Translations under genes and position numbers: made by a program | Virus genome (UHGV): UHGV-1376965 | Length of the DNA: 64,000 bases | Direction: 5' to 3' (one strand) | Source of the DNA: a virus | In this document: piece by piece, positions 1 to 64,000 of the stretch | Position numbering within the stretch: the stretch's first letter is position 1 | Layout: every line of letters starts with the position of its first letter | The notes under the pieces: generated by a model | The model's database searches: none | What the model saw: the letters and a program-made list of their open reading frames with translations, nothing else | What the model was told of the DNA's origin: nothing

Positions 1-600
1 GCGGCCAGCACTTCAGACGTGCTGTTAGTGGCACTACTGAGCTGAGTGATGCCTTTCGCTGTCAATGAAGCTGTTGGCACACCAGTAATCTGATTCCAGG
101 GATGTGTATGACTGGATGGTGCCTTTCCGGCTGCTAGATCGTATGCAGCTTTAACCGCTTTTGGCGTTGCAGCTAATGTTTCAGAAGTGCTGTTGGTGTC
201 GCTACTGAGCTGAACTATCCCTTTTTGTGTCGTGGTTGCATCCTGGGCTGTATACTTCCCGTTAGCCAGGTCATATGCAGCCTTGACAGCTTTCGGTGTG
301 GCGGCCAGCACTTCAGACGTGCTGTTAGTGGCACTACTGAGCTGAGTGATGCCTTTCGCTGTCAATGAAGCTGTTGGCACACCAGTAATCTGATTCCAGG
401 GATGTGTATGACTGGATGGTGCCTTTCCGGCTGCTAGATCGTATGCAGCTTTAACCGCTTTTGGCGTTGCAGCTAATGTTTCAGAAGTGCTGTTGGTGTC
501 GCTACTGAGCTGAACTATCCCTTTTTGTGTCGTGGTTGCATCCTGGGCTGTATACTTCCCGTTAGCCAGGTCATATGCAGCCTTGACAGCTTTCGGTGTG
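1..600. repeat. Perfect 300-bp tandem duplication (two identical units, then a diverged partial third to about 750) inside the tail fibre gene
   Basis: Bases 1-300 and 301-600 are identical base for base; 601 onward restarts the unit with substitutions. Each unit is in frame (100 aa). Confidence 0.95.
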
Positions 601-1310
601 GCGGCCAGCACTTCAGACGTGCTGTTAGTAGCACTGCTGAGCTGAACTAATCCCTTTTGCGTTGTGCTTGCATCCTGCGCCGTATACTTGCTTTTCGCCA
701 GATCGTAGGCTTTTTTAACTGCCAGCGAACTTGCAGCGACATCACTTCTGGTACTGGTTACAGAGTCGGAAATTTCAATGCCTATCGTGAGATCGATGCG
801 GTCGGATACATCTATCATTTCCTGAGTAATAGCAGATACGCCAGCAGGGATATTCACCGTACAAACAAGCAGTTCCCCATCTCCTAACTGATATGAATCG
901 GTATAGGTTCTGGCAACAAATTCAGCCGCATGAATATGTGACGCGGTATTAACCTGATAAGAATCTTCTCCAAGGAGGTATCTTCCCTTCAGCACAATTG
1001 CATATTTCTTACCTGCGCTAAGTGCAAGAGAAATATCCTTACGCTGCTGAATAGTTACCTGGTAGAATTCACCAATATTCACTGACGCCGCGCCAGCGGT
1101 TTTATCACCATCCACTGAGGTGATTAACAGGTTCATTCCACCGCCAGGCTTAGGCAAGAAACCAGCATAAAATCCCGGGTCAACAATTCCCCTGAATTTT
1201 CGGTTTAGAGCGGCTGACAGATATGGTTCGTGGTATTGCACATCAGCCACCAGAGCCAACGACTCGGGTGATGGGTAAGTAACCGATGTAACAACTGTAA
1301 CGTCATTCAT
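1..1310 (-). CDS. Side tail fibre protein, N-terminal part; gene runs off the window start
   Basis: Reverse-strand frame starts MNDVTVV at 1310 behind an AAGGAT ribosome-binding site; translation contains repeated GIVQLSSxTNSTSExLAATPKAVKAAYDLA motifs typical of lambda Stf / Mu S-type fibres. Not in the ORF track because there is no stop inside the window. Confidence 0.8.
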   Translation of the reverse strand, partial: MNDVTVVTSVTYPSPESLALVADVQYHEPYLSAALNRKFRGIVDPGFYAGFLPKPGGGMNLLITSVDGDKTAGAASVNIGEFYQVTIQQRKDISLALSAGKKYAIVLKGRYLLGEDSYQVNTASHIHAAEFVARTYTDSYQLGDGELLVCTVNIPAGVSAITQEMIDVSDRIDLTIGIEISDSVTSTRSDVAASSLAVKKAYDLAKSKYTAQDASTTQKGLVQLSSATNSTSEVLAATPKAVKAAYDLANGKYTAQDATTTQKGIVQLSSDTNSTSETLAATPKAVKAAYDLAAGKAPSSHTHPWNQITGVPTASLTAKGITQLSSATNSTSEVLAATPKAVKAAYDLANGKYTAQDATTTQKGIVQLSSDTNSTSETLAATPKAVKAAYDLAAGKAPSSHTHPWNQITGVPTASLTAKGITQLSSATNSTSEVLA

Positions 1311-1321
1311 CAAGCATATCC

Positions 1322-1756
1322 TTATGCTGTAGTCGAGTTTATGGCCATAACTGCGGTATATGTTTTGCCCACATACAGCGAGTCTTCTTGGACACAAATA
1401 ATGGCGATTGGCTTATTCTCGTTATCCAGAACAACCAGAGTGTTGAATGGGTAGTTTTTCCCTTCCTGCAACTGACTTTGATCAAGGTCCATTCGGACAG
1501 TAATTATCCCGCCTGAGTAGGTTGGGACGAGGTTGATGGTGCAAAATTGACTGGTCAGTTCTGCCAGATCGAAAGCCTTTGGCAGTTCTCCAATCTCATA
1601 AGTGCCATCTCCTTTCTTAGTAACCAGTGAACTGGTACCGAAAACGGCCTTGCTGATTAAAAATCGAGAGCCTTTGTTAATGGACGATTCAGCGCGCCGC
1701 TGATAGTAATAGTCCAACAACTGACTCTTATAGAGGTTTGTTGAGACGTCAGACAT
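1322..1756 (-). CDS. Tail fibre-associated protein (P1 R-like position)
   Basis: 144-aa ORF directly upstream of the fibre gene on the same strand; assignment by position only. Confidence 0.55.
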   Translation of the reverse strand: MSDVSTNLYKSQLLDYYYQRRAESSINKGSRFLISKAVFGTSSLVTKKGDGTYEIGELPKAFDLAELTSQFCTINLVPTYSGGIITVRMDLDQSQLQEGKNYPFNTLVVLDNENKPIAIICVQEDSLYVGKTYTAVMAINSTTA

Positions 1757-1834
1757 GATTTTCCCTAATCAATGTTGTGAAGCCTCATTGTAAGATAAGT
1801 AACTTGTCACCCCGCCCTGCGGACGGGGTGATTG

Positions 1835-2674
1835 TCACGCATCGCTATCCAACAGCAAATCATCTGCGCGGGTGCGATCAAACGTAGGCGTTGCTTTCAC
1901 AATAGTGCCGCCCGGCGTTGCAGTGATCGGGGCGTTAATCGACGTAACTTCAGTAAGCGAAGTTGTATCCGAAGTTTCAAACCAGCAGAATGCTTTTTCG
2001 GTATCAGAAATCTCATTCAAAGTGATCATGTCGGCCTGTTCATTTACAACAACCGACAAATAGAGCGTAAGCCCATCAAACACTATATGCAGTGGCAGTA
2101 GAGGCTTTACGAACTGATTAAACTTTCTGAGAATTTCTTCTGTAATTGCGGACTGATCTATCGTTCCAGTAATACCCATTGTCCGGGCCAGGTCGTTTAT
2201 GGGAATACTGATCATTCCTCTGGAAGTCAGAAACATCTCGCCGAATGTGCCGCCGGTGGTTTCCAGTGTGCTTTCTGGAATCAGGACCGTGCCATAGGGA
2301 TGACGTTCAAAGTCCACCGGAGCATATATGGGATCCCATAAAACCGATATACCGTTAAATTCGCGATAAATTGTCTGGTTTATAGGGCGTTCAGTACCCT
2401 TAAAATGGATCTCATCAAACCGCTGTTGTAACAACATCGGAACGGAAGATGAATTCGACGTTCTGATAGTAAAAAACTGGCCAAGTTCATTTGTCCTAGT
2501 CTCCAGATCCTCCTTGCTCATGGAGAAAATAGACTTCCGGTTGGTAATTCGCTCCAACCATGGGTCAACAAAGGTGTCCATCATTGACTGAACCAAATCA
2601 GCCAATGATTTATAAAGTAATGACTTTTGCTTAGCTGATGTAAGCCGGTTATTAAACCAGGAACGTTGCATCAC
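1835..2674 (-). CDS. Baseplate/tail structural protein
   Basis: 279-aa ORF whose start overlaps the upstream baseplate gene by 4 bp (translational coupling); in baseplate operon. Confidence 0.55.
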   Translation of the reverse strand: MMQRSWFNNRLTSAKQKSLLYKSLADLVQSMMDTFVDPWLERITNRKSIFSMSKEDLETRTNELGQFFTIRTSNSSSVPMLLQQRFDEIHFKGTERPINQTIYREFNGISVLWDPIYAPVDFERHPYGTVLIPESTLETTGGTFGEMFLTSRGMISIPINDLARTMGITGTIDQSAITEEILRKFNQFVKPLLPLHIVFDGLTLYLSVVVNEQADMITLNEISDTEKAFCWFETSDTTSLTEVTSINAPITATPGGTIVKATPTFDRTRADDLLLDSDA

Positions 2675-4104
2675 TCCTCCTCATACGAAATATTAAAGGT
2701 GGAGTTTTCTGTATCCAGATAAACGAAATCGTAAAAGCCGTTGGACTCATTCCACTCGACAAATTCCAGATAAAAGTCGCGGAAATAACCCAGCGTTTCG
2801 ATAAATGCCCAAACGTCTTTTTTCTTGATTAGGATGTACTTGCCGACACGGTTCGGATCAAAGAAAGTTGAGTCACGCCCAAATTTTGTTTCCAGTGCCG
2901 ACTTCAGCTCATCAGTCACGTTCTCAATGGTCAGGCTTGCCGATATCCGCCCAGTGATGGTGATCTTAAAGGGTAGTTTTCTGACCTCTTTATACGAGAA
3001 TTTCTTGTTCAACTCATTCGGCACCTTCTTAAAGGCAGCCAGGATCATTTCTTCAAGCTCTGACTGGCTTTTGTTTGGATGCCATCCTGAAATAAATATC
3101 TTATTGATATTCCGAACATTATAAGCACCATCTAATTTCTCTTGCTGGCCTTCGCCCCATGCCTTTACCCAGGACAGTCCCGGGATGTTACGCACCAGAA
3201 AATACGTATAGTCCCCGCCCCATACGACCTGATCATCATAGGCAAGGTAATATTGTGCACGATTACGTGTGATCTCCGTTGTTTCGGCATCGGTACCTGC
3301 GGTTATGGGTGTCGTTGTCTTAACTGAAATCAAATTAGCTAAATTAGCCGCAGAATCGACAGGAGTCAGGTTTTGGCCAGCAACCAGGGTTATATCTCCG
3401 TTGGTGCACCATACCTTAAGTGTAATGGTCGAGCCTTCTGGCGGTATTTGCCCAATTAGCCCATCACCGAATCGAACCCCCAACTGCTCGGATGGCTTAT
3501 AAAACTCAACGTAGACCTGGCTTTTACTACCGGCTAACCGGAACATAGTGCTGGAAGACCACTGCGTGGTCTTACCATCGGTCGTCACGAATACTTCCAG
3601 CTTATAGCAGACAGCAGTGAGAGCCTTTGATAACACGACTTCCAGAAATTCTTTGGCTGCCGTAACGGTATATGTCACCTCCTGGATTTCCAACTGTGCC
3701 ACTTCTACCGTACCGGTGCCGTCAACCAACCTGCATACATCCATAGTCATGTAAGGGTACTGGTCGTCAGATATTAAAGGCGTGTTTTTGGGGATTACCG
3801 CTGGAGCATCTTCACTTGTGGCTGTGATCTCAACCATCCCGGATGACGGTGTTGGCTTGGTACCAACGTAACTATTCGTTTCTGCCGCTGCCAGGATAGA
3901 GGAACGCCGCGTCGCGGTCGATATAAAGCCTTCAGCCAGCGCCGCATCGGCATACTGAAAGCACCTGTAGACAATCTGGGTAATAAACAATGTCAGCATC
4001 GAGACAAATTGAGAGCCGACAAACTTCGACCAGAATGAATCTTTCTCGACAAGCTCTTCAAACTCTGCACGAATACTGTCTTTAGTCGGTGTTGTTTTAC
4101 TCAT
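2671..4104 (-). CDS. Baseplate protein (J-like wedge component)
   Basis: 477-aa ORF, overlap-coupled to both neighbours; size and position fit a baseplate wedge protein. Confidence 0.55.
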   Translation of the reverse strand: MSKTTPTKDSIRAEFEELVEKDSFWSKFVGSQFVSMLTLFITQIVYRCFQYADAALAEGFISTATRRSSILAAAETNSYVGTKPTPSSGMVEITATSEDAPAVIPKNTPLISDDQYPYMTMDVCRLVDGTGTVEVAQLEIQEVTYTVTAAKEFLEVVLSKALTAVCYKLEVFVTTDGKTTQWSSSTMFRLAGSKSQVYVEFYKPSEQLGVRFGDGLIGQIPPEGSTITLKVWCTNGDITLVAGQNLTPVDSAANLANLISVKTTTPITAGTDAETTEITRNRAQYYLAYDDQVVWGGDYTYFLVRNIPGLSWVKAWGEGQQEKLDGAYNVRNINKIFISGWHPNKSQSELEEMILAAFKKVPNELNKKFSYKEVRKLPFKITITGRISASLTIENVTDELKSALETKFGRDSTFFDPNRVGKYILIKKKDVWAFIETLGYFRDFYLEFVEWNESNGFYDFVYLDTENSTFNISYEEE

Positions 4105-4460
4105 AGCACCACGTCCTGTGTGATAGTTATATCCCTGATACGAATGGATATTTTCAACTTATCAAAAGCATCTCCCTCGGCTACTGACAAACCAGAAATC
4201 GGTATGTCAGGTAAATCTACCGTCAGTTTTTGCAACAGCATTGCCTCAACCGCAATTTGAACATGCGACAAGTTGGTCGGTTCGTGTTTAAACTGCGGTA
4301 AAACATTGCCCCATGACGGATCCCCGTATACCTCACCCTGATAAGTGTTTAGCCACTCATATAAACGAGCGCCCCAGGCCTCCTCCTGGGACTCATACGT
4401 TTTTACGCCGGATAACTCCAGCGTCAGTAAAGGATCAATTTCATTATTGTTGGCCATCAA
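4101..4460 (-). CDS. Small baseplate protein (gp25/W-like position)
   Basis: 119-aa ORF overlap-coupled to the sit stop. Confidence 0.5.
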   Translation of the reverse strand: MMANNNEIDPLLTLELSGVKTYESQEEAWGARLYEWLNTYQGEVYGDPSWGNVLPQFKHEPTNLSHVQIAVEAMLLQKLTVDLPDIPISGLSVAEGDAFDKLKISIRIRDITITQDVVL

Positions 4461-7400
4461 TCAACTCTCGCGTAGTCATTCATCAACGGATCATCAATTG
4501 ACAGTGGCACCGTGCGCATAACGCCCGGTTGAGGCGTGCTGACCTTTACGACAGTTCCCTGGCCTTTCGCCGAGTCTTTAGTGTGCTCTTCAATCCTGGC
4601 AAGCAATGAGGTCATCTGCGCAAACAGCCGCTTCGTTTCACCATCAAGTGAAACGGTATTATCAGCCAACTGCATTGTCGGCTTGGCACCGGAGCCGCCA
4701 AGGTCACTAATAACCTGTCCGTCTATCTGCATACGACCGGTTGGTTGCTGCAAATCGTTGGCGGCAGTCGTCACCAGGGACGTGGAGGCTGGTTCAGGCG
4801 CATTATTTTTCCGCATCCCCGGCGAGTTGCGGAGTTTATCGAATAGTCCATCAATCCCCATTTGTGCGCCGAGTTGGTCAAAGTAACTTGAGTTGCTGGC
4901 CACCGGACGCGCCTCTTCAACTGGCATCGGAGTATCAACATACACATTGCCAGCTGCTGTTGCGGTCCCCTTCCCTCGTGCACGTTCTTCGAGCGTTCCC
5001 TGAACGACTTCCCGACGCATACCCCGGCCATTCATGAATTTGTTGACCAGATCGTTAACACCAACAGCATTGCCAATTTTGTCTACCAGACCGCCTTTCT
5101 CAAACGGGCTATCACCAGGGGTAAACGCCAGGCCAGTAGACTGATCGATAACAGCGTTATCAGGCAGCTTTTCGTGAATTGCTGGTGCGCTATGATCTAC
5201 CTTAGAGCCATAAACGGCACCATTATTGAGCATCTGCTGATACCCTCTGACACGAGTAACATATTCGCCGGTACCGGCGACTACTCTCCCCTTATCAACA
5301 TGCCCCATACCAGCATGATAGGCAGCTATTGCACGACCCTGATCACCGTTATAACGGTTCATCAGCATACTTAGGTATCTGGCGGCACCATCAGCTGCTT
5401 TTCGTGTATCCATGGCATCAGCATCGCTGAGTCCAAGATCCTCCCTTGTACCTTTAGTGATCTGAAAAGCCCCAAGGGCAGATGAAAGTTTGTTCCCGTT
5501 TTTGTCTACTGGATTTCCAGTTCTCTGGCCTGCACTAGACTCTGCGGATGCAACTGCTGACAGAATCCCTTTTTCAAGCCCATACTTACGTTCAAGCTCA
5601 TCAAAATAATCGGCATTGTCAGAAATCCATTGGTATCCGGCAGCATTTAATTTTGGCAAAGAAACATCCTTGCCATTGTTAAATCGACGTTTATCTATCT
5701 CATATGCACTTAATGCTTCCTCCTTACCTGTAGCAGACTGGCCCAAGGCAGCATCAATTGTTTGTGCTGCTTTATTTCCTGTTTCTACGGCATTTGCATT
5801 GATAATCTGATTAGCAGTTTCTTTAACTGTTTTATTGCTATCTTTCGCCATATCCAGGGCCGCATTTATCACGCGAGCAGCAATATTAGTCTGTTTGGCA
5901 TCGGATTCAGCTTTAGAATCAGATGTCCCCTGCTGGCTATTAACCGGAGCTTTTAACTCTGGAGTGATTTCTTTCGCATTAGCCTCGCCGATCGGATTGG
6001 GTATTTTTGATACAATCATTGCCGCAGGGGTATTTTTAACGGCATCAACCGCTGCATCTAATGCTTTACCTGGTAAATTTTTAACCCCATCCCAAATATT
6101 ACTAGCTGCCTCTTTAATGTGTTTCCCTGGGTTCTTAATGAAATCAATTGCACTATCAATTGCATCACTGAAAACCTGTTTCAGGTTATCGACAGTAAAG
6201 AAGTCTTTGATGGCATCCAGCTTTTCAAGCAGCTTATTAGATGTATCGCTAAACCATGCTGAAACAGCATCACCAATCTTTGCTGTGTAATCATCGAACT
6301 TGGTAGAAATGGTGTCGCCAAGGTTAGAAATATATGTTTCTAAGTTGGTAATCCCACTATCAATGGCCTGGGCAATACTTTCCGTCGAAAATGATTGCAA
6401 CATATTGCCGATATCCTCAAATCCAAGTGATTTGAGAGCCTCACCAATGGCGCTGCTAATACCAGATACCAGTCCCCCCATATCAAGAACATTAGCTAAC
6501 GTATAAGCGGCTTTTTGCTGGAATGATGGATCTTGTCCTGATTTAAGCCCAAACGCTCGACGTTGCGTTTCTGTATCATTCCAACCGGTTACCGCATCAT
6601 AAATACCTCCAGCCACTGTGCCGACTAGGGGAATTGCGCGTAACGCCCCTTTACCAACTGCCTTTAATCCAAGTTTACCTGCTGCCCGGGCAGCCAAATC
6701 TCCGCCTTCATGGGCGAGAGTCTTCTTGCCACCACCGCGTAGCATTCCTACAAGTTTCTTTGCCCCCAGAGCGCCAAAAGCGAGTGCTCCAGCTTTTTTC
6801 AGCATGCCACGCCCCATTAACAACGACGCGACGCCACCGGCCCCCTTCCCTAACAGGCTAAATAATTTGGACAGCAAGCCGCCCTTCTTTTTCCCGGTGT
6901 TTTTGGCTATCTGATCAAGGGCGCTGAGAATCTTGTCATTGCCCTCTTTAATTTCGCTGGTCTGATCCTGAAGTTCCTGAACCGTCCGTTTTTGGGTGTT
7001 AACCTGAACGACATCGGCACTATTTTGCGATTTACGCCTAAAAAAACCTTTTCTACGGCTGTTATCGTCATTGCCACGAATCACATCGGCAATAGACTTT
7101 CTGGCACCATTAAGCGATCCACCAACTTCTTTTGATATCCCGCCAAGCTCCTTCCCTGCGGCCCACAATGGACCAGCAACGGCATAACCTAACGCATCGA
7201 CGGCGCGAGTCTCTGAAGGGTTACCTATGCCTTCAGCTACTTTTGACAGTTTTTTTAATAAACCTGATTCAGCATTTAGACGCTCATCATCCTCTTTGCG
7301 CCTGGCCTTTTCAGCACGTTCAGCACGGGCATCTTCCGCTGCGGCCTTACTCCCTGGCTTTCCAATAAAACGACCACGCGCATCGCGTTGGTTTTGGCTT

Positions 7401-7831
7401 TTTTGCGCACCGCCTTTTTGACCGAACATTTCGCGAGCGTGTTCGGCTGCTTCGGTCCGTTGCGCCTTTACATCTTCTGTTATAGCCTTCTTGCGTCGTT
7501 TTTTACCCTTTCGCGTAGTTGATTTGGCCTGCGGTTCCTGTAGAGCAACATCCTCCTGAACTACACGAGAAACGTCCCCTAAATTAAGCCGTTTCATTGC
7601 CTCAACAATAGGGGCCACTGATGGCGCATTGGCCACAAAGTCTGGCCTGGAATTTTCGATTGTGCGATTTAATGCCGACACACTGTGAGAGACAGGATCA
7701 ACAGTTGCAACGCGTCCCCCTTTCAAATCTTCAACAGCTTCCCGGATACCTGCAAGCTCTTCCAGCTCTTTTGCGCTGGCGGTTTCAACTGTCCTTATAA
7801 CATCGTCAATGTTGGCGTTTTTTCTTTCCAT
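4457..7831 (-). CDS. sit: Structural injection transglycosylase / tape-measure-like protein with C-terminal lytic transglycosylase domain
   Basis: 1124 aa; long Ala/Gly/Lys-rich coiled region; soluble lytic transglycosylase signature (GAFQI ... AAYHAG) in the C-terminal third. Confidence 0.85.
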   Translation of the reverse strand: MERKNANIDDVIRTVETASAKELEELAGIREAVEDLKGGRVATVDPVSHSVSALNRTIENSRPDFVANAPSVAPIVEAMKRLNLGDVSRVVQEDVALQEPQAKSTTRKGKKRRKKAITEDVKAQRTEAAEHAREMFGQKGGAQKSQNQRDARGRFIGKPGSKAAAEDARAERAEKARRKEDDERLNAESGLLKKLSKVAEGIGNPSETRAVDALGYAVAGPLWAAGKELGGISKEVGGSLNGARKSIADVIRGNDDNSRRKGFFRRKSQNSADVVQVNTQKRTVQELQDQTSEIKEGNDKILSALDQIAKNTGKKKGGLLSKLFSLLGKGAGGVASLLMGRGMLKKAGALAFGALGAKKLVGMLRGGGKKTLAHEGGDLAARAAGKLGLKAVGKGALRAIPLVGTVAGGIYDAVTGWNDTETQRRAFGLKSGQDPSFQQKAAYTLANVLDMGGLVSGISSAIGEALKSLGFEDIGNMLQSFSTESIAQAIDSGITNLETYISNLGDTISTKFDDYTAKIGDAVSAWFSDTSNKLLEKLDAIKDFFTVDNLKQVFSDAIDSAIDFIKNPGKHIKEAASNIWDGVKNLPGKALDAAVDAVKNTPAAMIVSKIPNPIGEANAKEITPELKAPVNSQQGTSDSKAESDAKQTNIAARVINAALDMAKDSNKTVKETANQIINANAVETGNKAAQTIDAALGQSATGKEEALSAYEIDKRRFNNGKDVSLPKLNAAGYQWISDNADYFDELERKYGLEKGILSAVASAESSAGQRTGNPVDKNGNKLSSALGAFQITKGTREDLGLSDADAMDTRKAADGAARYLSMLMNRYNGDQGRAIAAYHAGMGHVDKGRVVAGTGEYVTRVRGYQQMLNNGAVYGSKVDHSAPAIHEKLPDNAVIDQSTGLAFTPGDSPFEKGGLVDKIGNAVGVNDLVNKFMNGRGMRREVVQGTLEERARGKGTATAAGNVYVDTPMPVEEARPVASNSSYFDQLGAQMGIDGLFDKLRNSPGMRKNNAPEPASTSLVTTAANDLQQPTGRMQIDGQVISDLGGSGAKPTMQLADNTVSLDGETKRLFAQMTSLLARIEEHTKDSAKGQGTVVKVSTPQPGVMRTVPLSIDDPLMNDYARVD

Positions 7832-7912
7832 GATCTTATCGCCTACCGTTTCGGTTTAAGTTTTTCTTCCAGTTTCTCCAACAGGAAAAACGCATAGGAT
7901 TCAGTAAGCCTT

Positions 7913-8794
7913 TCAGCGTCCTGAATCGGTATACCCCCATACAAAACCAGGTTGGATACTAAGGTCTGATAGCTTTTCAATCCCCACCTGTGGAATGAAG
8001 TCGGTAGCCCGAAAGGGCACCCACAGACGGGTAAACGCACCCTCTGTGGACTCCTTTTTGTCCTGGTTTGGGCATTTATGCGGCGGGAGACGAAGACGCA
8101 TTTCACCTTTATCGATGTAGCACGGTAAACCATGTTCGAGCTTTTCATGAGCCAGTCGGATGTGTGCCGCCAGCTTCATAAATTCAGTATCAATGGCCAT
8201 CCGTTTAATCGTTTCATAACGACGCTCAGCCTGATCTTCACGAGTACCGCTAACATCGTTATAAAGCTCACACTGATAAGCGAATTCCCAAAAACGCAAA
8301 TCAACGATCGCTTCTTTGAATTCCGCGTCGTCTTCAGGTGGCAATGCTGCACGGCGCATCTCCAGCATTTCCATTGCCCAACCATCAAGCGGCACGATAC
8401 GCCATTGATAAGGCACGCCCTCTACAGACACCTCAATATCGTCAATGAACGGTTCCACTTCCAGGACCTGGATATCTTCAGCCAGAGCATTCATATCGCA
8501 ATCGTAATAATGCTCTTTACCGCAATGTTTACAGGTGTAGGTGAATGTCTCGACCGGTGTTTCACGGGAGCCGGTAAATATCCACCATAACGCGGTAATC
8601 CGGTCCTGCGCCGTCCATGTCAGGGGATCATGTTTCGCGGGTTCAGCCAGCAAGGCTTTTAAATATGCCGTTGTCTGTTGTTCTTGTTCCTCCGGTGTTA
8701 TCGAGTTGAAACGCATCGCATCAGCAATATTTGGCTGACGGAACTGGATCAATTCAGTTGGCCGCGATGGTAGCGGGAAAAGGGGTAAAAGCAT
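7913..8794 (-). CDS. Hypothetical virion-associated protein with CxxC...C zinc-ribbon-like motif
   Basis: 293-aa ORF upstream of sit on the same strand; contains CKHCGKEHYYDC. Confidence 0.5.
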   Translation of the reverse strand: MLLPLFPLPSRPTELIQFRQPNIADAMRFNSITPEEQEQQTTAYLKALLAEPAKHDPLTWTAQDRITALWWIFTGSRETPVETFTYTCKHCGKEHYYDCDMNALAEDIQVLEVEPFIDDIEVSVEGVPYQWRIVPLDGWAMEMLEMRRAALPPEDDAEFKEAIVDLRFWEFAYQCELYNDVSGTREDQAERRYETIKRMAIDTEFMKLAAHIRLAHEKLEHGLPCYIDKGEMRLRLPPHKCPNQDKKESTEGAFTRLWVPFRATDFIPQVGIEKLSDLSIQPGFVWGYTDSGR

Positions 8795-8808
8795 CCTTGC
8801 TCCTTAAT

Positions 8809-9420
8809 TCAAAGAGAAAAACTAAAGCCCAGAAGGGAAGCCAAAGAACTTGAGGATTGGTTAAACGTGCTGTGCAATGCGAAGGTCATTGGGAATGACT
8901 TAAATTCCGTGACCTGATCCCGCGCATAGGTGACATCGCCGGTAGTAACCGGGAATACCGTCATCTCATTTTCCAGTTTGGTTAAACCGGAAGACAGCAA
9001 CCGATAAATACGCACATTGAGCAAATATTTAGACGGTATATTCCCGGTACCGTCCGGATTGATCACCCGACTTTTTGCCGTCTTAAACCAGTCCAAAACG
9101 AGGCCATCAACGGTATCCCTGACCATCATTGTTATCTGCCCAGGCGAACGCTCCGTTGGTTGAAGGATATTCCCTCCGCCGATTTTAATCGTTTCATATT
9201 CGATGCTGTAATCGTGGTAGGTAATATCTTTGGCAAAGAAGTCTGCCCCCTCCAGTCCATCAACTTCGACAGAGAACTGCCATCCTTGCGCGAACAGCAT
9301 TTTGTTCATGATGATTGACGTCAGCTTACCAACTTCCCGCTCACCAACGCCGGAGCCAAATAATGTCGTCGTTAATGCCGAAGATACATAAGACTTTACT
9401 GAAGCAACATTAAGCCCCAT
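8809..9420 (-). CDS. Hypothetical tail structural protein
   Basis: 203-aa ORF in structural operon; no recognisable motif. Confidence 0.5.
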   Translation of the reverse strand: MGLNVASVKSYVSSALTTTLFGSGVGEREVGKLTSIIMNKMLFAQGWQFSVEVDGLEGADFFAKDITYHDYSIEYETIKIGGGNILQPTERSPGQITMMVRDTVDGLVLDWFKTAKSRVINPDGTGNIPSKYLLNVRIYRLLSSGLTKLENEMTVFPVTTGDVTYARDQVTEFKSFPMTFALHSTFNQSSSSLASLLGFSFSL

Positions 9421-9430
9421 ATCAGCCCCC

Positions 9431-10021
<591 letters not shown>

Positions 10022-10151
10022 TTAACCGATTCTACGAGTAGTCATTTGTTCATTGAGTAGGAATATTGTTGTCTGGGGGGTAATCAGTGTAGGTGGAATG
10101 AGGGATATGATATGGTTATCACATAATCAGGTTGTTTTGAGTAAAACAATA

Positions 10152-10178
10152 AAACGCCCTTTAATGGGCGTTTTTTTA
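10152..10178. terminator. Bidirectional rho-independent terminator
   Basis: AAAACGCCCTTTAATGGGCGTTTTTTT: GC stem with T-runs on both strands, just downstream of the sim-like operon. Confidence 0.7.
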
Positions 10179-10205
10179 AACTTAAATTGACTATCCTTTC
10201 AAATA

Positions 10206-11000
10206 CTATTTTAATTCTATGTAATTTTTAAATTCTCCCTCATATTTATACATGATGCTATCAAATCCTTCCATTACATCAACGAATTGTTGTGAACATT
10301 CCGGCTTCCAAGGCGTACACTTACGAACCATATCCATTTTTTTCTTATCCTTCGTTGTATCGACTAAGGATAGGTACCCTATAAAATTCATCATCTGAAC
10401 AGGATCTTGATTTGTGAATATATATTTGACGTTTTGCTTAGTAGGCGAAAAAGAATCAAAAGCAGGGAACATATATTCACCAGAAAAAGAGAGTGCAGCA
10501 TCAATGACGTCTGTTGCAGGAGTGCAGTTGCTCAGAATTGGCACTAAGCTAAAATTAGCACCGGAGCACACTGCATATATATCATCCCCTTTTTTTAGTT
10601 TTAACAGAGAGTCTTGCTTTGAATCCAATATTTTCAATTTGATATAATTTAGTGGCGTTGCATTTTCCCCTGGAGTAAATAATTCTACAATTGGTTTATT
10701 ATTCACCATTCTTATGGATTTTATTTCACCATACACAATTGGAATTGTGTTCCATTTTTCCTGAGCAGCAAATTCATTATCTTTAAAATCATTAACCAAC
10801 TCAGATGGCAAATGATAACCAAATTGATTGTTCATTGCTTTCGAAGCAAATCCAGACAAATAGAATGCCCTTACTAAATCATAATCTTTCTTTGAGGTAG
10901 AAAGCCAATCTGGCAATTTATTATCAGCTATCGCGCTTCCAGCAAAAATAGCACAACAAAATGTTATTACATTAAATAATTTCATTTTCCATTCACTCAT
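10206..11000 (-). CDS. Secreted protein, SimC-like (superinfection exclusion position); start may be at 10985
   Basis: N-terminal signal peptide MKLFNVITFCCAIFAGSAIA; AT-rich; position matches P1 sim region as I recall it. Confidence 0.6.
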   Translation of the reverse strand: MSEWKMKLFNVITFCCAIFAGSAIADNKLPDWLSTSKKDYDLVRAFYLSGFASKAMNNQFGYHLPSELVNDFKDNEFAAQEKWNTIPIVYGEIKSIRMVNNKPIVELFTPGENATPLNYIKLKILDSKQDSLLKLKKGDDIYAVCSGANFSLVPILSNCTPATDVIDAALSFSGEYMFPAFDSFSPTKQNVKYIFTNQDPVQMMNFIGYLSLVDTTKDKKKMDMVRKCTPWKPECSQQFVDVMEGFDSIMYKYEGEFKNYIELK

Positions 11001-11310
11001 TAATCGGTTTAAACTCACTAATTAATTCACCAAGACTATTTGGGTATGCTTTATAAATAACATACTCCGAAGAGCCATCTGAATATTGGTAAACCCCATA
11101 ACAGACCAGTTTATTTATTCCTTTCTGAATAGTTTTTTGATTATAAGAATCAACCACTGTTATTCCATATGACGATAATATTTCGTTATATTCTTCAATA
11201 AGAGCTTTTCTTGTTTCCACTGAATTGCAATCTACCTTCGAAAAGTCAACTTCATCAGCAAAAACATTAAATGTTAAAAAGGAAAGCACTAAAAACAAAC
11301 GAATCAGCAT
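10993..11310 (-). CDS. Small secreted protein, SimB-like
   Basis: Signal peptide MLIRLFLVLSFLTFNVFA; AGGAG ribosome-binding site upstream of the second ATG. Confidence 0.55.
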   Translation of the reverse strand: MLIRLFLVLSFLTFNVFADEVDFSKVDCNSVETRKALIEEYNEILSSYGITVVDSYNQKTIQKGINKLVCYGVYQYSDGSSEYVIYKAYPNSLGELISEFKPINE

Positions 11311-11331
11311 AAATCCACTCCTACGCATGGA

Positions 11332-11463
11332 TTAATAGTCATTGATCGCAAAGGCGTAAACGTGCCCAAGGTATTTCGTATAATCGGTACAAATCTCCTT
11401 TACGCTTGATGCTGCATTAACAGTCCCAGCCATAAATAATAACGGTAGTAATAGTTTTCTCAT
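11332..11463 (-). CDS. 43-aa secreted peptide (SimA-like position)
   Basis: MRKLLLPLLFMAGTVNAASSVKEICTDYTKYLGHVYAFAINDY; signal-peptide-like N-terminus; below the ORF-track length cutoff. Confidence 0.4.
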   Translation of the reverse strand: MRKLLLPLLFMAGTVNAASSVKEICTDYTKYLGHVYAFAINDY

Positions 11464-11559
11464 TATAACCTCACCTGCCTTATAACTCATTTAGGGTACA
11501 TATTTTCGCCTTTAAAAAAAAGAGGTTATTAGATCCAACTGTGTATTTATTAAACAAAT

Positions 11560-11576
11560 AATGCTCTAATAAATTT
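11560..11576 (+). promoter_or_regulatory. C1-operator-like 17-mer (AATGCTCTAATAAATTT) upstream of c4-icd-ant
   Basis: 16 of 17 match to ATTGCTCTAATAAATTT, which I recall as the P1 C1 repressor operator consensus. Confidence 0.65.
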
Positions 11577-11762
11577 GTATTTTTAAGTCGCGAATGCTAT
11601 CTTTTCGCATCATATTGACCTTTTAATCGTTCAGGCTTATAGTTCCACCGTCGTAGCAAATTCTGCGACCGGGTTTGACAGCCTGAATGTTAGTGCGGAC
11701 AACCGCAGATTTCCGATATTGCGGTATTTTTGTGTCCGTAAACCGCGTTACGCCCGAATTAT

Positions 11763-11839
11763 GGTGGGGCGTGATGGGGAGGCTTCGGCCTGCTGGTTTC
11801 ACTAACGCCAGTCTGTCAACCCTGTCACGTCCTGCCACC
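11763..11839 (+). ncRNA. c4: c4-like antisense RNA, 77 nt, tRNA-like ends GGTGG...CCACC
   Basis: 77-nt segment with complementary 5' and 3' ends; internal TTCACTAAC and CTGTCAA are complementary to GTTAGTGAGG (icd ribosome-binding site) and TTGACAG just downstream. Confidence 0.6.
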
Positions 11840-11889
11840 TGTTTGACAGCGGGTAGCAGGTTGTTAAACCTGTTAGTGAGGCCGTAACT

Positions 11890-12111
11890 ATGGTTAATGC
11901 CAATCCTTGCACACGCCCAGAATTCATCTGGCGTTTCTATTCCTGTAAAAAACACCACTATCACTTCGTTATCGCAGCAACTGAAGACGAAGCACGCTCT
12001 CAATTGCCTGATGGCCCCTGCATTTTTACTGCCCGTTTTTCTACTAACTCGCGCAATTCACTTAGTTACTGGAACCTCCCCTTCTCTGCCGACGTTCAGG
12101 GGGGTTTATGA
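11890..12111 (+). CDS. icd: Icd-like small protein (interference with cell division)
   Basis: 73-aa ORF directly after c4 whose stop overlaps the ant start; size and position match P1 icd. Confidence 0.65.
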   Translation: MVNANPCTRPEFIWRFYSCKKHHYHFVIAATEDEARSQLPDGPCIFTARFSTNSRNSLSYWNLPFSADVQGGL

Positions 12112-13151
12112 AAAAACCTCTCGTCACCCGTAATGAAATAGCCGAAGCGATCGCTTTGCATACTGCCTGTATGCCGACACGGGAGATCCCCGGCGCAATT
12201 GCTAACTATTTCATGATAACCAGGCGTTTTTATACCCGAACAGATAAGGCTGTGATCAACAGGCTACTGATAGCCGAGATCAGGGATTATTTGATTGAAC
12301 AAGGACGTCTACGTTACGCAACAGTGGCAGCAGAAATAAGAAAGGAGGCACATAGAATGACCGGTAATAATTTGAATGTTGAAAAAACAGCACCTGTTAC
12401 GTCAGCTACGCCAGCACCAGCCGTGAATATCATCCCCAACACCGGAGACACAATCGACAGCCAAACATTGTTGAAGATGGTCAATGAGGCACGCAAGTTA
12501 TGTGGAGAACCAGAGGTTAGAAACAATAAATTCATCGAAAAAATACTCGATGAACTTGAAGGTGAATTTTACACAAAAAGTGCAAAATCCCATGGCACAA
12601 GGGCTGGGCGCTCTTTTGAGGTCATCACCATGACCTACAAACAAGCCCTGCGAGTCGCCGCGCGCGAGTCAAAAGCGGTCCGCCGTTCGCTGATCGACAA
12701 ACTGGAAGAATTGCAGCAGGCAAACTCCCCTGCCCCATCGATCCCCCAAACATTACCAGAAGCTCTACGCCTGGCTGCCGAGTTGGCAGAACAGAAAATG
12801 CAGCTGGAACAACAGCTGGTGGCCGCAGCCCCTAAAGTCGATTTTGCCGACCGGGTATCAGTGGCTAATGGAATCCTGATCGGGAACTTTGCAAAGGTCG
12901 TTGGACTTAAGCAAAACGCCCTTTTCTCATGGTTGCGCCAGAACGGCATTCTCATGGCTTTTGGTGCGCGCAAAAACGTACCGCGCCAGCAGTACATTAA
13001 CGCCGGGTATTTCACGGTGAAAGAAGTGGTGCTGGATGATGAAAATGGCTACCAGATACGGCTGACGCCCCAATTAACGGGTAAAGGCCAGCAGTGGTTA
13101 ACTCGCAAGCTACTTGATGCTGGTTTGTTAAAACCAGTAGCAATAGGTTAA
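12108..13151 (+). CDS. ant1: Antirepressor Ant
   Basis: 347 aa; C-terminal domain (PEALRLAAELAEQK ... GKGQQWL ... LLDAG) is shared with the next gene's C-terminus, the antirepressor-type domain. Confidence 0.8.
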   Translation: MKKPLVTRNEIAEAIALHTACMPTREIPGAIANYFMITRRFYTRTDKAVINRLLIAEIRDYLIEQGRLRYATVAAEIRKEAHRMTGNNLNVEKTAPVTSATPAPAVNIIPNTGDTIDSQTLLKMVNEARKLCGEPEVRNNKFIEKILDELEGEFYTKSAKSHGTRAGRSFEVITMTYKQALRVAARESKAVRRSLIDKLEELQQANSPAPSIPQTLPEALRLAAELAEQKMQLEQQLVAAAPKVDFADRVSVANGILIGNFAKVVGLKQNALFSWLRQNGILMAFGARKNVPRQQYINAGYFTVKEVVLDDENGYQIRLTPQLTGKGQQWLTRKLLDAGLLKPVAIG

Positions 13152-13162
13152 CAAAAGAAAAA

Positions 13163-13190
13163 AACCTGCCAGCAAACTGGCAGGTTTCTG
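13163..13190 (+). terminator. Rho-independent terminator after ant
   Basis: AACCTGCCAGCAAACTGGCAGGTTTCT hairpin. Confidence 0.6.
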
Positions 13191-13229
13191 AGCAGATCGT
13201 CCAACCCGATCTGGATCGAGCCAGAAAAA

Positions 13230-13246
13230 TTTGCTCTAATAAATTT
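13230..13246 (+). promoter_or_regulatory. C1-operator-like 17-mer upstream of kilA-repL
   Basis: TTTGCTCTAATAAATTT, 16 of 17 match. Confidence 0.65.
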
Positions 13247-13315
13247 CGTTTTCTAAGTGCAAAGAATCACCATTTCGAGCTGGTGATTGAAGGTTGATGC
13301 AAATTTGGAGAAAAA

Positions 13316-14116
13316 ATGCAACAAACATTCAATGCGGATATGAATATATCAAACCTTCATCAAAATGTCGATCCTTCAACCACTCTGCCCGTTATTTGTG
13401 GTGTTGAAATTACGACCGACCGCGCTGGCCGTTACAACCTTAATGCTCTACACAGAGCGAGCGGACTCGGTGCCCATAAAGCGCCAGCTCAATGGCTAAG
13501 AACGCTGTCAGCTAAACAGCTCATCGAAGAGCTTGAAAAAGAAACTATGCAGAATTGCATAGTTTCGTTCGAAGGCCGTGGCGGCGGCACTTTTGCCCAT
13601 GAATTGCTCGCTGTGGAGTACGCAGGCTGGATTTCTCCCGCGTTTCGGCTGAAGGTAAACCAGACATTTATCGACTATCGAACCGGAAGATTACAACCTG
13701 CTATTCCGCAGAGTCTCCCTGAAGCTCTCCGTTTGGCTGCCGACCTGGCAGAGCAAAAGCAACGGCTGGAGCAAAAAATGCTTATGGATGCACCTAAAGT
13801 CGAATTCGCTGAACGCGTTGCTACCGCCAGCGGGGTTCTAATCGGCAACTATGCCAAAGTGCTCGGCCTGGGCCAAAACTATCTCTTCACCTGGTTGCGT
13901 GATAACGGAATTCTGATCGCAACCGGTGAACGCAGGAACGTCCCCAAACAAGAATACATATCCCGTGGGTATTTCACCCTTAAAGAAACCGTGATCGATA
14001 CAAGCAATGGAAGCAGGATTTCTTTCACGACTCGTATAACCGGCAAAGGTCAGCAGTGGCTGATGAAGCGATTGCTTGATGCTGGTGTGCTGGTACCTGT
14101 CGCGGCAACGCGCTAA
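13316..14116 (+). CDS. kilA: KilA (KilA-N domain plus antirepressor-like C-terminal domain)
   Basis: 266 aa; N-terminal KilA-N-like segment (GRYNLNALHRA ... GTFAHELLAVEYAGWISP); C-terminus paralogous to Ant. Confidence 0.75.
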   Translation: MQQTFNADMNISNLHQNVDPSTTLPVICGVEITTDRAGRYNLNALHRASGLGAHKAPAQWLRTLSAKQLIEELEKETMQNCIVSFEGRGGGTFAHELLAVEYAGWISPAFRLKVNQTFIDYRTGRLQPAIPQSLPEALRLAADLAEQKQRLEQKMLMDAPKVEFAERVATASGVLIGNYAKVLGLGQNYLFTWLRDNGILIATGERRNVPKQEYISRGYFTLKETVIDTSNGSRISFTTRITGKGQQWLMKRLLDAGVLVPVAATR

Positions 14117-14145
14117 CAGACGTAGTAAGAACCACCAGCATTGTA

Positions 14146-14991
14146 ATGCTGGCTAAAGTCACTTTCCTGAGCTGTATAACGATGAGCGATTTTACTTTTT
14201 CTGGCTATGAATTGGCCTGCTTTGTAACACACTCCGGTCTATCCCGTAGCGCCGGGCATATCCTGTCGCAATGTGCAAATCTCGCGGCAACAACCAGTGA
14301 ATACTTCATTCACAAGCCTCACCGCCTGATCGCGGCAGAAACTGGTTATAGCCAATCAACCGTCGTTCGTGCATTCCGTGAAGCTGTAAACAAAGGAATC
14401 CTGTCTGTAGAGATTGTTATCGGCGATCACCGTGAACGTCGCGCTAACCTGTACCGGTTTACACCATCCTTTTTGGCCTTCGCACAACAAGCCAAAAATG
14501 CGCTGATTGAAAGCAAATTAAAGATCTCTTCAGCGGCAACCAAGGTTAAAGCTGTTCTCGCTAAGACATTGGCTTTATTTAATTTTTTATCCACACCCCC
14601 ATGTCAAAATGATACCCCCTCCCCCTGTCAGGATGACGTGGCAATAAAGAATAAGAAGTCACAAGTTAAAAAAACAAAAAGATCAGTTTCCGGCGGTGCC
14701 GGAACGAGCAGACTCAAAAAATTGACTTCATGGATCGCTGAGACAAAAGCAAAGGCTGACAATCTGCGGTTATCCAAAAAACGCGCACAAAAACATGAGT
14801 TCAAGCAGAAAGTAGAGGCGGCAGCGCGGAAATATGCTTACCTGAAGAACAAGCGTTCTCCTGATATTGGCGGGGTATCAAACTTCGATAATTTGCCGCA
14901 TTGCATGACGGTAAACGAAGCTCTTAATGCGGTTTTAGCCAAAAATAAAGATAACGAAAAATGGGGTATACCGGTAGGATTCAGAGGGTGA
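14146..14991 (+). CDS. repL: Lytic replication initiator RepL
   Basis: 281 aa, directly downstream of kilA; size and order match P1 repL. Confidence 0.7.
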   Translation: MLAKVTFLSCITMSDFTFSGYELACFVTHSGLSRSAGHILSQCANLAATTSEYFIHKPHRLIAAETGYSQSTVVRAFREAVNKGILSVEIVIGDHRERRANLYRFTPSFLAFAQQAKNALIESKLKISSAATKVKAVLAKTLALFNFLSTPPCQNDTPSPCQDDVAIKNKKSQVKKTKRSVSGGAGTSRLKKLTSWIAETKAKADNLRLSKKRAQKHEFKQKVEAAARKYAYLKNKRSPDIGGVSNFDNLPHCMTVNEALNAVLAKNKDNEKWGIPVGFRG

Positions 14992-14994
14992 TAG

Positions 14995-15011
14995 ATTGCT
15001 CTAATTATAAC
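14995..15011 (+). promoter_or_regulatory. Degenerate C1-operator-like 17-mer (ATTGCTCTAATTATAAC)
   Basis: 13 of 17 match to the operator consensus, immediately after the repL stop. Confidence 0.4.
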
Positions 15012-15159
15012 CATGCATACTTTCAACACCTCTAGTTTGCCATGAGGAAAACTCATAGGCGTCCTGGTAAGATGACGTAGTTAGCAAATCAGAACGTCCA
15101 ATTATTGCAATTAATAAACAACTAACGGACAATTCTACCTAACAATAAGTGGAGTTAAC

Positions 15160-15864
15160 ATGTTGAACCGAAGAACATTTAATGTATTCTGCGATGAATC
15201 CTGTCACCTACTAAATGATCATAATAAAGTCATGGTATTGGGTGCGCTTTGGTGTCCTGGCACTATCACAAAAAAAATTGCTAGAGACATCAAGGGATTA
15301 AAATTAAAACACAATTTAAAACCTGATTTCGAAATCAAGTGGACTAAAGTATCTGCGTCCAAAGTTGAATTTTACTTAGAGGTCGTAGATTACTTCTTCA
15401 GCAACCCAGCATTGCGCTTTAGAGGTGTTGTTGTTCCTGATAAAGAGCAACTGGACCATGCTCGATTCCATCAAGATCATAATACTTTCTATTATAAGAT
15501 GTTTTTTTATGTCTTAAAAAACATAATAGAAAGTAACAACACATACAATATCTACCTAGATATAAAAGATACTTTAGGTATTGAAAAAATTGAGAAATTA
15601 AGAGGAGTTCTTCACAATGATCGCTATGATTACAATCATGAGTCGATAAACAGAATTCAACATATACGATCTCATGAAGTGCAACAATTGCAGCTAACGG
15701 ATCTTTTCATTGGTGCGTTAGGCTACGTTCATCGAGGAATGAATAGCAACGCGGGAAAAATCCAAGTCATAAACAGGATAAAATCACATACAAACAGGGA
15801 GTTACTAAAAAGCACTCTTCCAACAGAAAGTAAATTTAATATTTTCGTGTGGGAGGCTCGCTGA
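15160..15864 (+). CDS. DUF3800-like protein (N-terminal FNVFCDES motif)
   Basis: 234 aa; GGAG ribosome-binding site 7 nt upstream; strongly AT-rich; N-terminal D-E-S signature resembles DUF3800. Confidence 0.7.
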   Translation: MLNRRTFNVFCDESCHLLNDHNKVMVLGALWCPGTITKKIARDIKGLKLKHNLKPDFEIKWTKVSASKVEFYLEVVDYFFSNPALRFRGVVVPDKEQLDHARFHQDHNTFYYKMFFYVLKNIIESNNTYNIYLDIKDTLGIEKIEKLRGVLHNDRYDYNHESINRIQHIRSHEVQQLQLTDLFIGALGYVHRGMNSNAGKIQVINRIKSHTNRELLKSTLPTESKFNIFVWEAR

Positions 15865-16328
15865 TGCTTCAAATGCCAGATTTATTGTACTTCAATGGAA
15901 GTTGGCAAGAGTATATAGACGATGTATATGATGTTGTTAGAGAAGATATTTTAATCTCTAATATAACGTTTAAGGGTCTCCCTGTTCGATTACGTTATTC
16001 ACCGGAATATGATGGGAAAGAGTTCGGATTTTGGCATTTAGTATCAGAGGGAAAAATAGAAGAAGAACGAATACCTGATCTTGAACGGTGTAAGCGGATC
16101 CGCTGGATCGCGCATATGATAAGGAATTATGACCATTGCGATATATCATGTTGGTCTGAAAGACGAGGACCAACTGAAGAGTGGGTAATCTGGAACGAGT
16201 GTGAAAACTACGTTGTTGTGCTATCCGCACGTAGAGACTATTGGCTTCTCAAAACAGCCTATGTTGTAACCTATGACAGTAAAATCAGAACACTCAAACA
16301 AAGCAGAAAAAGAGCACTTGGGACATAA
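15864..16328 (+). CDS. Hypothetical Cys/His-rich protein, translationally coupled partner of the DUF3800-like gene
   Basis: ATG shares its A with the upstream TGA stop (TGATG overlap); about 154 aa; no recognisable domain. Confidence 0.6.
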   Translation: MLQMPDLLYFNGSWQEYIDDVYDVVREDILISNITFKGLPVRLRYSPEYDGKEFGFWHLVSEGKIEEERIPDLERCKRIRWIAHMIRNYDHCDISCWSERRGPTEEWVIWNECENYVVVLSARRDYWLLKTAYVVTYDSKIRTLKQSRKRALGT

Positions 16329-16332
16329 AAAA

Positions 16333-16372
16333 GCTGAACCCGACACATATTGCTATGTATCGGGTTCGATCG
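16333..16372. terminator. Bidirectional hairpin terminator between convergent genes
   Basis: GAACCCGACACAT...ATGTATCGGGTTC stem; T-run on the minus strand. Confidence 0.55.
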
Positions 16373-16494
16373 CTCTTTCTACGCATGGTAGATGAGTAAG
16401 GTAAATCTAACCGATCTACTTTAGCTTTTCAATAGCTAGCTATAACTTTCCGCACATATTCTTCTGATAATTCCAGTATGGCGGTTGGGTTTTC

Positions 16495-16791
16495 TTATGC
16501 TTTCCTGCGCAGAGGCGCACACTTATTCAGCAATAATAAATGTAATTCTTTGTTATCCCTAAGTATTTCGACACACCAATATCGTAACGTGTTCACTTCA
16601 AGTGTAGCCAGCACCTTATGTCGAAGTCCTCCCTCCCCTGCACATAACGATGGCCGACATTCTGCTAAGGCACATAACCATGTATTGGCATCATAGAGAA
16701 TCCAATAATGCTCCTCTGAAATAGTTTTGCATCCAATTATTTCGAATCTTCGTTCTATCGTTTCAGGAGAGTATGAAAAATCAATTTCCAT
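16495..16791 (-). CDS. Hypothetical 98-aa protein (orphan gene)
   Basis: ORF bounded by terminators on both sides. Confidence 0.45.
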   Translation of the reverse strand: MEIDFSYSPETIERRFEIIGCKTISEEHYWILYDANTWLCALAECRPSLCAGEGGLRHKVLATLEVNTLRYWCVEILRDNKELHLLLLNKCAPLRRKA

Positions 16792-16835
16792 AATATGCTC
16801 AAAATTTCGCTATACCGGCATAATTTAAGCACAAA

Positions 16836-16860
16836 AAAGCTCCCGTAGGAGCTTTAAAAT
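16836..16860 (-). terminator. Rho-independent terminator after the tail gene operon
   Basis: AAAAGCTCCCGTAGGAGCTTTAAAAT; minus strand reads hairpin then TTTTTT. Confidence 0.65.
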
Positions 16861-16874
16861 ACAAGGGGTGACTC

Positions 16875-17384
16875 TTAATCCCACTCAATCCAGTTGTAAA
16901 CGATACGAAGTGACGGGCGCACAGCGGCAGTCACATCTTCGGTACTAAAGTCGATTGCATCACTGTAGATTTTGCAGTCCAACATTTCAATTGTTGTAGC
17001 AGCTTTTGTCACAGCGTTAACCCCGGAAGATTTGGATTCAGGGGTAGCAGCCATCGTGATATCAACATAGTCCTTCGCCGCAATGCGATCCTTGATGAAC
17101 TGAAGAATATCGCCTTCGATAGTCTCCACGCACTGGACCTGGATTTCCCCAGAGTTTCGAATTGGTCCGTGCTGGTTGAACTTCACACCATTCGGACCAT
17201 AGTCCTCCACATCCTCGCGTGTCATTTCAGGGATTTGCGACGTGCGAACCAGTACGCTGATATCTTCATGGCCTGCAAAAGTGAGCTGGAATTCAGAAGA
17301 TACCAGTCGTTCGCCTTTGGCCGCGTTGGCAGTATAGCGGCCCTTAATAAATTTACGGTTTCCCTTAGTGTTATTGTGCCCCAT
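16875..17384 (-). CDS. Tail structural protein, possibly tail tube
   Basis: 169 aa, downstream of the sheath gene; C-terminus (IVYNWIEWD) reminiscent of myovirus tube proteins. Confidence 0.5.
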   Translation of the reverse strand: MGHNNTKGNRKFIKGRYTANAAKGERLVSSEFQLTFAGHEDISVLVRTSQIPEMTREDVEDYGPNGVKFNQHGPIRNSGEIQVQCVETIEGDILQFIKDRIAAKDYVDITMAATPESKSSGVNAVTKAATTIEMLDCKIYSDAIDFSTEDVTAAVRPSLRIVYNWIEWD

Positions 17385-17395
17385 ATAAAATCCTT

Positions 17396-17977
17396 TTACT
17401 GGAACGCCCGAACAATATCGGAGCTGTTATATATCGAAGAACCGGTCAACTGGAGGTTGACGGTGTTTTTCAGGAAATATCCATTACTGTCCCTTGGCGC
17501 ATCGAGATCAAAACTTAAGTCCTGGATGGCGACATCGGTGATGTTGATCCGGCGACCAATGTTTAGCGTCACGCGCTCCGGGATTCGACCACCAACATTG
17601 GCCGCTTTTAGTTCCGGGCTAATCATGGCTGTCAACGCGGCGATAGCGCCTGAAACTTCAATGAATGGATTGTTCAAAGCAATGAAAGTTACAGGCAGCG
17701 TGAACGTCGGCGGAGTCCCCCCTTCCCAAACCATTAAGCTATTCCAACGGGCAACCGACGTTGTTTCAGTACCTACTTGCACAAAACCACCCAGAGCACC
17801 AGAAACAGATCCCATGGACATACCGGTAAACGGCGCTTCCCAATTCTGGGCCATGTTCATTGCCGCTCCCTGGCTGATATATCCGGTAACCTGGTACTGA
17901 GAGTTCGTTAAAGTAACTTTCAGAAATGGCGATACACCGTCAGCCTGGCTGTAAACCCCATAAGGTATAGGTGCCAT
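17396..17977 (-). CDS. Tail structural protein
   Basis: 193-aa ORF in the sheath/tube operon. Confidence 0.5.
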   Translation of the reverse strand: MAPIPYGVYSQADGVSPFLKVTLTNSQYQVTGYISQGAAMNMAQNWEAPFTGMSMGSVSGALGGFVQVGTETTSVARWNSLMVWEGGTPPTFTLPVTFIALNNPFIEVSGAIAALTAMISPELKAANVGGRIPERVTLNIGRRINITDVAIQDLSFDLDAPRDSNGYFLKNTVNLQLTGSSIYNSSDIVRAFQ

Positions 17978-18012
17978 TCAAGTTAAAGGCCGGAGTTCTC
18001 CGGCCTCCTCCT

Positions 18013-18828
18013 TTAGCCAAGGCGCTTACGGCGCAGTTTCATTGACTTTTTGCGGGCAAGTTTTGCCGCGCCGGTCTGGGCTTTTCGACGCGCTTTTTTC
18101 AGCGCCGATTTTTGAGCCGCAGTCAGACGTTTTTTACGCAGGCGTTTACGGATGAGTTTGATCTCACCGTTACGAACAACCTTCTTAAATGCTTCAGTCA
18201 GCATTTCATCAGAAGTGCCAGCAACAACAAACGCCGCTTCCAGTTCGTCGCGGTCGTCGCTATCTAAACCAGCGATAGAGGCACCAACATCAGCAGCAGC
18301 GTCGTCGTCTTCATCGTCAGCCAGTGCTTCGATCAGGTCATCATCTACACCGCATGCTGCGAGGAAGTCAGCAACATTTGCCCATGCTTCGTTATAGGCA
18401 TCGTCCTGTTCTTCTGTAACTTCGGAGTCGTCGTCATCAGAGATACCAGCGATAGCCTGAACGAAACCATCAAGGGAGTCGAAAGTCAGATCACCGCTAT
18501 CAGCCCAGGAGAAAACGGCGTCGGCCGCATCACTCAACGCATTCTGCATAGCACTTCGATTTGCAGCTTCCAGAATCATCTGGTGCGCCTGTTCGACGGT
18601 CCATTCTTTACCGTCTTTCCCTTCCAGGATTTGCTCTGGAGCCGGGGCAGATGGAACGTTATCGTTAGTCTGTGCCGCCGGTTCCGGATTATTATTAATA
18701 ACCGGATCTGTTGGCGGTTCGGCGCTTGCTCGGGCAGACTCCATCAGCTGCACAGGATCAGAGTTCAAAGCGAAACGGGACAGTCCATTCCCCAAAAATG
18801 CCCCGGATTGAAAAAAGTTTTTGCTCAT
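18013..18828 (-). CDS. Highly acidic virion protein with poly-basic C-terminal tail
   Basis: 271 aa; Asp/Glu-rich centre; C-terminus KKRLTAAQKSALKKARRKAQ...RRKRLG. Confidence 0.55.
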   Translation of the reverse strand: MSKNFFQSGAFLGNGLSRFALNSDPVQLMESARASAEPPTDPVINNNPEPAAQTNDNVPSAPAPEQILEGKDGKEWTVEQAHQMILEAANRSAMQNALSDAADAVFSWADSGDLTFDSLDGFVQAIAGISDDDDSEVTEEQDDAYNEAWANVADFLAACGVDDDLIEALADDEDDDAAADVGASIAGLDSDDRDELEAAFVVAGTSDEMLTEAFKKVVRNGEIKLIRKRLRKKRLTAAQKSALKKARRKAQTGAAKLARKKSMKLRRKRLG

Positions 18829-18837
18829 TGTATTCCC

Positions 18838-20427
18838 TTACTTAATAAGCAGCGGTACGCCCTGGATACGACGGGCTACGCCAGTCGGGCAGCAGGCCCA
18901 GACTACTTCCCATTTATCGAATTCCGCCTGCGTAACTTTCAGCACATACGGTTCTGTACCGTCAGCATCGGGATCACGAGGAGCCACCAGAGCGCCGGAG
19001 GCGACAAAGCGATCTAAAAGTTTGGTCATCCCTTTAGTCAGGCCAGCCGCAGTAATACCGTCCGGGCTATGCTTCATCTGTCGGGCTAACTGGACAAAGA
19101 AACGACTGATTGCATTCATCAGGGATGGGACGTGCTGGAAGTGCAGATAGTTATCCTGCGTGCAGCAAGTTAAAGCATCGTCGATGATCATCTGGCCAGA
19201 GGTGCCAACAGATACTTTATTGAGACGGCCCTTGACCATTGCTTCTTCGTCCGGGGTATCTTCCGGATACAGCGGTTGAATTGACGCACGAGCAATGACG
19301 GCACGTTCTTCACCAGCCGGTGAGTAATGCCAACCGCCGACATCAGAGTTTTTCTTGACGCCACGAGCTTTCGCCGCATACGCCACGCCAGACAGACCAA
19401 AGACCACACGGGATTGGGTCCATTTGTCTTTGCAGGAGAACGGGTAGTGATAGACAGAACAGCTTACATAATCGGTACCAAGTAAACCGGTATCCTCAAC
19501 AGCTGGTAGTGCTTCTGCGTACGTTAATGTCGGTTTGACATCAAAGAAGCCATCAATCAGGCGATCTGCACAGATTTTACCTAATGCGGTGATAGCCGCA
19601 TTGTCATAGCAGCCCAGGCCAAGAACAGCGGTGTACATGTACGGCGCATTGTTCAGCACTTTCACCGCACGCAGGTACGCAGCTGTTGATATTTTCGACT
19701 GATCACCGTTGGTACCACCAGTGAACGCCAACGATTTTTTATTTGTTACTTTCGCCGTCGAAATCAGCTCTTCATTAACAACCGCGCGCAGATATTTAGA
19801 ACGGGCTTCCAGAGCCGTAGGCAGATAACACAAGCGGCCCATGTCATCTTTCGCTTCTTCCGCCAAAGACACAGTGTGTGTCTCCAGGGTCGTTACCACG
19901 CCGAGCGAAGTTGTCTGGGTCAGTTTTAAGAGGAAGCGTTCATTACCCGCGCTGTCCGCTGTTGCCGTTTCGATGGTTAACTCACGGGTAGGTGAAATAC
20001 ACGGATCACCATCATCAACGTAGATAGCAAAGGCTTCGCCACTATCAAGTTCAATTTCAGAACCGTATGGCAACGCACTGTAAGCCGGTTCGCCTGATTC
20101 ATCGAACATAATAATCGGGAACTTCGCATCATCCGGAACAGCGCGAACAACATAACCAGATGTTTGCTGAATAGCTTCGTATACATGGCGAATTGGTTCG
20201 AACTGTGAGCCGGAAGACGGCTTCAGCGGTTCGCCGAGAACATCTTCGTAATTGGACTCAGTAACCGCAAGAACAGTAAACGGCTTGCCACGCGCAAATA
20301 CGCCAATACCAGCCCACAAGCTGCTATTTAATGCAACACCGGTAGATAACGTCGCATCGGCATTGATCGGGCTAACCGCGACGCCGGATGCATTACCTAA
20401 TGACTGTTGAATTGAATATTGAGACAT
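18838..20427 (-). CDS. Tail sheath protein
   Basis: 529 aa; size and position consistent with a contractile tail sheath (P1 gene 22-like). Confidence 0.65.
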   Translation of the reverse strand: MSQYSIQQSLGNASGVAVSPINADATLSTGVALNSSLWAGIGVFARGKPFTVLAVTESNYEDVLGEPLKPSSGSQFEPIRHVYEAIQQTSGYVVRAVPDDAKFPIIMFDESGEPAYSALPYGSEIELDSGEAFAIYVDDGDPCISPTRELTIETATADSAGNERFLLKLTQTTSLGVVTTLETHTVSLAEEAKDDMGRLCYLPTALEARSKYLRAVVNEELISTAKVTNKKSLAFTGGTNGDQSKISTAAYLRAVKVLNNAPYMYTAVLGLGCYDNAAITALGKICADRLIDGFFDVKPTLTYAEALPAVEDTGLLGTDYVSCSVYHYPFSCKDKWTQSRVVFGLSGVAYAAKARGVKKNSDVGGWHYSPAGEERAVIARASIQPLYPEDTPDEEAMVKGRLNKVSVGTSGQMIIDDALTCCTQDNYLHFQHVPSLMNAISRFFVQLARQMKHSPDGITAAGLTKGMTKLLDRFVASGALVAPRDPDADGTEPYVLKVTQAEFDKWEVVWACCPTGVARRIQGVPLLIK

Positions 20428-20487
20428 AACTTTCCCTGTTATGCGCCCCGCACGGGGGCGCTATGTTAAACGGAGAACTTCCCCTGA

Positions 20488-22194
20488 TTACTCAGAGTCA
20501 CCGGCATCAATCGTGTCGCCGCTAATGAAGTTAAGCCCGCCTTTTTTGGCCATTGTCAGCGTTACACGAGTGAAGTAATCAGCGCCGTTGCGTGGGTGCA
20601 TATCGTTGATAGCCGAACCCCACAGTGTGGTACGGTTGACCAGCGCCGGAGTGGTCGGATGCTGGAACGGGATAGCCGGGACAGCATCACCAGTCACGAA
20701 GCCTGCTTTACCCGGATTTTCATCACGGACGTAGCACAGCACATCCATCGAGCTGAACTGAATGTTCTCTGTCGTTAAGTTCTTACAAATACCAGCAGGT
20801 ACTTCGTACACTTTCACGTTACCGAACAGGGTACCGATGTAGTGAACATACGGAGTCTGGATATAGTCTTCGGCTGGCTGGAAGAAATCCTTCGGCAACT
20901 GTTTGAAGAAAGATGCTGCATCAGCACCAGCAAACATCCCCATCGCACCAGAAGATTTAACGCGCTCAATAATGTCGCGATATACAGTCTGGAATTTGCC
21001 ACGAATGATGGTTGCCCATACATCAAAGGACTGGTTAACCGGCAGAGCGATGTCAAAGGTGTCGGTCGCAAGAGTACGCCAGATCATGATGCGAAGACGC
21101 AGCATATCCTGTTCATGAGACAGGTATTCCTTCAGGGTGCGGAACTGTAGGGAACCCAGGTCCAGACCAAATTCACGCTGTGCTTCATACGCCGCCTGTA
21201 CCGTGTGCTCAGCCGCGATAACGAACTGGCTTGGGAACAGGGTGTATTTCTTCATTTCGTGGTTGATCAGCGGGATCAGCTCAGGAGCGGCTTCAATATT
21301 GATTTCCGTCTCAATTGCGATCTCAGTGCCTTTATCCGGCGCTTTGGAGAACGACAGGGCAATCTGACCAATGTTGTAGTTCAGAGAGCAGGTAACAGTG
21401 ATTTGCTCACCAGCAGCATTAGTAAACGAGTGAAGTAGGCTGCCGGAACCGTTATCAACAACAGACTTAATACGGTTAACGTAGATATTAGTGCGACCTT
21501 TTCGGATTGGTACATTCTGGCCTTCGAAGTCTTCCATCTTGAAGGTTGCGGTTTTGCTGGTGCCATCGGAGCTTGCCACCAGCACATAGCGGCGGCGTAA
21601 CTGGCTGTACACACCGACGGATTGCATGTCCAGAACATCACCAGCAGCATAAGAACCAAAAGAGGAACCTGCCACGTTAAAGACTTCATAGATGTCGGAC
21701 TGGTCACGCGTAACCGGAATGAAGGTACACGCATCAGCGGTAGCTGCCCCCAACTGAACAGGCAGGATCATCGCGAGGAATAAAGGCAGACGCATAACAC
21801 CGTCAGAAACGCTCATCATCTCTGCTGCGACGGATTCCAGCATCGCTTTATTAGTGGCATCCATGCTATTGCGGGTGGACTCAATCAGGCAGTTTTCCAG
21901 CGTCTGGTGGCAGGAGGCCAGAATTTCCGGACGCGGCATAGATTTATGTGCTGCGGCGTAGTCAGCCAGTGCACTTGCCCACGCTGTAGCGATTTGAGCG
22001 GTGGCATTATCAGAGATACCCGCAAAAACCGGGTCTTTACGTGCAGCTTCAAGGATAGATGCGGCACGCGCGGCATCATCTTTAATGAATTGGTTATCAG
22101 TACCGAACTGCGCAGTGCTTGCCCAGCCAAGCACAGCTTTAGAGCGTTTTGCGATATCTGCAATACGATTCTGGTATTCGCGTAAGTTACTCAA
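20488..22194 (-). CDS. Major head (capsid) protein candidate (P1 gene 23-like); ORF track extends to 22215
   Basis: About 568 aa; likely TTG start at 22194 preceded by AAGGAAGAG ribosome-binding site. Confidence 0.55.
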   Translation of the reverse strand: MSNLREYQNRIADIAKRSKAVLGWASTAQFGTDNQFIKDDAARAASILEAARKDPVFAGISDNATAQIATAWASALADYAAAHKSMPRPEILASCHQTLENCLIESTRNSMDATNKAMLESVAAEMMSVSDGVMRLPLFLAMILPVQLGAATADACTFIPVTRDQSDIYEVFNVAGSSFGSYAAGDVLDMQSVGVYSQLRRRYVLVASSDGTSKTATFKMEDFEGQNVPIRKGRTNIYVNRIKSVVDNGSGSLLHSFTNAAGEQITVTCSLNYNIGQIALSFSKAPDKGTEIAIETEINIEAAPELIPLINHEMKKYTLFPSQFVIAAEHTVQAAYEAQREFGLDLGSLQFRTLKEYLSHEQDMLRLRIMIWRTLATDTFDIALPVNQSFDVWATIIRGKFQTVYRDIIERVKSSGAMGMFAGADAASFFKQLPKDFFQPAEDYIQTPYVHYIGTLFGNVKVYEVPAGICKNLTTENIQFSSMDVLCYVRDENPGKAGFVTGDAVPAIPFQHPTTPALVNRTTLWGSAINDMHPRNGADYFTRVTLTMAKKGGLNFISGDTIDAGDSE

Positions 22195-22329
22195 TTTACT
22201 CTTCCTTAAACACAAGGCACTTGTGTGAATCCCTTTTCGGAAGAGATTTTATTGAAAGTCACTTGTTGACTTTCTCGTGACAAGCAATTTTTTTATTTTT
22301 TTCGGGAGTAGGGGAGGAAGGTAAAATCC

Positions 22330-22415
22330 AAGGTGAAATCGTGGCGATTTCACCTTGAAATTTTAGATGGATTTACTTTAAAAACAGTTGGTTAATAGTG
22401 AAATTTGAATGGCGA
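22330..22415. other. parS: parS partition site
   Basis: Heptamer boxes ATTTCAC/GTGAAAT and hexamer TCGCCA (as TGGCGA) in GTGAAATCGTGGCGATTTCACCTTGAAAT and again in TAGTGAAATTTGAATGGCGAAAG, immediately downstream of parB. Confidence 0.75.
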
Positions 22416-22419
22416 AAGT

Positions 22420-23421
22420 TTAAGGCTTCGGCTTTTTATCGAGGCTCTTTCTAAGGATATGCCCAATCATCCTGTCGAGTTCTTCCTGTAGCTCTTTTGA
22501 AAGTCGATTAAACTCATAAGAAAATGCACGGCCTTTCACGCGCTTCCTTGCAAAGCGATCCTTGTCCTCAAATTTCCATAATTCAGTAACTACGGACTTA
22601 TCTTTAGAACCTTTATCCGTGAGTAGTGAGGCTTCCTTTGTTATCAAGCGCAGGATTTTATTTTTAACTTCATCTTCGGCCATTTCTTCAATGGATAAGA
22701 TGTCGTTTATTTCCGGAGATATGTTTTGAATAAGCTGATCAAACTCTAAATTCTTGTTCCCCATTTCGTCGCCAACAGCACAAAGCGTTTTGTAGTCCGA
22801 AAAGGTTAATTCCGACTGAACAGGGAAAAGGGCGACTAATTCTTCCGGAGCACTCGCTGCCTGGAGAGCACGCGTGACCTTCGCCTGAGACAGCCCTTCT
22901 TTGGCTGCAATATCCTTCTGACTCATCCCATCATTTTTCATTCGCATCAAACGCAGACCTATTTCTCGAATGCTGTGCTGCAATGCTGTCTGAACGTCTT
23001 TCGCTAAATTTTGCGCTTCCTGAACGCTGATCTCCTGGTCCGTGACTAAAACCCGCAACCCTACGTTCTCTAAGATGGCAGAAGCTCGACGCCGGGAACC
23101 ATCCAAAATTTCAATTTTCCCTGTAGCCCGTCTAACACCTATTGCAGGGTAAAATTGCTGATGCTTAATAGTGCTTCGGATACTTTTTAATGATTTTGGC
23201 GTAAGAGATGCCTGGTCACGCCCGTTGTTATGCTGATCAACAAAGGTATCGCTTTCTACCTGGTTCGGAGGTATTACCTCTTCAATAAATGTGGCCTGGC
23301 GACCAGTTGATAACTTGAATACCTGCTCGACTCGATCGCCAGAGGCTGAAGAACTATCAAATCCGCTTAATATTGAAGGATTAAGGGTTCGCCCAATTGT
23401 TGGTCTGTTTTTCTTTGACAT
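22420..23421 (-). CDS. parB: Partition protein ParB (centromere-binding)
   Basis: 333 aa; matches my recollection of P1 ParB in length and N-terminus (MSKKNRPTIGRTLNPSILSG). Confidence 0.9.
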   Translation of the reverse strand: MSKKNRPTIGRTLNPSILSGFDSSSASGDRVEQVFKLSTGRQATFIEEVIPPNQVESDTFVDQHNNGRDQASLTPKSLKSIRSTIKHQQFYPAIGVRRATGKIEILDGSRRRASAILENVGLRVLVTDQEISVQEAQNLAKDVQTALQHSIREIGLRLMRMKNDGMSQKDIAAKEGLSQAKVTRALQAASAPEELVALFPVQSELTFSDYKTLCAVGDEMGNKNLEFDQLIQNISPEINDILSIEEMAEDEVKNKILRLITKEASLLTDKGSKDKSVVTELWKFEDKDRFARKRVKGRAFSYEFNRLSKELQEELDRMIGHILRKSLDKKPKP

Positions 23422-23437
23422 GGGGGTTTCTTACTCC

Positions 23438-24634
23438 TCAGTTAGATCTGATAAATTCAATACGGTCAAAAACTGCTTTAGCAAAATCTTCCGCGGCAAT
23501 TCGCGCGTTCTTCAATGCATCAGCACTACCAACATACGTTGCCGGGTTAGCTGAAATAACAGTGTCAAAAGACTCGCCGCAGCGTTCAAAACCGTCAAGG
23601 CGAGGGAGGACGACATCAAGCATATCCCCACCGAACACTTCTTTAGCCAGGCTATGGCAATACTTATGATCTGCCTTGTTACTCAACTTGGACATAAAAC
23701 CAATGTTAGTCGCAAGCTGGCACTCGCAGCCTTCATCCGAAATGAGTTTTACCAACTCAGGAAGGCGGGCAACGTATTTAAGCGATGAGTGGAAATCGAC
23801 AGTTGCTGGCGGCAGAGGTGTAAACAGTATATTGGCCGAGGCCAAAGCATTTTTCAGGAAGGCGTCAAGGTGAGGACCACTATCAACGAGGATAAAGTCA
23901 TAATCGCTCTTCAGCTTATCAATCACATTTTCTTTCAGGACAGCATGGATGTTCTGACCCGGTAGATGCTCATTGCACAGCTCTCTCCAATCGGATGCAA
24001 TAAAGGCATCGTCAATCGACGCAGGCATAACATCAACCCCAGGTACAACAGAAGGAACAATAAACTCCTCTAACAGCTCTTCACGGCTTACATTCTGCAA
24101 CATAGCCTGTGCAGATGTTGCGTTTACGATACCAATAGAGTGTTTATGGCTTAAAAACATCGTTGCTGAAGATTGCGGATCAAGGTCAATAACCAGAATC
24201 CTTAAATCTTCCATCAGAAGATGAGGGTGGGCACGCATTGCATGCGCCAGAGAAACCGTCGATACAGTTTTTGACACACCGCCTTTAAGATTGGAGATGA
24301 AAATCACATACGCTTCGCTGTAGCGATCCCGGTATTTTGGCACTCCGCGATGTTCATATATGTCAATGATGTTCTGAATTGACATCGCATATTTCATTGA
24401 AGAGCCAGCAGGGCGTTTATCGAAAACATAACCCTTTTCTTCCATTTCACTTACGGCATAGTCAACGTTCGCTCGAGTCAGTAGAGGCAATTTTGCCAGT
24501 GCCGCTTTCGCATAGACCTGGTAAAACTCGTTCGCGTGTAGCTCATCCTTTTGCAACTGTACTTGTTCAGTCAGAACATTGAGCATTCTGTTTGCTCTTT
24601 GAGCAACCTTGTGAAGCTGGCTGGAATCACTCAT
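23438..24634 (-). CDS. parA: Partition ATPase ParA (long N-terminal type)
   Basis: 398 aa; deviant Walker A KGGVSKT; upstream of parB in the same operon. Confidence 0.9.
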   Translation of the reverse strand: MSDSSQLHKVAQRANRMLNVLTEQVQLQKDELHANEFYQVYAKAALAKLPLLTRANVDYAVSEMEEKGYVFDKRPAGSSMKYAMSIQNIIDIYEHRGVPKYRDRYSEAYVIFISNLKGGVSKTVSTVSLAHAMRAHPHLLMEDLRILVIDLDPQSSATMFLSHKHSIGIVNATSAQAMLQNVSREELLEEFIVPSVVPGVDVMPASIDDAFIASDWRELCNEHLPGQNIHAVLKENVIDKLKSDYDFILVDSGPHLDAFLKNALASANILFTPLPPATVDFHSSLKYVARLPELVKLISDEGCECQLATNIGFMSKLSNKADHKYCHSLAKEVFGGDMLDVVLPRLDGFERCGESFDTVISANPATYVGSADALKNARIAAEDFAKAVFDRIEFIRSN

Positions 24635-24774
24635 CGAAAGTCATCCTTTATGCTGTATTTTTGAATTTAATTAAAAATGCTGCATAAAATAATAATGTAT
24701 GCGTAGATGCTTGTACATAGCATTCTCTGCATGTTTGGTTCATTTTGCACGATTGAGAGTTACAAGAAAGGCAC

Positions 24775-24800
24775 AAAAAAGCCCCGTTCAGGGGCATCAG
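24775..24800 (-). terminator. Rho-independent terminator after the T5orf172-like gene
   Basis: Minus strand reads GCCCCTGAACGGGGC then TTTTTTG. Confidence 0.7.
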
Positions 24801-24802
24801 TG

Positions 24803-25612
24803 TTATTTGCTAAGAGCAGCGAATAATCGTTCGAAATCGATAGTATCTATAGCACGCGTAAGCGCCGGAAGTTCAGCCTCAAAGTACCCGTGTCGATCGT
24901 AAAAGAAGGGACCGAAGAGCGAGGCATGTTGGATTATACTTCGCCCCAGCCCGGACACACAGTTAAGCCCATTACCGGCTAAAAGGCTAAAAAACTTCTC
25001 TGGATTATCGTGGTAAAGCTGGGAATCAATGGTGGCGGTTAACTCTTCCATAGGGAAGCACACCCGCCCTGTATCCCAGGGATATTTAGTCCGAAGCATA
25101 AACATTGCTTTCAGCAATTCACATTGAGCGAGGATCGCGTCCGGTTCATAGCCAGATATGGAGACATAAGCCACGTCCCTCATTCCTGCGTCATCTTTGA
25201 AAGTCACGATAGAAGTAACATCCAGCTCTTTTTCGAAAGAGCAAGCAGCATCTACTGGACGCTGAAGTAAATCATTCGACTTAATGCGCTCGAGAATCCC
25301 TCCCCACATATCATTTAGATATTCGATATGAGCCAAAACCTTATCAAGACACTCTCGTGTAAACCATTCAGTATGCCCGCCACCGACGCTTTTCTCCCAC
25401 GGCGCATTCCAGGGGAAAAAGGTTGCGTGTAAAGCCCGCTCAAGATTAACCATTGCCAAACGCGTACCACGATAGACCCGTGAAAGCGCAAAATCGGGAC
25501 TCACTTGTAGCCCTTTAAACCGTGCCAATGGACCACATGAAATGCCGATTTTAAAAGTATCTCCGTTCTCTGGCACCAGAACGTAGAGGTAGTGTTGTTT
25601 CTCTTCTTGCAT
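24803..25612 (-). CDS. T5orf172 / GIY-YIG-superfamily domain protein with unknown C-terminal domain
   Basis: 269 aa; N-terminus YLYVLVPENGDTFKIGIS ... GGGHTEWF resembles the T5orf172 family; own terminator; sits between incA iterons and the par promoter. Confidence 0.65.
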   Translation of the reverse strand: MQEEKQHYLYVLVPENGDTFKIGISCGPLARFKGLQVSPDFALSRVYRGTRLAMVNLERALHATFFPWNAPWEKSVGGGHTEWFTRECLDKVLAHIEYLNDMWGGILERIKSNDLLQRPVDAACSFEKELDVTSIVTFKDDAGMRDVAYVSISGYEPDAILAQCELLKAMFMLRTKYPWDTGRVCFPMEELTATIDSQLYHDNPEKFFSLLAGNGLNCVSGLGRSIIQHASLFGPFFYDRHGYFEAELPALTRAIDTIDFERLFAALSK

Positions 25613-25644
25613 ATCAATACCACTGCTTGATGAGAACCGCGCAA

Positions 25645-25896
25645 ATGTTGACTATGCGCGAAGGTTAATGTGAATAGTTGACTATGCGCGATGTGACTAC
25701 AGTCAAAAGTTGACTGTAGTCGATTTAACTCCACCAAAGATCGACTATGTAAGATATTGTCGGGAGAAACGTTGACTATACGCGATGAAATGCCCCTAAA
25801 AGCCATCTCAATAGCGACTTGCAGAATATTGACGCCAGCAAAAATCCACCAGCGTCAACGAATGTCGCCTATAGTCAACTTCTCGCTATCGCATAT
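25645..25896. repeat. incA-like iteron array downstream of repA (about 9 copies, both orientations)
   Basis: Repeated TTGACTATGCGCG / CGCGTATAGTCAA-type units. Confidence 0.8.
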
Positions 25897-25904
25897 AGTC
25901 AATA

Positions 25905-26825
25905 TTATGGATTGCGCTTATGGATCTGGAAGCCGATTTTCCTGCCGTTTTTTATCTCTGAAAATTTAAGATATTCAATAGCTTCCAAATCTTTCATGGC
26001 TTTTCTGATAACGCTATTTTGCACGCTAACGGATGATTTGAGATTAAGCCTCGCTCTAAGGCGCTCAATGCTGACAGGTGCCGGGTTGGCGGGTAGAGCC
26101 TCAAAGAATGTATACAGTACCTTGGCCGTCTCTTTGCGCCCTAGTTTATCCAGCATCTTCAGCTTCAGGATTCGCTTATAGTCAACATAGTAAAGTTCAG
26201 ATAGCTGTTTCTGCGGCTGGATCTCGATAACATCAAGCTCGGTATTCAGGCTGCTATATGCCAACAAGTTGACGTTAATGTTATTGAGATGACCTTTTGC
26301 CGCCGGGAAGCGGAATTTGACAACTGTCTGCTGAATGCGTGTCAGAGAGTCATCAATACTTTTACGGAACGCCTTTGAAAGGCGCTTACGTGGATAGCCG
26401 CATCGATCGGCAAACTCGGAGAATGGCAGGGTGATTATGCCGTCATCATCAGGTGCGTAGTCAAACAACGCGGAGGTTATGCCCACCCACACCTTAAAAT
26501 CAGTATCCATATCCAGGCGTGGACCATGAATTTCAATTCCCTCATAGCCTTCCTGCTCAACAATTTTGAGGCTTGATAGTTCTTCAGTTGCGTTCGTTGT
26601 GTTTGTTGTAACTGACGATCCGCGACGTAGCGCCACATTGGTAGATTTTAAGGTTGGCACAAACACACCTAAGCGCAACAAAGCGATGGGTTGTATAGTG
26701 CTGTTGTTATTGGGCTTCAGGCTGTGGATTTCTCCTGTATTTCCTGCAACTTCTTCAACGCTAAGGAAGCCTTTACTTTCTTCCGGCATCACGGTTTCTC
26801 CATGTGTGGCGCGGCCTGACGTCAA
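25905..26825 (-). CDS. repA: Plasmid replication initiator RepA (P1/RepFIB family); true start may be 26789
   Basis: 306-aa ORF with conserved GPRLDMDTDFKVW segment, flanked by iteron arrays. Confidence 0.85.
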   Translation of the reverse strand: MTSGRATHGETVMPEESKGFLSVEEVAGNTGEIHSLKPNNNSTIQPIALLRLGVFVPTLKSTNVALRRGSSVTTNTTNATEELSSLKIVEQEGYEGIEIHGPRLDMDTDFKVWVGITSALFDYAPDDDGIITLPFSEFADRCGYPRKRLSKAFRKSIDDSLTRIQQTVVKFRFPAAKGHLNNINVNLLAYSSLNTELDVIEIQPQKQLSELYYVDYKRILKLKMLDKLGRKETAKVLYTFFEALPANPAPVSIERLRARLNLKSSVSVQNSVIRKAMKDLEAIEYLKFSEIKNGRKIGFQIHKRNP

Positions 26826-27085
26826 TTTGGATGGCTGTTATCAACAGCTGTGAATATTCAGACTCTAAAATCGCTTACAGTCAATGTTTCTGTCGCGTAT
26901 AGTCAACAATAAATCGCGTGCAGTCAACAATAAATCGTGCACAGTCAACATAAAATCGCGTATAGTCAATGTTGATCCCATTTCAGGCCAGTAATGACGC
27001 GGCTTACAGCGATCCGGGATCTTCTTTGGATCTTCCTAGGTTCTCTTTAGGATCTGTTTATTGGATCTATGCTGTGGATAAGTTG
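26826..27085. other. Plasmid origin region (oriR-like): DnaA-box-like site, five direct iterons (incC-like), GATC cluster
   Basis: TGTTATCAACAG near 26838; five CGCGTATAGTCAAC-type iterons at 26868-26976; at least six GATC sites at 26990-27080. Confidence 0.75.
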
Positions 27086-27089
27086 AATA

Positions 27090-27110
27090 AACCGGCCAAC
27101 AAAGCCGGTT
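27090..27110 (-). terminator. Rho-independent terminator
   Basis: CCGGCCAACAAAGCCGG hairpin; minus strand followed by TTTATT. Confidence 0.55.
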
Positions 27111-27124
27111 GGAAGGAAGTCATA

Positions 27125-27517
27125 TTATTCTACGCTTTCGATAAGAAGACCATGTTCATAACATTTAAGCTCATCGCCTTCATACAGGAATTGGTATCCA
27201 ACACCACCATCTTCATGGACATTAGGGAATAACTCATAACTCACTGAAGAGCAAATTACACCAATGCAGCGATCAACGCCTTCTCGTTCTTCAGTGCTGA
27301 AAAAATCCTCTTCGGTAAGAACATGAGTACATTGCTCATCAGCATAGGTCGGAAATACATGCTCAATGCAATCCGGGTGTTTTAAACCAAGCTGATCGGC
27401 AAGCTCGAAAGCACGACGGTATTGTTCAGATCCTGGCTTGCCAACAGTGATTTGCTCAATTTTGTAGATTGAAGTCGCTTTGTTGATAGTTTGCTTTACT
27501 GTTACTTTATCAGACAT
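27125..27517 (-). CDS. Hypothetical protein
   Basis: 130-aa ORF, last gene of this minus-strand operon. Confidence 0.5.
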   Translation of the reverse strand: MSDKVTVKQTINKATSIYKIEQITVGKPGSEQYRRAFELADQLGLKHPDCIEHVFPTYADEQCTHVLTEEDFFSTEEREGVDRCIGVICSSVSYELFPNVHEDGGVGYQFLYEGDELKCYEHGLLIESVE

Positions 27518-27528
27518 AAAAATCCCTT

Positions 27529-27780
27529 TTAGTTACCGCTAATAGCTCGGTTGTAATCATTAACGTTGCGATTCTTCCTGTTAATCCCCATCAGCATCGT
27601 TTCTGTATCGAGGATATACGCTGGCAGATCATCAAAATATTCACTGCTAAACTCTGGCATCCTGCACATAAATGCACTTTTGGGGGCAGGGTGGTTAACC
27701 TTTGTCGGCGTCGGCGTTAAATTCGCTGATCGACTGCCGGAGCAACCGCTGAGTGTCAGCAGGAATGCGCTGGCGAACAT
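27529..27780 (-). CDS. Outer-membrane lipoprotein, o-spanin (Rz1)-like
   Basis: Lipobox LTLSGC followed by Pro/Thr-rich segment; starts in a different frame inside the 3' end of the upstream gene. ORF track gives 27529..27861. Confidence 0.6.
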   Translation of the reverse strand: MFASAFLLTLSGCSGSRSANLTPTPTKVNHPAPKSAFMCRMPEFSSEYFDDLPAYILDTETMLMGINRKNRNVNDYNRAISGN

Positions 27781-28117
27781 TACCCGCCGCAACCAGTTGT
27801 TTCTGAACTTCAGCTTTTCGTTCCATTTGCCTGTCAGCATATTTGGCTTGTTCTGATTCATTTTTCACTTCCTGGCTGTGAAAATGTTGCTCTGCTTTGT
27901 TCATCGTCTCAATGGTCTGGTTAAGATCCATTATTGACTTATCACGTTCCTTAACAGCCTGATCAAGACTGCCAATTTTCTCCATGGCTTGCTTTAGCTG
28001 ATGACGTTCCCATGCAAACCCAGCACCAACAAGTGCGCAAATCAGAACAAGAACACCAGTAGCAGCAAGTTTCTCCTTCAAAGACAAAGCTGTTTTTAAC
28101 GTAGAAAAGAATGACAT
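27695..28117 (-). CDS. Membrane-anchored coiled-coil protein, i-spanin (Rz)-like
   Basis: N-terminal transmembrane segment then charged coiled coil; AGGAGG ribosome-binding site before the ATG at 28117; 3' end overlaps the lipoprotein gene. Confidence 0.6.
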   Translation of the reverse strand: MSFFSTLKTALSLKEKLAATGVLVLICALVGAGFAWERHQLKQAMEKIGSLDQAVKERDKSIMDLNQTIETMNKAEQHFHSQEVKNESEQAKYADRQMERKAEVQKQLVAAGNVRQRIPADTQRLLRQSISEFNADADKG

Positions 28118-28156
28118 GCCTTCCTCCTGAAGAAAAATTATCAATGAAGTCCTTTG

Positions 28157-51439: not shown

Positions 51440-52170
51440 AATTTTCCAAATTTTCTGAGTTGGTGAATCGTATTTTGTCCAACAACCACAGCCATCGTCG
51501 CGATATGGATGTAACAATCGTTGTTCATTCGCCTGGCAGCATTGGTTCAACACCTTCAGTTGAGGTTCAGTCAATTCACGCTGGTTTTGATTGGGATTCC
51601 GGGAAAGTGCTTATTTTCCCATCACAGCCACTGACCACGCTAACACCAGAACAGATTACTGATATCACTGATAGTGTGCGCAAAGGTCAGTCTTGGCACG
51701 CATATCAGGAATACAAGAAGCATCAAGAGCAGTTGGAAAAATTGTCGATTGAACTGGATGCCGCAAAACAGCGCATTGCAGAGCTGGAGGGTAATCGCAC
51801 GGCGCTGGCAGTGGAGAATGAGCTGGCTCGTAAGGCAGTTCAGGCATTCTGCGATGTTGTTGGCGACAACACCGAGGTTATCGCTGAGGTGGTTGGGCGA
51901 GATGGCGTTCTGGTTATTTTGGAGGCCATGAAGGCAACAGGAAATATGCCAGCCACCGATGCTTTCCTGGCTGAAGTGCGGGCGCAGGGGGTGGATGCTG
52001 CTATAGAAGCTGCAAAAAATCTGGTGGCCCAAGAATATGAGTATAAGGATTTCAAAGCGGCGCAGAGTGATTGCTGTATGTACCCTGGTTCAGACCTGGT
52101 AGGGAAGGTTGAAATGACTGAGTGGTTAGTTGACTTTGCTGCCCAGCTTCGCAAAGGAGGCAACCAGTGA
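51436..52170 (+). CDS. Ea22-like modular protein, paralog
   Basis: Shares the ATDAFLAEVRA block and coiled segment with 50448..51152. Confidence 0.5.
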   Translation: MKFSKFSELVNRILSNNHSHRRDMDVTIVVHSPGSIGSTPSVEVQSIHAGFDWDSGKVLIFPSQPLTTLTPEQITDITDSVRKGQSWHAYQEYKKHQEQLEKLSIELDAAKQRIAELEGNRTALAVENELARKAVQAFCDVVGDNTEVIAEVVGRDGVLVILEAMKATGNMPATDAFLAEVRAQGVDAAIEAAKNLVAQEYEYKDFKAAQSDCCMYPGSDLVGKVEMTEWLVDFAAQLRKGGNQ

Positions 52171-52919
52171 GCGAAATTAATTACCAGGCACTGCGTGAGG
52201 TGGCGGAACGTGCAATTCCAGCAATGGAACGCCTGTTAATGTTGCCAGCTGATGATGATTTGTTAAGTGAACAGGAACTTAAAGATTACGGTGTGGATAT
52301 TGATGCGCTCAACGCCTTCAAATTTCTGGCCGGACCAGAAACCGTGCTGGCGCTTCTGGATGAACGGGAAAGAAACCAGCAATACATCAAACGCCGCGAC
52401 CAGGAGAACGAGGAAATTGCGCTAACGGTAGGGAAGCTGAGAGTTGAGCTTGAGGAAGTAAAACAACACGCTGAAGAATTATCCGAAACCAAGGCTGTTC
52501 GTAACCAATGGCGGCCAGATATTTGCCCAATAACCGGACGTGCATTTTTCATGTGGATTGAGCATCCAACATTGGGAAATGTGCCGACATATGGTGGCCC
52601 ATTAGATAGTTACACCATTCCAACAAAGGACGGTGACGGTGAGTTTTCATGTGAGCGTTACGATCATGATTTTGGCGGTTGGGTAGAAAGCGAATGTCTT
52701 GGGTTATATCTGATTGATGATAGAGAACAATGCAGGGTCTACGAACTGGAGGAACGCGTTAAGGAACTGGATGCTCGGGAAATATCGCTCCCGGAACGTA
52801 GCAGCATGCTTCATCGAACAGATTTTCACGATGATTACCAAACGGTAATGGCATACAAAGTTTCTGAAGTCATCGATGCAATCCGCGCCGCAGGCATTCG
52901 CATCAAAGGAGGTGAGTAA
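52167..52919 (+). CDS. Hypothetical protein with Ea22-like N-terminus
   Basis: N-terminal EINYQALREVAERA shared with the paralogs; overlap-coupled. Confidence 0.5.
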   Translation: MSEINYQALREVAERAIPAMERLLMLPADDDLLSEQELKDYGVDIDALNAFKFLAGPETVLALLDERERNQQYIKRRDQENEEIALTVGKLRVELEEVKQHAEELSETKAVRNQWRPDICPITGRAFFMWIEHPTLGNVPTYGGPLDSYTIPTKDGDGEFSCERYDHDFGGWVESECLGLYLIDDREQCRVYELEERVKELDAREISLPERSSMLHRTDFHDDYQTVMAYKVSEVIDAIRAAGIRIKGGE

Positions 52920-53264
52920 TGCGTGTGGCATGTATCGGCTTGTTACCGTACCCGACTCGTTTTTGGGCTTCTGCGCTAATTGCAAAGCCGTATGTCCTGA
53001 TGGCTGACAACATCATCCCGGCACCAAAGCGCCGCCATACCGGTATTGCAGCGGCACGACGAGCAGCAAAGAGACGCAGGAGAGCAAAGCGATGAAAAAC
53101 CGTAAGGCAAAACGACTTTTTTTACAGCGACCTGTGCGTGTGGTGGAGCTGGTTATTAGCAACCATAAGATAGCGGTACTCCATCCATTTGGTCAGGTGG
53201 CTTTTGCCGCAAAGCGTAAGCCTACTGCGTCACAGAACAGGCGGAAGAAAGGGTACGCTGTAAG

Positions 53265-53453
53265 ATGAAAAACCGTAAAGCAAAGATTCTGTTAGTTCGT
53301 AGAAACGCTCCTGGCGTCTGGCAGTGGGTGAGACTCAGCAACCGACGGATGGGGTTGATGAAATATTACGGGATGATGGATTGTGGTTTTTGCAAAAAGC
53401 CCAGCGCGGCGCAAAACCGCTGGAAAAACCACTTGCGCACTAAAGGAGAGTGA
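53265..53453 (+). CDS. Small basic protein, one of two tandem MKNRKAK paralogs (the other at about 53092..53268)
   Basis: Both begin MKNRKAK and are Arg/Lys-rich. Confidence 0.35.
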   Translation: MKNRKAKILLVRRNAPGVWQWVRLSNRRMGLMKYYGMMDCGFCKKPSAAQNRWKNHLRTKGE

Positions 53454-53454
53454 T

Positions 53455-53970
53455 ATGGCGTTAACACACCGCGAACTCTGTCAGATTGCGTATAAGTTCC
53501 TTAAGCGCAACGGGTTCAAGGTTTGTTTTCATGACCGCTTTATAGCTGTAACCAGTACCGGAGAACAGCCAGATGCTATGGGATTCAGAAATTCAGCATC
53601 ATGCCTGATAGAGGCGAAGTGTTCTCGTGCTGACTTGTTGGCAGATAGAAAAAAGCGTTTTCGTAAAAATCCGTCTCTTGGAATGGGCGACTGGCGATTC
53701 TTTATTAGTGAGCCGGGAATTATTTCAATTGAGGATTTACCACCTGGCTGGGGATTACTTCACGTTGTTAACGGAAGAGTACGGAAAGTACATGGGTGGC
53801 CCAAGGGTAATTGCTGTTGGGGTAATCCTGACGATAAGCCATTTACTGGAAATAAGCAGGTTGAATGCGATTACATGTTATCTGCATTAAGGCGAATGGA
53901 GTTGAGAGGGCACCTTAATGAAATATATGACGGTGTAATTGTTAATAAGAAAGAAGGAAACGCGGCATGA
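53455..53970 (+). CDS. Hypothetical protein, possible PD-(D/E)XK-like fold
   Basis: AAAGGAGA ribosome-binding site; D ... E-A-K pattern (DAMGF ... CLIEAKC). Confidence 0.45.
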   Translation: MALTHRELCQIAYKFLKRNGFKVCFHDRFIAVTSTGEQPDAMGFRNSASCLIEAKCSRADLLADRKKRFRKNPSLGMGDWRFFISEPGIISIEDLPPGWGLLHVVNGRVRKVHGWPKGNCCWGNPDDKPFTGNKQVECDYMLSALRRMELRGHLNEIYDGVIVNKKEGNAA

Positions 53971-54788
53971 CCACTATTACCAAAGAGCGACTGCTGACAA
54001 TCAAGCAGTGGCGCGAAACATACGGACCTGGTAGCAACGTTGTACTGCCAGCAGAAGAAGCGGAAGAACTGGCACGAATTGCTCTGGCATCGTTGGCAGC
54101 AGAGTCTGTGTCAGTAAACGACGACATGGCTTACGCATTCCATCATGCACTGTCAGATTCATCTCTAGGTGCTGATGAGGTAGAGGAAATTAAGACTGGG
54201 TTGCGTGCTGCCTTTGCCAACGTCACTATCCAACCAGAGCCGGTAGTGCCGGATGAAATCGCGTTAGCAATTGAAAATCTTAAGCAGAAGTTAGTGGAAT
54301 GCAATCGCTATAACTACTGTGCAGATGCAGTTAAAGGCGTAGAGGATGCCTGCCGTGCTGTTAGCTATAGCCAAGCCGACAATCAGCCAGCATCTGGCAA
54401 CCAGGCTGCCGAATCCAATCGCGATAATGAGTGGACTGGCAATCCTGATATTGATAACGCCATCATCATGCTCGACCGCATAGATACGCTGGAAAATTGC
54501 GATGATGACCGTATTGAGGCTGTTAAGGCTGTTTTGCGTAGACTGGCTGGCAACTATCCGGTAATTCCGGATGGTTGGATAAGCTGTAGTGAGCGAATGC
54601 CTGAGAACATTCCCGGAAGTTGTAAAGAGTATCTGGTGTTTGATGGGCTTAATAATAAAGTTCATCACGATTACTGGGTTGTCCCTGATGGAGACAGTGC
54701 GCCAGTTGCGTCGTTCTGGAATCATTACGGGGCACATGTAACTCACTGGATGCCTCTACCAGAACCGCCGCAGGAGGTGAATCAATGA
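53967..54788 (+). CDS. DUF551-like domain protein
   Basis: C-terminal LVFDG ... HYGAHVTHWMPLPEPP typical of DUF551 phage proteins. Confidence 0.55.
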   Translation: MTTITKERLLTIKQWRETYGPGSNVVLPAEEAEELARIALASLAAESVSVNDDMAYAFHHALSDSSLGADEVEEIKTGLRAAFANVTIQPEPVVPDEIALAIENLKQKLVECNRYNYCADAVKGVEDACRAVSYSQADNQPASGNQAAESNRDNEWTGNPDIDNAIIMLDRIDTLENCDDDRIEAVKAVLRRLAGNYPVIPDGWISCSERMPENIPGSCKEYLVFDGLNNKVHHDYWVVPDGDSAPVASFWNHYGAHVTHWMPLPEPPQEVNQ

Positions 54789-54870
54789 GCTGGCCTGAAG
54801 CATTCACCACGGTAGGAATTGTGATGGCGGCAGCACTGGGTTTGTATTCAATTTGTCGCTGGTGGTAACG

Positions 54871-55104
54871 ATGGGAAAAATAACTTTTGTAGTCGAATTT
54901 GAGGATGGCAAAGAGCCACCTGTTAGCGCCAATCTTGATGTTGCTGGTGGCAGGCTTGTTTCGGTTCTATTTGGTGACTACCGAGATGACTTCTTCCAAC
55001 CAGAAGAAGTTGATGTAGTGCGAGAGGCATTAAACGAGTTAAGTGTTGATAACGATGATGCTCATGCGGAAATCATCCAAAAAATGGAACTGCTAACTCA
55101 CTAA
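54871..55104 (+). CDS. Small acidic hypothetical protein
   Basis: About 77 aa from MGKITFVVEFEDG. Confidence 0.4.
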   Translation: MGKITFVVEFEDGKEPPVSANLDVAGGRLVSVLFGDYRDDFFQPEEVDVVREALNELSVDNDDAHAEIIQKMELLTH

Positions 55105-55282
55105 ATTATCAATTATGGTGCTATCACCTACGACACCGAGAGAAAATTTATAATGTCAAAAGTAAATGTTTTGATTTTTTCAGCAATTGTTGGCTTTGGT
55201 TTTACTGCCGGAGTGCAGATTTATATTACGTGGGAAAAAATCATCAACTACGCATGGAGTTGTTTTATTAAGTGAGGTAAGT

Positions 55283-55576
55283 ATGTGGAGAGGTAATAGT
55301 CATGGCAAAAGCCAGATGATACTTACCGAATATCAGTTTGACCATAAAACCAATAAATCACGTTCAGTATATTTGCTTCGGCACAATAGCCGCGTAAGGA
55401 ATACCGTGCTGGAGCAAAATCTGACTGTTGAAATAGATAATTACGGGGGCTTCAAGCCAACAATTTCGCTTGATGATTTTCCTCGTGGTTTAAGCGAAAG
55501 AGAAGCAATGCTGAAATTAGCAGAATGGCTACAAAGATTAAGCATTGCTATTGAAGATAACTGGTCTGAACCTTAA
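55283..55576 (+). CDS. Hypothetical protein
   Basis: About 97 aa from MWRGNSHGK; AT-rich. Confidence 0.4.
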   Translation: MWRGNSHGKSQMILTEYQFDHKTNKSRSVYLLRHNSRVRNTVLEQNLTVEIDNYGGFKPTISLDDFPRGLSEREAMLKLAEWLQRLSIAIEDNWSEP

Positions 55577-55582
55577 ATTTAT

Positions 55583-55957
55583 ATGATGACACTAAAACAT
55601 TTTCTTGACCGCCCATTATGGGCGGCAGCCGCAGGCTATGACTTTAATTATATGGATTGCATGTCTTATACCGCCAATGCATACGACTATTCCTTCAGTC
55701 TGCTGCTTAATTCTTTAAGAATATTGCCGCAAACAGAAGTTGGAGAGCTTCATTTATGGCTATTGGGCTTTATCGCGGCTGGAGTTGGTATTGCTGTATG
55801 GCCTTTTATTTTCTGGCTGGTGGCTGTTGTAGTGTGGTTTAAGTGCAAGACGTACCGGAGAAAGTATTTCTTAGGTGATGGAATGACTGATATTGCCAAA
55901 ATGAACATTGAAAAATGGACTAAGGAATGTGAAAAGAAATGGCGCAAAAAGAAATGA
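55583..55957 (+). CDS. Membrane protein
   Basis: 124 aa with a long hydrophobic stretch (LWLLGFIAAGVGIAVWPFIFWLVAVVVWF). Confidence 0.5.
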   Translation: MMTLKHFLDRPLWAAAAGYDFNYMDCMSYTANAYDYSFSLLLNSLRILPQTEVGELHLWLLGFIAAGVGIAVWPFIFWLVAVVVWFKCKTYRRKYFLGDGMTDIAKMNIEKWTKECEKKWRKKK

Positions 55958-56871
55958 CCAGAATCACTGAAGAGCGTATATCAGAGATTATTTCCCGTAT
56001 CGAAATGTATGGTCACGGTGCTGGATATACGGCAGATGAAGTATTGGCACTTGCCCAAATGGCTTTGGCGGCTTGCAAAGATGATAAAAAAATGAAGTTT
56101 ATCGACTTGTTAGTGAAGGAACTGCCTAAGTGCGGCGGGTGGCCTGATGGAATGAGTTATTGTTACCTACCCAGTGTCAATTTAATGGCACCATGCGCGA
56201 CTTTTGCTTTTGGCTCAGACCACAAAAAAGACACTTTCTTTGGGCGCAATTTTTGTTGTGAGATTGAGCTTCCAATTGGTGACCTTGATAGCGATGAATA
56301 CCAGTCAGTTGTCACTCGCGAACAATACGAATCAGCTCTCATAGCGTCGCAGAAAGTCGAGTTCAATGGTGATGAACTTGAAAGTAAGACTTACAGGTTG
56401 GATTTTGGGCAATGGCTGGAACAGCAACGCGGGAAAATCGATGTGGACTGTGGTTGTGTGTCCACTGAAACATTCATGCACTGGCTGCGGGTAGCTTACG
56501 AGGCTGGCAACTATCCGGATATTCCGGATAGTTCGGTGCCAGCACCAGGAAAGGGCGTCACCGGTGAACGTATCCGAATTAAGCCGCATGTTTATCGCGA
56601 ACTGGTTAACCGTCTCCACGATACAGCGATCAAGTGTGCTGGCACCCAGCAATTACGAGAAAGAATTAGCCGTGTTTTGGGCGACGTTATTACACCAGAT
56701 CATCATAAACAAGCCGAGAAAAGTGGCCTGGAAAGGTGTCACCTTGAGGCGGCATTAAACATTAAGCCGGGGCATACGCTTGGCATTATTGATGCACTAT
56801 TGGTTCATAAGATGGCCAGGGCTTTATTGCCGCTGGTGGATGCTGGCGATACAAGCGAGGGTGAAGTATGA
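55939..56871 (+). CDS. Hypothetical protein
   Basis: 310-aa ORF, overlap-coupled. Confidence 0.5.
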   Translation: MAQKEMTRITEERISEIISRIEMYGHGAGYTADEVLALAQMALAACKDDKKMKFIDLLVKELPKCGGWPDGMSYCYLPSVNLMAPCATFAFGSDHKKDTFFGRNFCCEIELPIGDLDSDEYQSVVTREQYESALIASQKVEFNGDELESKTYRLDFGQWLEQQRGKIDVDCGCVSTETFMHWLRVAYEAGNYPDIPDSSVPAPGKGVTGERIRIKPHVYRELVNRLHDTAIKCAGTQQLRERISRVLGDVITPDHHKQAEKSGLERCHLEAALNIKPGHTLGIIDALLVHKMARALLPLVDAGDTSEGEV

Positions 56872-57230
56872 GAGTTGCAGATCACATCAAACACCTTGAA
56901 AGAATTATCGAAAACGGTGAACTCTTAAGAGATCAGATGAGACGCACGGCAGAAGTCAGAGAGGCGATAATCCGCAGTCAGGCTGGTAAATTAAAGCAAT
57001 TATCAGAGATTAACGCGCTATACAAGAACAGACGTAACCGGGCGGCGCTGCGGCTTCAGAAAGCACGTAATGAAATTAAATTGGTGGAGGCAAAACTGAA
57101 AAAACAGATTCAGCGTTACGATCAGCAAGATGCTTTTTATGCCGCCATCAAGGCGGCTGCTAATGAAATAGGCATCTGGAAGTTGCTGGTGGAGAAAGCA
57201 AAGACGAAGTTAAATGCCAACGAAAGCTGA
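56868..57230 (+). CDS. Coiled-coil hypothetical protein
   Basis: 120 aa, charged helical. Confidence 0.5.
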   Translation: MRVADHIKHLERIIENGELLRDQMRRTAEVREAIIRSQAGKLKQLSEINALYKNRRNRAALRLQKARNEIKLVEAKLKKQIQRYDQQDAFYAAIKAAANEIGIWKLLVEKAKTKLNANES

Positions 57231-57295
57231 ACTACAGGTACCCACCAGCACATACAGAAAATGATTGTTTCCACATCAAGGAGATTTTAATGTTT

Positions 57296-57433
57296 CACTG
57301 AACATTAAGTAAGCCAGTGCATAATTCCATTTTTTACTGACCTTAAAAGCAAAATCAAAACGATGATGAGGATGATCGCCAGAATCTGGCTAATAACAGG
57401 CGCATCTAAAAATGCACTCAGGAACTGAAAAAA
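57296..57433 (-). CDS. 45-aa hydrophobic peptide, convergent with the upstream operon
   Basis: MTAFFQFLSAFLDAPVISQILAIILIIVLILLLRSVKNGIMHWLT; below the ORF-track cutoff. Confidence 0.35.
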
Positions 57434-57894
57434 AGCAGTCATTAAGGTGGTTCCTTGTCAAATGTAAAGGAGCACTTGCTCACGTTGACGTAGAAACCCA
57501 ACCCCTATATAGTTGGATTCGGTGAAAGAAAGTCGTTAACGTGAGCTTACGGCACATGTTTTCGGAACAACATCAGGGAACGGCTAATTCCTTGATGCGG
57601 ATGGGGTCTGTAATGCAGACCCTATCTATTAACGTCATGATTGCATCTCAAATTTTCTCCTTATCTTCATTAATCAAAATTCATTTCATTTGTGAAACAT
57701 CACAATATTTAGAAAATGGCCCTCTTGCAAGTGCATAACTTTGTGGATAAATCAGGAAGAAAAAAGTTGATTCTGCGCACGGCAAGGCAGATAAGCTGTG
57801 CACAAAAATCAATGGGAAAAGAAAAAAAATTAAAAGTTACTTTGCTGGTTAAATAATAGTCGTTACGCAATTGTTCTGGATGGGATTTGATATG

Positions 57895-58143
57895 CACGAT
57901 TGGAATATTGCAGCTAAAAGTCAGGAAGAACGGGATAAGGTTAACGTTGATCTGGCTGCCAGCGGTGTGGCGTACAAAGAGCGATTGAACATACCTGTCA
58001 TAGCTGAACAGGTAGCCCGCGAGCAACCAGAGAATCTGCGCACCTATTTCATGGAACGGTTACGGCACTATCGGCAGTTAAGCCTCCAGTTGCCAAAAGG
58101 GAGCGATCCGGTGTATCAGAACGAGGATGCACCAAAAAAATAA
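57895..58143 (+). CDS. hot: Homolog of DNA polymerase III theta subunit (HolE-like)
   Basis: [39 protein letters not shown] closely parallels E. coli theta. Confidence 0.8.
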
Positions 58144-58228
58144 CGGCAAGATGGGGGAGAAATGTGATTAGCCCCCAGCGTGGCGCGCCTACAAACCCCG
58201 CTTTCACAAACTATGCCTTTTCAATGTA

Positions 58229-58248
58229 TACTGTATGAATAAACAGTA
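58229..58248 (+). promoter_or_regulatory. LexA box (SOS operator) upstream of humD
   Basis: TACTGTATGAATAAACAGTA matches CTGT-N8-ACAG. Confidence 0.8.
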
Positions 58249-58266
58249 TCATTGAGGTAAAACGCT

Positions 58267-58656
58267 ATGGGCTTCCCTTCTCCTGCGGCGGATTATGTTG
58301 AAAGCCGAATTTCTCTTGATCAGCAGATAATTAGACATCCTTCAGCGACCTACTTCATGCGGGCAGCTGATAGCCATCACCGTGAGGGAATATTGCAGGG
58401 TGCTTTGCTGGTGGTTGATTCCTCGCTTACTCCGGTTGATGGTTCTCTGCTTGTGTGCGCTATGGAGGGTGAATATCGCATAAAGAGATACAGGAAGTAT
58501 CCGCGCCAGCACCTGGAGGATTTAAGCACCGGGAAGAAAGAGGCGTTACCAGTAGATGACGATGGATACACGGGCAGTAATGCTGTTTTTGGTGTGATCA
58601 CTCATGTCATCAATGATGCCCGAAGTGGGGAATTTGATGATTGTCCGGTTATTTAA
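58267..58656 (+). CDS. humD: UmuD'-like protein (pre-processed UmuD homolog)
   Basis: GFPSPAADYVE ... HPSATYF ... S-K dyad region; lacks the UmuD N-terminal 24 aa. Confidence 0.85.
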   Translation: MGFPSPAADYVESRISLDQQIIRHPSATYFMRAADSHHREGILQGALLVVDSSLTPVDGSLLVCAMEGEYRIKRYRKYPRQHLEDLSTGKKEALPVDDDGYTGSNAVFGVITHVINDARSGEFDDCPVI

Positions 58657-58728
58657 GCTGCAAAGTGCTGGTGCTTTATGCCTGTGAAGTTTATAATTGT
58701 GTACACATAACGAGTACACGAGGTGTTT

Positions 58729-58950
58729 ATGCAATCCATTAACTTCCGTACCGCGCGTGGCAACCTTTCTGAAGTGCTCAACAATGTTGAAGCCGGGGAA
58801 GAGGTTGAAATCACCCGCAGAGGCCGTGAGCCAGCAGTAATTGTCAGCAAGGCTACTTTCGAAGCCTACAAAAAAGCGGCGCTGGATGCTGAATTTGCAT
58901 CCCTGTTTGACACCCTGGACTCCACCAACAAGGAACTGGTTAACCGATAA
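58729..58950 (+). CDS. phd: Phd antitoxin
   Basis: [39 protein letters not shown] matches my recollection of P1 Phd. Confidence 0.9.
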
Positions 58951-59330
58951 TGAGGCATATATCACCGGAAGAACTTATTGCGCTTCATGATGCGAATATA
59001 AGCCGCTACGGCGGCCTGCCGGGAATGTCTGATCCGGGTAGGGCAGAGGCCATTATCGGGAGAGTTCAGGCCAGAGTTGCCTACGAAGAGATCACCGACC
59101 TTTTCGAAGTCTCCGCCACCTACCTGGTGGCTACAGCGAGAGGGCATATATTCAATGATGCCAATAAGCGTACCGCGCTAAACAGTGCGCTGCTATTTCT
59201 ACGCCGTAACGGGGTGCAGGTATTTGATTCACCTGAACTGGCAGACCTTACTGTAGGCGCTGCGACTGGCGAGATATCTGTATCTTCTGTCGCCGACACG
59301 TTACGTAGATTGTATGGTTCTGCGGAGTAG
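58950..59330 (+). CDS. doc: Doc toxin (Fic-fold kinase)
   Basis: 126 aa; Fic-like [11 protein letters not shown]; start overlaps the phd stop. Confidence 0.9.
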
Positions 59331-59334
59331 ATTA

Positions 59335-59514
59335 ATGGCACGCAAATACAACAAATTGTCCCGTGAAGCGTTAAAGATGCTTCTTGATGGCGTGAGTCGC
59401 CGCAAGGTAAAGCAATACCTGGTTGGTAAGCAAATTGGAGTCAGGACCGCTATTGCTGTGTTATGCCGTCAGGAAATGGTTGTGCTTAAACAGAGAATGC
59501 CGGGCAGCAGATAA
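59335..59514 (+). CDS. Small basic protein
   Basis: About 59 aa from MARKYNKLSREALKM. Confidence 0.4.
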   Translation: MARKYNKLSREALKMLLDGVSRRKVKQYLVGKQIGVRTAIAVLCRQEMVVLKQRMPGSR

Positions 59515-59541
59515 AGCCCAATCAGTGATTAAAGGTGTGAT

Positions 59542-60585
59542 GTGAAAGCCGTAATTACTCCCTTTGTACAGAAAGAGCTTGGCCTCGCCACGTTCAAAGT
59601 GGATCAGGAGGTCAGAAAGCTGGTGGAGGCTGGCCGTAAATTTATTATGGAGCCGGTGCCGCGTGAGTTAATCGAGCACATGGAAGACGGCCTCGTTGTT
59701 ACCGAGCAAACCATGGCAACAAATGAGGCGTTGCAGCCGTTTTTTAACAGCGATGAACTGTTTCGCCGTATTGGTGGAATTGACGCGCTGGTGGCGTGGT
59801 TGCGTAGGAAAGAGGGTCAATGCCAGGCCGCAGATCGTAGTTGGTGTGACAACCATATTGTCCACGCTGAACGAGACAATAGCGCGGTGTTGTTGTGCTG
59901 GCATCACGATAACCATTACCGGATGCGTGGTTTTAATGAGCTGAAAGAAACGCTGCACAATAATCGCGTTAACTGGATACTGGATGTCGCCCGTCAGGAA
60001 ATGGGCCTTTCAAATAGCCATGATTTAAGTATTCAGGAGCTGTGCTGGTGGGCTTTCATGCGCAACATGATGCACCTGATGCCGGAAGAAGTCTGCCGCA
60101 TATCAATAAATAAGATGAAGGCTACTCCGCAGGATAGCGGACCTCTGAAAGAGGCGGATATTCGCCCGTATGACGATCGCGCTACAGCATATGTTCAGAT
60201 GATGGAAGAACGCGCCGCGCCGATGCGTGCAAAAGTATGCCCTGTGGATGTTGACGCCGACCCTGGCATGGCGCATTTCAAAATACCAAAACTTCAATCG
60301 CTAAAATTGCCCGAGTACATGGATTTTGTGGCTTCCCGTCCATGCTGTGGCTGTGGAGCTGCGGGAGCTGGCGCTCACATTACGCCTTATATCGTTCGTC
60401 ATAGTCGATTATGCGCGCATGACATTTATGCTGTTCCTCTGTGCCAGTCATGCCAGCGTGATATTGAGCGTGACCGCGATAATTGGGAGAAGACGCACGG
60501 TAGGCTGGCGATGCATCAACGATTGTTCTTTGATTACGCGCTTGGAGTCGGCGCTATCACAAGTCATTCGTCGAGCGTTAGATAA
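59542..60585 (+). CDS. Hypothetical Cys-rich protein
   Basis: 347 aa; GTG start after AAAGGTG; multiple Cys pairs in the C-terminal third. Confidence 0.5.
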
Positions 60586-60586
60586 A

Positions 60587-60603
60587 ATTGCTCTAATGTA
60601 TTG
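60587..60603 (+). promoter_or_regulatory. C1-operator-like 17-mer upstream of the late activator gene
   Basis: ATTGCTCTAATGTATTG, 14 of 17. Confidence 0.5.
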
Positions 60604-60700
60604 CTATTTCTTTAATCGAGGGTATTATATTCGACGTTGATTAGTTGACATGGGCTAATCAGTAGGTGACAGGATGTTACTTAACTGGCAGGGACGCCAC

Positions 60701-61126
60701 TTCATGGAAATAAATCACTCACGAATAACATCGTACGAGATTGCGGATTACATGATCCGCACTAAATCTCTTCTATCAGCGAAAGATCTCGCAGCAATTC
60801 TTGAAAAGGAATACCCGCATCTGGATGTCGATAAGCGCGATGTTTATCTGCGCTTAAAGGCTATCGCTGTGTCTAAGTATTCGTCTGTTTTGATTGATGA
60901 CAGTACACGCCCACGTAGATTTCAGATCCACTCTCTGAATCCTGAATTCTTTCGCCGCAGCCGCGCTCCGCGCCGGTTTGATGAAAAACTCCAGAACGAA
61001 CTCTATATGACGCAGGACGAAAAGGAACGCCGGGAGCACCAGCCTTGGGTGATGGCGCGTCAACTTTTCAATAAGGTGGTCCGTCAGCACCGTCATTACG
61101 GTAATGCCACATCCGCACGTATCTGA
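60701..61126 (+). CDS. lpa: Late promoter activator candidate (Lpa-like position)
   Basis: About 141 aa from MEINHSRITSYEIADYMIR; sits between an operator and the terminase genes as P1 lpa does. Confidence 0.55.
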   Translation, partial: FMEINHSRITSYEIADYMIRTKSLLSAKDLAAILEKEYPHLDVDKRDVYLRLKAIAVSKYSSVLIDDSTRPRRFQIHSLNPEFFRRSRAPRRFDEKLQNELYMTQDEKERREHQPWVMARQLFNKVVRQHRHYGNATSARI

Positions 61127-61212
61127 TTGATTGCTTGCCCGTTCCGGGCCTTTTGACATGTGACTTTCGTTACCCTCGCGTCAAAAAGAGTTTTATACGA
61201 AAGGAAGCATAA

Positions 61213-62406
61213 GTGACCTGGGACGATCACAAGAAGAATTTTGCTCGCCTGGCGCGAGATGGTGGTTACACCATCGCACAATATGCCGCCGAGTTTAATC
61301 TCAACCCAAACACCGCACGTCGTTATCTCCGTGCATTCAAAGAAGACACCGGAACAGCGGACAGCCGTAAGCCAAATAAGCCTGTCAGAAAACCACTAAA
61401 AAGCATGATCATTGATCACGCTAATGATCAACGTGCAGGTGATCACATTGTGGCTGAAATGGCTGAAAAACAAAGAGTTAATGCTGTTGTCAGTGCCGCA
61501 GTCGAGAACGCGAAGCGCCAGAATAAGCGCATAAATGATCGTTCTGATGATCATGACGTGATCACCCGCGCCCACCGGACCTTACGTGATCGCCTGGAAC
61601 GCGACACCCTGGATGATGATGGTGAACGCTTTGAATTCGAAGCTGGCGATTACCTGATAGATAACGTTGAAGCGCGGAAGGCCGCGCGCGCTATGTTGCG
61701 TCGGTCCGGGGCCGATGTTCTGGAAACCACTCTTCTGGAAAAGTCTCTTTCTCATCTCCTTATGCTGGAGAACGCCAGGGATACGTGTATTCGCCTGGTG
61801 CAGGAAATGCGCGATCAGCAAAAAGACGATGATGAAGGTACTCCGCCTGAATACCGTATCGCGAGCATGCTAAACAGCTGTTCCGCGCAGATAAGCAGCC
61901 TGATCAACACCATTTACAGCATCCGGAATAACTATCGAAAAGAAAGCCGGGAGGCGGAAAAGCACGCTTTGTCTATGGGGCAAGCTGGCATTGTTAAGCT
62001 GGCATACGAACGAAAGCGTGAAAATAACTGGTCAGTGCTGGAAGCAGCTGAATTCATCGAGGCGCATGGCGGGAAAGTGCCGCCCCTGATGCTGGAGCAA
62101 ATCAAAGCCGATCTGCGTGCTCCTAAGACCAATACCGATGATGAGGAAAGGCAAACAGCCGTCGGTGGCCCTTCTCTTGAAGATCTGGACAAAGTTGCGC
62201 GAGAACGGGCCGCCAACCGCCGCGCCGATGCCGCATTGTGGATTGAGCAGCGTAGGGAAGAAATCGCCGATATCGTTGATACAGGCGGTTATGGAGATGT
62301 TGATACTGAAGGTGTATCAAACGACCCATGGCTGGAACAAGACCTGGACGAAGACGAGGAGGAAGACGAAGAAGTTACCCGCAAGCTATACGGGGATGAT
62401 GATTAA
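61213..62406 (+). CDS. pacA: Terminase small subunit PacA
   Basis: 397 aa; contains the pac site in its 5' part; acidic C-terminus; directly upstream of the large subunit. Confidence 0.85.
61405..61565 (+). other. pac packaging site: two clusters of TGATCA/G hexamers (4 + 3) carrying GATC methylation sites
   Basis: ATGATCATTGATCACGCTAATGATCAACGTGCAGGTGATCAC ... AATGATCGTTCTGATGATCATGACGTGATCAC. Confidence 0.85.
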
Positions 62407-63890
62407 TGGCCAGAAGTTGCGTAACGGATCCACGTTGGCGCGAGCTGGTGGCGCTATATCGTTATGACTGGATTGCGGCCGCTGATGTTTTGTTCGGCAA
62501 AACACCTACCTGGCAGCAGGATCTGATTATTGAGTCTGTGCAGGAACAGGGTAGCAAGACATCTGTTTCGTCTGGTCACGGTACCGGGAAATCAGACATG
62601 ACTTCTATCATGATCATGTTGTTCATAATCATGTATCCAGGTGCCCGTGCCATTATCGTTGCGAACAAAATTCAGCAGGTAATGACCGGTATATTCAAGT
62701 ACATCAAGATAAACTGGGCTACTGCCACCAGCCGTTTCCCATGGCTTGCTGATTATTTTGTTCTGACAGAAACCGCTTTCTATGAGATTACTGGTAAAGG
62801 TGTATGGACTGTAGTACCGAAGGGCTTTCGTCTGGGAAGTGAAGAAGCTCTCGCCGGTGAACACGCAGATCATCTTCTGTATATTATCGATGAAGCCTCC
62901 GGTGTCAGTGATAGAGCTTTCGGTATCATCACCGGTGCTCTTACCGGACAGGATAACCGCATCTTATTGCTGTCACAGCCTACACGCCCAAGCGGCTATT
63001 TCTACGATACACACCATAAACTGGCCAAGCGTCCTGGTAACCCTGATGGCGTTTATACGGCGATCACGCTTAACAGTGAGGAATCACCGTTGGTAACGCC
63101 AGCATTTATCAAAATGAAGCTGGCGGAGTACGGCGGGCGTGATAACCCTATGTACATGATTAAGGTACGCGGCCTATTCCCTAAATCACAGGATGGCTTC
63201 CTTCTTGGACGTGATGAGGTTGAACGTGCAACGCGGCGGAAAGTCAAGATTGCAAAAGGATGGGGCTGGCTTGCATGTGTGGACGTTGCTGGTGGTACGG
63301 GACGGGATAAGTCCGTTATCAATATCATGATGGTGTCCGGCCAGCGAAATAAACGCCGTGTAATCAACTATCGAATGCTGGAATACACAGACGTTACAGA
63401 AACGCAGCTTGCCGCCAAAATTTTCGCAGAATGTAATCCTGAGCGATTCCCAAATATCACCATAGCGATAGACGGCGATGGCCTGGGTAAAGCAACGGCG
63501 GATCTGATGTACGAGTATTATGGTATTACCGTACAGCGTATACGCTGGGGTAAAAAGATGCATAGCCGTGAAGATAAGAGCCTGTACTTTGATAAACGTG
63601 CTTATGCCAACGTTCAAGCCGCAGAGGCCGTAAAATCTGGTCGTATGAGACTGGATAAGGGTAATGAAACTATTGAGGAAGCGTCGAAAATCCCTGTAGG
63701 GATTAACTCCGCAGGTCAATGGAAGGTGATGAGTAAGGAGGATATGAAGAAAAAACTCAACCTGCACTCACCAGACCATTGGGATACATATTGTTTCGCT
63801 ATGCTGGCTGATTATGTTCCCCAGGATGAAGTGCTTAGCGTCGAAGACGAAGCGCAGGTTGATGAAGCTCTGGCATGGCTTAATGAATAA
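62406..63890 (+). CDS. pacB: Terminase large subunit PacB
   Basis: 494 aa; Walker A SGHGTGKS, Walker [11 protein letters not shown]; start overlaps the pacA stop. Confidence 0.9.
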
Positions 63891-64000
63891 CTCATTGACC
63901 ATGCCGGATAGAAACTATTGCGCGCTTTCGGGGTTGTCGTTTACTGGCTGCCCCTTCTTAGTTTTACGGCTGCGCGTAACTGATGCGGCTGATTTGACCT

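Follow-up and report, generated by a model that had tools for sequence, protein, structure and literature searches.

The question raised by this locus is whether a run of perfectly identical repeats inside a phage tail fibre gene is a genuine and changing structure or a product of sequence assembly and, if it is genuine, what process changes it and to what effect. The repeats lie at the very start of the window, by which is meant the whole stretch of viral DNA that was analysed (64,000 nucleotides, UHGV-1376965). A preliminary description had read them as a perfect 300-bp tandem duplication and had offered three alternatives, namely a very recent duplication, ongoing slippage or recombination that could vary fibre length, and an assembly collapse or expansion. 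Comparison with relatives favours slippage or recombination varying fibre length, on the strength of the spread in copy number, of arrays that differ behind the same flanks, of variants private to single arrays, and of hybrid modules, while an expansion artefact in the window is unlikely.

A repeat search of the window found positions 1-300 and 301-600 to be 100% identical, as two 300-nt copies, and Tandem Repeats Finder reported a single array at 1-645 with a period of 300, 2.2 copies, 99% matches, 0 indels, and a score of 1276. A repeat of this kind is far above chance expectation and cannot be due to chance. Counted as perfect units, the window holds 2.15 copies, cut at the window start; the total cannot be read from the window because the array passes its first letter, as had been said at the outset. 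Each of the two perfect tandem units (1..600, minus strand), defined by their identity, by Tandem Repeats Finder, and by translation, carries two modules. Translated in frame and without interruption, the 300-bp unit gives 100 amino acids consisting of module A (44 aa, GKYTAQDATTTQKGIVQLSSDTNSTSETLAATPKAVKAAYDLAA) and module B (56 aa, GKAPSSHTHPWNQITGVPTASLTAKGITQLSSATNSTSEVLAATPKAVKAAYDLAN), both of which are Phage_fiber_2 repeats, so that the two fibre repeats per unit of the preliminary description are borne out. In the direction of the gene, the first copy of module A (429..560, minus strand; S residues 251-294) is followed by the first copy of module B (261..428, minus strand; 56 aa, residues 295-350), which was placed by translation and Pfam PF03406 and contains SHTHPWNQITG, with a His-box-like HxH motif. 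The second copy of module A, again of 44 aa (129..260, minus strand; residues 351-394), and the second copy of module B (1..128, minus strand), which is cut by the window edge with residues 395-436 visible, were assigned by translation, the latter with the help of the module coordinates. Between the A tail and the B tail, identity is 72%, and the stretch of A/B similarity is about 78 nt long.

Upstream of the array in the gene lies a founder module, a0 (561..692, minus strand; 44 aa, residues 207-250), with an A-type head and a B-type tail, recognised by repeat search, by its identities, and by the P1 annotation, since it is present in P1 too, where it is annotated a0/a1. Over its full length it shares 74% identity with A, but over its last 78 nt it agrees with the B tail at 97%, and for this reason the repeat register runs on as far as 645. 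The extension into the 3' end of a0 (601..645, minus strand), delimited by the end of the Tandem Repeats Finder array and by base comparison, matches the unit at 43 of 45 bases, with mismatches at 630 and 636. It is preceded in the gene by a degenerate leading repeat fragment of 18 aa, SDVAASSLAVKKAYDLAK, seen in translation (693..746, minus strand; residues 189-206). Because both a0 and the fragment come before the array in gene orientation, they are the 5' founder end of the array and not a decayed third copy. The diverged partial third unit that had been described calls for other words: 601-645 still matches the unit, the sequence then diverges, and what was taken for a third copy is a0 at the 5' end.

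The gene that carries the array is read from the minus strand, as an open reading frame that starts with the ATG at 1310 and meets no stop before the window start, leaving 436 residues visible. These 436 residues match Pfam PF03406 (Phage_fiber_2) in 6 stretches, with 318.6 bits against a cut-off of 22 (E 2.6e-97). Residues 1-188 form a P1-type N-terminal domain (747..1310, minus strand), with 95-98% nucleotide identity to Punavirus records and with matches to phrog_454 and phrog_2631, 'tail fiber protein'; by analogy with P1, this domain would be the baseplate-attached end. The adjacent gene R (1322..1756, minus strand), the first of the R-S operon, encodes a tail fibre structure or assembly protein according to the list of open reading frames, the P1 annotation, and phrog_2032 (E 1e-84), and upstream of R a 19-mer, AAGTTACTTATCTTACAAT (1787..1805, minus strand), is an exact match to the annotated late promoter LPs of NC_005856. 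In P1 the homologous stretch is annotated with sit, pmgA, bplA, 16, R, and S, with LPs, with the repeats a0, a1, b1, and b2 in Sc, and with cix sites, the invertible C segment, and cin; the open reading frames of the window follow the P1 order (sit, pmgA, bplA, 16, R, S). A megablast search with the reverse strand of window 1-2700 matched P1, P7, RCS47, and SJ46 at 95-98%, and these matches reach from bplA across 16 and R and into S. P1 and P7 are 95% identical over query positions 1-2137, a span that takes in gene 16, R, and S as far as the first repeats, and the similarity to P1 ends at 2137.

The host gene of the array, judged by these matches, is the tail fibre gene S of a P1-like phage-plasmid (Punavirus, IncY), and the array lies in the constant shaft part of that gene, Sc. 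The earlier assignment to a tail fibre gene can be narrowed to P1 S by the 95% nucleotide identity to P1, P7, and SJ46 in the N-terminal domain and by the R-S operon context. As in a P1-type gpS, N-terminal homology and colinearity were found together with the position in the R-S operon with LPs; the b1/b2 shaft repeats of P1 are absent and the A-B array stands in their place. The S of the window is a mosaic variant of gpS and not the P1 allele. The layout of genes bearing the array is an N-terminal domain, a0, (A-B)n, a 59-aa tail reaching to cix (…YLGLGE), and then the exchangeable receptor-binding tip Sv. In the plasmid CP088415.1, a cix-like site (TTACCTTGGTTTGGGAGAAGG) lies at the …YLGLGE codons; beyond it come tip genes and assembly genes, found in both orientations, as well as a 'recombinase family protein'. 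Resolvase domains were seen in contigs of relatives that carry the window's Sit protein. On neither strand did window 1-3000 match Rfam or window 1-2000 contain a site resembling a promoter or terminator. The sole plus-strand open reading frame of at least 50 aa in that region, at 657-887, overlaps the coding sequence of S and is without support.

Close relatives show how long such an array can be. CP088415.1 (pF16EC0319-1, IncY, 95 kb) is 100% identical to the window over positions 1-9700 and 98.7% identical further on, and both it and CP088419.1 have 0 mismatches over window 1-9700 and the flanks compared. In each of the two, S is a protein of 865 aa with four perfect 300-bp units, followed by a tail of 59 aa (GKQAADATLTAL…YLGLG) and a collar-type tip; the unique tail beyond the array includes GCGGCAGACGCTACGCTCACTGC. 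The best complete matches to the window reach 99.2-99.3% over 25 kb. The perfect identity of the copies described at the outset (100%, Tandem Repeats Finder) is upheld, but "duplication" understates what is probably a longer array, with 4 units in the closest plasmids.

For a wider view, 18 complete plasmid records were fetched singly and decoded module by module. A BLAST search with a composite of flanks (5.1 kb of 5' flank joined to the 175-bp tail) gave few usable spans, the tail being unjoined or too diverged in most E. coli records. Copy number across the 18 records ranges from 1 to 7 B modules: one in L088; two in L096; three in L089, and in the first reading frame of L093 and L102, each of which has a fourth unit that is frameshifted or garbled; four in L004, L101, L086, L087, L090, and L097; five in L085, L091, L092, L094, and L098; six in L095; and seven in L099. 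The comparison of repeat number among related phages, which had been proposed as a check, thus yields 1, 2, 3, 4, 5, 6, or 7 B modules in complete relatives. The UK phage vB_EcoM-673R5 (L001) has five units, with the HTHPW (His-box) codons frameshifted in three of them. In the protein database, 13 architectures were found in the 89 representatives with a complete array among the best 120 cluster representatives. The fibre type is carried by about 161 of 5,426 complete E. coli genomes and by about 147 PLSDB plasmids, where a carrier is a record that holds at least 80% of the 2.7-kb query, which corresponds to the fibre type with at least two units. A search of the literature found no description of the 300-bp array or of its copy-number variation; variability of the tail fibre and C segment has been treated in general terms only (Venturini 2019; PMC6906374).

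Several features of these arrays bear the marks of recombination. Over a flank of 4,918 bp, made up of upstream sequence and the N-terminal domain, L093 (four A modules, the fourth B frameshifted) and L096 (two units) have 0 mismatches and yet their arrays differ, and the same holds for L004 and L102. Seven records that lie 0-2 nt from L004 over the N-terminal 618 nt have copy numbers of 4, 5, 4, 4, 1, 6, and 7. Within single arrays, the units resemble one another: L098 has the private alleles a16 (4 nt from a1) and B19 (7 nt from B0) in all five of its units, L086 repeats B4, and L095 repeats both a6 and B7. Private alleles common to all units of one array point to concerted evolution. L002, L095, and L099 contain out-of-register modules that join the head of B to the tail of A, and the arrays of L097 and L098 end in the converse, the head of A joined to the tail of B; the junctions of such hybrid modules fall in the stretch of A/B similarity.

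Other features speak of stability and constraint. The arrays of L091 (cattle, Hungary) and L094 (human urine, Norway) are the same, with five units and a G-to-E marker in the third, and this marker is also present in the third unit of the UK phage L001. The recurrence of this internal marker speaks for correct assembly of multi-unit arrays, and the identity of the L091 and L094 arrays across countries suggests a rate of change that is not extreme. Among the distinct alleles, variable sites are at third codon positions in 12 of 15 cases in A and 10 of 15 in B, and 11 of 15 are synonymous in each module, which indicates that the protein sequence of the repeats is under purifying selection.

Several features expected of a homology-driven, minisatellite-like polymorphism were found: in-frame head-to-tail units, copy number that differs between close relatives, and concerted evolution together with hybrids. 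The explanation that we favour, with considerable confidence, is that this is a real in-frame minisatellite-like array, the size of which would be changed by unequal homologous recombination or slippage, altering the length of the fibre shaft. Unequal homologous recombination between units, or slippage during replication, would add or remove 300 bp at a time. Exchanges would take place between sister or co-resident genomes and mostly in register, while rarer out-of-register events, mediated by the approximately 78 nt of similarity between the A and B tails, would lead to gain or loss of 132 or 168 bp. Because each step is a multiple of three bases, the protein would stay intact and gain or lose 100 aa per event (44 or 56 aa if out of register), and the outcome would be a trimeric fibre shaft of new length with the same baseplate end and the same tip. 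We take the S protein to be a homotrimer in which the repeats form the shaft and each unit lengthens the fibre; the rise per unit is presumably about 5-6 nm, a rough guess from the dimensions of T4 fibres, and the SHTH of module B is assumed to resemble the metal-binding HxH motifs of T4 gp37. An AF2 monomer model of window 3-710 (minus strand), a protein that presumably forms homotrimers, gave a mean pLDDT of 43.5 and a pTM of 0.26 and was unusable.

The main technical objection is that the window may be wrong, either because an assembler or polisher expanded one true unit or because the source contig starts inside an unresolved repeat. There is ample reason to be wary of assemblies here. Among draft and metagenome contigs that encode the window's exact 1,124-aa Sit protein, six show 1 unit, one shows 2 units, and four end inside the array. 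JADPUU010000017.1, a 95.9-kb draft contig that is 2 nt from the window over 17.6 kb, stops 1.3 units into the array, and the complete record AP024695.1 has a garbled fourth unit. In IMG/VR, contigs with the window's fibre type frequently break off where the array begins, at its first unit (L075, L082-L084), or have a single unit; the IMG/VR scan as a whole covered 80 loci, mostly short-read contigs with P1-type b repeats, and is informative on collapse and breaks and not on copy number. Part of the observed spread in copy number could therefore be technical, with public counts depending on the quality of assembly. These known errors go toward collapse and breakage, however, whereas the window has 2.15 perfect copies. 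At least two units are present in 17 of the 18 complete records, internal markers recur in independent assemblies from different countries and laboratories, with the five-unit array in three records, and both complete plasmids that are identical to the window in the array region have 4 units. The warning about assembly in the preliminary description is well founded as a general matter, given the collapsed, broken, and garbled arrays, but in the case of the window an expansion is unlikely in view of the independent complete assemblies with at least two units, and an assembly artefact as a whole would be a very improbable account of the locus.

A different objection would accept the array as real and assign its changes to a dedicated enzyme, either a Cin/Min-type invertase that acts at cix-like sites or another site-specific or retro-element system. 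In relatives, an invertible segment closes S and a serine recombinase accompanies it, so that a dedicated system for variation is next door. No cix-like site was found within the array, where the best matches, 12/20 to the P1 cixR core and 11/21 to the element's own crossover site, are chance-like, and no cix sites lie at the boundaries of the units, as a shufflon-like Cin/Min arrangement would have them. Serine invertases work on inverted sites, whereas the units are direct repeats, and the breakpoints of the hybrid modules lie in the A/B similarity region, as expected of events driven by homology. An enzyme of this kind is hardly credible as the cause. Copy-number change mediated by Cin was ruled out, the array being without a cix-like site, and a diversity-generating retroelement was rejected from the pattern of the repeats, the units being identical direct repeats in one frame with no template/variable-repeat pattern. 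It is quite possible, on the other hand, that a real array drifts in size through repeat instability with any number of units working and no tuning of length. From 1 to 7 copies occur, all in intact S frames of otherwise complete P1-like plasmids, in keeping with neutral copy number; purifying selection acts on the repeats themselves but says nothing on their number. Neutral drift is compatible with the preferred explanation of a recombining array and differs from it on function only. At the other extreme, the array might act as a contingency locus, with frequent gain and loss of 100 aa, lysates of mixed fibre lengths, and copy number selected by the depth of the O-antigen or capsule. This is an unlikely extension; if it were true, fibre length would add a second level of host-range variation to that given by the inversion of the tip by Cin/Min.

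The recombining array that we favour has consequences that are mainly practical. The locus is a trap for assembly and annotation, as short reads under-count the units or break within them and S is often annotated as truncated or partial; as a result of under-counted or broken arrays, comparisons of fibres and host-range predictions made from such records are unreliable. The fibre shaft of the P1 family, with shaft length deduced from sequence, would be polymorphic in length in steps of 100 aa, and the engineering of P1 for DNA delivery could draw on naturally occurring shafts of one to about seven units to test reach. The variation is of a common and fairly ordinary kind; it matters in practice to those who assemble and annotate P1-like plasmids, and its biological interest is modest. 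Current understanding is unchanged, since the S repeats of P1 and arrays of Phage_fiber_2 are already known.

Among the known systems, the closest is P1 itself, in which the S repeats a0, a1, b1, and b2 (NC_005856, GenBank M81956) lie in the same gene and in the same position after the N-terminal domain, share a0/a1, and are likewise in-frame tandem units of the shaft. The P1-type 222-bp b element also varies in copy number, with 1 in L078 and L080, 2 in P1, and 3 in L077. The two 74-aa b units of P1 (TKAPIESPSLTGTPTAPTAAQGTN…) are unrelated in sequence to the 100-aa A-B unit of the window, and the window-type S differs further from that of P1 in having more copies of its unit and then a different tail and a collar-type tip. 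In a sequence search, the S protein of phage Mu (PDB 5yvq, 9ki1, 8ju3) was the sole relative with a solved structure; one Phage_fiber_2 repeat aligns, at residues 109-150 (E 9e-7), and none of the solved structures found in this way spans an A-B unit. According to the P1 annotation, the tip segment of Mu is invertible too and is related to the P1 one, but Mu differs in that a single repeat was matched and there is no array. In the distal fibre genes of T-even phages, recombination reportedly takes place at 'His boxes' (GxHxH), giving mosaic tail fibres. There, as here, short conserved repeats within a fibre gene would supply the homology for rearrangement, and module B has SHTH; the T-even reports are said to deal with adhesin domains exchanged between phages, whereas here it is the copy number of a perfect 300-bp array that changes.

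The A-B array itself extends beyond phage-plasmids. At the DNA level, 159 E. coli records match at 80-90% identity; of the 1,550 places that match, 214 are chromosomal. The Stf-type fibres of lambdoid and other chromosomal E. coli prophages have the same A-B modules with HTHPW, the same GKQ[AP]ADATLTAL…YLGLGEGSALPVGVPVPWP tail, and the same collar tip, and the units of chromosomal prophage fibres are homogenised within each array, as in the plasmids. These prophage fibres differ from the S of the window in their unrelated N-terminal domains (MGNLNETEKWEE…, MGADKTNNIMTL…), in being integrated, and in lying outside the P1 R-S operon; in P0082 and P0013, unrelated N-termini precede the same array and tail. 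With array, tail, and tip shared in this way by chromosomal prophage fibres, the repeats serve also as homology for the exchange of fibre parts between phages, and the shared cassette fits the classical picture of mosaic tail fibres.

The closest complete plasmid, CP088415.1, an IncY plasmid with four perfect units in tail-fibre gene S, was the best complete match to the window, and no record identical to the window was found among the three collections searched. On alignment, window 1-31153 is a mosaic relative to this plasmid: identity is 100% across 1-9700, 98.7% at 9648-24736 and 98.2% at 27525-31153, while nothing in CP088415.1 aligns with 24737-27524.

Within S, the array of 300-bp units (module A followed by module B) is where one draft contig ends. 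This 95.9-kb sequence (L109, JADPUU010000017.1), which matches the window over 17.6 kb with 2 nt differences, stops 1.3 units into the array (its locus 16522-17629 corresponds to window 203-1310). Because it is about as big as a whole P1-like plasmid, this contig may be the entire plasmid, linearised at the unresolved repeat. Local errors within the array occur even in public "complete" records. The fourth unit is garbled in AP024695.1 (locus about 6000-6330), and in two UK phage records (ON470615.2 and ON470617.2) the S frame shifts at the HTHPW codons, the His-box motif of module B, in several units; S is therefore annotated there as fragments.

The same cassette is found in the fibres of chromosomal or other prophages. 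Three such proteins (P0082, P0086 and P0013) share the (A-B)n array, the GKQPADATLTAL…YLGLGEGSALPVGVPVPWP tail and the collar tip, and are preceded by unrelated N-terminal domains (MGNLNETEKWEE…, MGADKTNNIMTL…). In each of these arrays, the units have private variants in common. Copy-number variation was also seen for the other, P1-type shaft repeat, the b element (222 bp, 74 aa; S residues about 250-480), which is present once in L078 and L080, twice in P1 and three times in L077.

Elsewhere in the window, the stretch at 10000-12000 has a GC content of 36.5%, against about 48% in its surroundings, and is probably accessory cargo. It holds three small minus-strand ORFs with signal-peptide-like N-termini (10206-11018, 10993-11328 and 11332-11490), and the two that were compared with PHROGs both matched families of unknown function (phrog_14355 and phrog_14329). 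Three plus-strand tRNA genes were found: Asn-GTT (33281-33356), Thr-TGT (33359-33434) and one with a CAT anticodon (35435-35510). Gene 16 (1835-2674, minus strand) has a GTG start at 2674 in the mechanical ORF list; related records give an 837-bp CDS that starts one codon later and overlaps the bplA stop, a trivial ambiguity.

The region downstream of S maps past the window start and is known from relatives. In L103-L106 (locus about 18200-21400), it contains three to six short "Collar"-domain ORFs in both orientations, as well as a gene for tail-fibre assembly and a recombinase of the resolvase type. The layout suggests an inversion region with multiple cassettes, of the p15B Min type, more than the two-state C segment of P1.

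Follow-up and report, generated by a model that had tools for sequence, protein, structure and literature searches.

In the stretch of DNA analysed here (64,000 nucleotides of the virus genome UHGV-1376965; referred to as the window), three consecutive ORFs on the minus strand occupy positions 10206-11490 and, read from their short starts, encode proteins of 259, 105, and 43 aa (Table 1). Window positions 9900-11800 aligned over their full length with positions 46479-48380 of the phage P1 genome (NC_005856) at 99.4% identity, and the same three ORFs are named simC, simB, and simA in the P1 record. SimB and SimA match their P1 counterparts at 100% identity, and SimC differs by a single substitution (N220K, RefSeq numbering). 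The neighbours of the sim genes and their orientation are likewise those found in P1. Across the surrounding 7.9 kb we counted 92 differences from reference P1, mostly in sit, pmgB, and pmgC, and the best match to the sim-containing segment was the E. coli plasmid AP024695.1, with 100% identity; the window therefore belongs to a P1-type plasmid prophage that is not reference P1. By far the best explanation of the locus is that it represents the sim operon (simA'-simB-simC) of such a prophage. Since the locus is the P1 sim operon itself, the three AT-rich genes for secreted proteins are the already described sim (superimmunity) genes, which makes the finding correct and ordinary.

Table 1. Position of the sim genes and of neighbouring features in the window.
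Feature	Position	Strand	Remarks
pmgC	9431-9997		followed by tub, pmgB, and sit (late operon)
LPsit	10029-10047	-	late promoter of the pmgC-tub-pmgB-sit operon; transferred from the P1 annotation by alignment; left cassette boundary
Variable AT-rich cassette	10050-11561	.	between conserved P1-family DNA; unrelated genes in P7-type phages
Intrinsic terminator hairpin	10151-10174	-	9-bp stem and T-run; 32 nt 3' of the simC stop
simC	10206-10985	-	259-aa precursor of the Sim superinfection-exclusion protein; from ATG (MKLFNV...)
Putative central OB-fold domain of SimC	10515-10814	-	about aa 58-157; PF12869 (tRNA_anti-like); Cys140/Cys154
simB	10993-11310	-	105-aa precursor from MLIRLF...
simA/simB junction	11322-11350	-	homology to full-length simA decays and ends; base-by-base comparison with L003 and L007
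simA	11332-11463	-	43-aa ORF from MRKLLL...; signal peptide and 26 aa
PsimA	11528-11554	-	predicted promoter; transferred from the P1 annotation, only predicted there
Oc4	11560-11576		C1 operator; abuts PsimA; transferred from the P1 annotation; right cassette boundary
a1b1 target of C4 RNA	11637-11689		Rfam RF03163
C4 antisense RNA of immI	11757-11842	+	Rfam RF01695, 68.8 bits; divergent from sim
ant1/2	12108-13151		beyond c4 and icd
kilA	13316-14116		beyond ant1/2

In the RefSeq annotation of P1 the ORFs are slightly longer, with proteins of 264, 111, and 52 aa for SimC, SimB, and SimA; simC there starts 15 nt further upstream, at 11000. Homologues use the short starts, as does GenBank entry M34382, the original record ("sim region ORF 1/ORF 2"), whose ORF 2 of 780 nt corresponds to the 259-codon reading of simC. 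The short starts are also backed by Shine-Dalgarno-like motifs, namely GGTGAGG before 11463 for simA and AGGAG, 7 nt upstream of the ATG at 11310, for simB. The 105-aa reading of SimB gains further support because the annotated ATG at 11328 corresponds to an internal Met codon of full-length SimA, and the annotated start at 11328 (111 aa) is probably not used. The annotated PsimA and PsimB predictions did not come up in our scan for consensus promoters. The only terminator-like site in 9900-11900 is the hairpin downstream of simC. Within this hairpin, at 10173-10177, the window shows a 1-bp deletion and two substitutions relative to reference P1, which overlap the predicted -10 box of P1pmgC in the P1 annotation; the stem in the window is a perfect 9-bp hairpin. 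On the opposite strand, no ORF overlapping sim is longer than 77 aa and the Rfam scan returned no match inside the cassette, so that a second-strand feature over sim found no support.

All three N-termini show the layout of a Sec-type signal peptide, in which a basic n-region precedes a hydrophobic core and a cleavage motif of the small-x-small type. Judged by these sequence features, SimC begins with MKLFNVITFCCAIFAGSAIA/DNK... (signal peptide aa 1-20, cleavage motif AIA/D), SimB with MLIRLFLVLSFLTFNVFA/DEV... (VFA/D), and SimA with MRKLLLPLLFMAGTVNA/ASS... (VNA/A), the slash marking the predicted cleavage site. The hydrophobic cores reach 10-residue Kyte-Doolittle means of 2.35-2.67. The calls come from a crude heuristic; of the 444 ORFs with 40 aa or more that the window contains, it scored 20 as positive. 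SimC, SimB, and a lipoprotein encoded at 34580-35407 are the only positives of at least 100 aa, and for this reason the run of three signal peptides is not a chance pattern; SimA (43 aa) was also positive, and the other 16 positives are ORFs of 40-96 aa that we take to be mostly non-coding. The lipobox L-[AS]-[GA]-C is absent at the cleavage site of all three Sim signal peptides. A lipoprotein reading of SimC was dropped on this ground, and the plasmid annotation "OB-fold putative lipoprotein" is unsupported by the sequence.

The GC content of the cassette is 0.333, compared with 0.472 for the window, which places it within the lowest 0.24% of all 1512-bp windows; the eight lowest ones all overlap the cassette. 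The original prediction, made from the nucleotide sequence, had described three markedly AT-rich genes at 10206-11463 whose products of 259, 105, and 43 aa each begin with a signal peptide, and had noted that their position between the structural operon and the immunity region matches that of P1 sim. The sizes and limits of the ORFs proved to be exact, n-region, h-region, and cleavage motif are present in each product, and the genes are flanked by pmgC and LPsit on one side and Oc4 and c4 on the other, as the alignment to P1 bears out.

Homology to phage P7 stops at 10049, at LPsit, and resumes at 11562, at Oc4, and these two sites bound the variable segment exactly. In P1-like phage-plasmids, simABC counts as variable region 4 among eight such regions of low GC content (PMC9603915). 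We compared the gene arrangements found between c4/icd and pmgC. P1 and the window share the arrangement simA'-simB-simC. A 96-kb contig of GCA_005690115.1 (L006) contains a full-length simA (179 aa) together with simB (108 aa) and simC (264 aa, 39% identity), and a second sequence (L007) carries a gene whose 107-aa product has hydrophobic stretches, along with simB, simC (84%), full-length simA, and a gene for a 158-aa secreted protein. In Ro157c2YLVW and JK004, full-length simA and the gene for the 158-aa protein are present without simBC. P7, SJ46, RCS47, and others have the lipoprotein Upf50.5 and the DUF5384 protein Upf50.0 instead, both with annotated signal peptides. At the sim locus, cassettes for exported proteins are thus swapped. 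Among the plasmids of PLSDB, 505 contain pmgC. Of these, 137 (~27%) also have the simBC module, with identities that never fall below 95%, and nearly all of the listed records label simBC as "hypothetical protein".

Some features of the alternative cassettes deserve mention. In the P7 allele (L002, 1679-2743), Upf50.5 contains a glycine-zipper motif and weakly resembles TraT (PF05818), the surface-exclusion protein of the F plasmid, at a sub-threshold level (E 7e-5; 23.1 bits, cutoff 31). Judging from these motifs, the P7 cassette may also have an envelope or exclusion function. The third allele (L003, 2501-3676; L007, 1921-3109; L005, 2501-3550) encodes a full-length SimA-family protein of 179-215 aa and the 158-aa secreted protein. 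The former scored 26.6 bits against PF14566 (PTPlike_phytase), just under the cutoff of 27 bits, and the latter has a precomputed match to PF27224 (YfjT) in L007.

SimA matches phrog_3933 only at profile positions 1-41 of 213, and tblastn and alignment place it opposite no more than the first ~40 residues of much longer proteins: gp35 of Ro157c2YLVW (215 aa), JK004_14 of a Cronobacter phage (189 aa), and the homologues in L006 (179 aa) and L007 (215 aa). The 215-aa homologue of the punavirus vB_EcoM-Ro157c2YLVW is encoded at the same locus. In the alignment, P1 SimA ends at residue 43, where all long homologues go on. The stop codon TAA of simA (11334-11332) lies opposite a GAA (Glu) codon of the intact homologues. 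Approached from the c4 side, blastn homology to full-length simA extends to 11324 and then ends, and homology to an independent copy of the simBC module starts at 11301. The reading frames of simA and simB are the same, and only TAA-TCC separates simA from the annotated simB ATG at 11328. SimA keeps a single Cys, its partner having been lost. From these comparisons we conclude that simA is, in all likelihood, the truncated 5' remnant of a gene for a 179-215-aa secreted protein that is intact in related phages, and that the stump in P1 was apparently left when recombination joined simBC to the 5' end of this other secreted-protein gene. In P1, simA would then be a dead 5' fragment, supplying at most the operon promoter and leader. 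The remnant nature of simA is the one new detail on this locus.

Alternatively, simA might encode a functional small secreted peptide, 26 aa in its mature form, that serves as an accessory exclusion factor, as suggested by its P1 annotation ("putative superimmunity accessory function"). An intact ORF, RBS, and signal peptide, together with 100% conservation with P1, would be expected of such a gene. We nevertheless regard this as unlikely: the match of SimA is confined to the first 40 residues of the longer family, the single Cys has no partner, a stop codon stands in place of a Glu codon just a few bases short of the recombination joint, and in L007 simBC occurs with no simA-type gene upstream, the place being taken by the 107-aa protein with hydrophobic stretches. 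Of separate note, high-scoring ArgR-box-like sequences lie inside P1 simC and at the simA/simB junction (PMC2409434). They map to 10206-11000 and 11326-11334 in the window, and the latter is the site of the recombination joint.

The two genes downstream of the simA remnant behave as a unit. In P1, L006, and L007, simB adjoins simC, and the two are adjacent in every case where either of these genes occurs; simB and simC are thus co-inherited as one module in each of the three arrangements. Mature SimB has 87 aa, a pI of 4.5, and two Cys residues, C28 and C70, which are invariant across the family alignment. From its co-occurrence with simC in the three loci, SimB is the probable periplasmic partner of SimC. 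The only other occurrence of SimB is as a domain in orf79 of phage D6 (L004, 2348-3244; 298 aa), where a SimB-like domain with 52% identity follows a signal-like N-terminus and is fused to a C-terminal extension of ~160 aa. This ORF lies near the D6 ant and icd genes, and the 5.3-kb stretch examined contains no annotated simC homologue.

Mature SimC comprises 239 aa with a pI of 5.4 and four Cys residues; it has no further hydrophobic segment beyond the signal peptide. The protein matches phrog_14355 with an E-value of 2e-191. An exhaustive HMMER scan of 1.84 billion representatives returned 15 relatives at E ≤ 1e-3, a good number of them fragments, and word-indexed searches returned 4 matches with the protein, 14 with the family alignment, and 5 with the alignment of the OB domain. 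By the measure of these searches, the SimC family is nearly orphan. A search of PDB sequences with the family profile yielded nothing credible (best E 0.16), NCBIfam gave no meaningful matches, and PADLOC-DB contained no match at E ≤ 0.1 for SimA, SimB, SimC, or the proteins of the allelic cassettes.

The central part of SimC (~58-157) aligned with profile positions 52-144 of 146 of Pfam PF12869 at 19.1 bits (E 1e-3), which is under the gathering cutoff of 23.5 bits. Four of eight SimC relatives match PF12869 at E ≤ 0.01 (best E 2e-14), and phmmer joins SimC to the matching relatives with E-values of 9e-9 to 7e-4. AlphaFold2 predictions were of limited help: the single-sequence model (pLDDT 31) was of no use, and the model from a nine-sequence alignment (pLDDT 56.6) is informative on topology only. 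The sub-cutoff Pfam score and the low-confidence model point to an OB-fold domain in SimC that is related to PF12869. Relatives that extend over the respective positions retain two Cys pairs: C140/C154, which belongs to the OB domain, and C223/C230 (CTPWKPEC), which belongs to the C-terminal domain. The even and conserved Cys residues of the SimC and SimB families fit disulfide-bonded periplasmic proteins. From N- to C-terminus, we infer for mature SimC a helix, an OB fold, and a helical domain that contains the CxxxxxxC pair. Secreted OB-fold proteins of PF12869 include PDB 3F1Z, a "putative nucleic acid-binding lipoprotein" of Klebsiella. Besides staying below the cutoff of this family, SimC differs from its members by extra helical regions (aa 21-57 and 158-259) that occur only in a few close SimC relatives.

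The P1 sim locus was treated by Devlin et al. in 1982 and in the genome annotation of Lobocka et al. in 2004. In the 1982 work, exclusion was reportedly seen with multicopy sim clones, which leaves the role of sim at prophage copy number uncertain. The papers of Kliem and Dreiseikelmann from 1989 and of Maillou and Dreiseikelmann from 1990 reportedly found that adsorption is still normal and that phage DNA is kept out of the cytoplasm, that transfection by-passes the block, and that SecA-dependent processing of a precursor yields the protein; the title of the 1990 paper reportedly contains the words "purification of the processed protein". The 20-residue SimC signal peptide read here fits such processing. 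Superinfection exclusion by sim was published by Kliem and Dreiseikelmann (1989; cited in PMC8546580, PMC9177967, and PMC6832061), and the cloned sim gene (ORF 2, which is simC) renders cells refractory to P1 by superinfection exclusion. In PMC2409434, simC is named as the superinfection exclusion gene, with a citation of Maillou and Dreiseikelmann (1990). In a genome-wide CRISPRi screen, simA, simB, and simC were non-essential for lytic growth (PMC10695390). The original prediction had held a block of incoming DNA to be plausible and unproven. This function is indeed the published one for sim, and "unproven" has to be corrected for SimC, and for SimC only, because its superinfection exclusion has been published.

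How could an exported protein exclude P1? SimC would act in the periplasm, together with the small SimB, and would bind a periplasm-exposed part of the P1 ejection machinery; as a result, the channel would fail to reach or traverse the inner membrane. A precedent is provided by T4 Sp (spackle), which inhibits the virion-borne gp5 lysozyme in the periplasm. In P1, Sit is the tape measure protein and carries an SLT domain, and gp5 has no lysozyme domain (PMC9024508). By analogy with Sp and the T4 gp5 lysozyme, Sit is the best candidate target; its SLT domain is the sole peptidoglycan hydrolase domain of the virion, P1 gp5 having none. That SimC specifically targets this tape measure protein and lytic transglycosylase is a tentative proposal, possible rather than probable.

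The OB fold might instead trap incoming phage DNA, single- or double-stranded, in the periplasm. The acidic pI of SimC, and also that of its OB domain (5.8), favours a protein ligand over DNA. Moreover, phage DNA travels inside the tail tube. Given the charge of SimC and the enclosed path of the DNA, we consider such a DNA trap highly improbable.

A different view of the locus would be that the cassette is an envelope "moron" with another natural role, for example in host envelope properties, and that P1 exclusion is a side effect of multicopy over-production. The cassette is AT-rich, horizontally mobile, and non-essential, only ~27% of P1-like plasmids carry simBC, the allelic cassettes encode other exported proteins without known function, and the multicopy requirement reportedly goes back to Devlin in 1982. 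Against these traits stands the fact that even distant relatives, with SimC identities as low as 39%, keep the module at the same site beside the immunity region. According to the literature, the phenotype concerns specifically the entry step after adsorption, and nothing speaks for any alternative function. We judge a moron role improbable, and prefer exclusion by SimC as the reading of the locus.

Combining exclusion by SimC with the history of the cassette, one could envisage a periplasmic SimB-SimC complex as the working exclusion unit, in which the OB fold captures ejected Sit, or the tip of the tube, in the way that T4 Sp blocks the gp5 lysozyme. In the same scheme, simA would be the dead stump of a different secreted-protein gene, and the interval from LPsit to Oc4 would be a dedicated swap site for alternative envelope-exclusion cassettes, i.e., the sim type, a type with full-length SimA and the YfjT-like protein, and the P7 type with a lipoprotein and a DUF5384 protein. 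As a whole, this scheme is speculative and rather doubtful.

Sim can be compared with several known exclusion systems. Sp and Imm of T4 resemble sim in being phage-encoded, in acting at the envelope after adsorption, and in stopping DNA entry of related phages. They share no sequence similarity with SimC in our Pfam, PHROG, and PADLOC searches, and SimC, as predicted from its sequence, would be a soluble exported OB-fold protein. HK97 gp15, P22 SieA, and TP-J34 Ltp are prophage-encoded, non-essential, and block genome entry and not adsorption, as does sim, and both Ltp and gp15 act through the tape measure protein. These three are inner-membrane proteins or lipoproteins, whereas SimC has a cleavable Sec signal peptide and lacks a lipobox; homology of SimC to any of them was not detected. 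The lipoprotein-type exclusion factors T5 Llp, Cor, and TraT carry a lipobox, in contrast to the Sim proteins. T4 superinfection exclusion (Sie) is mentioned in PMC13128918.

As a discovery, the locus carries little weight: sim has been known since 1982, and the reference genome of P1 includes its annotation. Its practical use is for annotators: the module is carried by 137 P1-like plasmids of PLSDB and is mostly given as "hypothetical protein" in the records listed. Anyone studying the mechanism by which Sim keeps DNA out could make use of the shorter start codons, the simA remnant, and the putative OB fold with its Cys pairs. Those who annotate or work on P1 gain incremental refinements: the remnant state of simA, simBC as a module, a putative OB fold with disulfides, the exact limits of the cassette, and a prevalence figure for simBC.

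Two other regions of the window attracted our attention. Positions 1-645 consist of a 300-bp tandem repeat (2.2 copies, 99% identity) that, by coordinate offset from the P1 alignment, falls into the constant part of the tail-fibre gene S; in P1, the repeated elements annotated there (a0, a1, b1, and b2) have different lengths. Further along the window, three tRNA genes (Asn-GTT, Thr-TGT, and one with a Met-CAT anticodon) are located in 33281-33434 and 35435-35510. Between them, at 34580-35407, lies an ORF of 275 aa with a lipoprotein signal (...LCLTG/C), and these tRNA genes and the lipoprotein ORF probably correspond to the P1 tRNA region.

Follow-up and report, generated by a model that had tools for sequence, protein, structure and literature searches.

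A 17-bp motif recurs across a 64,000-nucleotide stretch of the virus genome UHGV-1376965 (the whole stretch is called the window below), and at one place two inverted copies of it enclose a hairpin. Is the motif the operator of a single repressor, and what does the inverted pair do? The original prediction, made from the letters without database searches, linked the motif to the C1 operator of phage P1, described the copies as always intergenic and upstream of operons, and proposed either repressor-mediated looping or combined termination and repression for the pair at 46654-46720.

Identity of the motif

By its sequence, the window is a P1-type temperate phage-plasmid (Punavirus), with 93-99% identity to P1 over positions 37095-93316 of the P1 map (~37.1-93.3 kb). 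It departs from the P1 backbone in its cargo, which comprises a RepFIB-type replicon, an SPFH lipoprotein that replaces tciABC, and a 7.4-kb mosaic block behind operator Op88, where P1 has a pmgT-pmgU arrangement. Within the operators themselves, no difference from P1 and P7 was found. The repressor gene reaches into the window with its end:

63915-64000, - strand: 3' end of c1, the last 27 codons, cut by the window edge

These 27 C-terminal codons are identical to those of P1 C1, and the remainder of the gene lies beyond the edge. C1 belongs to no Pfam family and has no sequence relative in the PDB.

The published consensus of the C1 operator is ATTGCTCTAATAAATTT (PMC8546580), the same sequence that the original prediction had given. 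With up to three mismatches allowed, it matched the window 10 times against 0.34 expected (11560+, 13230+, 29320+, 32596+, which is perfect, 32607-, 43030-, 46654+, 46703-, 48795+ and 60587+), an enrichment of ~30-fold over shuffles, and none of 100 dinucleotide shuffles reached 10 matches. A weight-matrix scan, which had been suggested as a check, ranked the same 10 sites first, with a matrix built from only four P1 operators, all outside the window (Op99a, c, d and e). The 9-mer core TGCWCTAAT occurred 12 times in the window against 1.2 expected; 11 of these copies are operators, and the remaining one, inside a coding region, is at chance level. The motif is thus not found at similar frequency in shuffled sequence or in coding DNA.

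In all, 12 sites with 0-5 mismatches to the consensus match the features annotated as bound by 'phage repressor C1' in the P1 record AF234172, both in position and in 17-mer sequence, with the invariant core positions kept as TGCWCTAAT in 11 of them and as TACACTAAT in Op72b. The likeness to the operators of P1 and P7 (AF234172, AF503408) extends to orthologous positions, orientation, flanking genes and consensus. About 22 operators have been reported for P1 (PMC8546580), of which these 12 lie in the window. All nine places originally listed are real and correspond to Op51, Op53, Op55, Op68, Op72a, Op82, Op86a/b, Op88 and Op94 of P1, the reversed near-copy near 43031 being Op82 at 43030-43046 on the - strand. 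That list was incomplete in that it omitted Op72b (32607, -) and Op83 (43937, -).

The motif holds -35-like (TTGCTC) and -10-like (TCTAAT) hexamers, as read from the sequence, and might on that account be an element shared by several promoters, or an AT-rich repeat that arose by chance. We give this reading almost no credence, given the enrichment over shuffles, the identity of the sites to C1-binding annotations in P1 and P7, and the experimental use of the consensus as a C1 titration site (PMC8546580). The dispersed, asymmetric 17-bp motif is, with high confidence, the operator set of the P1 C1 lysogeny repressor. The functions given to the sites below are carried over from annotation and the literature, by way of identity in sequence and position. 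The finding is correct and already established for P1: mapping of the operator set goes back to the late 1980s, the reference genomes carry the sites as annotated features, and C1 binding was shown decades ago for most of these P1 sites. As a discovery it therefore adds little; as a calibration it is useful, since a reader without tools recognised and named a real and functionally coherent regulon.

The claim of a single repressor regulon holds for C1, but C1 acts with helpers, having Lxc as its corepressor and Coi and Ant as antirepressors (PMC8546580). In a lysogen, C1 bound at each site would occlude the overlapping or adjacent sigma-70 promoter, aided by Lxc and opposed by Coi and Ant1/2. 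Like CI of lambda, C1 is one lysogeny repressor that keeps lytic functions off; its sites are asymmetric, mostly single and spread genome-wide, whereas those of lambda CI are clustered at two operator regions (OR and OL).

Placement of the operators

The 12 operators are as follows, and the -35 and -10 boxes named with them are annotated or predicted boxes transferred from P1.

11560-11576, + strand: Op51 (Oc4), AATGCTCTAATAAATTT; overlaps the -35 of P2c4
13230-13246, + strand: Op53 (OrepL), TTTGCTCTAATAAATTT; overlaps the -10 of PkilA
14995-15011, + strand: Op55 (Orlf), ATTGCTCTAATTATAAC; weak site with 5 mismatches, 11-nt core exact
29320-29336, + strand: Op68 (Odmt), ATTGCTCTAATAAATAT; abuts the -35 of Pdmt
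32596-32612, + strand: Op72a (Obana), perfect consensus; overlaps the last 10 nt of dmt
32607-32623, - strand: Op72b (Obanb), ATTACACTAATAAATTT; inverted overlapping half of Op72ab
43030-43046, - strand: Op82 (O26), ATTGCACTAATAATTTT; divergent region between gene 26 (-) and pmgL (+)
43937-43953, - strand: Op83 (Oppp), CATGCACTAATTAATTT; in the gap from the pmgM stop (43930) to the pmgN start (43997)
46654-46670, + strand: Op86a (OpmgRa; Op(sht[a]) in P7), ATTGCTCTAATAATTCC; begins 1 nt past the stop codon of pmgQ
46703-46719, - strand: Op86b (OpmgRb; Op(sht[b]) in P7), ATTGCTCTAATAAAAAA; 14 nt separate its end from the pmgR ATG (46734)
48795-48811, + strand: Op88 (OpmgT), ATTGCTCTAATAAATCT; shares one base, the last, with the pap stop codon
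60587-60603, + strand: Op94 (Olpa), ATTGCTCTAATGTATTG; overlaps the -35 of Plpa

The description of the sites as always intergenic is nearly right, as 193 of the 204 operator bases are non-coding. The other 11 are the overlaps of Op72a with the 3' end of dmt and of Op88 with the pap stop codon (1 nt); every other operator sits between intact genes. A similar placement was seen in Cronobacter phage JK004 (~71% identical), where 19 of 20 matrix matches fall in the non-coding 10% of the genome. A position upstream of operons applies to most sites, with exceptions. Op55 follows the repL stop by 3 nt and precedes rlfA by 148 nt; no promoter overlaps it, and the nearest predicted one is 94 nt downstream. 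Op82 and Op83 have the opposite orientation to the + strand genes downstream of them.

Judged by their P1 counterparts, several sites can be given a function. Op51, between simA (-, 11332-11490) and icd (11890), is the operator of the c4-icd-ant immunity I operon, and C4 RNA and its a1b1 targets were detected downstream of it with Rfam. Op53 controls kilA-repL and hence lytic replication, Op68 controls uhr-hrdC-dmt, and Op94 controls lpa, the activator of late promoters. Op72a forms the left half of Op72ab, a bivalent operator that lies over the ban promoters. C1 would accordingly silence the immunity I antirepressor operon, lytic replication, dmt, the ban helicase operon (through Op72ab), several early and morphogenetic operons (through Op82, Op83, Op86 and Op88) and, with lpa, the activator of all late promoters.

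The practical value of these assignments is one of annotation: the full in-window complement of C1 operators has been kept despite a replicon and cargo that differ from those of P1. In the window, Op88 heads the mosaic block (~7.4 kb, of lambdoid-type genes), which follows it directly in place of the Op88-controlled pmgT operon of P1. If the promoter arrangement is the same as in P1, this block would be under lysogenic repression.

A hairpin between two inverted operators

Between the stop codon of pmgQ and the start of pmgR, positions 46654-46719 hold, in order, Op86a, an 11-bp hairpin, and a T6 run that doubles as the 3' end of the inverted Op86b:

46679-46708, + strand: intrinsic-terminator-like hairpin, AAAACGTGATG-TACACT-CATCACGTTTT into the T6 tract (46703-46708)

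The inverted pair flanking a hairpin and T run was thus correctly described, with the refinement that the right-hand operator includes the T run as well as the last 4 bases of the stem; the A6 tail of Op86b on the - strand is the T6 tract on the + strand. The hairpin, with its 11-bp stem, 6-nt loop and U6 run, lies on the same strand as pmgQ, 26 nt past its stop codon. It has a folding energy of -13.4 kcal/mol (z = -5.2) and is only moderately stable, being AU-rich with G-C pairs at 4 of 11 positions, while the whole 66-bp unit folds at -26.9 kcal/mol (z = -6.3) and its other strand at -25.9 kcal/mol. An automated terminator scan of the window did not flag the hairpin, which is probably due to the stem reaching into the T run, and neither the P1 (AF234172) nor the P7 (AF503408) GenBank record marks a terminator at Op86. 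The pair of operators is annotated in the P7 record as in that of P1.

The conservation of the unit was assessed in four sequences from three lineages (the window, JK004 and two Salmonella plasmids). In all three lineages the two operator cores are unchanged, as are the length of the 12-nt spacer and the T6 run. All 44 stem pair-cells across the four sequences are paired, with two compensatory pairs and three pairs that turn into G·U, where the opposite strand would have C·A. In a control for covariation, 38 of 500 shuffles reached the observed value, a weak result because the collections searched held only these three lineages of the unit. The commonest stem variants in P1-like contigs were also G·U-compatible.

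From this anatomy, the hairpin is most likely an intrinsic terminator that closes the pmgN-pmgQ operon inside the C1-repressed promoter region of pmgR-pmgS, a reading that is partly inference and to which we give slightly better than even chances. Such a reading agrees with the combined termination and repression first proposed, which fits both the anatomy and the conservation of the unit. Like enterobacterial Rho-independent terminators, the hairpin is a stem-loop with U6 behind a stop codon and shows compensatory changes. It differs from canonical ones in its AU-rich stem, in a U tract that is also the 3' end of an opposite-strand repressor operator, and in a 5' arm that shares bases with the predicted -10 and start region of the promoter behind it. 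The embedded terminator would add a modest, testable detail to the transcription map of P1.

In this arrangement, the hairpin and U6 would end transcripts arriving from the pmgN-pmgQ operon, and the C1-controlled promoter PpmgR would re-initiate transcription for pmgR-pmgS. PpmgR is a predicted promoter; its -35 is TTGCTC of Op86a, and its -10, TAAAAC (46678-46683), is weak and lacks conservation, JK004 having TGAAGC. If this annotated -10 is used, transcription would start in the hairpin loop, so that PpmgR transcripts would escape termination because they leave out the 5' arm. Op86b would then lie at about +13 to +29. With Op86a covering the -35, the two operators may repress jointly, by occlusion and by a roadblock further downstream. 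The degenerate 3' end of Op86b would then also serve as the terminator U tract.

The start could also lie just downstream of Op86a, in which case the pmgR-pmgS transcript would itself carry the terminator, as a leader attenuator that needs antitermination or read-through. The operator core TGnTCTAAT, read from the sequence, is close to an extended -10 consensus, the annotated -10 of PkilA does sit inside Op53, and the weakness of the annotated PpmgR -10 and its lack of conservation in JK004 point the same way. A promoter of this type needs no good -35, yet nothing supports its use at Op86, and the P1 annotators chose, as they did at P1ban and P2pmgT, a -35 that lies within the operator. The pmgR-pmgS operon also has no known antiterminator, which counts against the attenuator, and we consider it unlikely.

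The looping first put forward would have Op86a and Op86b repress through C1-mediated DNA looping, with the 32 bp between them looped out and the hairpin incidental. The inverted orientation of the sites and the conservation of their spacing in the three lineages favour it, and there is a precedent in the C1-mediated looping that reportedly occurs at the Op99 operators upstream of c1. Their starts and centres are, however, 49 bp apart, a distance far under the persistence length and sterically awkward, and the ~4.7 helical turns that this represents would put the sites on different faces of the helix. The G·U-type and compensatory changes in the stem point to selection on the structure of RNA from the + strand rather than on spacer length alone, and the P1 and P7 records label the pair as two monovalent operators. 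Looping at Op86 therefore seems improbable.

The bivalent operators Op72ab and Op99ab resemble Op86 in being inverted pairs that serve one promoter region. Their 17-mers overlap with an 11-bp offset in a unit of ~28 bp, whereas the halves of Op86 are 49 bp apart and enclose an RNA hairpin. Op86a/b was considered as a bivalent operator and rejected on this offset (49 rather than 11 bp); in the window, only 32596/32607 (Op72ab) has the bivalent geometry.

The 66-bp unit is an imperfect palindrome that folds about equally on both strands (-26.9 and -25.9 kcal/mol), as might be expected if the inner palindrome were an element of the DNA, such as a cruciform or the site of another dimeric protein, or an accident of the inverted operators, and no RNA terminator. 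We regard this as very unlikely. Where only one side of the stem has changed, as in JK004 and one Salmonella plasmid, the outcome is G·U on the + strand and C·A on the - strand, the T6 run follows the stem on the + strand only, and the unit stands directly after a + strand stop codon. JK004 also has, at 13242, a second fusion of a hairpin, a U7 tract and an inverted operator, which is non-homologous and has an unrelated stem.

Beyond the terminator within a repressed promoter region that we favour, Op86a, the hairpin and Op86b might together form a conserved composite module of terminator and operator, an extension that we put forward tentatively and consider unlikely. The operator would supply the U tract, and C1 bound just downstream of the hairpin could be a roadblock to upstream read-through, raising its termination in lysogens. 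The embedded promoter, starting inside the hairpin, would be immune to termination. The recurrence of the design at 13242 in JK004 suggests that the arrangement was selected and is not accidental.

C1 operators in the window

Direct BLAST against the Lobocka P1 record (AF234172) showed colinear blocks at 93-99% identity covering P1 37095-93316, so the window spans the region from tail-fibre gene S to the 3' end of c1. Megablast of two window stretches against the phage collection matched P1, P7, RCS47, SJ46 and other Punavirus genomes at 97-99% identity. The lysogeny repressor C1 is a 283-aa protein encoded on the minus strand of P1; the window holds only the last 27 codons of c1 (63915-64000, minus strand), identical to P1 C1.

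The original prediction named nine operator places and gave a consensus that it assigned to the C1 operator of P1. All nine exist in the window, and this consensus is exactly the published one, the asymmetric 17-bp ATTGCTCTAATAAATTT of 22 C1 operators dispersed over P1, where Lxc is the corepressor of C1 and Coi and Ant1/2 are antirepressors (2021 mBio, PMC8546580). With at most three mismatches allowed, this consensus matched 10 times in the window, against a mean of 0.34 and a maximum of 3 in dinucleotide shuffles. An independent weight matrix, trained solely on four out-of-window P1 operators (Op99a, c, d, e), ranked the same ten sites highest in the window. The 14995 site has five mismatches to the consensus and an exact 11-nt core, while two further sites were absent from the predicted list: 32607 (-), overlapping the perfect copy at 32596, and 43937 (-). 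Each of the 12 sites coincides with a protein_bind feature, 'phage repressor C1', in AF234172, with an identical 17-mer.

C1 operators of the window matched to AF234172 (name, start, strand)
Op51 / Oc4, 11560, +
Op53 / OrepL, 13230, +
Op55 / Orlf, 14995, +
Op68 / Odmt, 29320, +
Op72a / Obana, 32596, +
Op72b / Obanb, 32607, -
Op82 / O26, 43030, -
Op83 / Oppp, 43937, -
Op86a / OpmgRa, 46654, +
Op86b / OpmgRb, 46703, -
Op88 / OpmgT, 48795, +
Op94 / Olpa, 60587, +

The matches are enriched and almost entirely non-coding. Equal frequency in coding or shuffled sequence, the outcome that the original prediction named as counting against the regulon, was therefore not seen. Coding overlap amounts to 11 of 204 operator bases (10 at the dmt end and one in the pap stop), and the flanking genes are all intact. 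Op53 precedes kilA-repL, Op94 precedes lpa, and Rfam places the C4 antisense RNA and its a1b1 targets just 3' of Op51. A comparable distribution was observed in Cronobacter phage JK004, a divergent P1-like relative, in which 19 of 20 matrix sites scoring at least 12 bits fall in the 10% of the genome not annotated as coding. In each test that sequence alone allows, the window sites belong to the P1/P7 C1 operator family. The regulon itself is already known; the observation is confirmed and its interpretation supported.

The window contains 12 copies of the 9-mer core TGCWCTAAT (1.2 expected), 11 of them operator sites. The twelfth, at 34589-34605 (-), was rejected as an operator: it holds the core, yet lies within the SPFH-lipoprotein ORF (34580-35407), scores low, and equals the one match expected by chance. 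A second rejected candidate, 37151-37167 (-), ATTGCATTAATAATCCT, lies in coding sequence at the ban/dbn junction, and the identical 17-mer in P1 carries no annotation. It is probably non-functional, because it has T at position 7, where all sequences of the 16-operator P1 matrix have C.

About 40 nt 5' of Op53 and 9 nt past the ant stop, a strong GC-rich hairpin (13160-13189, about -19 kcal/mol) was reported by the scan on the minus strand, where it is followed by a T run; it may be the immunity I operon terminator.

Anatomy of the Op86 unit

The predicted inverted operator pair around a hairpin is visible in the sequence at 46654-46719, and the hairpin folds.

Features of the Op86 unit, 5' to 3'
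46650-46652, pmgQ stop TAA
46654-46670, Op86a, ATTGCTCTAATAATTCC
8-nt spacer ATATTTTT, from the end of the Op86a 17-mer to the stem
46679-46689, stem 5' arm AAAACGTGATG
Hairpin loop TACACT, between the stem arms
46696-46706, stem 3' arm CATCACGTTTT
TT, then ATTAGAGCAAT, 3' of the stem, to 46719
46719-46703, Op86b, ATTGCTCTAATAAAAAA, minus-strand reading
46734, pmgR ATG

The A6 tail of Op86b is the T6 run of the hairpin, a run that takes in the last four stem bases. Folding gave -13.4 kcal/mol for the inner hairpin (z = -5.2) and -26.9 for the whole unit (z = -6.3). Neither the hairpin nor the pmgR promoter, PpmgR, was reported by the built-in promoter/terminator scan; a separate scan and the folds detected the hairpin. 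Our own scan found no operator fused to a terminator-like hairpin in the window besides Op86b.

The P1 and P7 records annotate the pair as controlling the pmgR-pmgS (sht) operon, and neither has a terminator feature there. The putative embedded terminator may already be listed, since a P1 transcriptome paper names Rho-independent terminators as one kind of 'known P1 genetic features' on the map (PMC8201110); pmgR, pmgS and pmgQ go unmentioned in the P1vir transcriptome paper. Literature queries by operator name, Op86 included, brought up unrelated papers only. The overlap of operator and terminator, with its conservation, is the only possible addition to what is known.

Conservation of the overlap

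The Op86 region occurs in ~690 plasmid and 20 phage records, almost all of them more than 96% identical. Two divergent lineages were found, JK004 (~71% identical over the compared region) and a group of Salmonella plasmids (e.g. CP146848, CP009570). In a four-way alignment of the unit, the two operator cores show no change, the spacing of 12 nt from the 13-nt operator arm to the stem is constant, the T6 run persists, and stem pairing holds in 44 of 44 cells. Both bases differ at two stem pairs, 46684/46701 and 46687/46698, which covary naturally (G-C to A-U; A-U to G-C), and one base differs at three others, giving G·U. The inner palindrome could instead act at the DNA level, as a cruciform, or on the minus strand, a reading disfavoured because each G·U pair is a C·A mismatch on the other strand; the stem changes favour selection on plus-strand RNA, that is, a terminator. 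The commonest stem polymorphisms in P1-like contigs, A-to-G changes in two of the A-U pairs, are compatible with G·U, and disruptive ones are rare. The covariation statistics are weak (38 of 500 shuffles reach the observed value), as the collections searched hold only three lineages.

No lineage beyond these three appeared in viral_contigs or genome_contigs. A PmgS-based locus search of viral contigs gave 80 near-identical P1 loci. Scanned by pattern, viral_contigs yielded at least 120 loci, nearly all the same in sequence, and a variant pattern matched three loci, each of Salmonella type. In genome_contigs the pattern scans picked up two Escherichia loci and two chance palindromes in Bacteroidota MAGs, for a pattern expected by chance about once per 596 Gb. 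The latter are from Chitinophagaceae (contig positions 29-80) and Paludibacteraceae (7761-7821); the Chitinophagaceae palindrome is perfect and terminator-like, with 11-nt arms TGCTCTAATAA / TTATTAGAGCA in common.

JK004 holds a second, non-homologous fusion at 13242-13258, between a bplB-like gene and the next gene, in which a 13-bp hairpin and U7 precede an inverted ATTGCTCTAATAAAAAA, the operator with its A6 tail. This hairpin-U7-operator fusion, unrelated to Op86, suggests that terminator-operator overlap recurs as a design in P1-like phages.

Proposed mechanism

As a whole, the regulon most likely follows the textbook P1 immunity C mechanism, with binding taken from annotation and the literature; what the present comparison establishes is identity of sequence and position. 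At Op86, the hairpin would stop transcripts of the upstream pmgN-pmgQ operon, which the P1 record places under Op83 and a late promoter, and the predicted PpmgR would re-initiate for pmgR-pmgS. The P1 annotators put the -35 (TTGCTC) inside Op86a and the -10 at 46678-46683. This geometry would place the start within the hairpin loop, and PpmgR transcripts would escape termination because they leave out the 5' arm; Op86b, at about +13 to +29, would act as a second block. PpmgR is a prediction, with a weak -10 that JK004 does not conserve, which would also fit a start farther upstream with the hairpin as a leader attenuator, a possible alternative. C1 looping across the 49 bp that separate the Op86 sites is conceivable but found no support in the present analysis.

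Across the window C1 operators (e.g. 32596-32612), the core ATTGCTCTAAT contains TGnTCTAAT, near the extended -10 TGnTATAAT, and also the -35-like TTGCTC. Such mimicry of promoter elements may explain why the P1 annotators placed the operator at -35 in certain promoters and at -10 in others.

The Op86-controlled proteins are PmgR (72 aa; 46734-46952) and PmgS (420 aa; 46954-48216), ShtA and ShtB in P7. Neither has a significant Pfam match (a coiled-coil-like match of PmgS was below threshold). For C1, no Pfam family and no PDB chain of related sequence were found, and its DNA-binding fold was not identifiable by these searches; the protein side therefore adds nothing on mechanism.

Divergence from P1

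Four places in the window diverge from AF234172 by BLAST.

Places diverging from P1
5167-5773, within sit
24736-26987, plasmid replicon
About 33527-35426, tci region
49082-56496, 7.4-kb block behind Op88

The replicon is unlike P1 IncY repA/incA, being of the 'RepFIB replication protein A' type, and matches phi456, SJ46, JL22 and a human-infant Punavirus record at 98-99.8% identity. At 34337-35426, an ORF with a lipoprotein-like signal peptide (34580-35407, +) stands where P1 has tciA-tciB-tciC; at some point within the 28000-36000 match, the annotation of related records includes a 'putative SPFH domain protein'. Directly 3' of Op88, 49082-56496 is ~7.4 kb without P1 counterpart, in place of the middle of the pmgT-pmgU region. 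Its approximately 10 ORFs, all on one strand, include a PAPS-reductase-like protein, two Ead/Ea22-like proteins and a DUF551 protein, and portions are 97% identical to Stx-converting lambdoid phages. This block is probably a variable cargo region under C1 control.

Follow-up and report, generated by a model that had tools for sequence, protein, structure and literature searches.

What is encoded by the 77-nt segment that lies just upstream of icd in the virus genome UHGV-1376965, and can the specificity of an immunity system be read from it? An initial annotation of this 64,000-nt stretch of DNA (in the following termed the window) had recognised a non-coding regulator from the raw sequence. 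It described a tRNA-like antisense RNA that is directed against the icd ribosome-binding site and resembles the c4 repressor of phage P1. The results presented here indicate that the locus is almost certainly c4 of the immI immunity operon in a P1-like phage-plasmid, whose 77-nt trans-acting antisense RNA silences icd and ant. None of the sequence evidence we collected contradicts this reading. The 77-nt element is the long-known C4 antisense RNA of P1-like phages and in itself adds nothing new. Its recognition as an antisense RNA reportedly dates from 1990, that as a processed 77-mer from 1992 and that as a substrate of RNase P from 1995; Rfam has listed the family since 2010.

The window contains the immI operon of a P1-like phage

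We compared positions 1-19421 of the window with positions 36581-56000 of the P1 record AF234172. The overall identity to P1 across these ~19 kb is ~98.4%; 220 mismatches were counted in 13.6 kb. In the 1.7 kb surrounding c4 it amounts to 99.8% (AF234172/NC_005856), and the same region is ~93.6% identical to P7. A base-by-base comparison of the immI core (10519-12838, ~2.3 kb) finds a single base that differs from reference P1 and no indel, and the nucleotide sequence of icd shows no difference to that of P1. Since the core is colinear without indels, the P1 annotation can be transferred directly (window position = record position - 36580). The resulting features are listed in Table 1. The order of the operon, from the operator and the promoters through c4 and icd to ant1/ant2, is colinear with the annotated operons of P1 and P7. 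The icd stop and the ant1 start overlap in an ATGA at 12108-12111, and Ant1 carries the Pfam domain PF03374 (ANT/KilAC, E = 1.2e-30). As regards annotation, the immI switch of the window is complete, belongs to the P1 type and has the specificity of P1.

Table 1. Features of the c4-icd-ant region in window coordinates.
Feature	Position	Strand	Basis
C1 repressor operator Oc4 (formerly Op51), controls c4-icd-ant transcription	11560-11576	+	transfer from AF234172
Promoter P2c4 (P51a)	11575-11603	+	annotation transfer
Promoter P1c4 (P51b), TTGACC-17-TATAGT	11615-11643	+	annotation transfer; independently by promoter scan, 10/12 matches
c4-a1b1 leader element RF03163, two small a1-presenting hairpins	11637-11689	+	Rfam, 57.0 bits
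a1, TTGACAG, complement of a'	11675-11681	+	P1 annotation ('putative' C4 target); motif scan
b1, GTTAGTG, complement of b' over 7 nt	11689-11695 (annotated 11689-11696)	+	P1 annotation ('putative'); motif scan
Mature C4 antisense RNA, 77 nt	11763-11839	+	P1 misc_RNA c4 annotation; RF01695; fold
b' (TCACTAAC), within the 9-nt hairpin loop of C4	11799-11806	+	unpaired in MFE and consensus folds
a' (CTGTCAA), 7-nt single-stranded junction of C4	11813-11819	+	unpaired in MFE and consensus folds
3' ACC tail, single-stranded, presumed RNase P RNA contact	11837-11839	+	invariant in 12/12 homologues; role presumed
a2 target, TTGACAG, icd leader	11843-11849	+	P1 annotation; motif scan
b2 target, GTTAGTGA, overlaps icd Shine-Dalgarno	11872-11879	+	P1 annotation; sequence
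icd, 73 aa, cell-division inhibitor	11890-12111	+	ORF list; P1 annotation
ant1, 347 aa, antirepressor	12108-13151	+	ORF list; annotation; Pfam PF03374
ant2, in-frame internal start of ant1	12357	+	P1 annotation

Judged by its sequence, the window is a natural P1 relative (a P1-like punavirus) that is distinct from P1 itself. It is a mosaic. The tail, baseplate and repL/rlf regions are ~98% identical to P1 or less, with substitutions that are clustered (e.g. at 4795-4850 and 14700-15100), and its sim-immI region is nearly identical to that of P1. The only difference in the immI core is found at position 11673, which is G in the window and T in all P1 records. G is also present in P7 and in most relatives, the others having A at the neighbouring column, which makes the T of the P1 reference the outlier. 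The position is located 2 nt upstream of a1, within the stem of a small a1-presenting hairpin. Two further substitutions relative to P1, at 13219 and 13221, occupy the spacer between the -35 and -10 elements of the annotated promoter PkilA (P53), on the upstream side of the C1 operator OrepL. P1vir has been reported to carry three immI substitutions, one of them 'near the C4-binding site' (PMC8198154), and a substitution in the PkilA region has also been reported for it. That the window represents P1vir was nevertheless rejected, since ~2% of the positions outside immI differ from P1 and P2c4 is unchanged.

Two minor features of the region are listed for completeness. A TTG-initiated ORF of 126 aa on the minus strand (11623-12003) runs opposite c4 and the first part of icd. 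It is known only from the program-made ORF list, has no counterpart in the P1 annotation and is presumably spurious. A weak terminator-like site within icd (11917-11931) does not exceed chance level.

The 77-nt RNA belongs to the C4 family and exposes its target-matching segments

Rfam searches of the whole window recovered both families associated with C4. RF01695 (C4 antisense RNA) matches in full length at 11757-11842 with 68.8 bits (gathering threshold 45, E = 2.8e-11), and RF03163 ('a1, b1 targets of C4 antisense RNA') is detected with 57.0 bits (threshold 46.7, E = 8.9e-12). The 77-nt segment begins with GGTGG (11763-11767) and ends with CCACC (11835-11839), as had been described initially. 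Moreover, the likeness to P1 c4 of the icd-ant operon that had been claimed from the letters alone is borne out by this family match and by the P1 record, in which c4, a2, b2 and icd occupy the same positions.

The predicted minimum free energy of the 77-mer is -42 kcal/mol, compared to -27.6 +/- 3.2 kcal/mol for shuffled sequences (z = -4.55), and none of 200 shuffles folds as stably. The fold consists of a terminal helix of 17-18 bp and two hairpins. The segments that remain unpaired in it are precisely the ones that match the icd leader, namely TCACTAAC in a 9-nt loop and CTGTCAA in a 7-nt junction. Thus, RNA folding, which had been suggested as a check, returns a stable structure that exposes both target-matching segments.

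P1-like sequences are uninformative regarding the stems of C4, because these are nearly invariant among them. The evidence for stem covariation therefore rests on an alignment (termed A3) of 12 diverse sequences that comprise P1-type and distant C4 homologues. Its consensus structure contains 28 pairs, of which nine are compensatory, and 98.5% of it is paired, compared to 37-52% in slid controls. Throughout A3, neither the loop with b' nor the junction with a' is paired.

C4 is complementary to two target sites, one of which covers the icd Shine-Dalgarno sequence

All strings that the initial annotation had quoted as complementary between the segment and the icd leader are found in the window. 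TTCACTAAC is located at 11798-11806 and CTGTCAA at 11813-11819, and downstream of C4 GTTAGTGAGG is found at 11872-11881. The last four bases of the latter are the GAGG Shine-Dalgarno sequence (11878-11881), which is positioned 8 nt upstream of the icd ATG (11890). Strictly, it is the 8-nt b' segment TCACTAAC that exactly complements GTTAGTGA, since the extra 5' T of TTCACTAAC can only form a G-U wobble. The b'/b2 duplex consists of eight Watson-Crick pairs and the a'/a2 duplex of seven.

These matches exceed chance expectation. In the 64 kb of the window, exactly three copies of the motif TTGACAG-N(5-30)-GTTAGTG are present, compared to 0.02 expected occurrences, and none of 100 shuffles reaches three. 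Two of the copies are on the plus strand, at 11675-11695 (a1b1) and at 11843-11878 (a2b2), and the third is the complement within C4 (11800-11819, minus strand). The downstream targets a2 and b2 had been recognised in the initial annotation, whereas the upstream pair a1/b1 (11675-11696) had been overlooked.

Cognate and non-cognate partners can be told apart by the energies predicted for their duplexes. For the b segment they are -10.0 to -10.5 kcal/mol for cognate and -0.9 to -7.0 kcal/mol for non-cognate duplexes, and for the a segment the corresponding values are -7.3/-7.4 and -1.2/-2.8 kcal/mol. P1-type immI specificity is expected because the window carries the P1 alleles of both a and b. 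In this sense the immunity specificity can indeed be read from the sequence, as had been proposed.

C4 and both of its target sites co-vary among P1-like loci

We collected 83 P1-like loci, 80 of which were retrieved from IMG/VR through the Icd protein, the others being P1, P7 and the window. They comprise 33 distinct sequences, which were aligned (alignment A2). Comparison of the c4 sequences of P1 and P7 shows that four bases differ in a' and b', and that all four differences are compensated in a2/b2 and once more in a1/b1. Among the 83 loci there are two a alleles (TTGACAG and TTAGCAG) and five b alleles (GTTAGTG, GATTGTG, ACTTACG, ACGAATG and ACTTGTG), and eight of the 10 combinations that these allow are present. 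In 82 of the 83 loci, each segment matches across its three copies. Complementary segments that fail to co-vary among relatives had been named as an argument against the antisense reading, and they are not what is observed.

When the C4 fold, a'/a2 and b'/b2 are scored jointly over the 33 distinct sequences of A2, 99.9% of the cells are paired and eight pairs are compensatory. Taken alone, a'/a2 is 100% paired, with compensatory changes in 2/7 pairs, and b'/b2 is 99.6% paired, with compensatory changes in 6/8. In controls in which the pairing partners were slid by 1-3 columns, only 30-53% are paired and 0-1 pairs are compensatory, and 0/500 shuffles reach the observed covariation score. The same analysis of the upstream site gives an equally clear result. 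Over the 33 distinct sequences a'/a1 and b'/b1 are 100% paired, 8/14 pairs being compensatory (slid controls, 25-41% paired and 0-1 pairs compensatory). For b'/b1, six of the seven pairs have changed on both sides, and a1 co-varies with a' in each of the 33 sequences. At the level of sequence this strongly supports the view that a1 and b1, which are annotated as 'putative', are constrained as strongly as the established targets a2 and b2.

The only mismatched set among the 83 loci is L024 (IMGVR_UViG_2565956613_000015, positions 1-247 of a 4.9-kb contig). Its b1 and b' are of the ACGAATG type and its b2 is the P1-type GTTAGTGA, which leaves five contiguous pairs plus wobbles. The end of the contig falls inside immI. 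The locus may be a chimera, assembled from two P1-like elements that were co-resident, or a genuine derepressed recombinant.

Some genomes have more than one c4 region. A single 97-kb contig (IMGVR_UViG_2703718869_000013) carries two c4-icd copies (L036 and L062) that share the a allele and differ in the b allele (ACTTGTG vs GTTAGTG), and the promoter region upstream of L036 is unrelated to that of P1. Moreover, several phage records match the c4 region at two places per record, and a second c4-icd region has been described in a D6-like plasmid (PMC6799933).

The same alignment bears on the historical view according to which c4 encodes a small protein repressor. An ATG-initiated ORF of 66 aa (11687-11887) does span the region, and the old P1 record X15639 labels c4 as a CDS. 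The ATG of this ORF, however, sits on b1, and 13 of the 33 distinct relatives have ATA or AAA in its place. In addition, a 1-nt indel shifts the frame and alters the length of the ORF, which ranges from 39 to >71 aa. Moreover, only base-paired segments vary, and they do so in a compensatory manner, which is the signature of an RNA. In the titles of their papers of 1990 and 1992, Citron & Schuster call c4 an antisense RNA. A protein repressor is so improbable, in view of the lost start codon, the unstable frame and the compensatory variation, that we rejected it.

Distant homologues retain the complete C4 module

Genome contigs and viral sequences were scanned with a degenerate pattern of the scaffold that allows seven variable bases in the b' loop. 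P1-type loops have six, and P1-like loci are not matched by the pattern. This yielded 12 distant loci (L084-L095), all of which keep the order a1/b1, C4, a2, b2 and ATG. The C4 segments match their targets in 12/12, which provides an independent test of the covariation. Five b alleles and one a allele (TTTGCAG, the third) are new compared to the P1-like loci, and in each of the 12 loci b2 runs into a Shine-Dalgarno sequence of the GGAG type. Complete C4 modules in non-enterobacterial genomes are found in Acinetobacter baylyi DSM 14961 (L084, NZ_KB849625.1) and in a metagenome-assembled genome (MAG) of Achromobacter deleyi (L085). The two have b alleles of their own, CAAACAAAG and CGTAAAAGGA, and the third a allele is that of L085.

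The ends of C4 resemble those of an RNase P substrate

The ends of the segment had been described as complementary, with GGTGG pairing with the last CCACC. They are complementary when taken literally, but the conserved register is shifted by 3 nt. The register with the terminal CCACC is 86% paired, shows no compensatory change and has its third pair broken in 6/11 sequences, whereas the shifted register is 96.6% paired and includes compensatory changes. In the shifted register, which covariation backs, G11763 pairs with C11836, leaving the ACC at 11837-11839 single-stranded. In the precursor U11762 is able to pair with A11837.

The 5' junction UAU|GG and the 3' ACC are invariant in 12/12 homologues. 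The predicted RNase P determinants, that is U at -1, GG at +1/+2 and the 3' ACC tail, are therefore conserved in all of them. The tail consists of ACC followed by U, and a full RCCA is absent. In bacteria, the RNA of RNase P is known to pair with the RCC in the 3' RCCA end of a substrate (PMC12710915). C4 has been reported to be processed to 77 +/- 1 nt, and a GGW motif is where host RNase P cuts its 5' end (PMC5320573). Cleavage of C4 by RNase P is also attributed to Hartmann et al. 1995 in PMC3378863. The conserved U(-1), the closing G(+1)-C pair and the 3' ACC let the end of C4 resemble a mimic of an acceptor stem. By analogy, the ACC tail resembles a tRNA discriminator base plus CC, and it presumably contacts RNase P RNA.

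Could the segment then be a genuine or degenerate tRNA gene? It has 77 nt, a terminal helix closed by G-C, a 3' ACC tail and a U at -1, and it is an RNase P substrate. However, ARAGORN detects no tRNA in 11500-12100, and the Rfam tRNA model RF00005, searched over the whole window, has no match at c4 and recovers three real tRNAs elsewhere. The latter are located on the plus strand at 33281-33353, 33359-33431 and 35435-35507 (72.2, 73.4 and 64.7 bits) and are the only Rfam hits in the window besides RF01695 and RF03163; P1 is known to encode tRNAs. The 17-18 bp helix with its two hairpins moreover lacks both a cloverleaf and an anticodon arm. A tRNA gene at this position has next to no probability, and we rejected it since neither ARAGORN nor Rfam finds a match there. 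Of the term 'tRNA-like', only the likely mimicry of an acceptor stem and RNase P substrate can be retained.

The conserved ends are also relevant for a reading in which no RNA is released, so that the hairpin and the pairing of its loops with the leader would form an intramolecular structure (a pseudoknot or an attenuator) that masks the icd ribosome-binding site. c4 and its targets do share one strand and one transcript, the covariation is equally compatible with pairing in cis and in trans, and within the precursor a1/b1 may well form cis pairs. Yet the literature describes a processed species of 77 +/- 1 nt, a trans-acting c4 RNA and a requirement of C4 for full repression of ant. Moreover, the invariant UAU|GG junction and ACC tail (12/12) fit an RNase P product that is excised, and the hairpin is not followed by a U-tract terminator. 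We consider regulation exclusively in cis to be very unlikely.

Proposed function of C4 in the immI switch

Our reading of the locus as c4, encoding a trans-acting antisense RNA, is based on sequence, fold, complementarity, covariation, synteny and family membership. The 77-nt species, the RNase P cut and repression in trans are taken from the literature. In the proposed mechanism, the C1-controlled promoters P2c4 and P1c4 would produce a single transcript that includes a1/b1, c4, a2/b2, icd and ant1/2. The 77-nt RNA would be excised from it, RNase P making the published 5' cut between U11762 and G11763. The released C4 is predicted to have a long imperfect terminal helix, two short hairpins and the 3' ACC tail, and to leave b' (in a loop) and a' (in a junction) unpaired. 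Acting in trans, it would form the a'/a2 and b'/b2 duplexes on the icd leader. Since the b2 duplex would cover the icd Shine-Dalgarno sequence, icd would remain untranslated. Furthermore, since ant1 overlaps the icd stop codon (ATGA) and would depend on the translation of icd, Ant would not be made and the C1 repressor would stay active. Active C1 would then maintain lysogeny, as well as immunity to superinfecting phages that share the same a/b alleles. The a/b sequences, which are of the P1 type here, would determine the specificity. The upstream sites a1 and b1 probably modulate the folding or processing of the precursor, or they titrate C4. According to a study by Biere, Citron and Schuster in Genes Dev (1992), transcription reportedly also terminates prematurely, before ant, when the translation of icd is blocked.

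Several published observations agree with this scheme. c4 was described as a trans-acting RNA that represses the synthesis of Ant (PMC8546580), and C4 is needed besides C1 for full repression of ant (PMC8198154). The b' segment occludes the ribosome-binding site and a' adds to the specificity, with a 4-nt difference between P1 and P7 (PMC5320573). The heteroimmunity of P1 and P7 is also covered in PMC6906374. Finally, the P1 record AF234172 annotates icd as 'apparently required for expression of ant'.

Specificity alleles are found in interleaved blocks

All four combinations of the a and b alleles of P1 and P7 occur in nature, represented by 6, 30, 10 and 7 sequences. Linked positions show how these alleles are arranged. 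Positions 11671 and 11823 track the a allele (fit 0.94 and 1.0), and positions 11745, 11756, 11855 and 11866-11871 track the b allele (fit 0.97-1.0). This defines blocks that are interleaved over ~210 bp: a at ~11671-11681, b at 11689-11806, a at 11813-11849 and b at 11855-11879. Because a- and b-linked SNPs alternate, the natural a/b hybrids look like recombinants of multiple patches rather than convergent point mutants. The interleaving also means that a matched hybrid requires several coordinated short-patch exchanges.

The repertoire of matched a/b alleles in interleaved blocks is the only part of this analysis that may go beyond published work. The added value is modest and consists of a quantitative covariation analysis, strong support for the 'putative' a1/b1 sites and a view of specificity alleles that have been reassorted. 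It is conceivable, if on balance rather doubtful, that P1-like phage-plasmids carry a modular two-site 'address code' in immI from which selection removes mismatched sets. Should each combination define a heteroimmunity group of its own, typing of C4 would allow the coexistence and superinfection of P1-like plasmids to be predicted. Plasmids of this kind often carry resistance genes, and the alleles could be used to type their immunity groups.

Comparison with known systems

The closest known system is c4 of P1 itself (AF234172/NC_005856, misc_RNA 48343-48419). It has the same sequence as the window in the 77-nt RNA, a1, b1, a2, b2, icd, the operator and both promoters. The two differ in leader base 11673 (G in the window, T in P1) and in the surrounding genome, which is ~98% identical. 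P7 c4 (AF503408, 51057-51133) shares the scaffold, the length and the operon with the window and is 94% identical over 301 nt. However, it has CTGCTAA as a', TCACAATC as b', TTAGCAG as a1/a2 and GATTGTG as b1/b2, whereas the window has the P1 alleles. The four loop changes are the published basis of P1/P7 heteroimmunity (PMC6906374, PMC5320573).

The RF01695 family also includes the 'Group 1' sRNAs of Acinetobacter baumannii (PMC5320573). Like C4 of the window, the members of this family fold into three helices, vary in the b' loop and in the a' junction, and start with GG once their 5' end has been processed. In other members of RF01695 and RF03163 the loop sequences differ and the loop is one base longer; some of them are chromosomal, and their targets are possibly not antirepressor operons.

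Finally, C4 can be compared to the sar RNA of P22, RNA I of ColE1 and CopA of R1. All of these are small structured RNAs whose exposed loops block an mRNA leader, the loop defining the specificity or incompatibility group, and the target of P22 sar is also an antirepressor (ant). sar, RNA I and CopA are transcribed opposite their targets, which makes them complementary automatically. The gene of C4 precedes its target on one and the same strand, so that any change in its specificity needs coordinated changes in a1/b1, a'/b' and a2/b2.

Follow-up and report, generated by a model that had tools for sequence, protein, structure and literature searches.

A predicted, highly conserved small RNA gene accompanies rlfA and rlfB of P1-like phage-plasmids in a putative three-part defence module

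The rlf locus and its slot

The rlfA and rlfB genes lie between repL and pmgF in the window analysed here, a 64,000-nt DNA of the UHGV virus genome UHGV-1376965, of which the stretch 15160-16791 was studied (Table 1). An earlier note on this DNA had described a two-gene cassette in the slot downstream of repL, which is real as judged from the open reading frames and the P1 alignment, and had asked whether the genes were rlfA/rlfB or a replacement. The alignments to P1, P7 and phage JL22 settled this question, the ORFs being P1's own rlfA and rlfB, with nucleotide identities of 96.6% to the P1 reference (over 1,899 nt), 97.4% to P7, in which the genes are called rapA and rapB, and 100% to JL22. 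Since the stretch is 96.6-100% identical to these three phages, the features of the locus are not chance occurrences. Moreover, the order repL-rlfA-rlfB-pmgF-bplB is common to the window and the P1 reference, and the pair comprises the same genes in the same order as rlfA/rlfB of P1 and rapA/rapB of P7, the proteins showing no difference. The foreign, AT-rich composition that had been claimed was also recovered, with a G+C content of 0.33-0.39 over positions 15000-16000 versus 0.44-0.55 in the flanks, and published work describes the rlfA-rlfB region of P1 as a low-GC variable region.

Table 1. Features of the rlf locus, in window coordinates
Feature	Coordinates	Strand	Details
Degenerate C1 operator (P1 Orlf / former Op55)	14995..15011	+	ATTGCTCTAATTATAAC, 4 nt past repL stop
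Predicted weak promoter PrlfA	15105..15133	+	TTGCAA ... GACAAT, coordinates transferred from P1 annotation
rlfA	15160..15864	+	234 aa, DUF3800 protein, RNase HII-like fold
rlfB	15864..16328	+	154 aa, no Pfam family
Predicted sRNA gene	16327..16398	-	about 71 nt, convergent with rlfB; 5' ACUCAUCUACCAUGCGUAGAAAGAGCGAUCGAACCCGAUACAUAGCAAUAUGUGUCGGGUUCAGCUUUUUU 3'
SL2, intrinsic terminator hairpin of sRNA	16336..16367	-	U-tract 16332-16327 overlaps rlfB stop codon
SL1, 5' stem-loop of sRNA	16373..16396	-	CUCAUCUACCAUGYGUAGAARGAG, nearly invariant across phyla
Predicted sRNA promoter	16404..16432	-	-35 TTGAAA (16432-16427), 17-nt spacer, -10 TAGATT (16409-16404)
pmgF	16495..16791	-	98 aa, annotated in P1; slot neighbour outside the module

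Upstream of the pair, the presence of a degenerate C1-operator-like site had been proposed, and this is borne out by ATTGCTCTAATTATAAC, which matches the C1 operator consensus at 12 of 17 positions (the first 11 all perfect) and occupies the position of the protein_bind feature Orlf/Op55 in the P1 reference annotation; it is not among the C1 operator sites obtained when up to 3 mismatches are allowed. The predicted PrlfA, whose coordinates were transferred with the rlfA start as anchor, has 8/12 hexamer matches and was missed by the promoter scan.

The description of the slot as accessory is upheld by its content in other P1-like elements, where an IS element, a Lom-like protein or a Hok toxin is found; phages RCS47, SJ46 and phi456 carry such other cargo (a Hok/Gef toxin in phi456), and the cassette is present on 101 of 515 repL plasmids (approximately 20%). 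Furthermore, knock-down of rlfA and rlfB in P1 gave efficiencies of plating (EOP) of 1.3 and 0.88, close to 1, plaque formation being unaffected on the laboratory host. The P1 rlfA-rlfB cassette is accessory, not core, and dispensable for plaques.

Beyond the pair lies pmgF, assigned to PHROG 7349, a PHROG of function unknown, and giving no PADLOC match. It had been described as a convergent orphan gene; its orientation was as claimed, but not its orphan status, as its N-terminal 65 residues share 43% identity with the 210-aa protein that phage SJ46 has in this slot. In view of this slot relative, and of bacterial RlfAB neighbours that are mostly R-M genes, pmgF was rejected as a third protein of the module.

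RlfA, RlfB and their coupling

RlfA begins with MLNRRTFNVFCDESCH, and the DUF3800 membership suggested by its N-terminal D-E-S was supported by a profile search against PF12686, in which it scored 53.1 bits (cut-off 21; E 7.6e-14) over positions 1-148 of the 149-position profile. Residues D12-E13 (within FCDES), D134 and Q178-L-T-D181 are invariant in 36 homologues, so that RlfA has both the N-terminal D-E and the C-terminal QxxD motifs described for DUF3800, together with its RNase H-like fold. The four invariant carboxylates D12, E13, D134 and D181, candidates for the DEDD catalytic tetrad of RNase HII/H2, fall on the expected secondary-structure elements, the comparison being made at the level of elements. 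No RNase HII Pfam match was obtained at E up to 1, and no relative in PDB by sequence search. From the DUF3800 profile and the invariant residues, RlfA looks like an active enzyme, and we regard it as a putative one.

RlfB has no family in Pfam or NCBIfam, in agreement with the view that the second gene lacks a recognisable domain, and nothing related was found in PDB by sequence or by Foldseek; it weakly resembles RNases of the RelE/ParE/colicin-D type (BECR fold). The same protein had been called Cys/His-rich, which does not fit its composition of 4 Cys and 3 His in 154 residues. Zinc binding was also rejected on these low numbers, with H58 the sole invariant residue among the Cys and His of the homologues and C76 conserved in at least 90%.

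The TGA stop of rlfA and the ATG of rlfB share one base (GCTGATGCTT; TGATG), as claimed, and the P1 annotation has the same junction. The pair is conserved among relatives: rlfB lies directly 3' of rlfA in all 79 assessable species genomes, from many phyla, and in 59 of 77 the rlfA stop codon overlaps the rlfB start.

The predicted small RNA gene

The module has a third, RNA component, which the earlier note had overlooked. When the sequences beyond rlfB were compared all against all, SL1 emerged, the 5' stem-loop of a predicted sRNA gene that is very highly conserved and previously unannotated in P1. A covariance model (R1) gave one hit on the 64-kb window, from 16398 to 16314 on the minus strand (59.7 bits, E 2.9e-15), and it also finds the sRNA in the P1 reference, where the interval from rlfB to pmgF carries no RNA annotation. 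The sRNA is single-copy in 94 of 96 related loci and in 79/79 RlfAB loci, among which none lacks it. Regarding conservation, RlfA and SL1 far exceed RlfB at 77/77 loci, the median identity across homologues being 50% for RlfA versus 34% for RlfB.

Several lines of evidence point to a structured RNA read from the minus strand. In the sRNA alignment 94.9% of cells are paired, with compensatory changes in 14 of 18 pairs and an MFE z-score of -6.7; read on the opposite strand, 161 G·U cells become A·C and pairing falls from 94.9% to 85.7%. Helix 1 of SL1 is 99.7% paired and alternates between U-A, C-G and U·G and between A-U and G·U, while the lower stem of SL2 has compensatory changes in all 10 pairs. 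The latter hairpin had been taken for a bidirectional terminator; the terminator scan passed it on the minus strand only (tail AGCTTTTTT), and the conserved 'C·A mismatch' of the plus strand reads as a U·G pair on its complement, indicating that SL2 is the terminator of the minus-strand sRNA.

The promoter scan predicted an sRNA start site at about 16397. Hexamers with at least 9/12 matches were found on the sRNA strand in 131 of 185 distinct sRNA copies, versus 8/185 when the same DNA was read on the other strand; in 107 of those 131, CUCAUC follows the end of the -10 element at 7-9 nt, the pattern of a conserved sigma-70 promoter with constant spacing. A 3'-UTR element of the rlfAB mRNA was rejected, since promoter, U-tract and G·U pairs all favour the sRNA strand. 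Other candidates discarded were an encoded peptide, given that length changes in the SL2 loop are not multiples of three and that the start site leaves no space for a ribosome-binding site, and a cassette end or recombination site, given the one copy per locus with no inverted partner upstream. In three loci (L116, L119 and L123) the sRNA is co-directional with rlfAB and has its own promoter there, which argues that it acts in trans.

Solo copies of the sRNA also occur, in approximately 20 of 73 metagenome loci collected motif first, and in E. coli 61 chromosomal places match the sRNA stretch only, two of which were inspected and are devoid of RlfA or RlfB.

Comparison with Rfam 15 gave no match to the sRNA when the whole window was searched at the gathering score, nothing relevant in three local searches at E up to 10 (including 161- and 171-nt stretches) and nothing relevant to the sRNA in 11 related loci at E up to 1; in the literature, the SL1 sequence retrieved unrelated primers only. 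DUF3800-associated RNAs have been described as DUF3800-I to -XI, drum and skipping-rope (Weinberg et al., 2017), and the rlfAB sRNA resembles them in being a structured RNA tied to DUF3800, with an intrinsic terminator and in either orientation. No DUF3800-* match was obtained in Rfam 15, which holds DUF3800-I and -IX (RF02969 and RF02968), a comparison covering those motifs that are curated in Rfam. Unlike these RNAs, the rlfAB module has an obligate protein partner for its DUF3800 gene.

Distribution, defence reading and alternatives

The module, composed of two proteins and one RNA, is strictly co-inherited, widely spread among bacteria and often positioned in type I R-M operons. It is present in at least 581 bacterial species genomes, with most RlfAB homologues in bacterial chromosomes. 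Type I R-M genes were found near 44 of 80 loci, sharing the strand of the locus with one exception, and embedding between hsdM/S and hsdR was seen for at least 12 of the 80; indeed, the commonest immediate neighbours of related loci are the HsdS, ResIII and HsdR families. An Anaerolineales locus lies inside hsdR-mazE-PIN-...-hsdM-hsdS, and a Citrobacter locus adjoins RhuM, SymE and a P4-like satellite. At most loci there is no space for repeats upstream of rlfA, which directly adjoins the gene before it.

Both proteins match the PADLOC candidate system PDC-M04, RlfA the PDC-M04A profile PDLC04353 (E 2.2e-95) and RlfB the PDC-M04B profile PDLC04355 (E 1.1e-51), and the genes are adjacent on one strand, with a one-base overlap. 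PDC-M04 is one of 145 PDC systems, which their authors call untested (Payne et al., 2024 preprint), the candidates having been picked as likely defence genes by their embedding in R-M operons ('guilt by embedding'); no paper in the literature searched mentions the name PDC-M04. The same A/B proteins are concerned here, and the type I R-M embedding was independently reproduced, but PDC-M04 is a two-protein candidate to which the P1 module adds an RNA, and the P1 module resides on a phage-plasmid, away from type I R-M genes, whereas PDC-M04 is embedded in type I R-M operons. In this context, the plausible defence role proposed earlier gains computational support, from PDC-M04 and from the R-M operon and P4-like satellite context, the defence itself being putative.

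Other known systems share some of these features. Convergent, 3'-overlapping antisense RNAs are found in type I TA systems such as txpA/ratA and bsrG/SR4 of B. subtilis. The likeness to type I TA and ToxIN lies in a small separate RNA beside a putative toxin, never missing and usually 3'-convergent; however, RlfA and RlfB are not small membrane peptides, as in type I TA, and the rlfAB RNA is not a tandem-repeat array, as in type III TA (ToxIN), being a single sRNA copy downstream of the proteins and usually convergent. The sRNA also differs from antisense antitoxins because its invariance across phyla is not required by antisense pairing alone, and in three loci it has no antisense overlap, unlike the convergent antisense RNAs. 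PrrC and RloC are anticodon nucleases embedded in type I R-M operons. PrrC is named as an embedded example in the PDC preprint (Payne et al., 2024), and both resemble the module in their position between hsd genes of one operon and in a possible RNase component; unlike them, RlfA and RlfB have no ABC-ATPase domain, and there is no sequence relationship. Type VII retrons combine a reverse transcriptase, msr/msd and a DUF3800 effector (Mestre et al., 2020), and share with the module a DUF3800 RNase H2-like protein and a dedicated non-coding nucleic acid. Nevertheless, retron DUF3800 proteins lack the Q of QxxD, whereas RlfA keeps Q178xxD181; the flanks in the window are repL and pmgF, with no reverse transcriptase, and reverse-transcriptase families are absent from the 25 commonest neighbour families at related loci.

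With moderate confidence, we propose that rlfA, rlfB and the sRNA form a putative three-part, toxin-antitoxin-like abortive-infection or defence module (PDC-M04). Its parts would be RlfA as an RNase HII-like DUF3800 nuclease, RlfB as a translationally coupled small partner and a separately transcribed sRNA, usually placed just past rlfB on the opposite strand. The constitutive sRNA would bind RlfA/RlfB through its invariant 5' stem-loop and keep the nuclease pair inactive; the sRNA would be lost or displaced once an infecting phage halts transcription of the host, breaks down RNA or targets the adjacent restriction system, and the freed RlfA would cut RNA or RNA-DNA hybrids, RlfB possibly RNA, stopping invader replication or cell growth. 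An antitoxin-like asymmetry is suggested because solo sRNA copies exist and RlfAB loci without sRNA do not, although such copies could be decay remnants instead of tolerated antitoxins, and the conservation of SL1 could serve a non-inhibitory role, as guide, cofactor or substrate. In Legionella Tn-seq, a strain-specific gene, assigned to DUF3800 as a whole, scored as essential alongside antitoxins, which is a lead and not a test. On P1, the module would protect the lysogen or exclude competitors, but lysogen protection fits less well if C1/Op55 control and kilA-repL read-through make rlfAB mainly lytic.

More tentatively, rlfAB-sRNA may be the first tractable case of a widespread RNA-protein immune or toxin class, in which the sRNA would be an essential cofactor of the DUF3800 nuclease and act as antidote, sensor or fixed guide, a joint reading that is possible but doubtful at present. 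If true, it would account for the unrelated structured RNAs that accompany DUF3800 genes throughout bacteria, a puzzle since 2017, and P1 would gain an unrecognised sRNA gene and a defence function. A defence role for the module would also bear on the ecology of P1-like phage-plasmids, elements that disseminate antibiotic-resistance genes as well. The predicted RNA gene, new in a phage that has been studied very thoroughly, ties the protein pair to the link between DUF3800 and structured RNAs. Furthermore, no function of rlfA or rlfB has been demonstrated since P1 was annotated, and the old question is now testable via the sRNA, P1 and E. coli being easily manipulated.

Among the alternatives, a toxin with an RNA antitoxin may act in addiction or stabilisation only, keeping the mobile element or R-M operon by post-segregational killing. 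The occurrence of sRNA without RlfAB and never the reverse, the location of the module on plasmids, satellites and islands, and the Hok/Gef toxin of phi456 in the same P1 slot would all agree with it, as would the standing of PDC-M04 as a candidate by embedding, with defence putative. Nevertheless, embedding between hsdS and hsdR in many phyla is the pattern by which PDC systems were selected for likely defence, and P1 carries phd-doc as an addiction system of its own. This restricted role appears unlikely to us, although addiction and defence are not mutually exclusive.

Still less probable is an RNA-directed nuclease, in which the invariant sRNA would be a fixed guide or scaffold and activator of an RNase H/PIWI-like RlfA, bringing it to a conserved nucleic-acid target. 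SL1 and RlfA are indeed both very highly conserved and co-inherited, and the literature associates DUF3800 genes with structured RNAs and Cas12 loci; however, MID or PAZ-like domains are absent from the 234-aa RlfA, the conserved part of the RNA forms a hairpin, 99.7% paired, instead of offering a single-stranded seed, and solo sRNA genes without RlfA are simpler under the antidote reading.

An anti-defence or take-over role, in which RlfA would destroy host immune RNA-DNA hybrids (retron msDNA, R-loops) during P1 lytic growth, strikes us as very unlikely. The cassette follows kilA-repL and is preceded by a C1 operator, its induction together with early replication genes is reported for P1vir infection, and RNase H chemistry would suit RNA-DNA hybrid substrates; against this, most homologues are chromosomal and either lie within type I R-M operons or share their orientation, the P1 cassette had no plaque phenotype on the laboratory host, and the dedicated sRNA would be left without a role.

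Finally, processing of a primer or R-loop at oriL by RlfA/RlfB for RepL-driven lytic replication is highly improbable and largely refuted by distribution: although the genes adjoin repL/oriL, are annotated in P1 as 'possibly associated with lytic replication' and include an RNase H-like fold compatible with this role, repL is absent from the gene tables of the Anaerolineales and Citrobacter loci, the commonest neighbours of 63 further loci, drawn from many phyla, include no replication-protein family, the cassette is missing from approximately 80% of repL plasmids, the knock-down EOP values were 1.3 and 0.88, and RCS47, SJ46 and phi456 carry other cargo in the slot. The name of the genes implies a replication role without evidence, and their distribution argues against such a role.

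The P1 cassette and its slot

The window comes from a P1-like phage-plasmid. Nucleotide comparison of positions 15000-16900 gave 100% identity to phage JL22, 97.4% to P7 (where the genes go by rapA/rapB) and, for the P1 reference, 96.6%; the P1 record annotates rlfA, rlfB and pmgF between repL and bplB. The window genes are thus rlfA and rlfB themselves, which answers a question that the earlier note had left open and rules out a replacement at this slot. The open reading frames described there, with their TGA/ATG overlap, were recovered in the window, as was the AT-richness of the cassette (G+C 0.33-0.39, against 0.44-0.55 in flanking DNA); the degenerate C1-operator-like site upstream coincides with the Orlf/Op55 position annotated in P1, and the DUF3800 assignment of RlfA is borne out by a Pfam match above threshold. 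Other descriptions had to be revised, since RlfB, called Cys/His-rich, has four Cys and three His, among which H58 alone is invariant; the supposed bidirectional terminator scores as a terminator on the minus strand only; and the pmgF product, considered an orphan, is homologous to a longer protein that phage SJ46 encodes at this slot.

Features of the rlfAB cassette in the window, and solo RNA copies (L245 and L246, comparison loci with their own coordinates)
Feature	Location	Strand	Details
C1-operator-like site	14995-15011		ATTGCTCTAATTATAAC; 12/17 consensus positions matched
rlfA	15160-15864	+	234 aa; N-terminus MLNRRTFNVFCDESCH
rlfB	15864-16328	+	154 aa; ATG shares one base with rlfA TGA
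predicted sRNA	~16397 to 16327	-	71 nt; SL1, short linker, SL2, U-tract
sRNA promoter	16432-16404	-	TTGAAA-17-TAGATT
pmgF	16495-16791	-	opposite strand to rlfAB
solo sRNA	L245:4987-5071		E. coli chromosome NZ_CP051738; 46.6 bits
solo sRNA	L246:4987-5071		E. coli chromosome NZ_CP025328; 44.2 bits

In P1, rlfAB is accessory and not a core replication function. Published work lists rlfA-rlfB-pmgF as one of eight low-GC variable regions of P1-like elements, reports IS-mediated replacements, and gives plating efficiencies upon CRISPRi knock-down of 1.3 (rlfA), 0.88 (rlfB) and 1.2 (pmgF). Moreover, this repL occurs on 515 PLSDB plasmids and the cassette on just 101. The slot holds an IS605-type orfB with one gene of unknown function in RCS47, a Lom-like protein with two such genes in SJ46, and in phi456 (OR339795.1; L012:4271-4426) an unannotated gene for a 51-aa Hok/Gef-family toxin (Pfam PF01848, E 2.4e-22). 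Comparison of phi456 with the window thus indicates that slot cargo, of toxin or RNA-antitoxin type, differs among P1-like elements.

A predicted small RNA gene downstream of rlfB

When the stretch following rlfB was compared across loci, it showed a 24-nt block that hardly differs between unrelated phyla and, ahead of this block, a hairpin that keeps its pairing despite sequence variation. Because terminator, promoter, strand-specific pairing and G·U pairs all agree, this DNA is read at the sequence level as the gene of a small RNA (sRNA) running opposite to rlfAB. The A-run ahead of the hairpin is a U-tract behind it on the other strand, the only one on which the terminator scan was positive. 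A sigma-70 match of at least 9/12 (TTGACA/TTGACT, 17 nt, TATAAT/TATACT/GATAAT) was present on the sRNA strand in 131 of 185 distinct copies, with the -10 ending 7-9 nt ahead of the conserved block in 107 of those 131; reading the same DNA on the opposite strand gave 8 of 185. Pairing held in 94.9% of 1,541 cells (83.3% when shuffled, 41-53% in slid controls), with compensatory changes in 14 of 18 pairs, and 161 cells are G·U; read on the rlfAB-sense strand these become A·C mismatches, and the paired share drops to 85.7%.

A covariance model (R1), built from 86 sequences, matched the window once (16398 to 16314, minus strand, 59.7 bits) and 94 of 96 related loci exactly once, the other two ending too early to judge, with no match on P1-like elements lacking the cassette. 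The predicted RNA (folding z-score -6.7) has at its 5' end the stem-loop SL1, CUCAUCUACCAUGYGUAGAARGAG, while SL2 is its terminator hairpin and the U-tract shares bases with the stop codon of rlfB. When the window copy (16327-16398, minus strand) is folded to minimum free energy, SL1 is not formed, its 3' half AGAAAGAGC being paired with the terminator tail GCUUUUUU. This may reflect a second conformation, or else a folding artefact of using one sequence alone. Rfam 15 holds no family matching this RNA, though DUF3800-I and -IX are included, and a literature search found no paper containing its sequence. The DUF3800-associated RNAs described in 2017 are frequently followed by a terminator and lie in either orientation; our sRNA fits that published description.

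In three viral contigs (IMG/VR; L116, L119 and L123) the sRNA gene is inverted and co-directional with rlfAB, ~80-110 nt downstream of rlfB (e.g., L119:5310-5391), with its own promoter (TTGACA-17-TATACT). Antisense pairing to the rlfAB transcript would thus be dispensable, and the RNA is predicted to act in trans. Furthermore, a motif-first metagenome search placed rlfB just upstream in 53 of 73 assessable loci, while about 20 had none or fragments, next to integrases and TnpB-like or IS200-like genes. In 5,426 complete E. coli genomes, 61 chromosomal places matched the sRNA stretch only, and two inspected sites had neither RlfA nor RlfB in any frame. Those two copies overlap ORFs annotated as "hypothetical protein", and a block of three genes for large hypothetical proteins lies ~1.1 kb away; metagenome contig Ga0163144_10108349 has two different copies 270 nt apart (L169:3181-3256 and L169:3450-3525). 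Conversely, RlfAB proteins without the sRNA were never seen among the loci examined, and persistence of the RNA without the proteins, never the reverse, is the pattern expected of an RNA antidote.

Proteins, genomic neighbourhood and proposed function

RlfA belongs to a large, unusually conserved family (5,364 database matches), with relatives ~50% identical even in Bacteroidota, Nitrospirota, Chloroflexota, cyanobacteria and others. Its 47 invariant columns among 36 diverse sequences, including D12, E13, D134, D137, Q178 and D181, agree with the RNase H2-like fold that published remarks ascribe to DUF3800; a sequence search for a relative of solved structure returned none. RlfB matched no family in Pfam or NCBIfam, and an exhaustive profile search placed it among stand-alone proteins of ~155-180 aa (1,776 clusters at 50% identity). 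Its predicted model (pLDDT 91.7) packs helices against a four-stranded antiparallel sheet. A RelE/colicin-D-like RNase identity is a lead and not a result. RlfB homologues are often named "oxidoreductase" in RefSeq/NCBI, and "replication protein" in the P1 RefSeq record; neither name found support in profile or fold searches.

Scanning one genome per species gave at least 581 loci with close RlfA relatives, 80 of which were retained. Wherever the locus extends far enough (79 of 79 cases), rlfA is followed by a gene for an RlfB homologue in the same orientation, and rlfA stop and rlfB start overlap in 59 of 77, mostly as ATGA or TGATG; RlfA is always the better conserved (median identity 50.4% versus 34.4%). 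HsdS (14), ResIII (12) and HsdR_N (10), then further restriction-modification (R-M) methylases, were the commonest families among 125 immediately adjacent genes. With iterated profiles, type I R-M genes lay within 7 kb of 44 of the 80 loci and, with one exception, shared their strand. At least 12 loci have hsdM/hsdS on one side and hsdR on the other, and the start of rlfA often coincides with the stop codon of hsdS. An Anaerolineales operon reads hsdR-mazE-PIN-rlfA-rlfB-hsdM-hsdS: in MAG JAKPEQ010000051 (L002:3688-11618), a single type I R-M operon has two inserts between hsdR and hsdM, the mazE-PIN toxin-antitoxin pair and the rlfA-rlfB-sRNA module. Citrobacter loci adjoin RhuM, SymE and a P4-like satellite.

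As a pair of genes, the cassette has been described before: under the names rlfA/rlfB in P1, in RefSeq as a "DUF3800 domain-containing protein", and in PADLOC as PDC-M04, whose A and B profiles RlfA and RlfB match strongly. The PDC systems are 145 candidates, selected for embedding in BREX, DISARM or type I R-M loci, which their authors call untested; our literature search found no paper naming PDC-M04, and the few mentions of rlfA/rlfB assign no function. What appears to be new is the obligate sRNA gene, which is missing from the P1 annotation and from Rfam, its strict three-way linkage with rlfA and rlfB, the reassignment of the "terminator" and the evidence against a replication role. The module is of interest since experiments on it can be done directly in P1 and E. 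coli.

In this context, we propose that the three parts form a toxin-antitoxin-like module for abortive infection or defence, with the sRNA restraining a predicted RlfA/RlfB nuclease. SL1 hardly varies, even in its stem, which suggests that a protein recognises its sequence, and RlfA is the component whose conservation matches that of SL1. A Legionella Tn-seq study scored as essential, alongside antitoxins, a strain-specific DUF3800 gene, which may be of another subfamily than RlfA. The three-part composition is very probable and a defence or toxin-antitoxin-like role reasonably so, while the specific mechanism of release is tentative. A pure addiction module is unlikely, a nuclease directed by the sRNA more unlikely still, and an anti-defence function improbable; a replication accessory, largely excluded because of the module's distribution, is the least credible.

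Other features of the window

Between bplB and pmgF lies a second intrinsic-terminator-like hairpin (16836-16855, minus strand; AAAGCTCC TACG GGAGCTTT, then TTTGTGCTTA), so pmgF is probably transcribed from its own promoter and not jointly with bplB. A second low-GC stretch (0.31-0.36) occupies 10000-11600, immediately upstream of c4; in the literature, simABC figures as a further variable low-GC region of P1-like elements. Rfam gathering-score matches on the plus strand (11637-11689, 11757-11842, 33281-33431 and 35435-35507) correspond to c4-a1b1 targets, the C4 antisense RNA and three tRNA genes, all known kinds of P1 feature.

Follow-up and report, generated by a model that had tools for sequence, protein, structure and literature searches.

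A T5orf172-family gene is a long-standing, non-essential passenger of the replicon cassette of P1-like phage-plasmids

The T5orf172 proteins described in the literature fall into three groups: homing endonuclease genes (HEGs) located at the boundaries of genetic exchange, Odn-type nucleases, and domesticated repressors such as CapR (PMC10448857; PMC8263062). The Odn-type nucleases are steered to the origin of a satellite by a captured initiator domain, and some of them are frameshifted in many isolates (PMC10448857; PMC8263062). Here we analyse a gene of this kind present in the window, by which we mean the whole 64,000-nucleotide stretch of the virus genome UHGV-1376965. Our results show that it is a long-standing, non-essential passenger of the replicon cassette of P1-like phage-plasmids.

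As occurs with Odn (ICP1 gp88) and the T5orf172/RepA_N nucleases, the window protein combines a T5orf172 domain with a second domain, whose predicted fold here weakly resembles the DNA-binding part of an initiator (PMC8263062, PMC10448857). The gene is also, like Odn, accessory, disrupted in some alleles and associated with the swapping of replicon modules. However, the DNA-binding domain of Odn is N-terminal, of the RepA_N type and clearly similar in sequence to the RepA of its target, whereas the extra domain of the window protein is C-terminal, has no sequence similarity to any RepA and only weakly resembles the Rep3-type WH1 fold. Moreover, Odn is encoded by a lytic phage and directed against a satellite, while the window gene lies inside a plasmid replicon, adjoining its own iterons.

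The T5orf172/GIY-YIG HEGs (the ICP1 HEGs, and the T4 Seg proteins and I-TevI) share with the window protein the combination of a nuclease and a specificity domain. Like the window gene, free-standing HEGs are intergenic, carry their own signals, sit at exchange boundaries, are variably present in close relatives and are often degenerate. Most of the described T5orf172 HEGs, however, carry CapR/DUF723/DUF4397 zinc-finger DNA-binding domains (PMC10448857), which are absent from the window protein, and the window gene, unlike HEGs, was found in one genomic slot only. A homing gene would be expected to leave intact, uninvaded alleles and to move independently of its flanks; the one absence allele that we could resolve (in plasmid L055) is a deletion, and all the full-length members were found between the incA-like iterons and the par promoter (Ppar) of P1-like elements. 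The resemblance to SLX1 and the GIY-YIG structure-specific nucleases, at 11-16% sequence identity, is one of fold only, and the window protein has neither an SLX4-type partner nor a RING domain.

The gene has been reported before. It corresponds, at 96-99% identity, to the 'GIY-YIG nuclease family protein' or 'unknown gp57' of RCS47, SJ46 and JL22. In P1-like elements it replaces the P1 repA together with repA' (PMC9603915), and Venturini et al. described '2 orfs inserted between repA and parA', of 1270 bp, in pSvP1 (PMC6906374), an insert that is probably the same gene. The reports on RCS47, SJ46, JL22 and pSvP1 contain no analysis of its function, its family, its position in other replicon types or its loss. 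The nuclease family and the existence of the gene are already known; the C-terminal domain, the niche inside a replicon and the evolutionary pattern are new.

The gene and its replicon cassette

The original prediction placed a 269-aa gene with its own terminator in the 1.27-kb gap between repA and parA. This was borne out, since the reading frame falls within the proposed interval (24775-25645) and 1270 bp separate the stop of repA (25905) from the start of parA (24634). The features of the region are:

23438..24634, parA (reading-frame list)
24635..24736, minus strand, P1-like par promoter/operator region (blastn against P1; P1 annotation of Ppar and the ParA operator)
24737..26986, minus strand, whole exchangeable replicon cassette with origin iterons, repA', incA-like iterons, T5orf172 gene and terminator (blastn against P1; inherited as a unit; swapped between the elements L003 and L004)
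24775..24795, minus strand, intrinsic-terminator-like hairpin plus T-run, ending the transcription unit of the gene ahead of the par promoter (scan and sequence)
24803..25612, minus strand, coding sequence, stop codon included, of the T5orf172 plus winged-helix protein (reading-frame list; 269 aa, ATG start)
25647..25903, no strand assigned, incA-like iteron array downstream of repA' (repeat finder and pattern search)
25905..26789, minus strand, repA', p0111-type initiator of the Rep3 family, 294 aa from the ATG at 26789 (Pfam Rep3_C and Rep3_N; RCS47 annotation); listed as 25905..26825 among the reading frames
26871..26970, plus strand, five origin iterons with a spacing of 21-22 bp (repeat finder and pattern search)

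We take the 269-aa frame to be a genuine gene because its homologs, at 24-44% identity, keep the frame open and align over the full length, and because pN/pS is 0.34 among 30 alleles. The protein matches PHROG 2876, annotated as of unknown function. Directly past the stop codon lies the G+C-rich, terminator-like hairpin GCCCCTGAACGGGGC, followed by TTTTTT (24795-24781) and a T tail reaching to about 24775. A hairpin also occupies the equivalent site in two related elements, L006, where a T-run comes after it, and L003, where none does. An Rfam search over 24500-27200 found no RNA family.

Two other parts of the prediction did not hold: that the repeats upstream of the gene are the incA iterons of P1, and that the gene is cargo placed into the canonical P1 replicon. 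Comparison with P1 (NC_005856) by blastn gave homology over 20001-24736 (99.4%) and 26987-31000 (97%), and between these blocks a different cassette, the 2250 bp of the window at 24737-26986, stands in place of 1491 bp of P1. The repeats at 25647-25903 differ in sequence from those of P1 and belong to a RepA (RepA') that is 42% identical to P1 RepA. In megablast searches of phage records, a 3.5-kb stretch was 98.7-99.4% identical in RCS47, SJ46, JL22, phi456 and some records labelled 'P1', and reference P1 matched over the parB-parA part only. The window replicon is of the 'p0111' type (SJ46/RCS47/JL22), and not a canonical P1 replicon with an insertion. The view that reference P1 lacks the gene and that its incA is closely trailed by the par promoter was correct; the distance, from the P1 annotation, is about 190 bp.

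The left end of the cassette, at 24737, is 66 bp past the stop codon of the gene and 19 bp upstream of the Ppar -35 box. At the other end (26986/26987) the break lies within oriR, with the five origin iterons on one side and the P1-like GATC/DnaA-box part on the other, and corresponds in P1 to the position just beyond the incC iterons. Since this break is inside oriR, the P1-like GATC/DnaA part was kept and the iterons, repA, the incA equivalent and the T5orf172 gene were exchanged together. Note that only the initiator-specific half of the origin was exchanged at this point.

The iteron consensus in the window is TCGYGYAYAGTCAAC. A pattern search gave 24 matches against 7.4 expected, and all those with two or fewer mismatches were inside the replicon. 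In the incA-like array, two iterons (25865, 25889) point one way and at least four (25771, 25709, 25677, 25647) are inverted, the last of which ends 34 nt before the ATG of the gene; this layout is common to L003, L004 and L006. Another iteron copy, with one mismatch to the consensus, is found within the repA' coding sequence at 26172-26186 (+), where its role, if it has any, could be for example in autoregulation or handcuffing. An apparent extra iteron flanking the gene at 24738-24752 was rejected, as its three mismatches are at chance level (about seven such matches are expected in the window). Separately, the motif TCAA(T/A)CGTGCAA occurs immediately ahead of the par promoter in the window (24738-24770), in L006 (6020-6060) and also in L055, and is not present in P1, L003 or L004.

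The three closest full-length relatives of the protein, P0004 (from L003), P0010 (L004/L005) and P0011 (L006), all occupy the repA-parA interval of diverged P1-like elements, whose gp23 is 80-81% identical to that of the window. Together with the window protein they align end to end, C-terminal domain included, and three RepA/iteron types accompany the family in this one slot. The window and L003 have p0111-like RepAs (84% identical) and an identical iteron sequence; L004 has an IncY-like RepA, 83% identical to P1 RepA, with P1-type iterons; and L006 has a third RepA/iteron type. L003 and L004 have a common backbone (gp23 99.5%, ParA 99.7%) and different cassettes, with the break 63-85 bp past the stop codon of the gene. 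As these two elements differ by the same kind of cassette, the gene is part of the replicon cassette in every type seen. p0111-like and IncY-like replicons thus alternate also in a second, diverged P1-like lineage, that of L003 and L004. The gene call of the L003 homolog is overextended by 41 codons through the iteron array (8001-8123), which gives repeated 'AYSQH' peptides; its true start is probably the ATG at 8124.

The two domains of the protein

The protein was divided into two domains:

25298..25612, minus strand, N-terminal nuclease domain (about residues 1-105), T5orf172/GIY-YIG fold
24806..25252, minus strand, C-terminal domain (about residues 121-269), hypervariable, predicted to be winged-helix-like, restricted to P1-like elements

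The N-terminus reads as had been quoted (MQEEKQHYLYVLVPENGDTFKIGIS...GGGHTEWF), and the proposed resemblance to the T5orf172 branch of the GIY-YIG superfamily was confirmed by a match to Pfam T5orf172 (PF10544) over residues 8-85, with 26.9 bits (E 7e-6) against a gathering cut-off of 20 bits. Weaker matches to MUG113 and to the URI fold belong to the same superfamily, and PHROG 681, 'endonuclease', was matched over residues 4-100 at E 7e-9. The structure prediction that had been proposed as a check gave the same answer: the model of the N-terminal half has the alpha/beta fold of the GIY-YIG domains and matches that of SLX1. A profile of this domain run against solved structures found no sequence relatives.

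Twelve residues (Y10, K21, G23, R31, D40, S44, E58, L61, H62, E82, W83 and F84) are invariant in 14-15 homologs. The tyrosine, arginine and glutamate of the GIY-YIG catalytic set, assigned from the spacing in I-TevI, are kept in these homologs as Y10, R31 and E82, and R31, E82 and the GIY tyrosine are unchanged down to 19-25% identity; the second motif is FKIG and not YIG. The spacing Y10...(F20-K21-I22-G23)...R31...E82 appears to parallel GIY...YIG...Arg...Glu of I-TevI. In the Odn study, mutation of the equivalent glutamate (E180A) served as the catalytic knock-out (PMC8263062). Judged from its sequence, the N-terminal region would be a T5orf172-type catalytic nuclease domain.

The C-terminal part had been called unrecognised, and indeed it matches no known family. 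In an exhaustive phmmer scan of 1.84 billion representatives, the C-terminal 150 aa had no homolog beyond their own family, and the N-terminal domain matched many T5orf172 proteins at 33-43% identity. By sequence, the C-terminal domain matched no solved structure (best E 0.21). Its predicted structure is a winged helix, whose top structural neighbours, all weak, are plasmid Rep initiators, then the winged helices of ORC/Cdc6; with Foldseek against BFVD, a COG5527 plasmid replication initiator ranked first (E 0.08, probability 0.77). Since such scores are borderline and the winged helix is a widespread fold, we treat a Rep-initiator-like winged helix as a lead from modelling and not as a finding. 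Recent capture of a RepA DNA-binding domain was considered and rejected, as hhalign found no match between the C-domain alignment and any of five RepA types.

Between the window and L003, protein identity is 62% in the N-domain and 33% in the C-domain; at the nucleotide level it is mostly 71-83% in repA and 71-84% in parA, against 52-72% for the part encoding the N-domain and 38-57% for the part encoding the C-domain. The C-domain probably sets target specificity, by binding DNA. One indirect argument speaks against its recognising the iterons of its own replicon, since the window and L003 have the same iteron sequence and C-domains only 33% identical.

Distribution, loss and evolutionary rate

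By tblastn, the protein was found in 401 plasmids of PLSDB, always at 90% identity or more; 392 of about 401 records have the whole cassette, and some 150 further P1-type plasmids match over the parA start and Ppar only. Among 5426 complete E. coli genomes, 412 carry the gene, 403 of them with at least 80% of it. A scan of GTDB species representatives gave a single locus, with the same allele type, and 5.8 billion clustered proteins included one diverged full-length relative, P0004 (44% identity). More distant N-domain relatives, P0012 and P0013 (L052 3516-4990; L053 3783-7983), were found next to an HTH repressor of the prophage type and in a stretch of chromosome that also contains Mrr_cat, WYL and Hypoth_Ymh genes. 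These proteins represent a broader class of proteins of about 290 aa, with an N-terminal T5orf172 domain and variable C-termini.

Comparison of the repA-parA intervals, as originally proposed, showed that the gene is not a constant feature. P1 lacks it, as do two Salmonella plasmids, L054 and L055, and the presence/absence polymorphism affects a single locus among close relatives (window versus P1; L006 versus L055). L055 and L006 have RepAs 99% identical and ParAs 95% identical. In L055 the gene stops short after its 11th codon: the ribosome-binding region and the ATG remain, the 11 codons read MNQTNDLYLYI (MNQINELYLYV in L006), and the L006 terminator T-run follows directly. Because the start of the gene remains there, joined to the T-run, its sequence identifies the absence as a deletion. 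No remnant above chance was found in the 175-bp incA-Ppar spacer of P1 or in L054, and the P1 gap is therefore uninformative as to whether it is an uninvaded site.

Since a gene-less plasmid with an almost identical RepA retains the first codons, the gene looks ancestral and its absence derived, at least in the L006/L055 lineage. The original reading as inserted cargo did not survive: the gene always travels with its repA', and the family occupies the same slot beside three RepA types. The simplest history is that of an ancestral gene with repeated loss.

Inactive alleles are also frequent. IMG/VR contains 45 loci with the p0111-type allele, of which 43 contain the gene at full length and without gaps; in the other two it is cut or interrupted. 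Nonsense mutations arose independently three times among the full-length copies, as W68*, S112* (five copies) and Q228* (the SJ46 contig), and in total about 9 of the 45 copies are disrupted or truncated, with some 80% intact. In L048 (6294-8058) the gene has an internal deletion and is interrupted by an IS200/IS605-type element (TnpB plus Y1 transposase), in one E. coli plasmid (NZ_CP100998.1, 61378-62964) it is interrupted by IS1, and a 3' fragment occurs among the E. coli genomes. In the same IMG/VR loci, no disruption of RepA, parA or parB was seen.

The rates of evolution (Nei-Gojobori) follow the same pattern. The pN/pS value of the gene, similar in both halves, is 7 to more than 100 times that of its neighbours repA (0.045), parA (0.002) and parB (0.054). 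From these values the gene appears to be under purifying selection that is much weaker, or more diversifying, than that on its neighbours. Whereas a maintenance gene would be indispensable, conserved and under strong purifying selection, here we found absences, disrupted alleles and a pN/pS of 0.34. Plainly, the gene is not needed for replication or partition, and it is neither present in all P1-family members nor required by them, as the original prediction implied.

The window allele (best PLSDB match 99.3%) carries two private arginine losses, R161L (25131) and R226I (24936), not seen in the 43 IMG/VR copies. We discarded them as a sign of attenuation, because two of the six window-private SNPs in 12.8 kb are too few.

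Expression and possible roles

In all four elements (window, L003, L004 and L006) the ATG is located 25-36 nt past the last, inverted iteron of the incA-like array. No clear canonical terminator was found between repA and the gene, and given these two observations transcription probably starts within, or reads through, the RepA-bound iteron array. A sigma-70 scan upstream of the ATG, on the strand of the gene, gave no promoter-like site, so the coupling of expression to RepA is something that we infer. Read-through from the autoregulated repA promoter, or a start inside the iterons, would allow RepA occupancy to gate expression of the gene, which would be highest when RepA is low, for example on entering a new cell. 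Since no C1 operator was found near the gene, expression in the plasmid state is plausible.

The traits that the gene has in common with HEGs and Odn, namely two domains, a position at the edge of a cassette, variable presence, inactivation and a fast-evolving specificity domain, favour a site-specific nuclease of the conflict or selfish kind, with related or rival elements as its targets. We hold this reading tentatively, as one with somewhat less than an even chance of being right. The protein would be a two-domain DNA endonuclease, with an N-terminal T5orf172 cutter and a fast-evolving C-terminal winged-helix specificity domain, that cuts the DNA of rival or related mobile elements. It might act in the style of a free-standing homing endonuclease, in which case the cut would be repaired from the cassette-bearing genome and the cassette would spread, or in the style of Odn, in which case the replicon of a competitor would be disabled.

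Another possibility, which we consider rather unlikely, is anti-phage defence or exclusion. The protein would then be a lysogenic-conversion nuclease directed against unrelated phages, or act by abortive infection, and its position in the replicon would be incidental. Fast evolution and frequent loss are typical of defence genes, the terminator and the lack of a C1 operator make expression in the lysogen plausible, and the distant N-domain relatives lie by a prophage repressor and in the chromosomal Mrr_cat/WYL region. However, PADLOC-DB 2.0 gave 0 families at E up to 1, every member is in one replicon slot and not in the known variable cargo regions of P1-like elements (regions in PMC9603915), and the gene is co-inherited with the RepA type. 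A search of NCBIfam with the 269-aa protein gave no match.

A more specific proposal seems to us unlikely: that of an origin-directed nuclease embedded in the replicon, steered by its Rep-WH1-like domain, switched on when the iterons are free of RepA, and cutting the replication/incompatibility region of a resident rival of the P1 type. If true, it would amount to nuclease-based plasmid exclusion or incompatibility that drives the repeated swaps of replicon cassettes, and would help to account for the p0111 cassette being more widespread among P1-like plasmids than the classical IncY cassette.

Slightly less probable still is a decaying relic, an old gene, selfish or accessory, that now does little or nothing and hitch-hikes with a successful cassette. 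The raised pN/pS (7 to more than 100 times that of the neighbours), the roughly 9 in 45 disrupted or truncated IMG/VR copies, the deletion in L055 and the absence from P1 all fit decay. Yet pN/pS is still well under 1 and about 80% of copies remain intact, an open frame and the catalytic residues persist in lineages whose proteins are 24-44% identical, and 403 of 412 gene-bearing E. coli genomes keep at least 80% of the gene.

We think it improbable, a shade more so than decay, that the protein is a domesticated, non-cutting DNA-binding regulator, similar to CapR, which binds close to the iterons or to the par promoter and adjusts copy number, incompatibility or par expression. The conserved position between the incA-like iterons and Ppar would suit such a role, as would the modelled winged-helix-like C-domain with Rep initiators as its nearest folds, and the accounts of CapR in PMC10448857 and PMC8096241 provide the precedent of a T5orf172-related protein as a repressor. 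Against it, R31, E82 and the GIY tyrosine, needless for pure DNA binding, stay invariant to 19-25% identity, the iterons of the window and L003 are identical while their C-domains have diverged to 33%, and knock-outs are frequent in intact, apparently maintained plasmids. Finally, a necessary role in the replication control or partition of the p0111-type replicon, suggested by the constant linkage to repA' and the place between iterons and par, is close to refuted by the nonsense and IS-disrupted alleles in otherwise intact plasmids, by L055, which lacks the gene with a 99%-identical RepA, and by P1, which manages without it.

P1-like phage-plasmids are common carriers of resistance genes, and this gene carries only an automatic name. 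If the conflict reading is right and the protein is active against rival replicons, it would represent a new mechanism in plasmid incompatibility and competition and provide a cause for the modular replacement of replicons; the Odn principle, a nuclease guided by an initiator-like domain, would then extend from conflict between phage and satellite to conflict between plasmids. The hypervariable C-domain might supply natural specificity variants on a small nuclease scaffold. Moreover, the textbook layout of P1, in which incA is directly followed by par, may have arisen by reduction of a wider ancestral arrangement, with the deletion itself seen only in the L006/L055 replicon type.

Follow-up and report, generated by a model that had tools for sequence, protein, structure and literature searches.

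A p0111-type replicon, diverged from that of P1, within an otherwise P1-like phage-plasmid backbone

The closest described systems are the replicons of P1-like phage-plasmids. For P1, replication control through RepA, DnaA, Dam-dependent opening, autorepression and handcuffing is established. The annotated P1 record carries 14 iterons of a 19-bp type (GATGTGTGCTGGAGGGAAA), which are arranged in the order oriR/incC-repA-incA at a site between upfA and parA. Iterons 10–14 of the record are spaced by 22/21/21/21 bp in the origin, and nine iterons lie downstream of repA in incA, where the distal copies are inverted, the proximal ones match incC, and the phasing is about 31 bp. The origin also contains five GATC sites and has DnaA boxes at both ends, with two boxes in tandem at the outer end. 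The same record annotates parS and ParAB as the incB determinant.

A second replicon, the p0111 type, is already catalogued as the alternative to the P1/P7 (IncY) replicon in P1-like phage-plasmids. In JL22, repA (p0111) and an unknown gene were reported in place of repA (IncY), and the same study counted p0111 in 24 of 55 P1-like elements (PMC9603915). A different set of 119 elements comprised 63 with p0111 and 52 with IncY (PMC10879196), while 132 Salmonella phage-plasmids were assigned to p0111 and 94 to IncY, with repeated switches between the two along the tree (PMC11165635). The RepA proteins of SJ46 and RCS47 share 42% identity with P1 RepA (PMC5241659). Which plasmids and prophages can coexist with a P1-like phage-plasmid depends on its replicon type. 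Such phage-plasmids are carriers of ESBL and mcr resistance genes, and the IncY/p0111 split is already used in typing and surveillance. In the searchable literature we found no description of the p0111 iterons (TCG-N5-AGTCAAY), of an iteron within the p0111 repA gene, or of the exact junctions of the replicon; the contribution here is to map the p0111 origin, the iterons and the junctions of the swap at base resolution.

The DNA analysed is a window of 64,000 nucleotides from the virus genome UHGV-1376965. Positions 25645–27085 of the window hold an iteron replicon of the oriR/incC-repA-incA type, with the same order of parts as in P1 and at the same site between upfA and parA. As the replicon is read from the minus strand, sequence upstream of repA has the higher coordinates. 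The sole long open reading frame with family support in this region is repA. The mechanically called frame extends from 25905 to 26825, and the RefSeq start for identical copies is the ATG at 26789, which gives a protein of 294 aa (25905–26789, minus strand) of the P1 RepA/RepFIB/Rep3 kind and of the p0111 type. Immediately upstream of repA, five direct iterons on the plus strand (26871–26970, with starts at 26871, 26893, 26914, 26935, and 26956) are spaced by 22/21/21/21 bp, the same as iterons 10–14 of P1. Beyond them are five GATC (Dam) sites (27011–27067, at 27011, 27018, 27029, 27051, and 27064), the number also present in P1. Five sites in 57 bp compare with an average of 3.9 per kb, and only the pac site is denser in the window. 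This cluster is presumed to be the opening and methylation-sensing part of oriR. As in P1, there are DnaA boxes at both ends of the origin: a perfect box (TTATCCACA, 27073–27081, minus strand) at the outer end, where P1 has two in tandem, and an 8/9 match (TTATCAACA, 26838–26846, plus strand) between the iterons and the start of repA.

The iteron motif is 15 nt long; its plus-strand form is TCGCGTATAGTCAAC, and read in the sense of repA it is GTTGACTATACGCGA. With up to three mismatches allowed, TCGCGTATAGTCAAC has 14 matches in the 64-kb window, 12 of which fall within 1.3 kb (25647–26970); by chance, 1.37 would be expected in all 64 kb, and none of 100 shuffles reached 14. A position-weight scan separated the repeats further, with 12 iteron sites scoring 24–31 bits and the rest of the window at most 10.6. 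The core as it was first quoted, TTGACTATGCGCG, is present at 25648 and 25678. The variable positions are in the middle of the repeat, TCG and AGTCAA being nearly invariant both in the window and in the diverged plasmid described below, and the repeat can be coded as TCG-N5-AGTCAAY.

Downstream of repA, the motif and weight-matrix scans found an incA-like array of six clear copies in both orientations (25647–25903). Four of these (25647–25661, 25677–25691, 25709–25723, and 25771–25785) are inverted relative to the origin array and are phased by about 31 bp, and two (25865–25879 and 25889–25903) have the orientation of the origin array, the last of them abutting the repA stop codon. Distal inverted copies, proximal copies matching incC, and the phasing are all shared with P1 incA; the number is not, with nine copies in P1 and six clear ones here. 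A degenerate copy at about 25740 fits the phasing yet has a weight score at background level. Two further degenerate candidates, at 25693 and 25846, also scored at background level and were rejected; only the copy at about 25740, being in phase, was kept. One more iteron (26172–26186, plus strand, 24 bits) lies inside repA across the codons V-D-Y-K-R, a feature of the window that P1 lacks. It could serve as an extra control site. The sequence-only reading had placed five direct iterons, a GATC cluster and a DnaA-box-like site upstream of repA and about nine iterons in both orientations downstream. Every upstream element was located on the sequence and both downstream orientations were found, but the downstream count came to six clear copies, rising to seven or eight with the intragenic and degenerate ones counted in.

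The locus thus combines a RepA homologue, five upstream iterons, a downstream array in two orientations, DnaA boxes and a GATC cluster, which together make up the P1-type architecture. P1 shares the layout, the phasing of the five iterons, the GATC cluster and the DnaA box, and the replicon might accordingly be the canonical P1/P7 (IncY) one, with the contrast to the 19-bp P1 iteron drawn wrongly in the sequence-only reading. The contrast was correct. The P1 iteron GATGTGTGCTGGAGGGAAA is unrelated in sequence to TCGCGTATAGTCAAC, and a scan of the window that tolerated up to three mismatches gave no match to it. The initiator is homologous to P1 RepA but only 42% identical to it (272 aa aligned, E=7e-71), and P7 RepA is likewise 42% identical. 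A megablast search with the region returned neither canonical P1 nor P7 among its matches. The outcome that would have identified the replicon as P1, namely a RepA and iterons identical to those of P1, was not seen, and we give the canonical IncY explanation practically no weight.

The homology of RepA to the P1 initiator is unambiguous. It matches Pfam Rep3_C with 27.1 bits, over the cut-off of 21.1, and reaches 21.8 bits for Rep3_N, just under the cut-off of 22.4; against PHROG 775 the E-value is 2.6e-134. These matches predict an iteron-binding initiator. No NCBIfam model matched this RepA or P1 RepA, and a sequence search of the PDB with RepA gave nothing significant. The protein and RCS47 RepA are 100% identical. 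NCBI product names for it are "RepB family" or "RepFIB replication protein A", and its identity to the initiators of IncFIB-type plasmids and SSU5 is 45–49%, slightly higher than to P1 RepA. The IncFIB plasmids of E. coli, the IncFIB(K) plasmids of Klebsiella and SSU5/pHCM2 belong to the same initiator superfamily. Like the window, IncFIB, IncFIB(K) and SSU5 have iterons phased by 21 bp upstream of rep and more of them downstream, and SSU5 also has a DnaA box and a GATC cluster.

These likenesses raise the possibility that the replicon is no variant of the P1 lineage but a recent capture from conjugative or other plasmids, with IncFIB, IncFIB(K), IncHI1B and the SSU5/pHCM2 type as possible donors. 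The product names and the slightly closer RepA identities agree with such a capture, as does the typing of one carrier plasmid as IncHI1B by PLSDB/MOB-suite. However, the iterons of IncFIB, IncFIB(K) and SSU5 (CTGACTACAGCTTATAT, TGTCTAYTGTATGCTA, and AWCCACTGTAGAGAGTAG, respectively) differ from one another and from that of the window, and their backbones differ too, so that neither a close RepA identity nor a shared iteron links the window to any of these groups. Among the best 5000 RepA records, 395 are at least 95% identical, four lie between 60 and 95%, and the others are below 60%; within this set the close copies are confined to P1-like elements. The only diverged relatives that we found are one in another phage-plasmid-like backbone and one that an IncHI2 plasmid carries on a P1-like fragment. 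Moreover, the spacing and orientation of the iterons are those of P1, and an identity to P1 of about 70% persists in the half of the origin that holds the GATC sites and the DnaA box. A recent capture is therefore improbable in our judgement, and a diverged P1-lineage replicon is the reading we retain. Comparison with P1, IncFIB, IncFIB(K) and SSU5 found a different iteron in every case. As each member of the superfamily has its own iteron, initiator and iteron appear to change together, which supports the expectation that the RepA proteins of p0111 and P1 would not cross-react.

The relative in the phage-plasmid-like backbone, plasmid pNCYU-26-73-5 (CP042620.1), allowed the repeats to be examined at greater divergence. 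Its RepA is 85% identical to that of the window and the region is 75–76% identical at the DNA level. The motif is nonetheless found at every homologous position: five times in the origin, where the spacing of 22/21/21/21 bp is kept, once inside repA, and in four inverted and two direct copies downstream. All five GATC sites and both DnaA boxes are retained as well, the counterpart of 26838–26846 being a perfect TTATCCACA. The intragenic iteron is an identical 15-mer at the same place in repA. Only one stretch of identity shared by the two repA genes is longer than the one containing it, which is no more than suggestive. Conservation of the iterons at 76% overall identity is the best in-silico support for the repeats being functional. 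It also argues against the idea that another replicon maintains the element and that repA, with its repeats, is only a decayed leftover. The repA frame is intact and its product is 100% identical to those of the inducible, lysogenising RCS47 and phi456, and hundreds of non-mobilizable plasmids of 90–100 kb carry the replicon. No finding pointed specifically to a remnant, which on this evidence is highly improbable. Similarity to pNCYU-26-73-5 ends immediately past the outer DnaA box. This plasmid has no parAB beside the cassette, and its flanking genes resemble P1 genes only at the protein level, with 40–60% similarity. What is conserved between the two elements shows the probable extent of the basic unit, about 25645–27082.

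Outside the replicon, the window is largely P1. Positions 564–24700 are 98.2% identical to P1 over 95% of their length, and positions 39001–64000 are 97% identical over 70%. The partition module (22333–24634, minus strand) consists of parA (23438–24634), parB (22420–23421) and parS (about 22333–22415). ParA is identical to that of P1 at 397 of 398 residues and ParB at all 333. The parS site is 98% identical, with five differences that all fall outside the ParB boxes, and every A and B box is identical. The DNA match to P7 ends at 22364, before parB, and the module is thus of the P1 type and not of the P7 type.

The junctions of the foreign segment were mapped by blastn against p15648-1, a P1-type IncY plasmid (MOB-suite type IncY). 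Identity to this plasmid is 98.7% up to 24736, and 24737–26986 cannot be aligned. In the binned alignment, 26998–27090 is about 70% identical and the sequence from 27091 on is about 94% identical. Within 26998–27090, four of the five GATC sites align with the P1-type origin, and one DnaA box replaces the two tandem ones. A mosaic block of approximately 2.35 kb (24737–27090) thus replaces the oriR-repA-incA of P1. On the left the block joins P1 sequence just upstream of the par promoter, and on the right it does so at the outer end of oriR, at approximately 27082–27090. We rejected the end of the blastn match, 26987, as the right junction, given the identity of only about 70% over 26998–27090 against about 94% beyond and the divergence of pNCYU-26-73-5 after the DnaA box.

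The block also includes a gene for a T5orf172/GIY-YIG-like protein of 269 aa (24803–25612, minus strand), located between incA and the par promoter and assigned by Pfam T5orf172 and by PHROG 2876, a family of unknown function. The T5orf172 protein had no match in NCBIfam or PADLOC. The gene is missing at this position in P1, where incA and parA have no such gene between them, and is missing from pNCYU-26-73-5; it is outside the basic replicon. With a different RepA and different iterons, but P1 ParAB and parS and flanks 94–99% identical to P1 or to the P1-type IncY plasmid, the comparison supports a mosaic in which the P1 backbone and P1 partition system are combined with a different replicon. 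In this respect the sequence-only reading holds up well, as it had proposed a mosaic replicon in a P1-like backbone and had described the par proteins and parS boxes as P1-like.

The replicon itself is not new. It is the p0111 type, an assignment made through JL22, RCS47 and SJ46. A 1.5-kb region of the window is 100% identical to phi456, 98.5% identical to JL22 (with 100% coverage) and SJ46, and 97.9% identical to RCS47; vB_EcoM-Ro157c2YLVW is also among the phages that match it, in the range of 97.9–99.9%. The only differences from RCS47 are a few bases within the origin iterons, with the origin array conserved and the downstream array identical, and they are of no substance. The p0111 elements, which include RCS47, SJ46, JL22, phi456 and P1-like plasmids of the pMCR type, share the adjacent T5orf172 gene and the P1-like backbone with the window. 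The region is found in 399 PLSDB plasmids, 396 of them at an identity of at least 95%, and in 12 phage records, including RCS47, SJ46, JL22 and phi456; for comparison, the full-length canonical P1 replicon is found in 157 plasmids. The hosts of the PLSDB plasmids are mainly E. coli, with some Salmonella, Shigella and Klebsiella, and most of the carriers are non-mobilizable and about 90–100 kb in size. Taken with the comparisons above, we are confident that the locus is a replicon of the p0111 type with a role in low-copy maintenance, homologous to the oriR/incC-repA-incA replicon of P1 but diverged from it, and that it was substituted into an otherwise P1 backbone.

By analogy with P1, a working scheme for the replicon can be outlined. 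RepA monomers would bind the five phased origin iterons with their 15-bp cores, and host DnaA would bind to the box at either end of the origin. Opening would take place in the GATC-rich stretch, whose use would be dependent on Dam methylation. While attached to the origin iterons, RepA would presumably also repress its own promoter, and the downstream iterons would titrate RepA and pair with the origin (handcuffing), so that the copy number is held down.

This scheme bears on the coexistence of the element with P1. Because the initiator (42% identity) and the iterons both differ from those of P1, cross-talk in replication control, that is, incompatibility of the incA/incC type with P1/P7 (IncY), should be lost. 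ParA, ParB and the parS boxes, on the other hand, are identical to those of P1, and partition (incB) incompatibility with P1 should therefore be retained. Prophage immunity between the element and P1 should still act as well. IncY and p0111 have been described as replicons that "can theoretically be compatible" (PMC11165635). Full compatibility with P1 is not to be assumed, since the partition module stays of the P1 type. The name p0111 is a replicon-typing label, and the different incompatibility group suggested in the sequence-only reading is something that we infer from the divergence of the replicon.

The limits of the conserved unit suggest one further, tentative reading. The oriR-repA-incA unit (about 25645–27082) may be a self-contained cassette that is exchanged among P1-like phage-plasmids and remoter P1/D6-like ones by recombination at conserved edges, the edges meant being the DnaA-box/GATC end at one side and, at the other, the sequence ahead of the par promoter. 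We regard this reading as a whole as possible but rather doubtful. If it were true, prophages would escape incompatibility in replication control with resident P1-type plasmids and keep the partition specificity of P1.

The promoter of repA was sought in the origin iteron array. A scan for the sigma-70 consensus on the repA strand of the array gave no match, and the best candidate, found by eye, is a weak one beside the last iteron (TTGACT-17 nt-CTGAAT). As a separate observation, each iteron contains the hexamer TTGACT, which resembles a -35 element.

Two diverged relatives of the oriR-repA-incA cassette were identified. The first, in the 93.7-kb plasmid pNCYU-26-73-5 (CP042620.1, 3836-5238), is 76% identical to the cassette in the window and encodes a RepA that is 85% identical to the window RepA. 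The proteins encoded by the adjoining genes show only 40-60% similarity to those of P1 morphogenesis genes, and there is no parAB beside it. The cassette thus appears to be carried here by a phage-plasmid with a more distant backbone, which may be D6-like. The second lies at 4001-6352 of the 291-kb conjugative IncHI2 plasmid pHum4b (NZ_OR724977.1) and is 87% identical to window 25624-27984, spanning the replicon and the side with upfA, the gene on the outer side of the origin. In this copy the annotation of repA consists solely of short hypothetical proteins, which may reflect either decay of a P1-like fragment or a low-quality assembly.

A copy of the iteron is also located within the repA coding sequence (26172-26186, codons VDYKR), and the same 15-mer is found at the same position in a related repA with 75% nucleotide identity. 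Among the stretches over which these genes agree base for base, the one containing this copy is the second longest. Because only 48% of the codons for conserved amino acids are identical, chance alone should produce a few stretches of this kind, and the conservation is no more than suggestive.

Between incA and the par promoter, the p0111 replicon is accompanied by a T5orf172/GIY-YIG-like gene of 269 aa (24803-25612, minus strand) that is missing at the corresponding place in P1, and a terminator-like hairpin follows it (24795-24781). The protein matches PHROG 2876, labelled as of unknown function, and gave no matches in PADLOC; the gene was not found adjoining the related cassette in CP042620.1.

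At the outer end of the origin, the region 27073-27090 holds a single perfect DnaA box opposite the position where the P1-type origin of the IncY plasmid p15648-1 has two tandem boxes (AGTGGATAATGTGGATAAG), and the gaps in the alignment of this region sum to 7 nt. Another dense GATC cluster is present at 61405-61565, with four copies of TGATCA followed, after a gap of about 90 bp, by TGATCG, TGATCA, and TGATCA, a layout that we take to be that of the P1 pac (packaging) site within pacA.

The naming of this replicon is a trap when replicon types are counted: plasmid NZ_CP027133.1, which bears exactly this replicon, is typed as "IncHI1B" by PLSDB/MOB-suite, whereas literature with PlasmidFinder-based typing names it p0111. 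A published statement on the partition proteins also disagrees with the sequence records. A passage of PMC5241659, citing Billard-Pomares, describes ParA/ParB of RCS47 as identical to those of P7 and distant from those of P1. However, ParA/ParB in the RefSeq record of RCS47 (2821-5035) are 100% identical to those of the window (22420-24634), which are in turn 99-100% identical to the P1 proteins, and the DNA match of P7 to the window ends before parB. P1 and P7 thus seem to have been interchanged in that passage.
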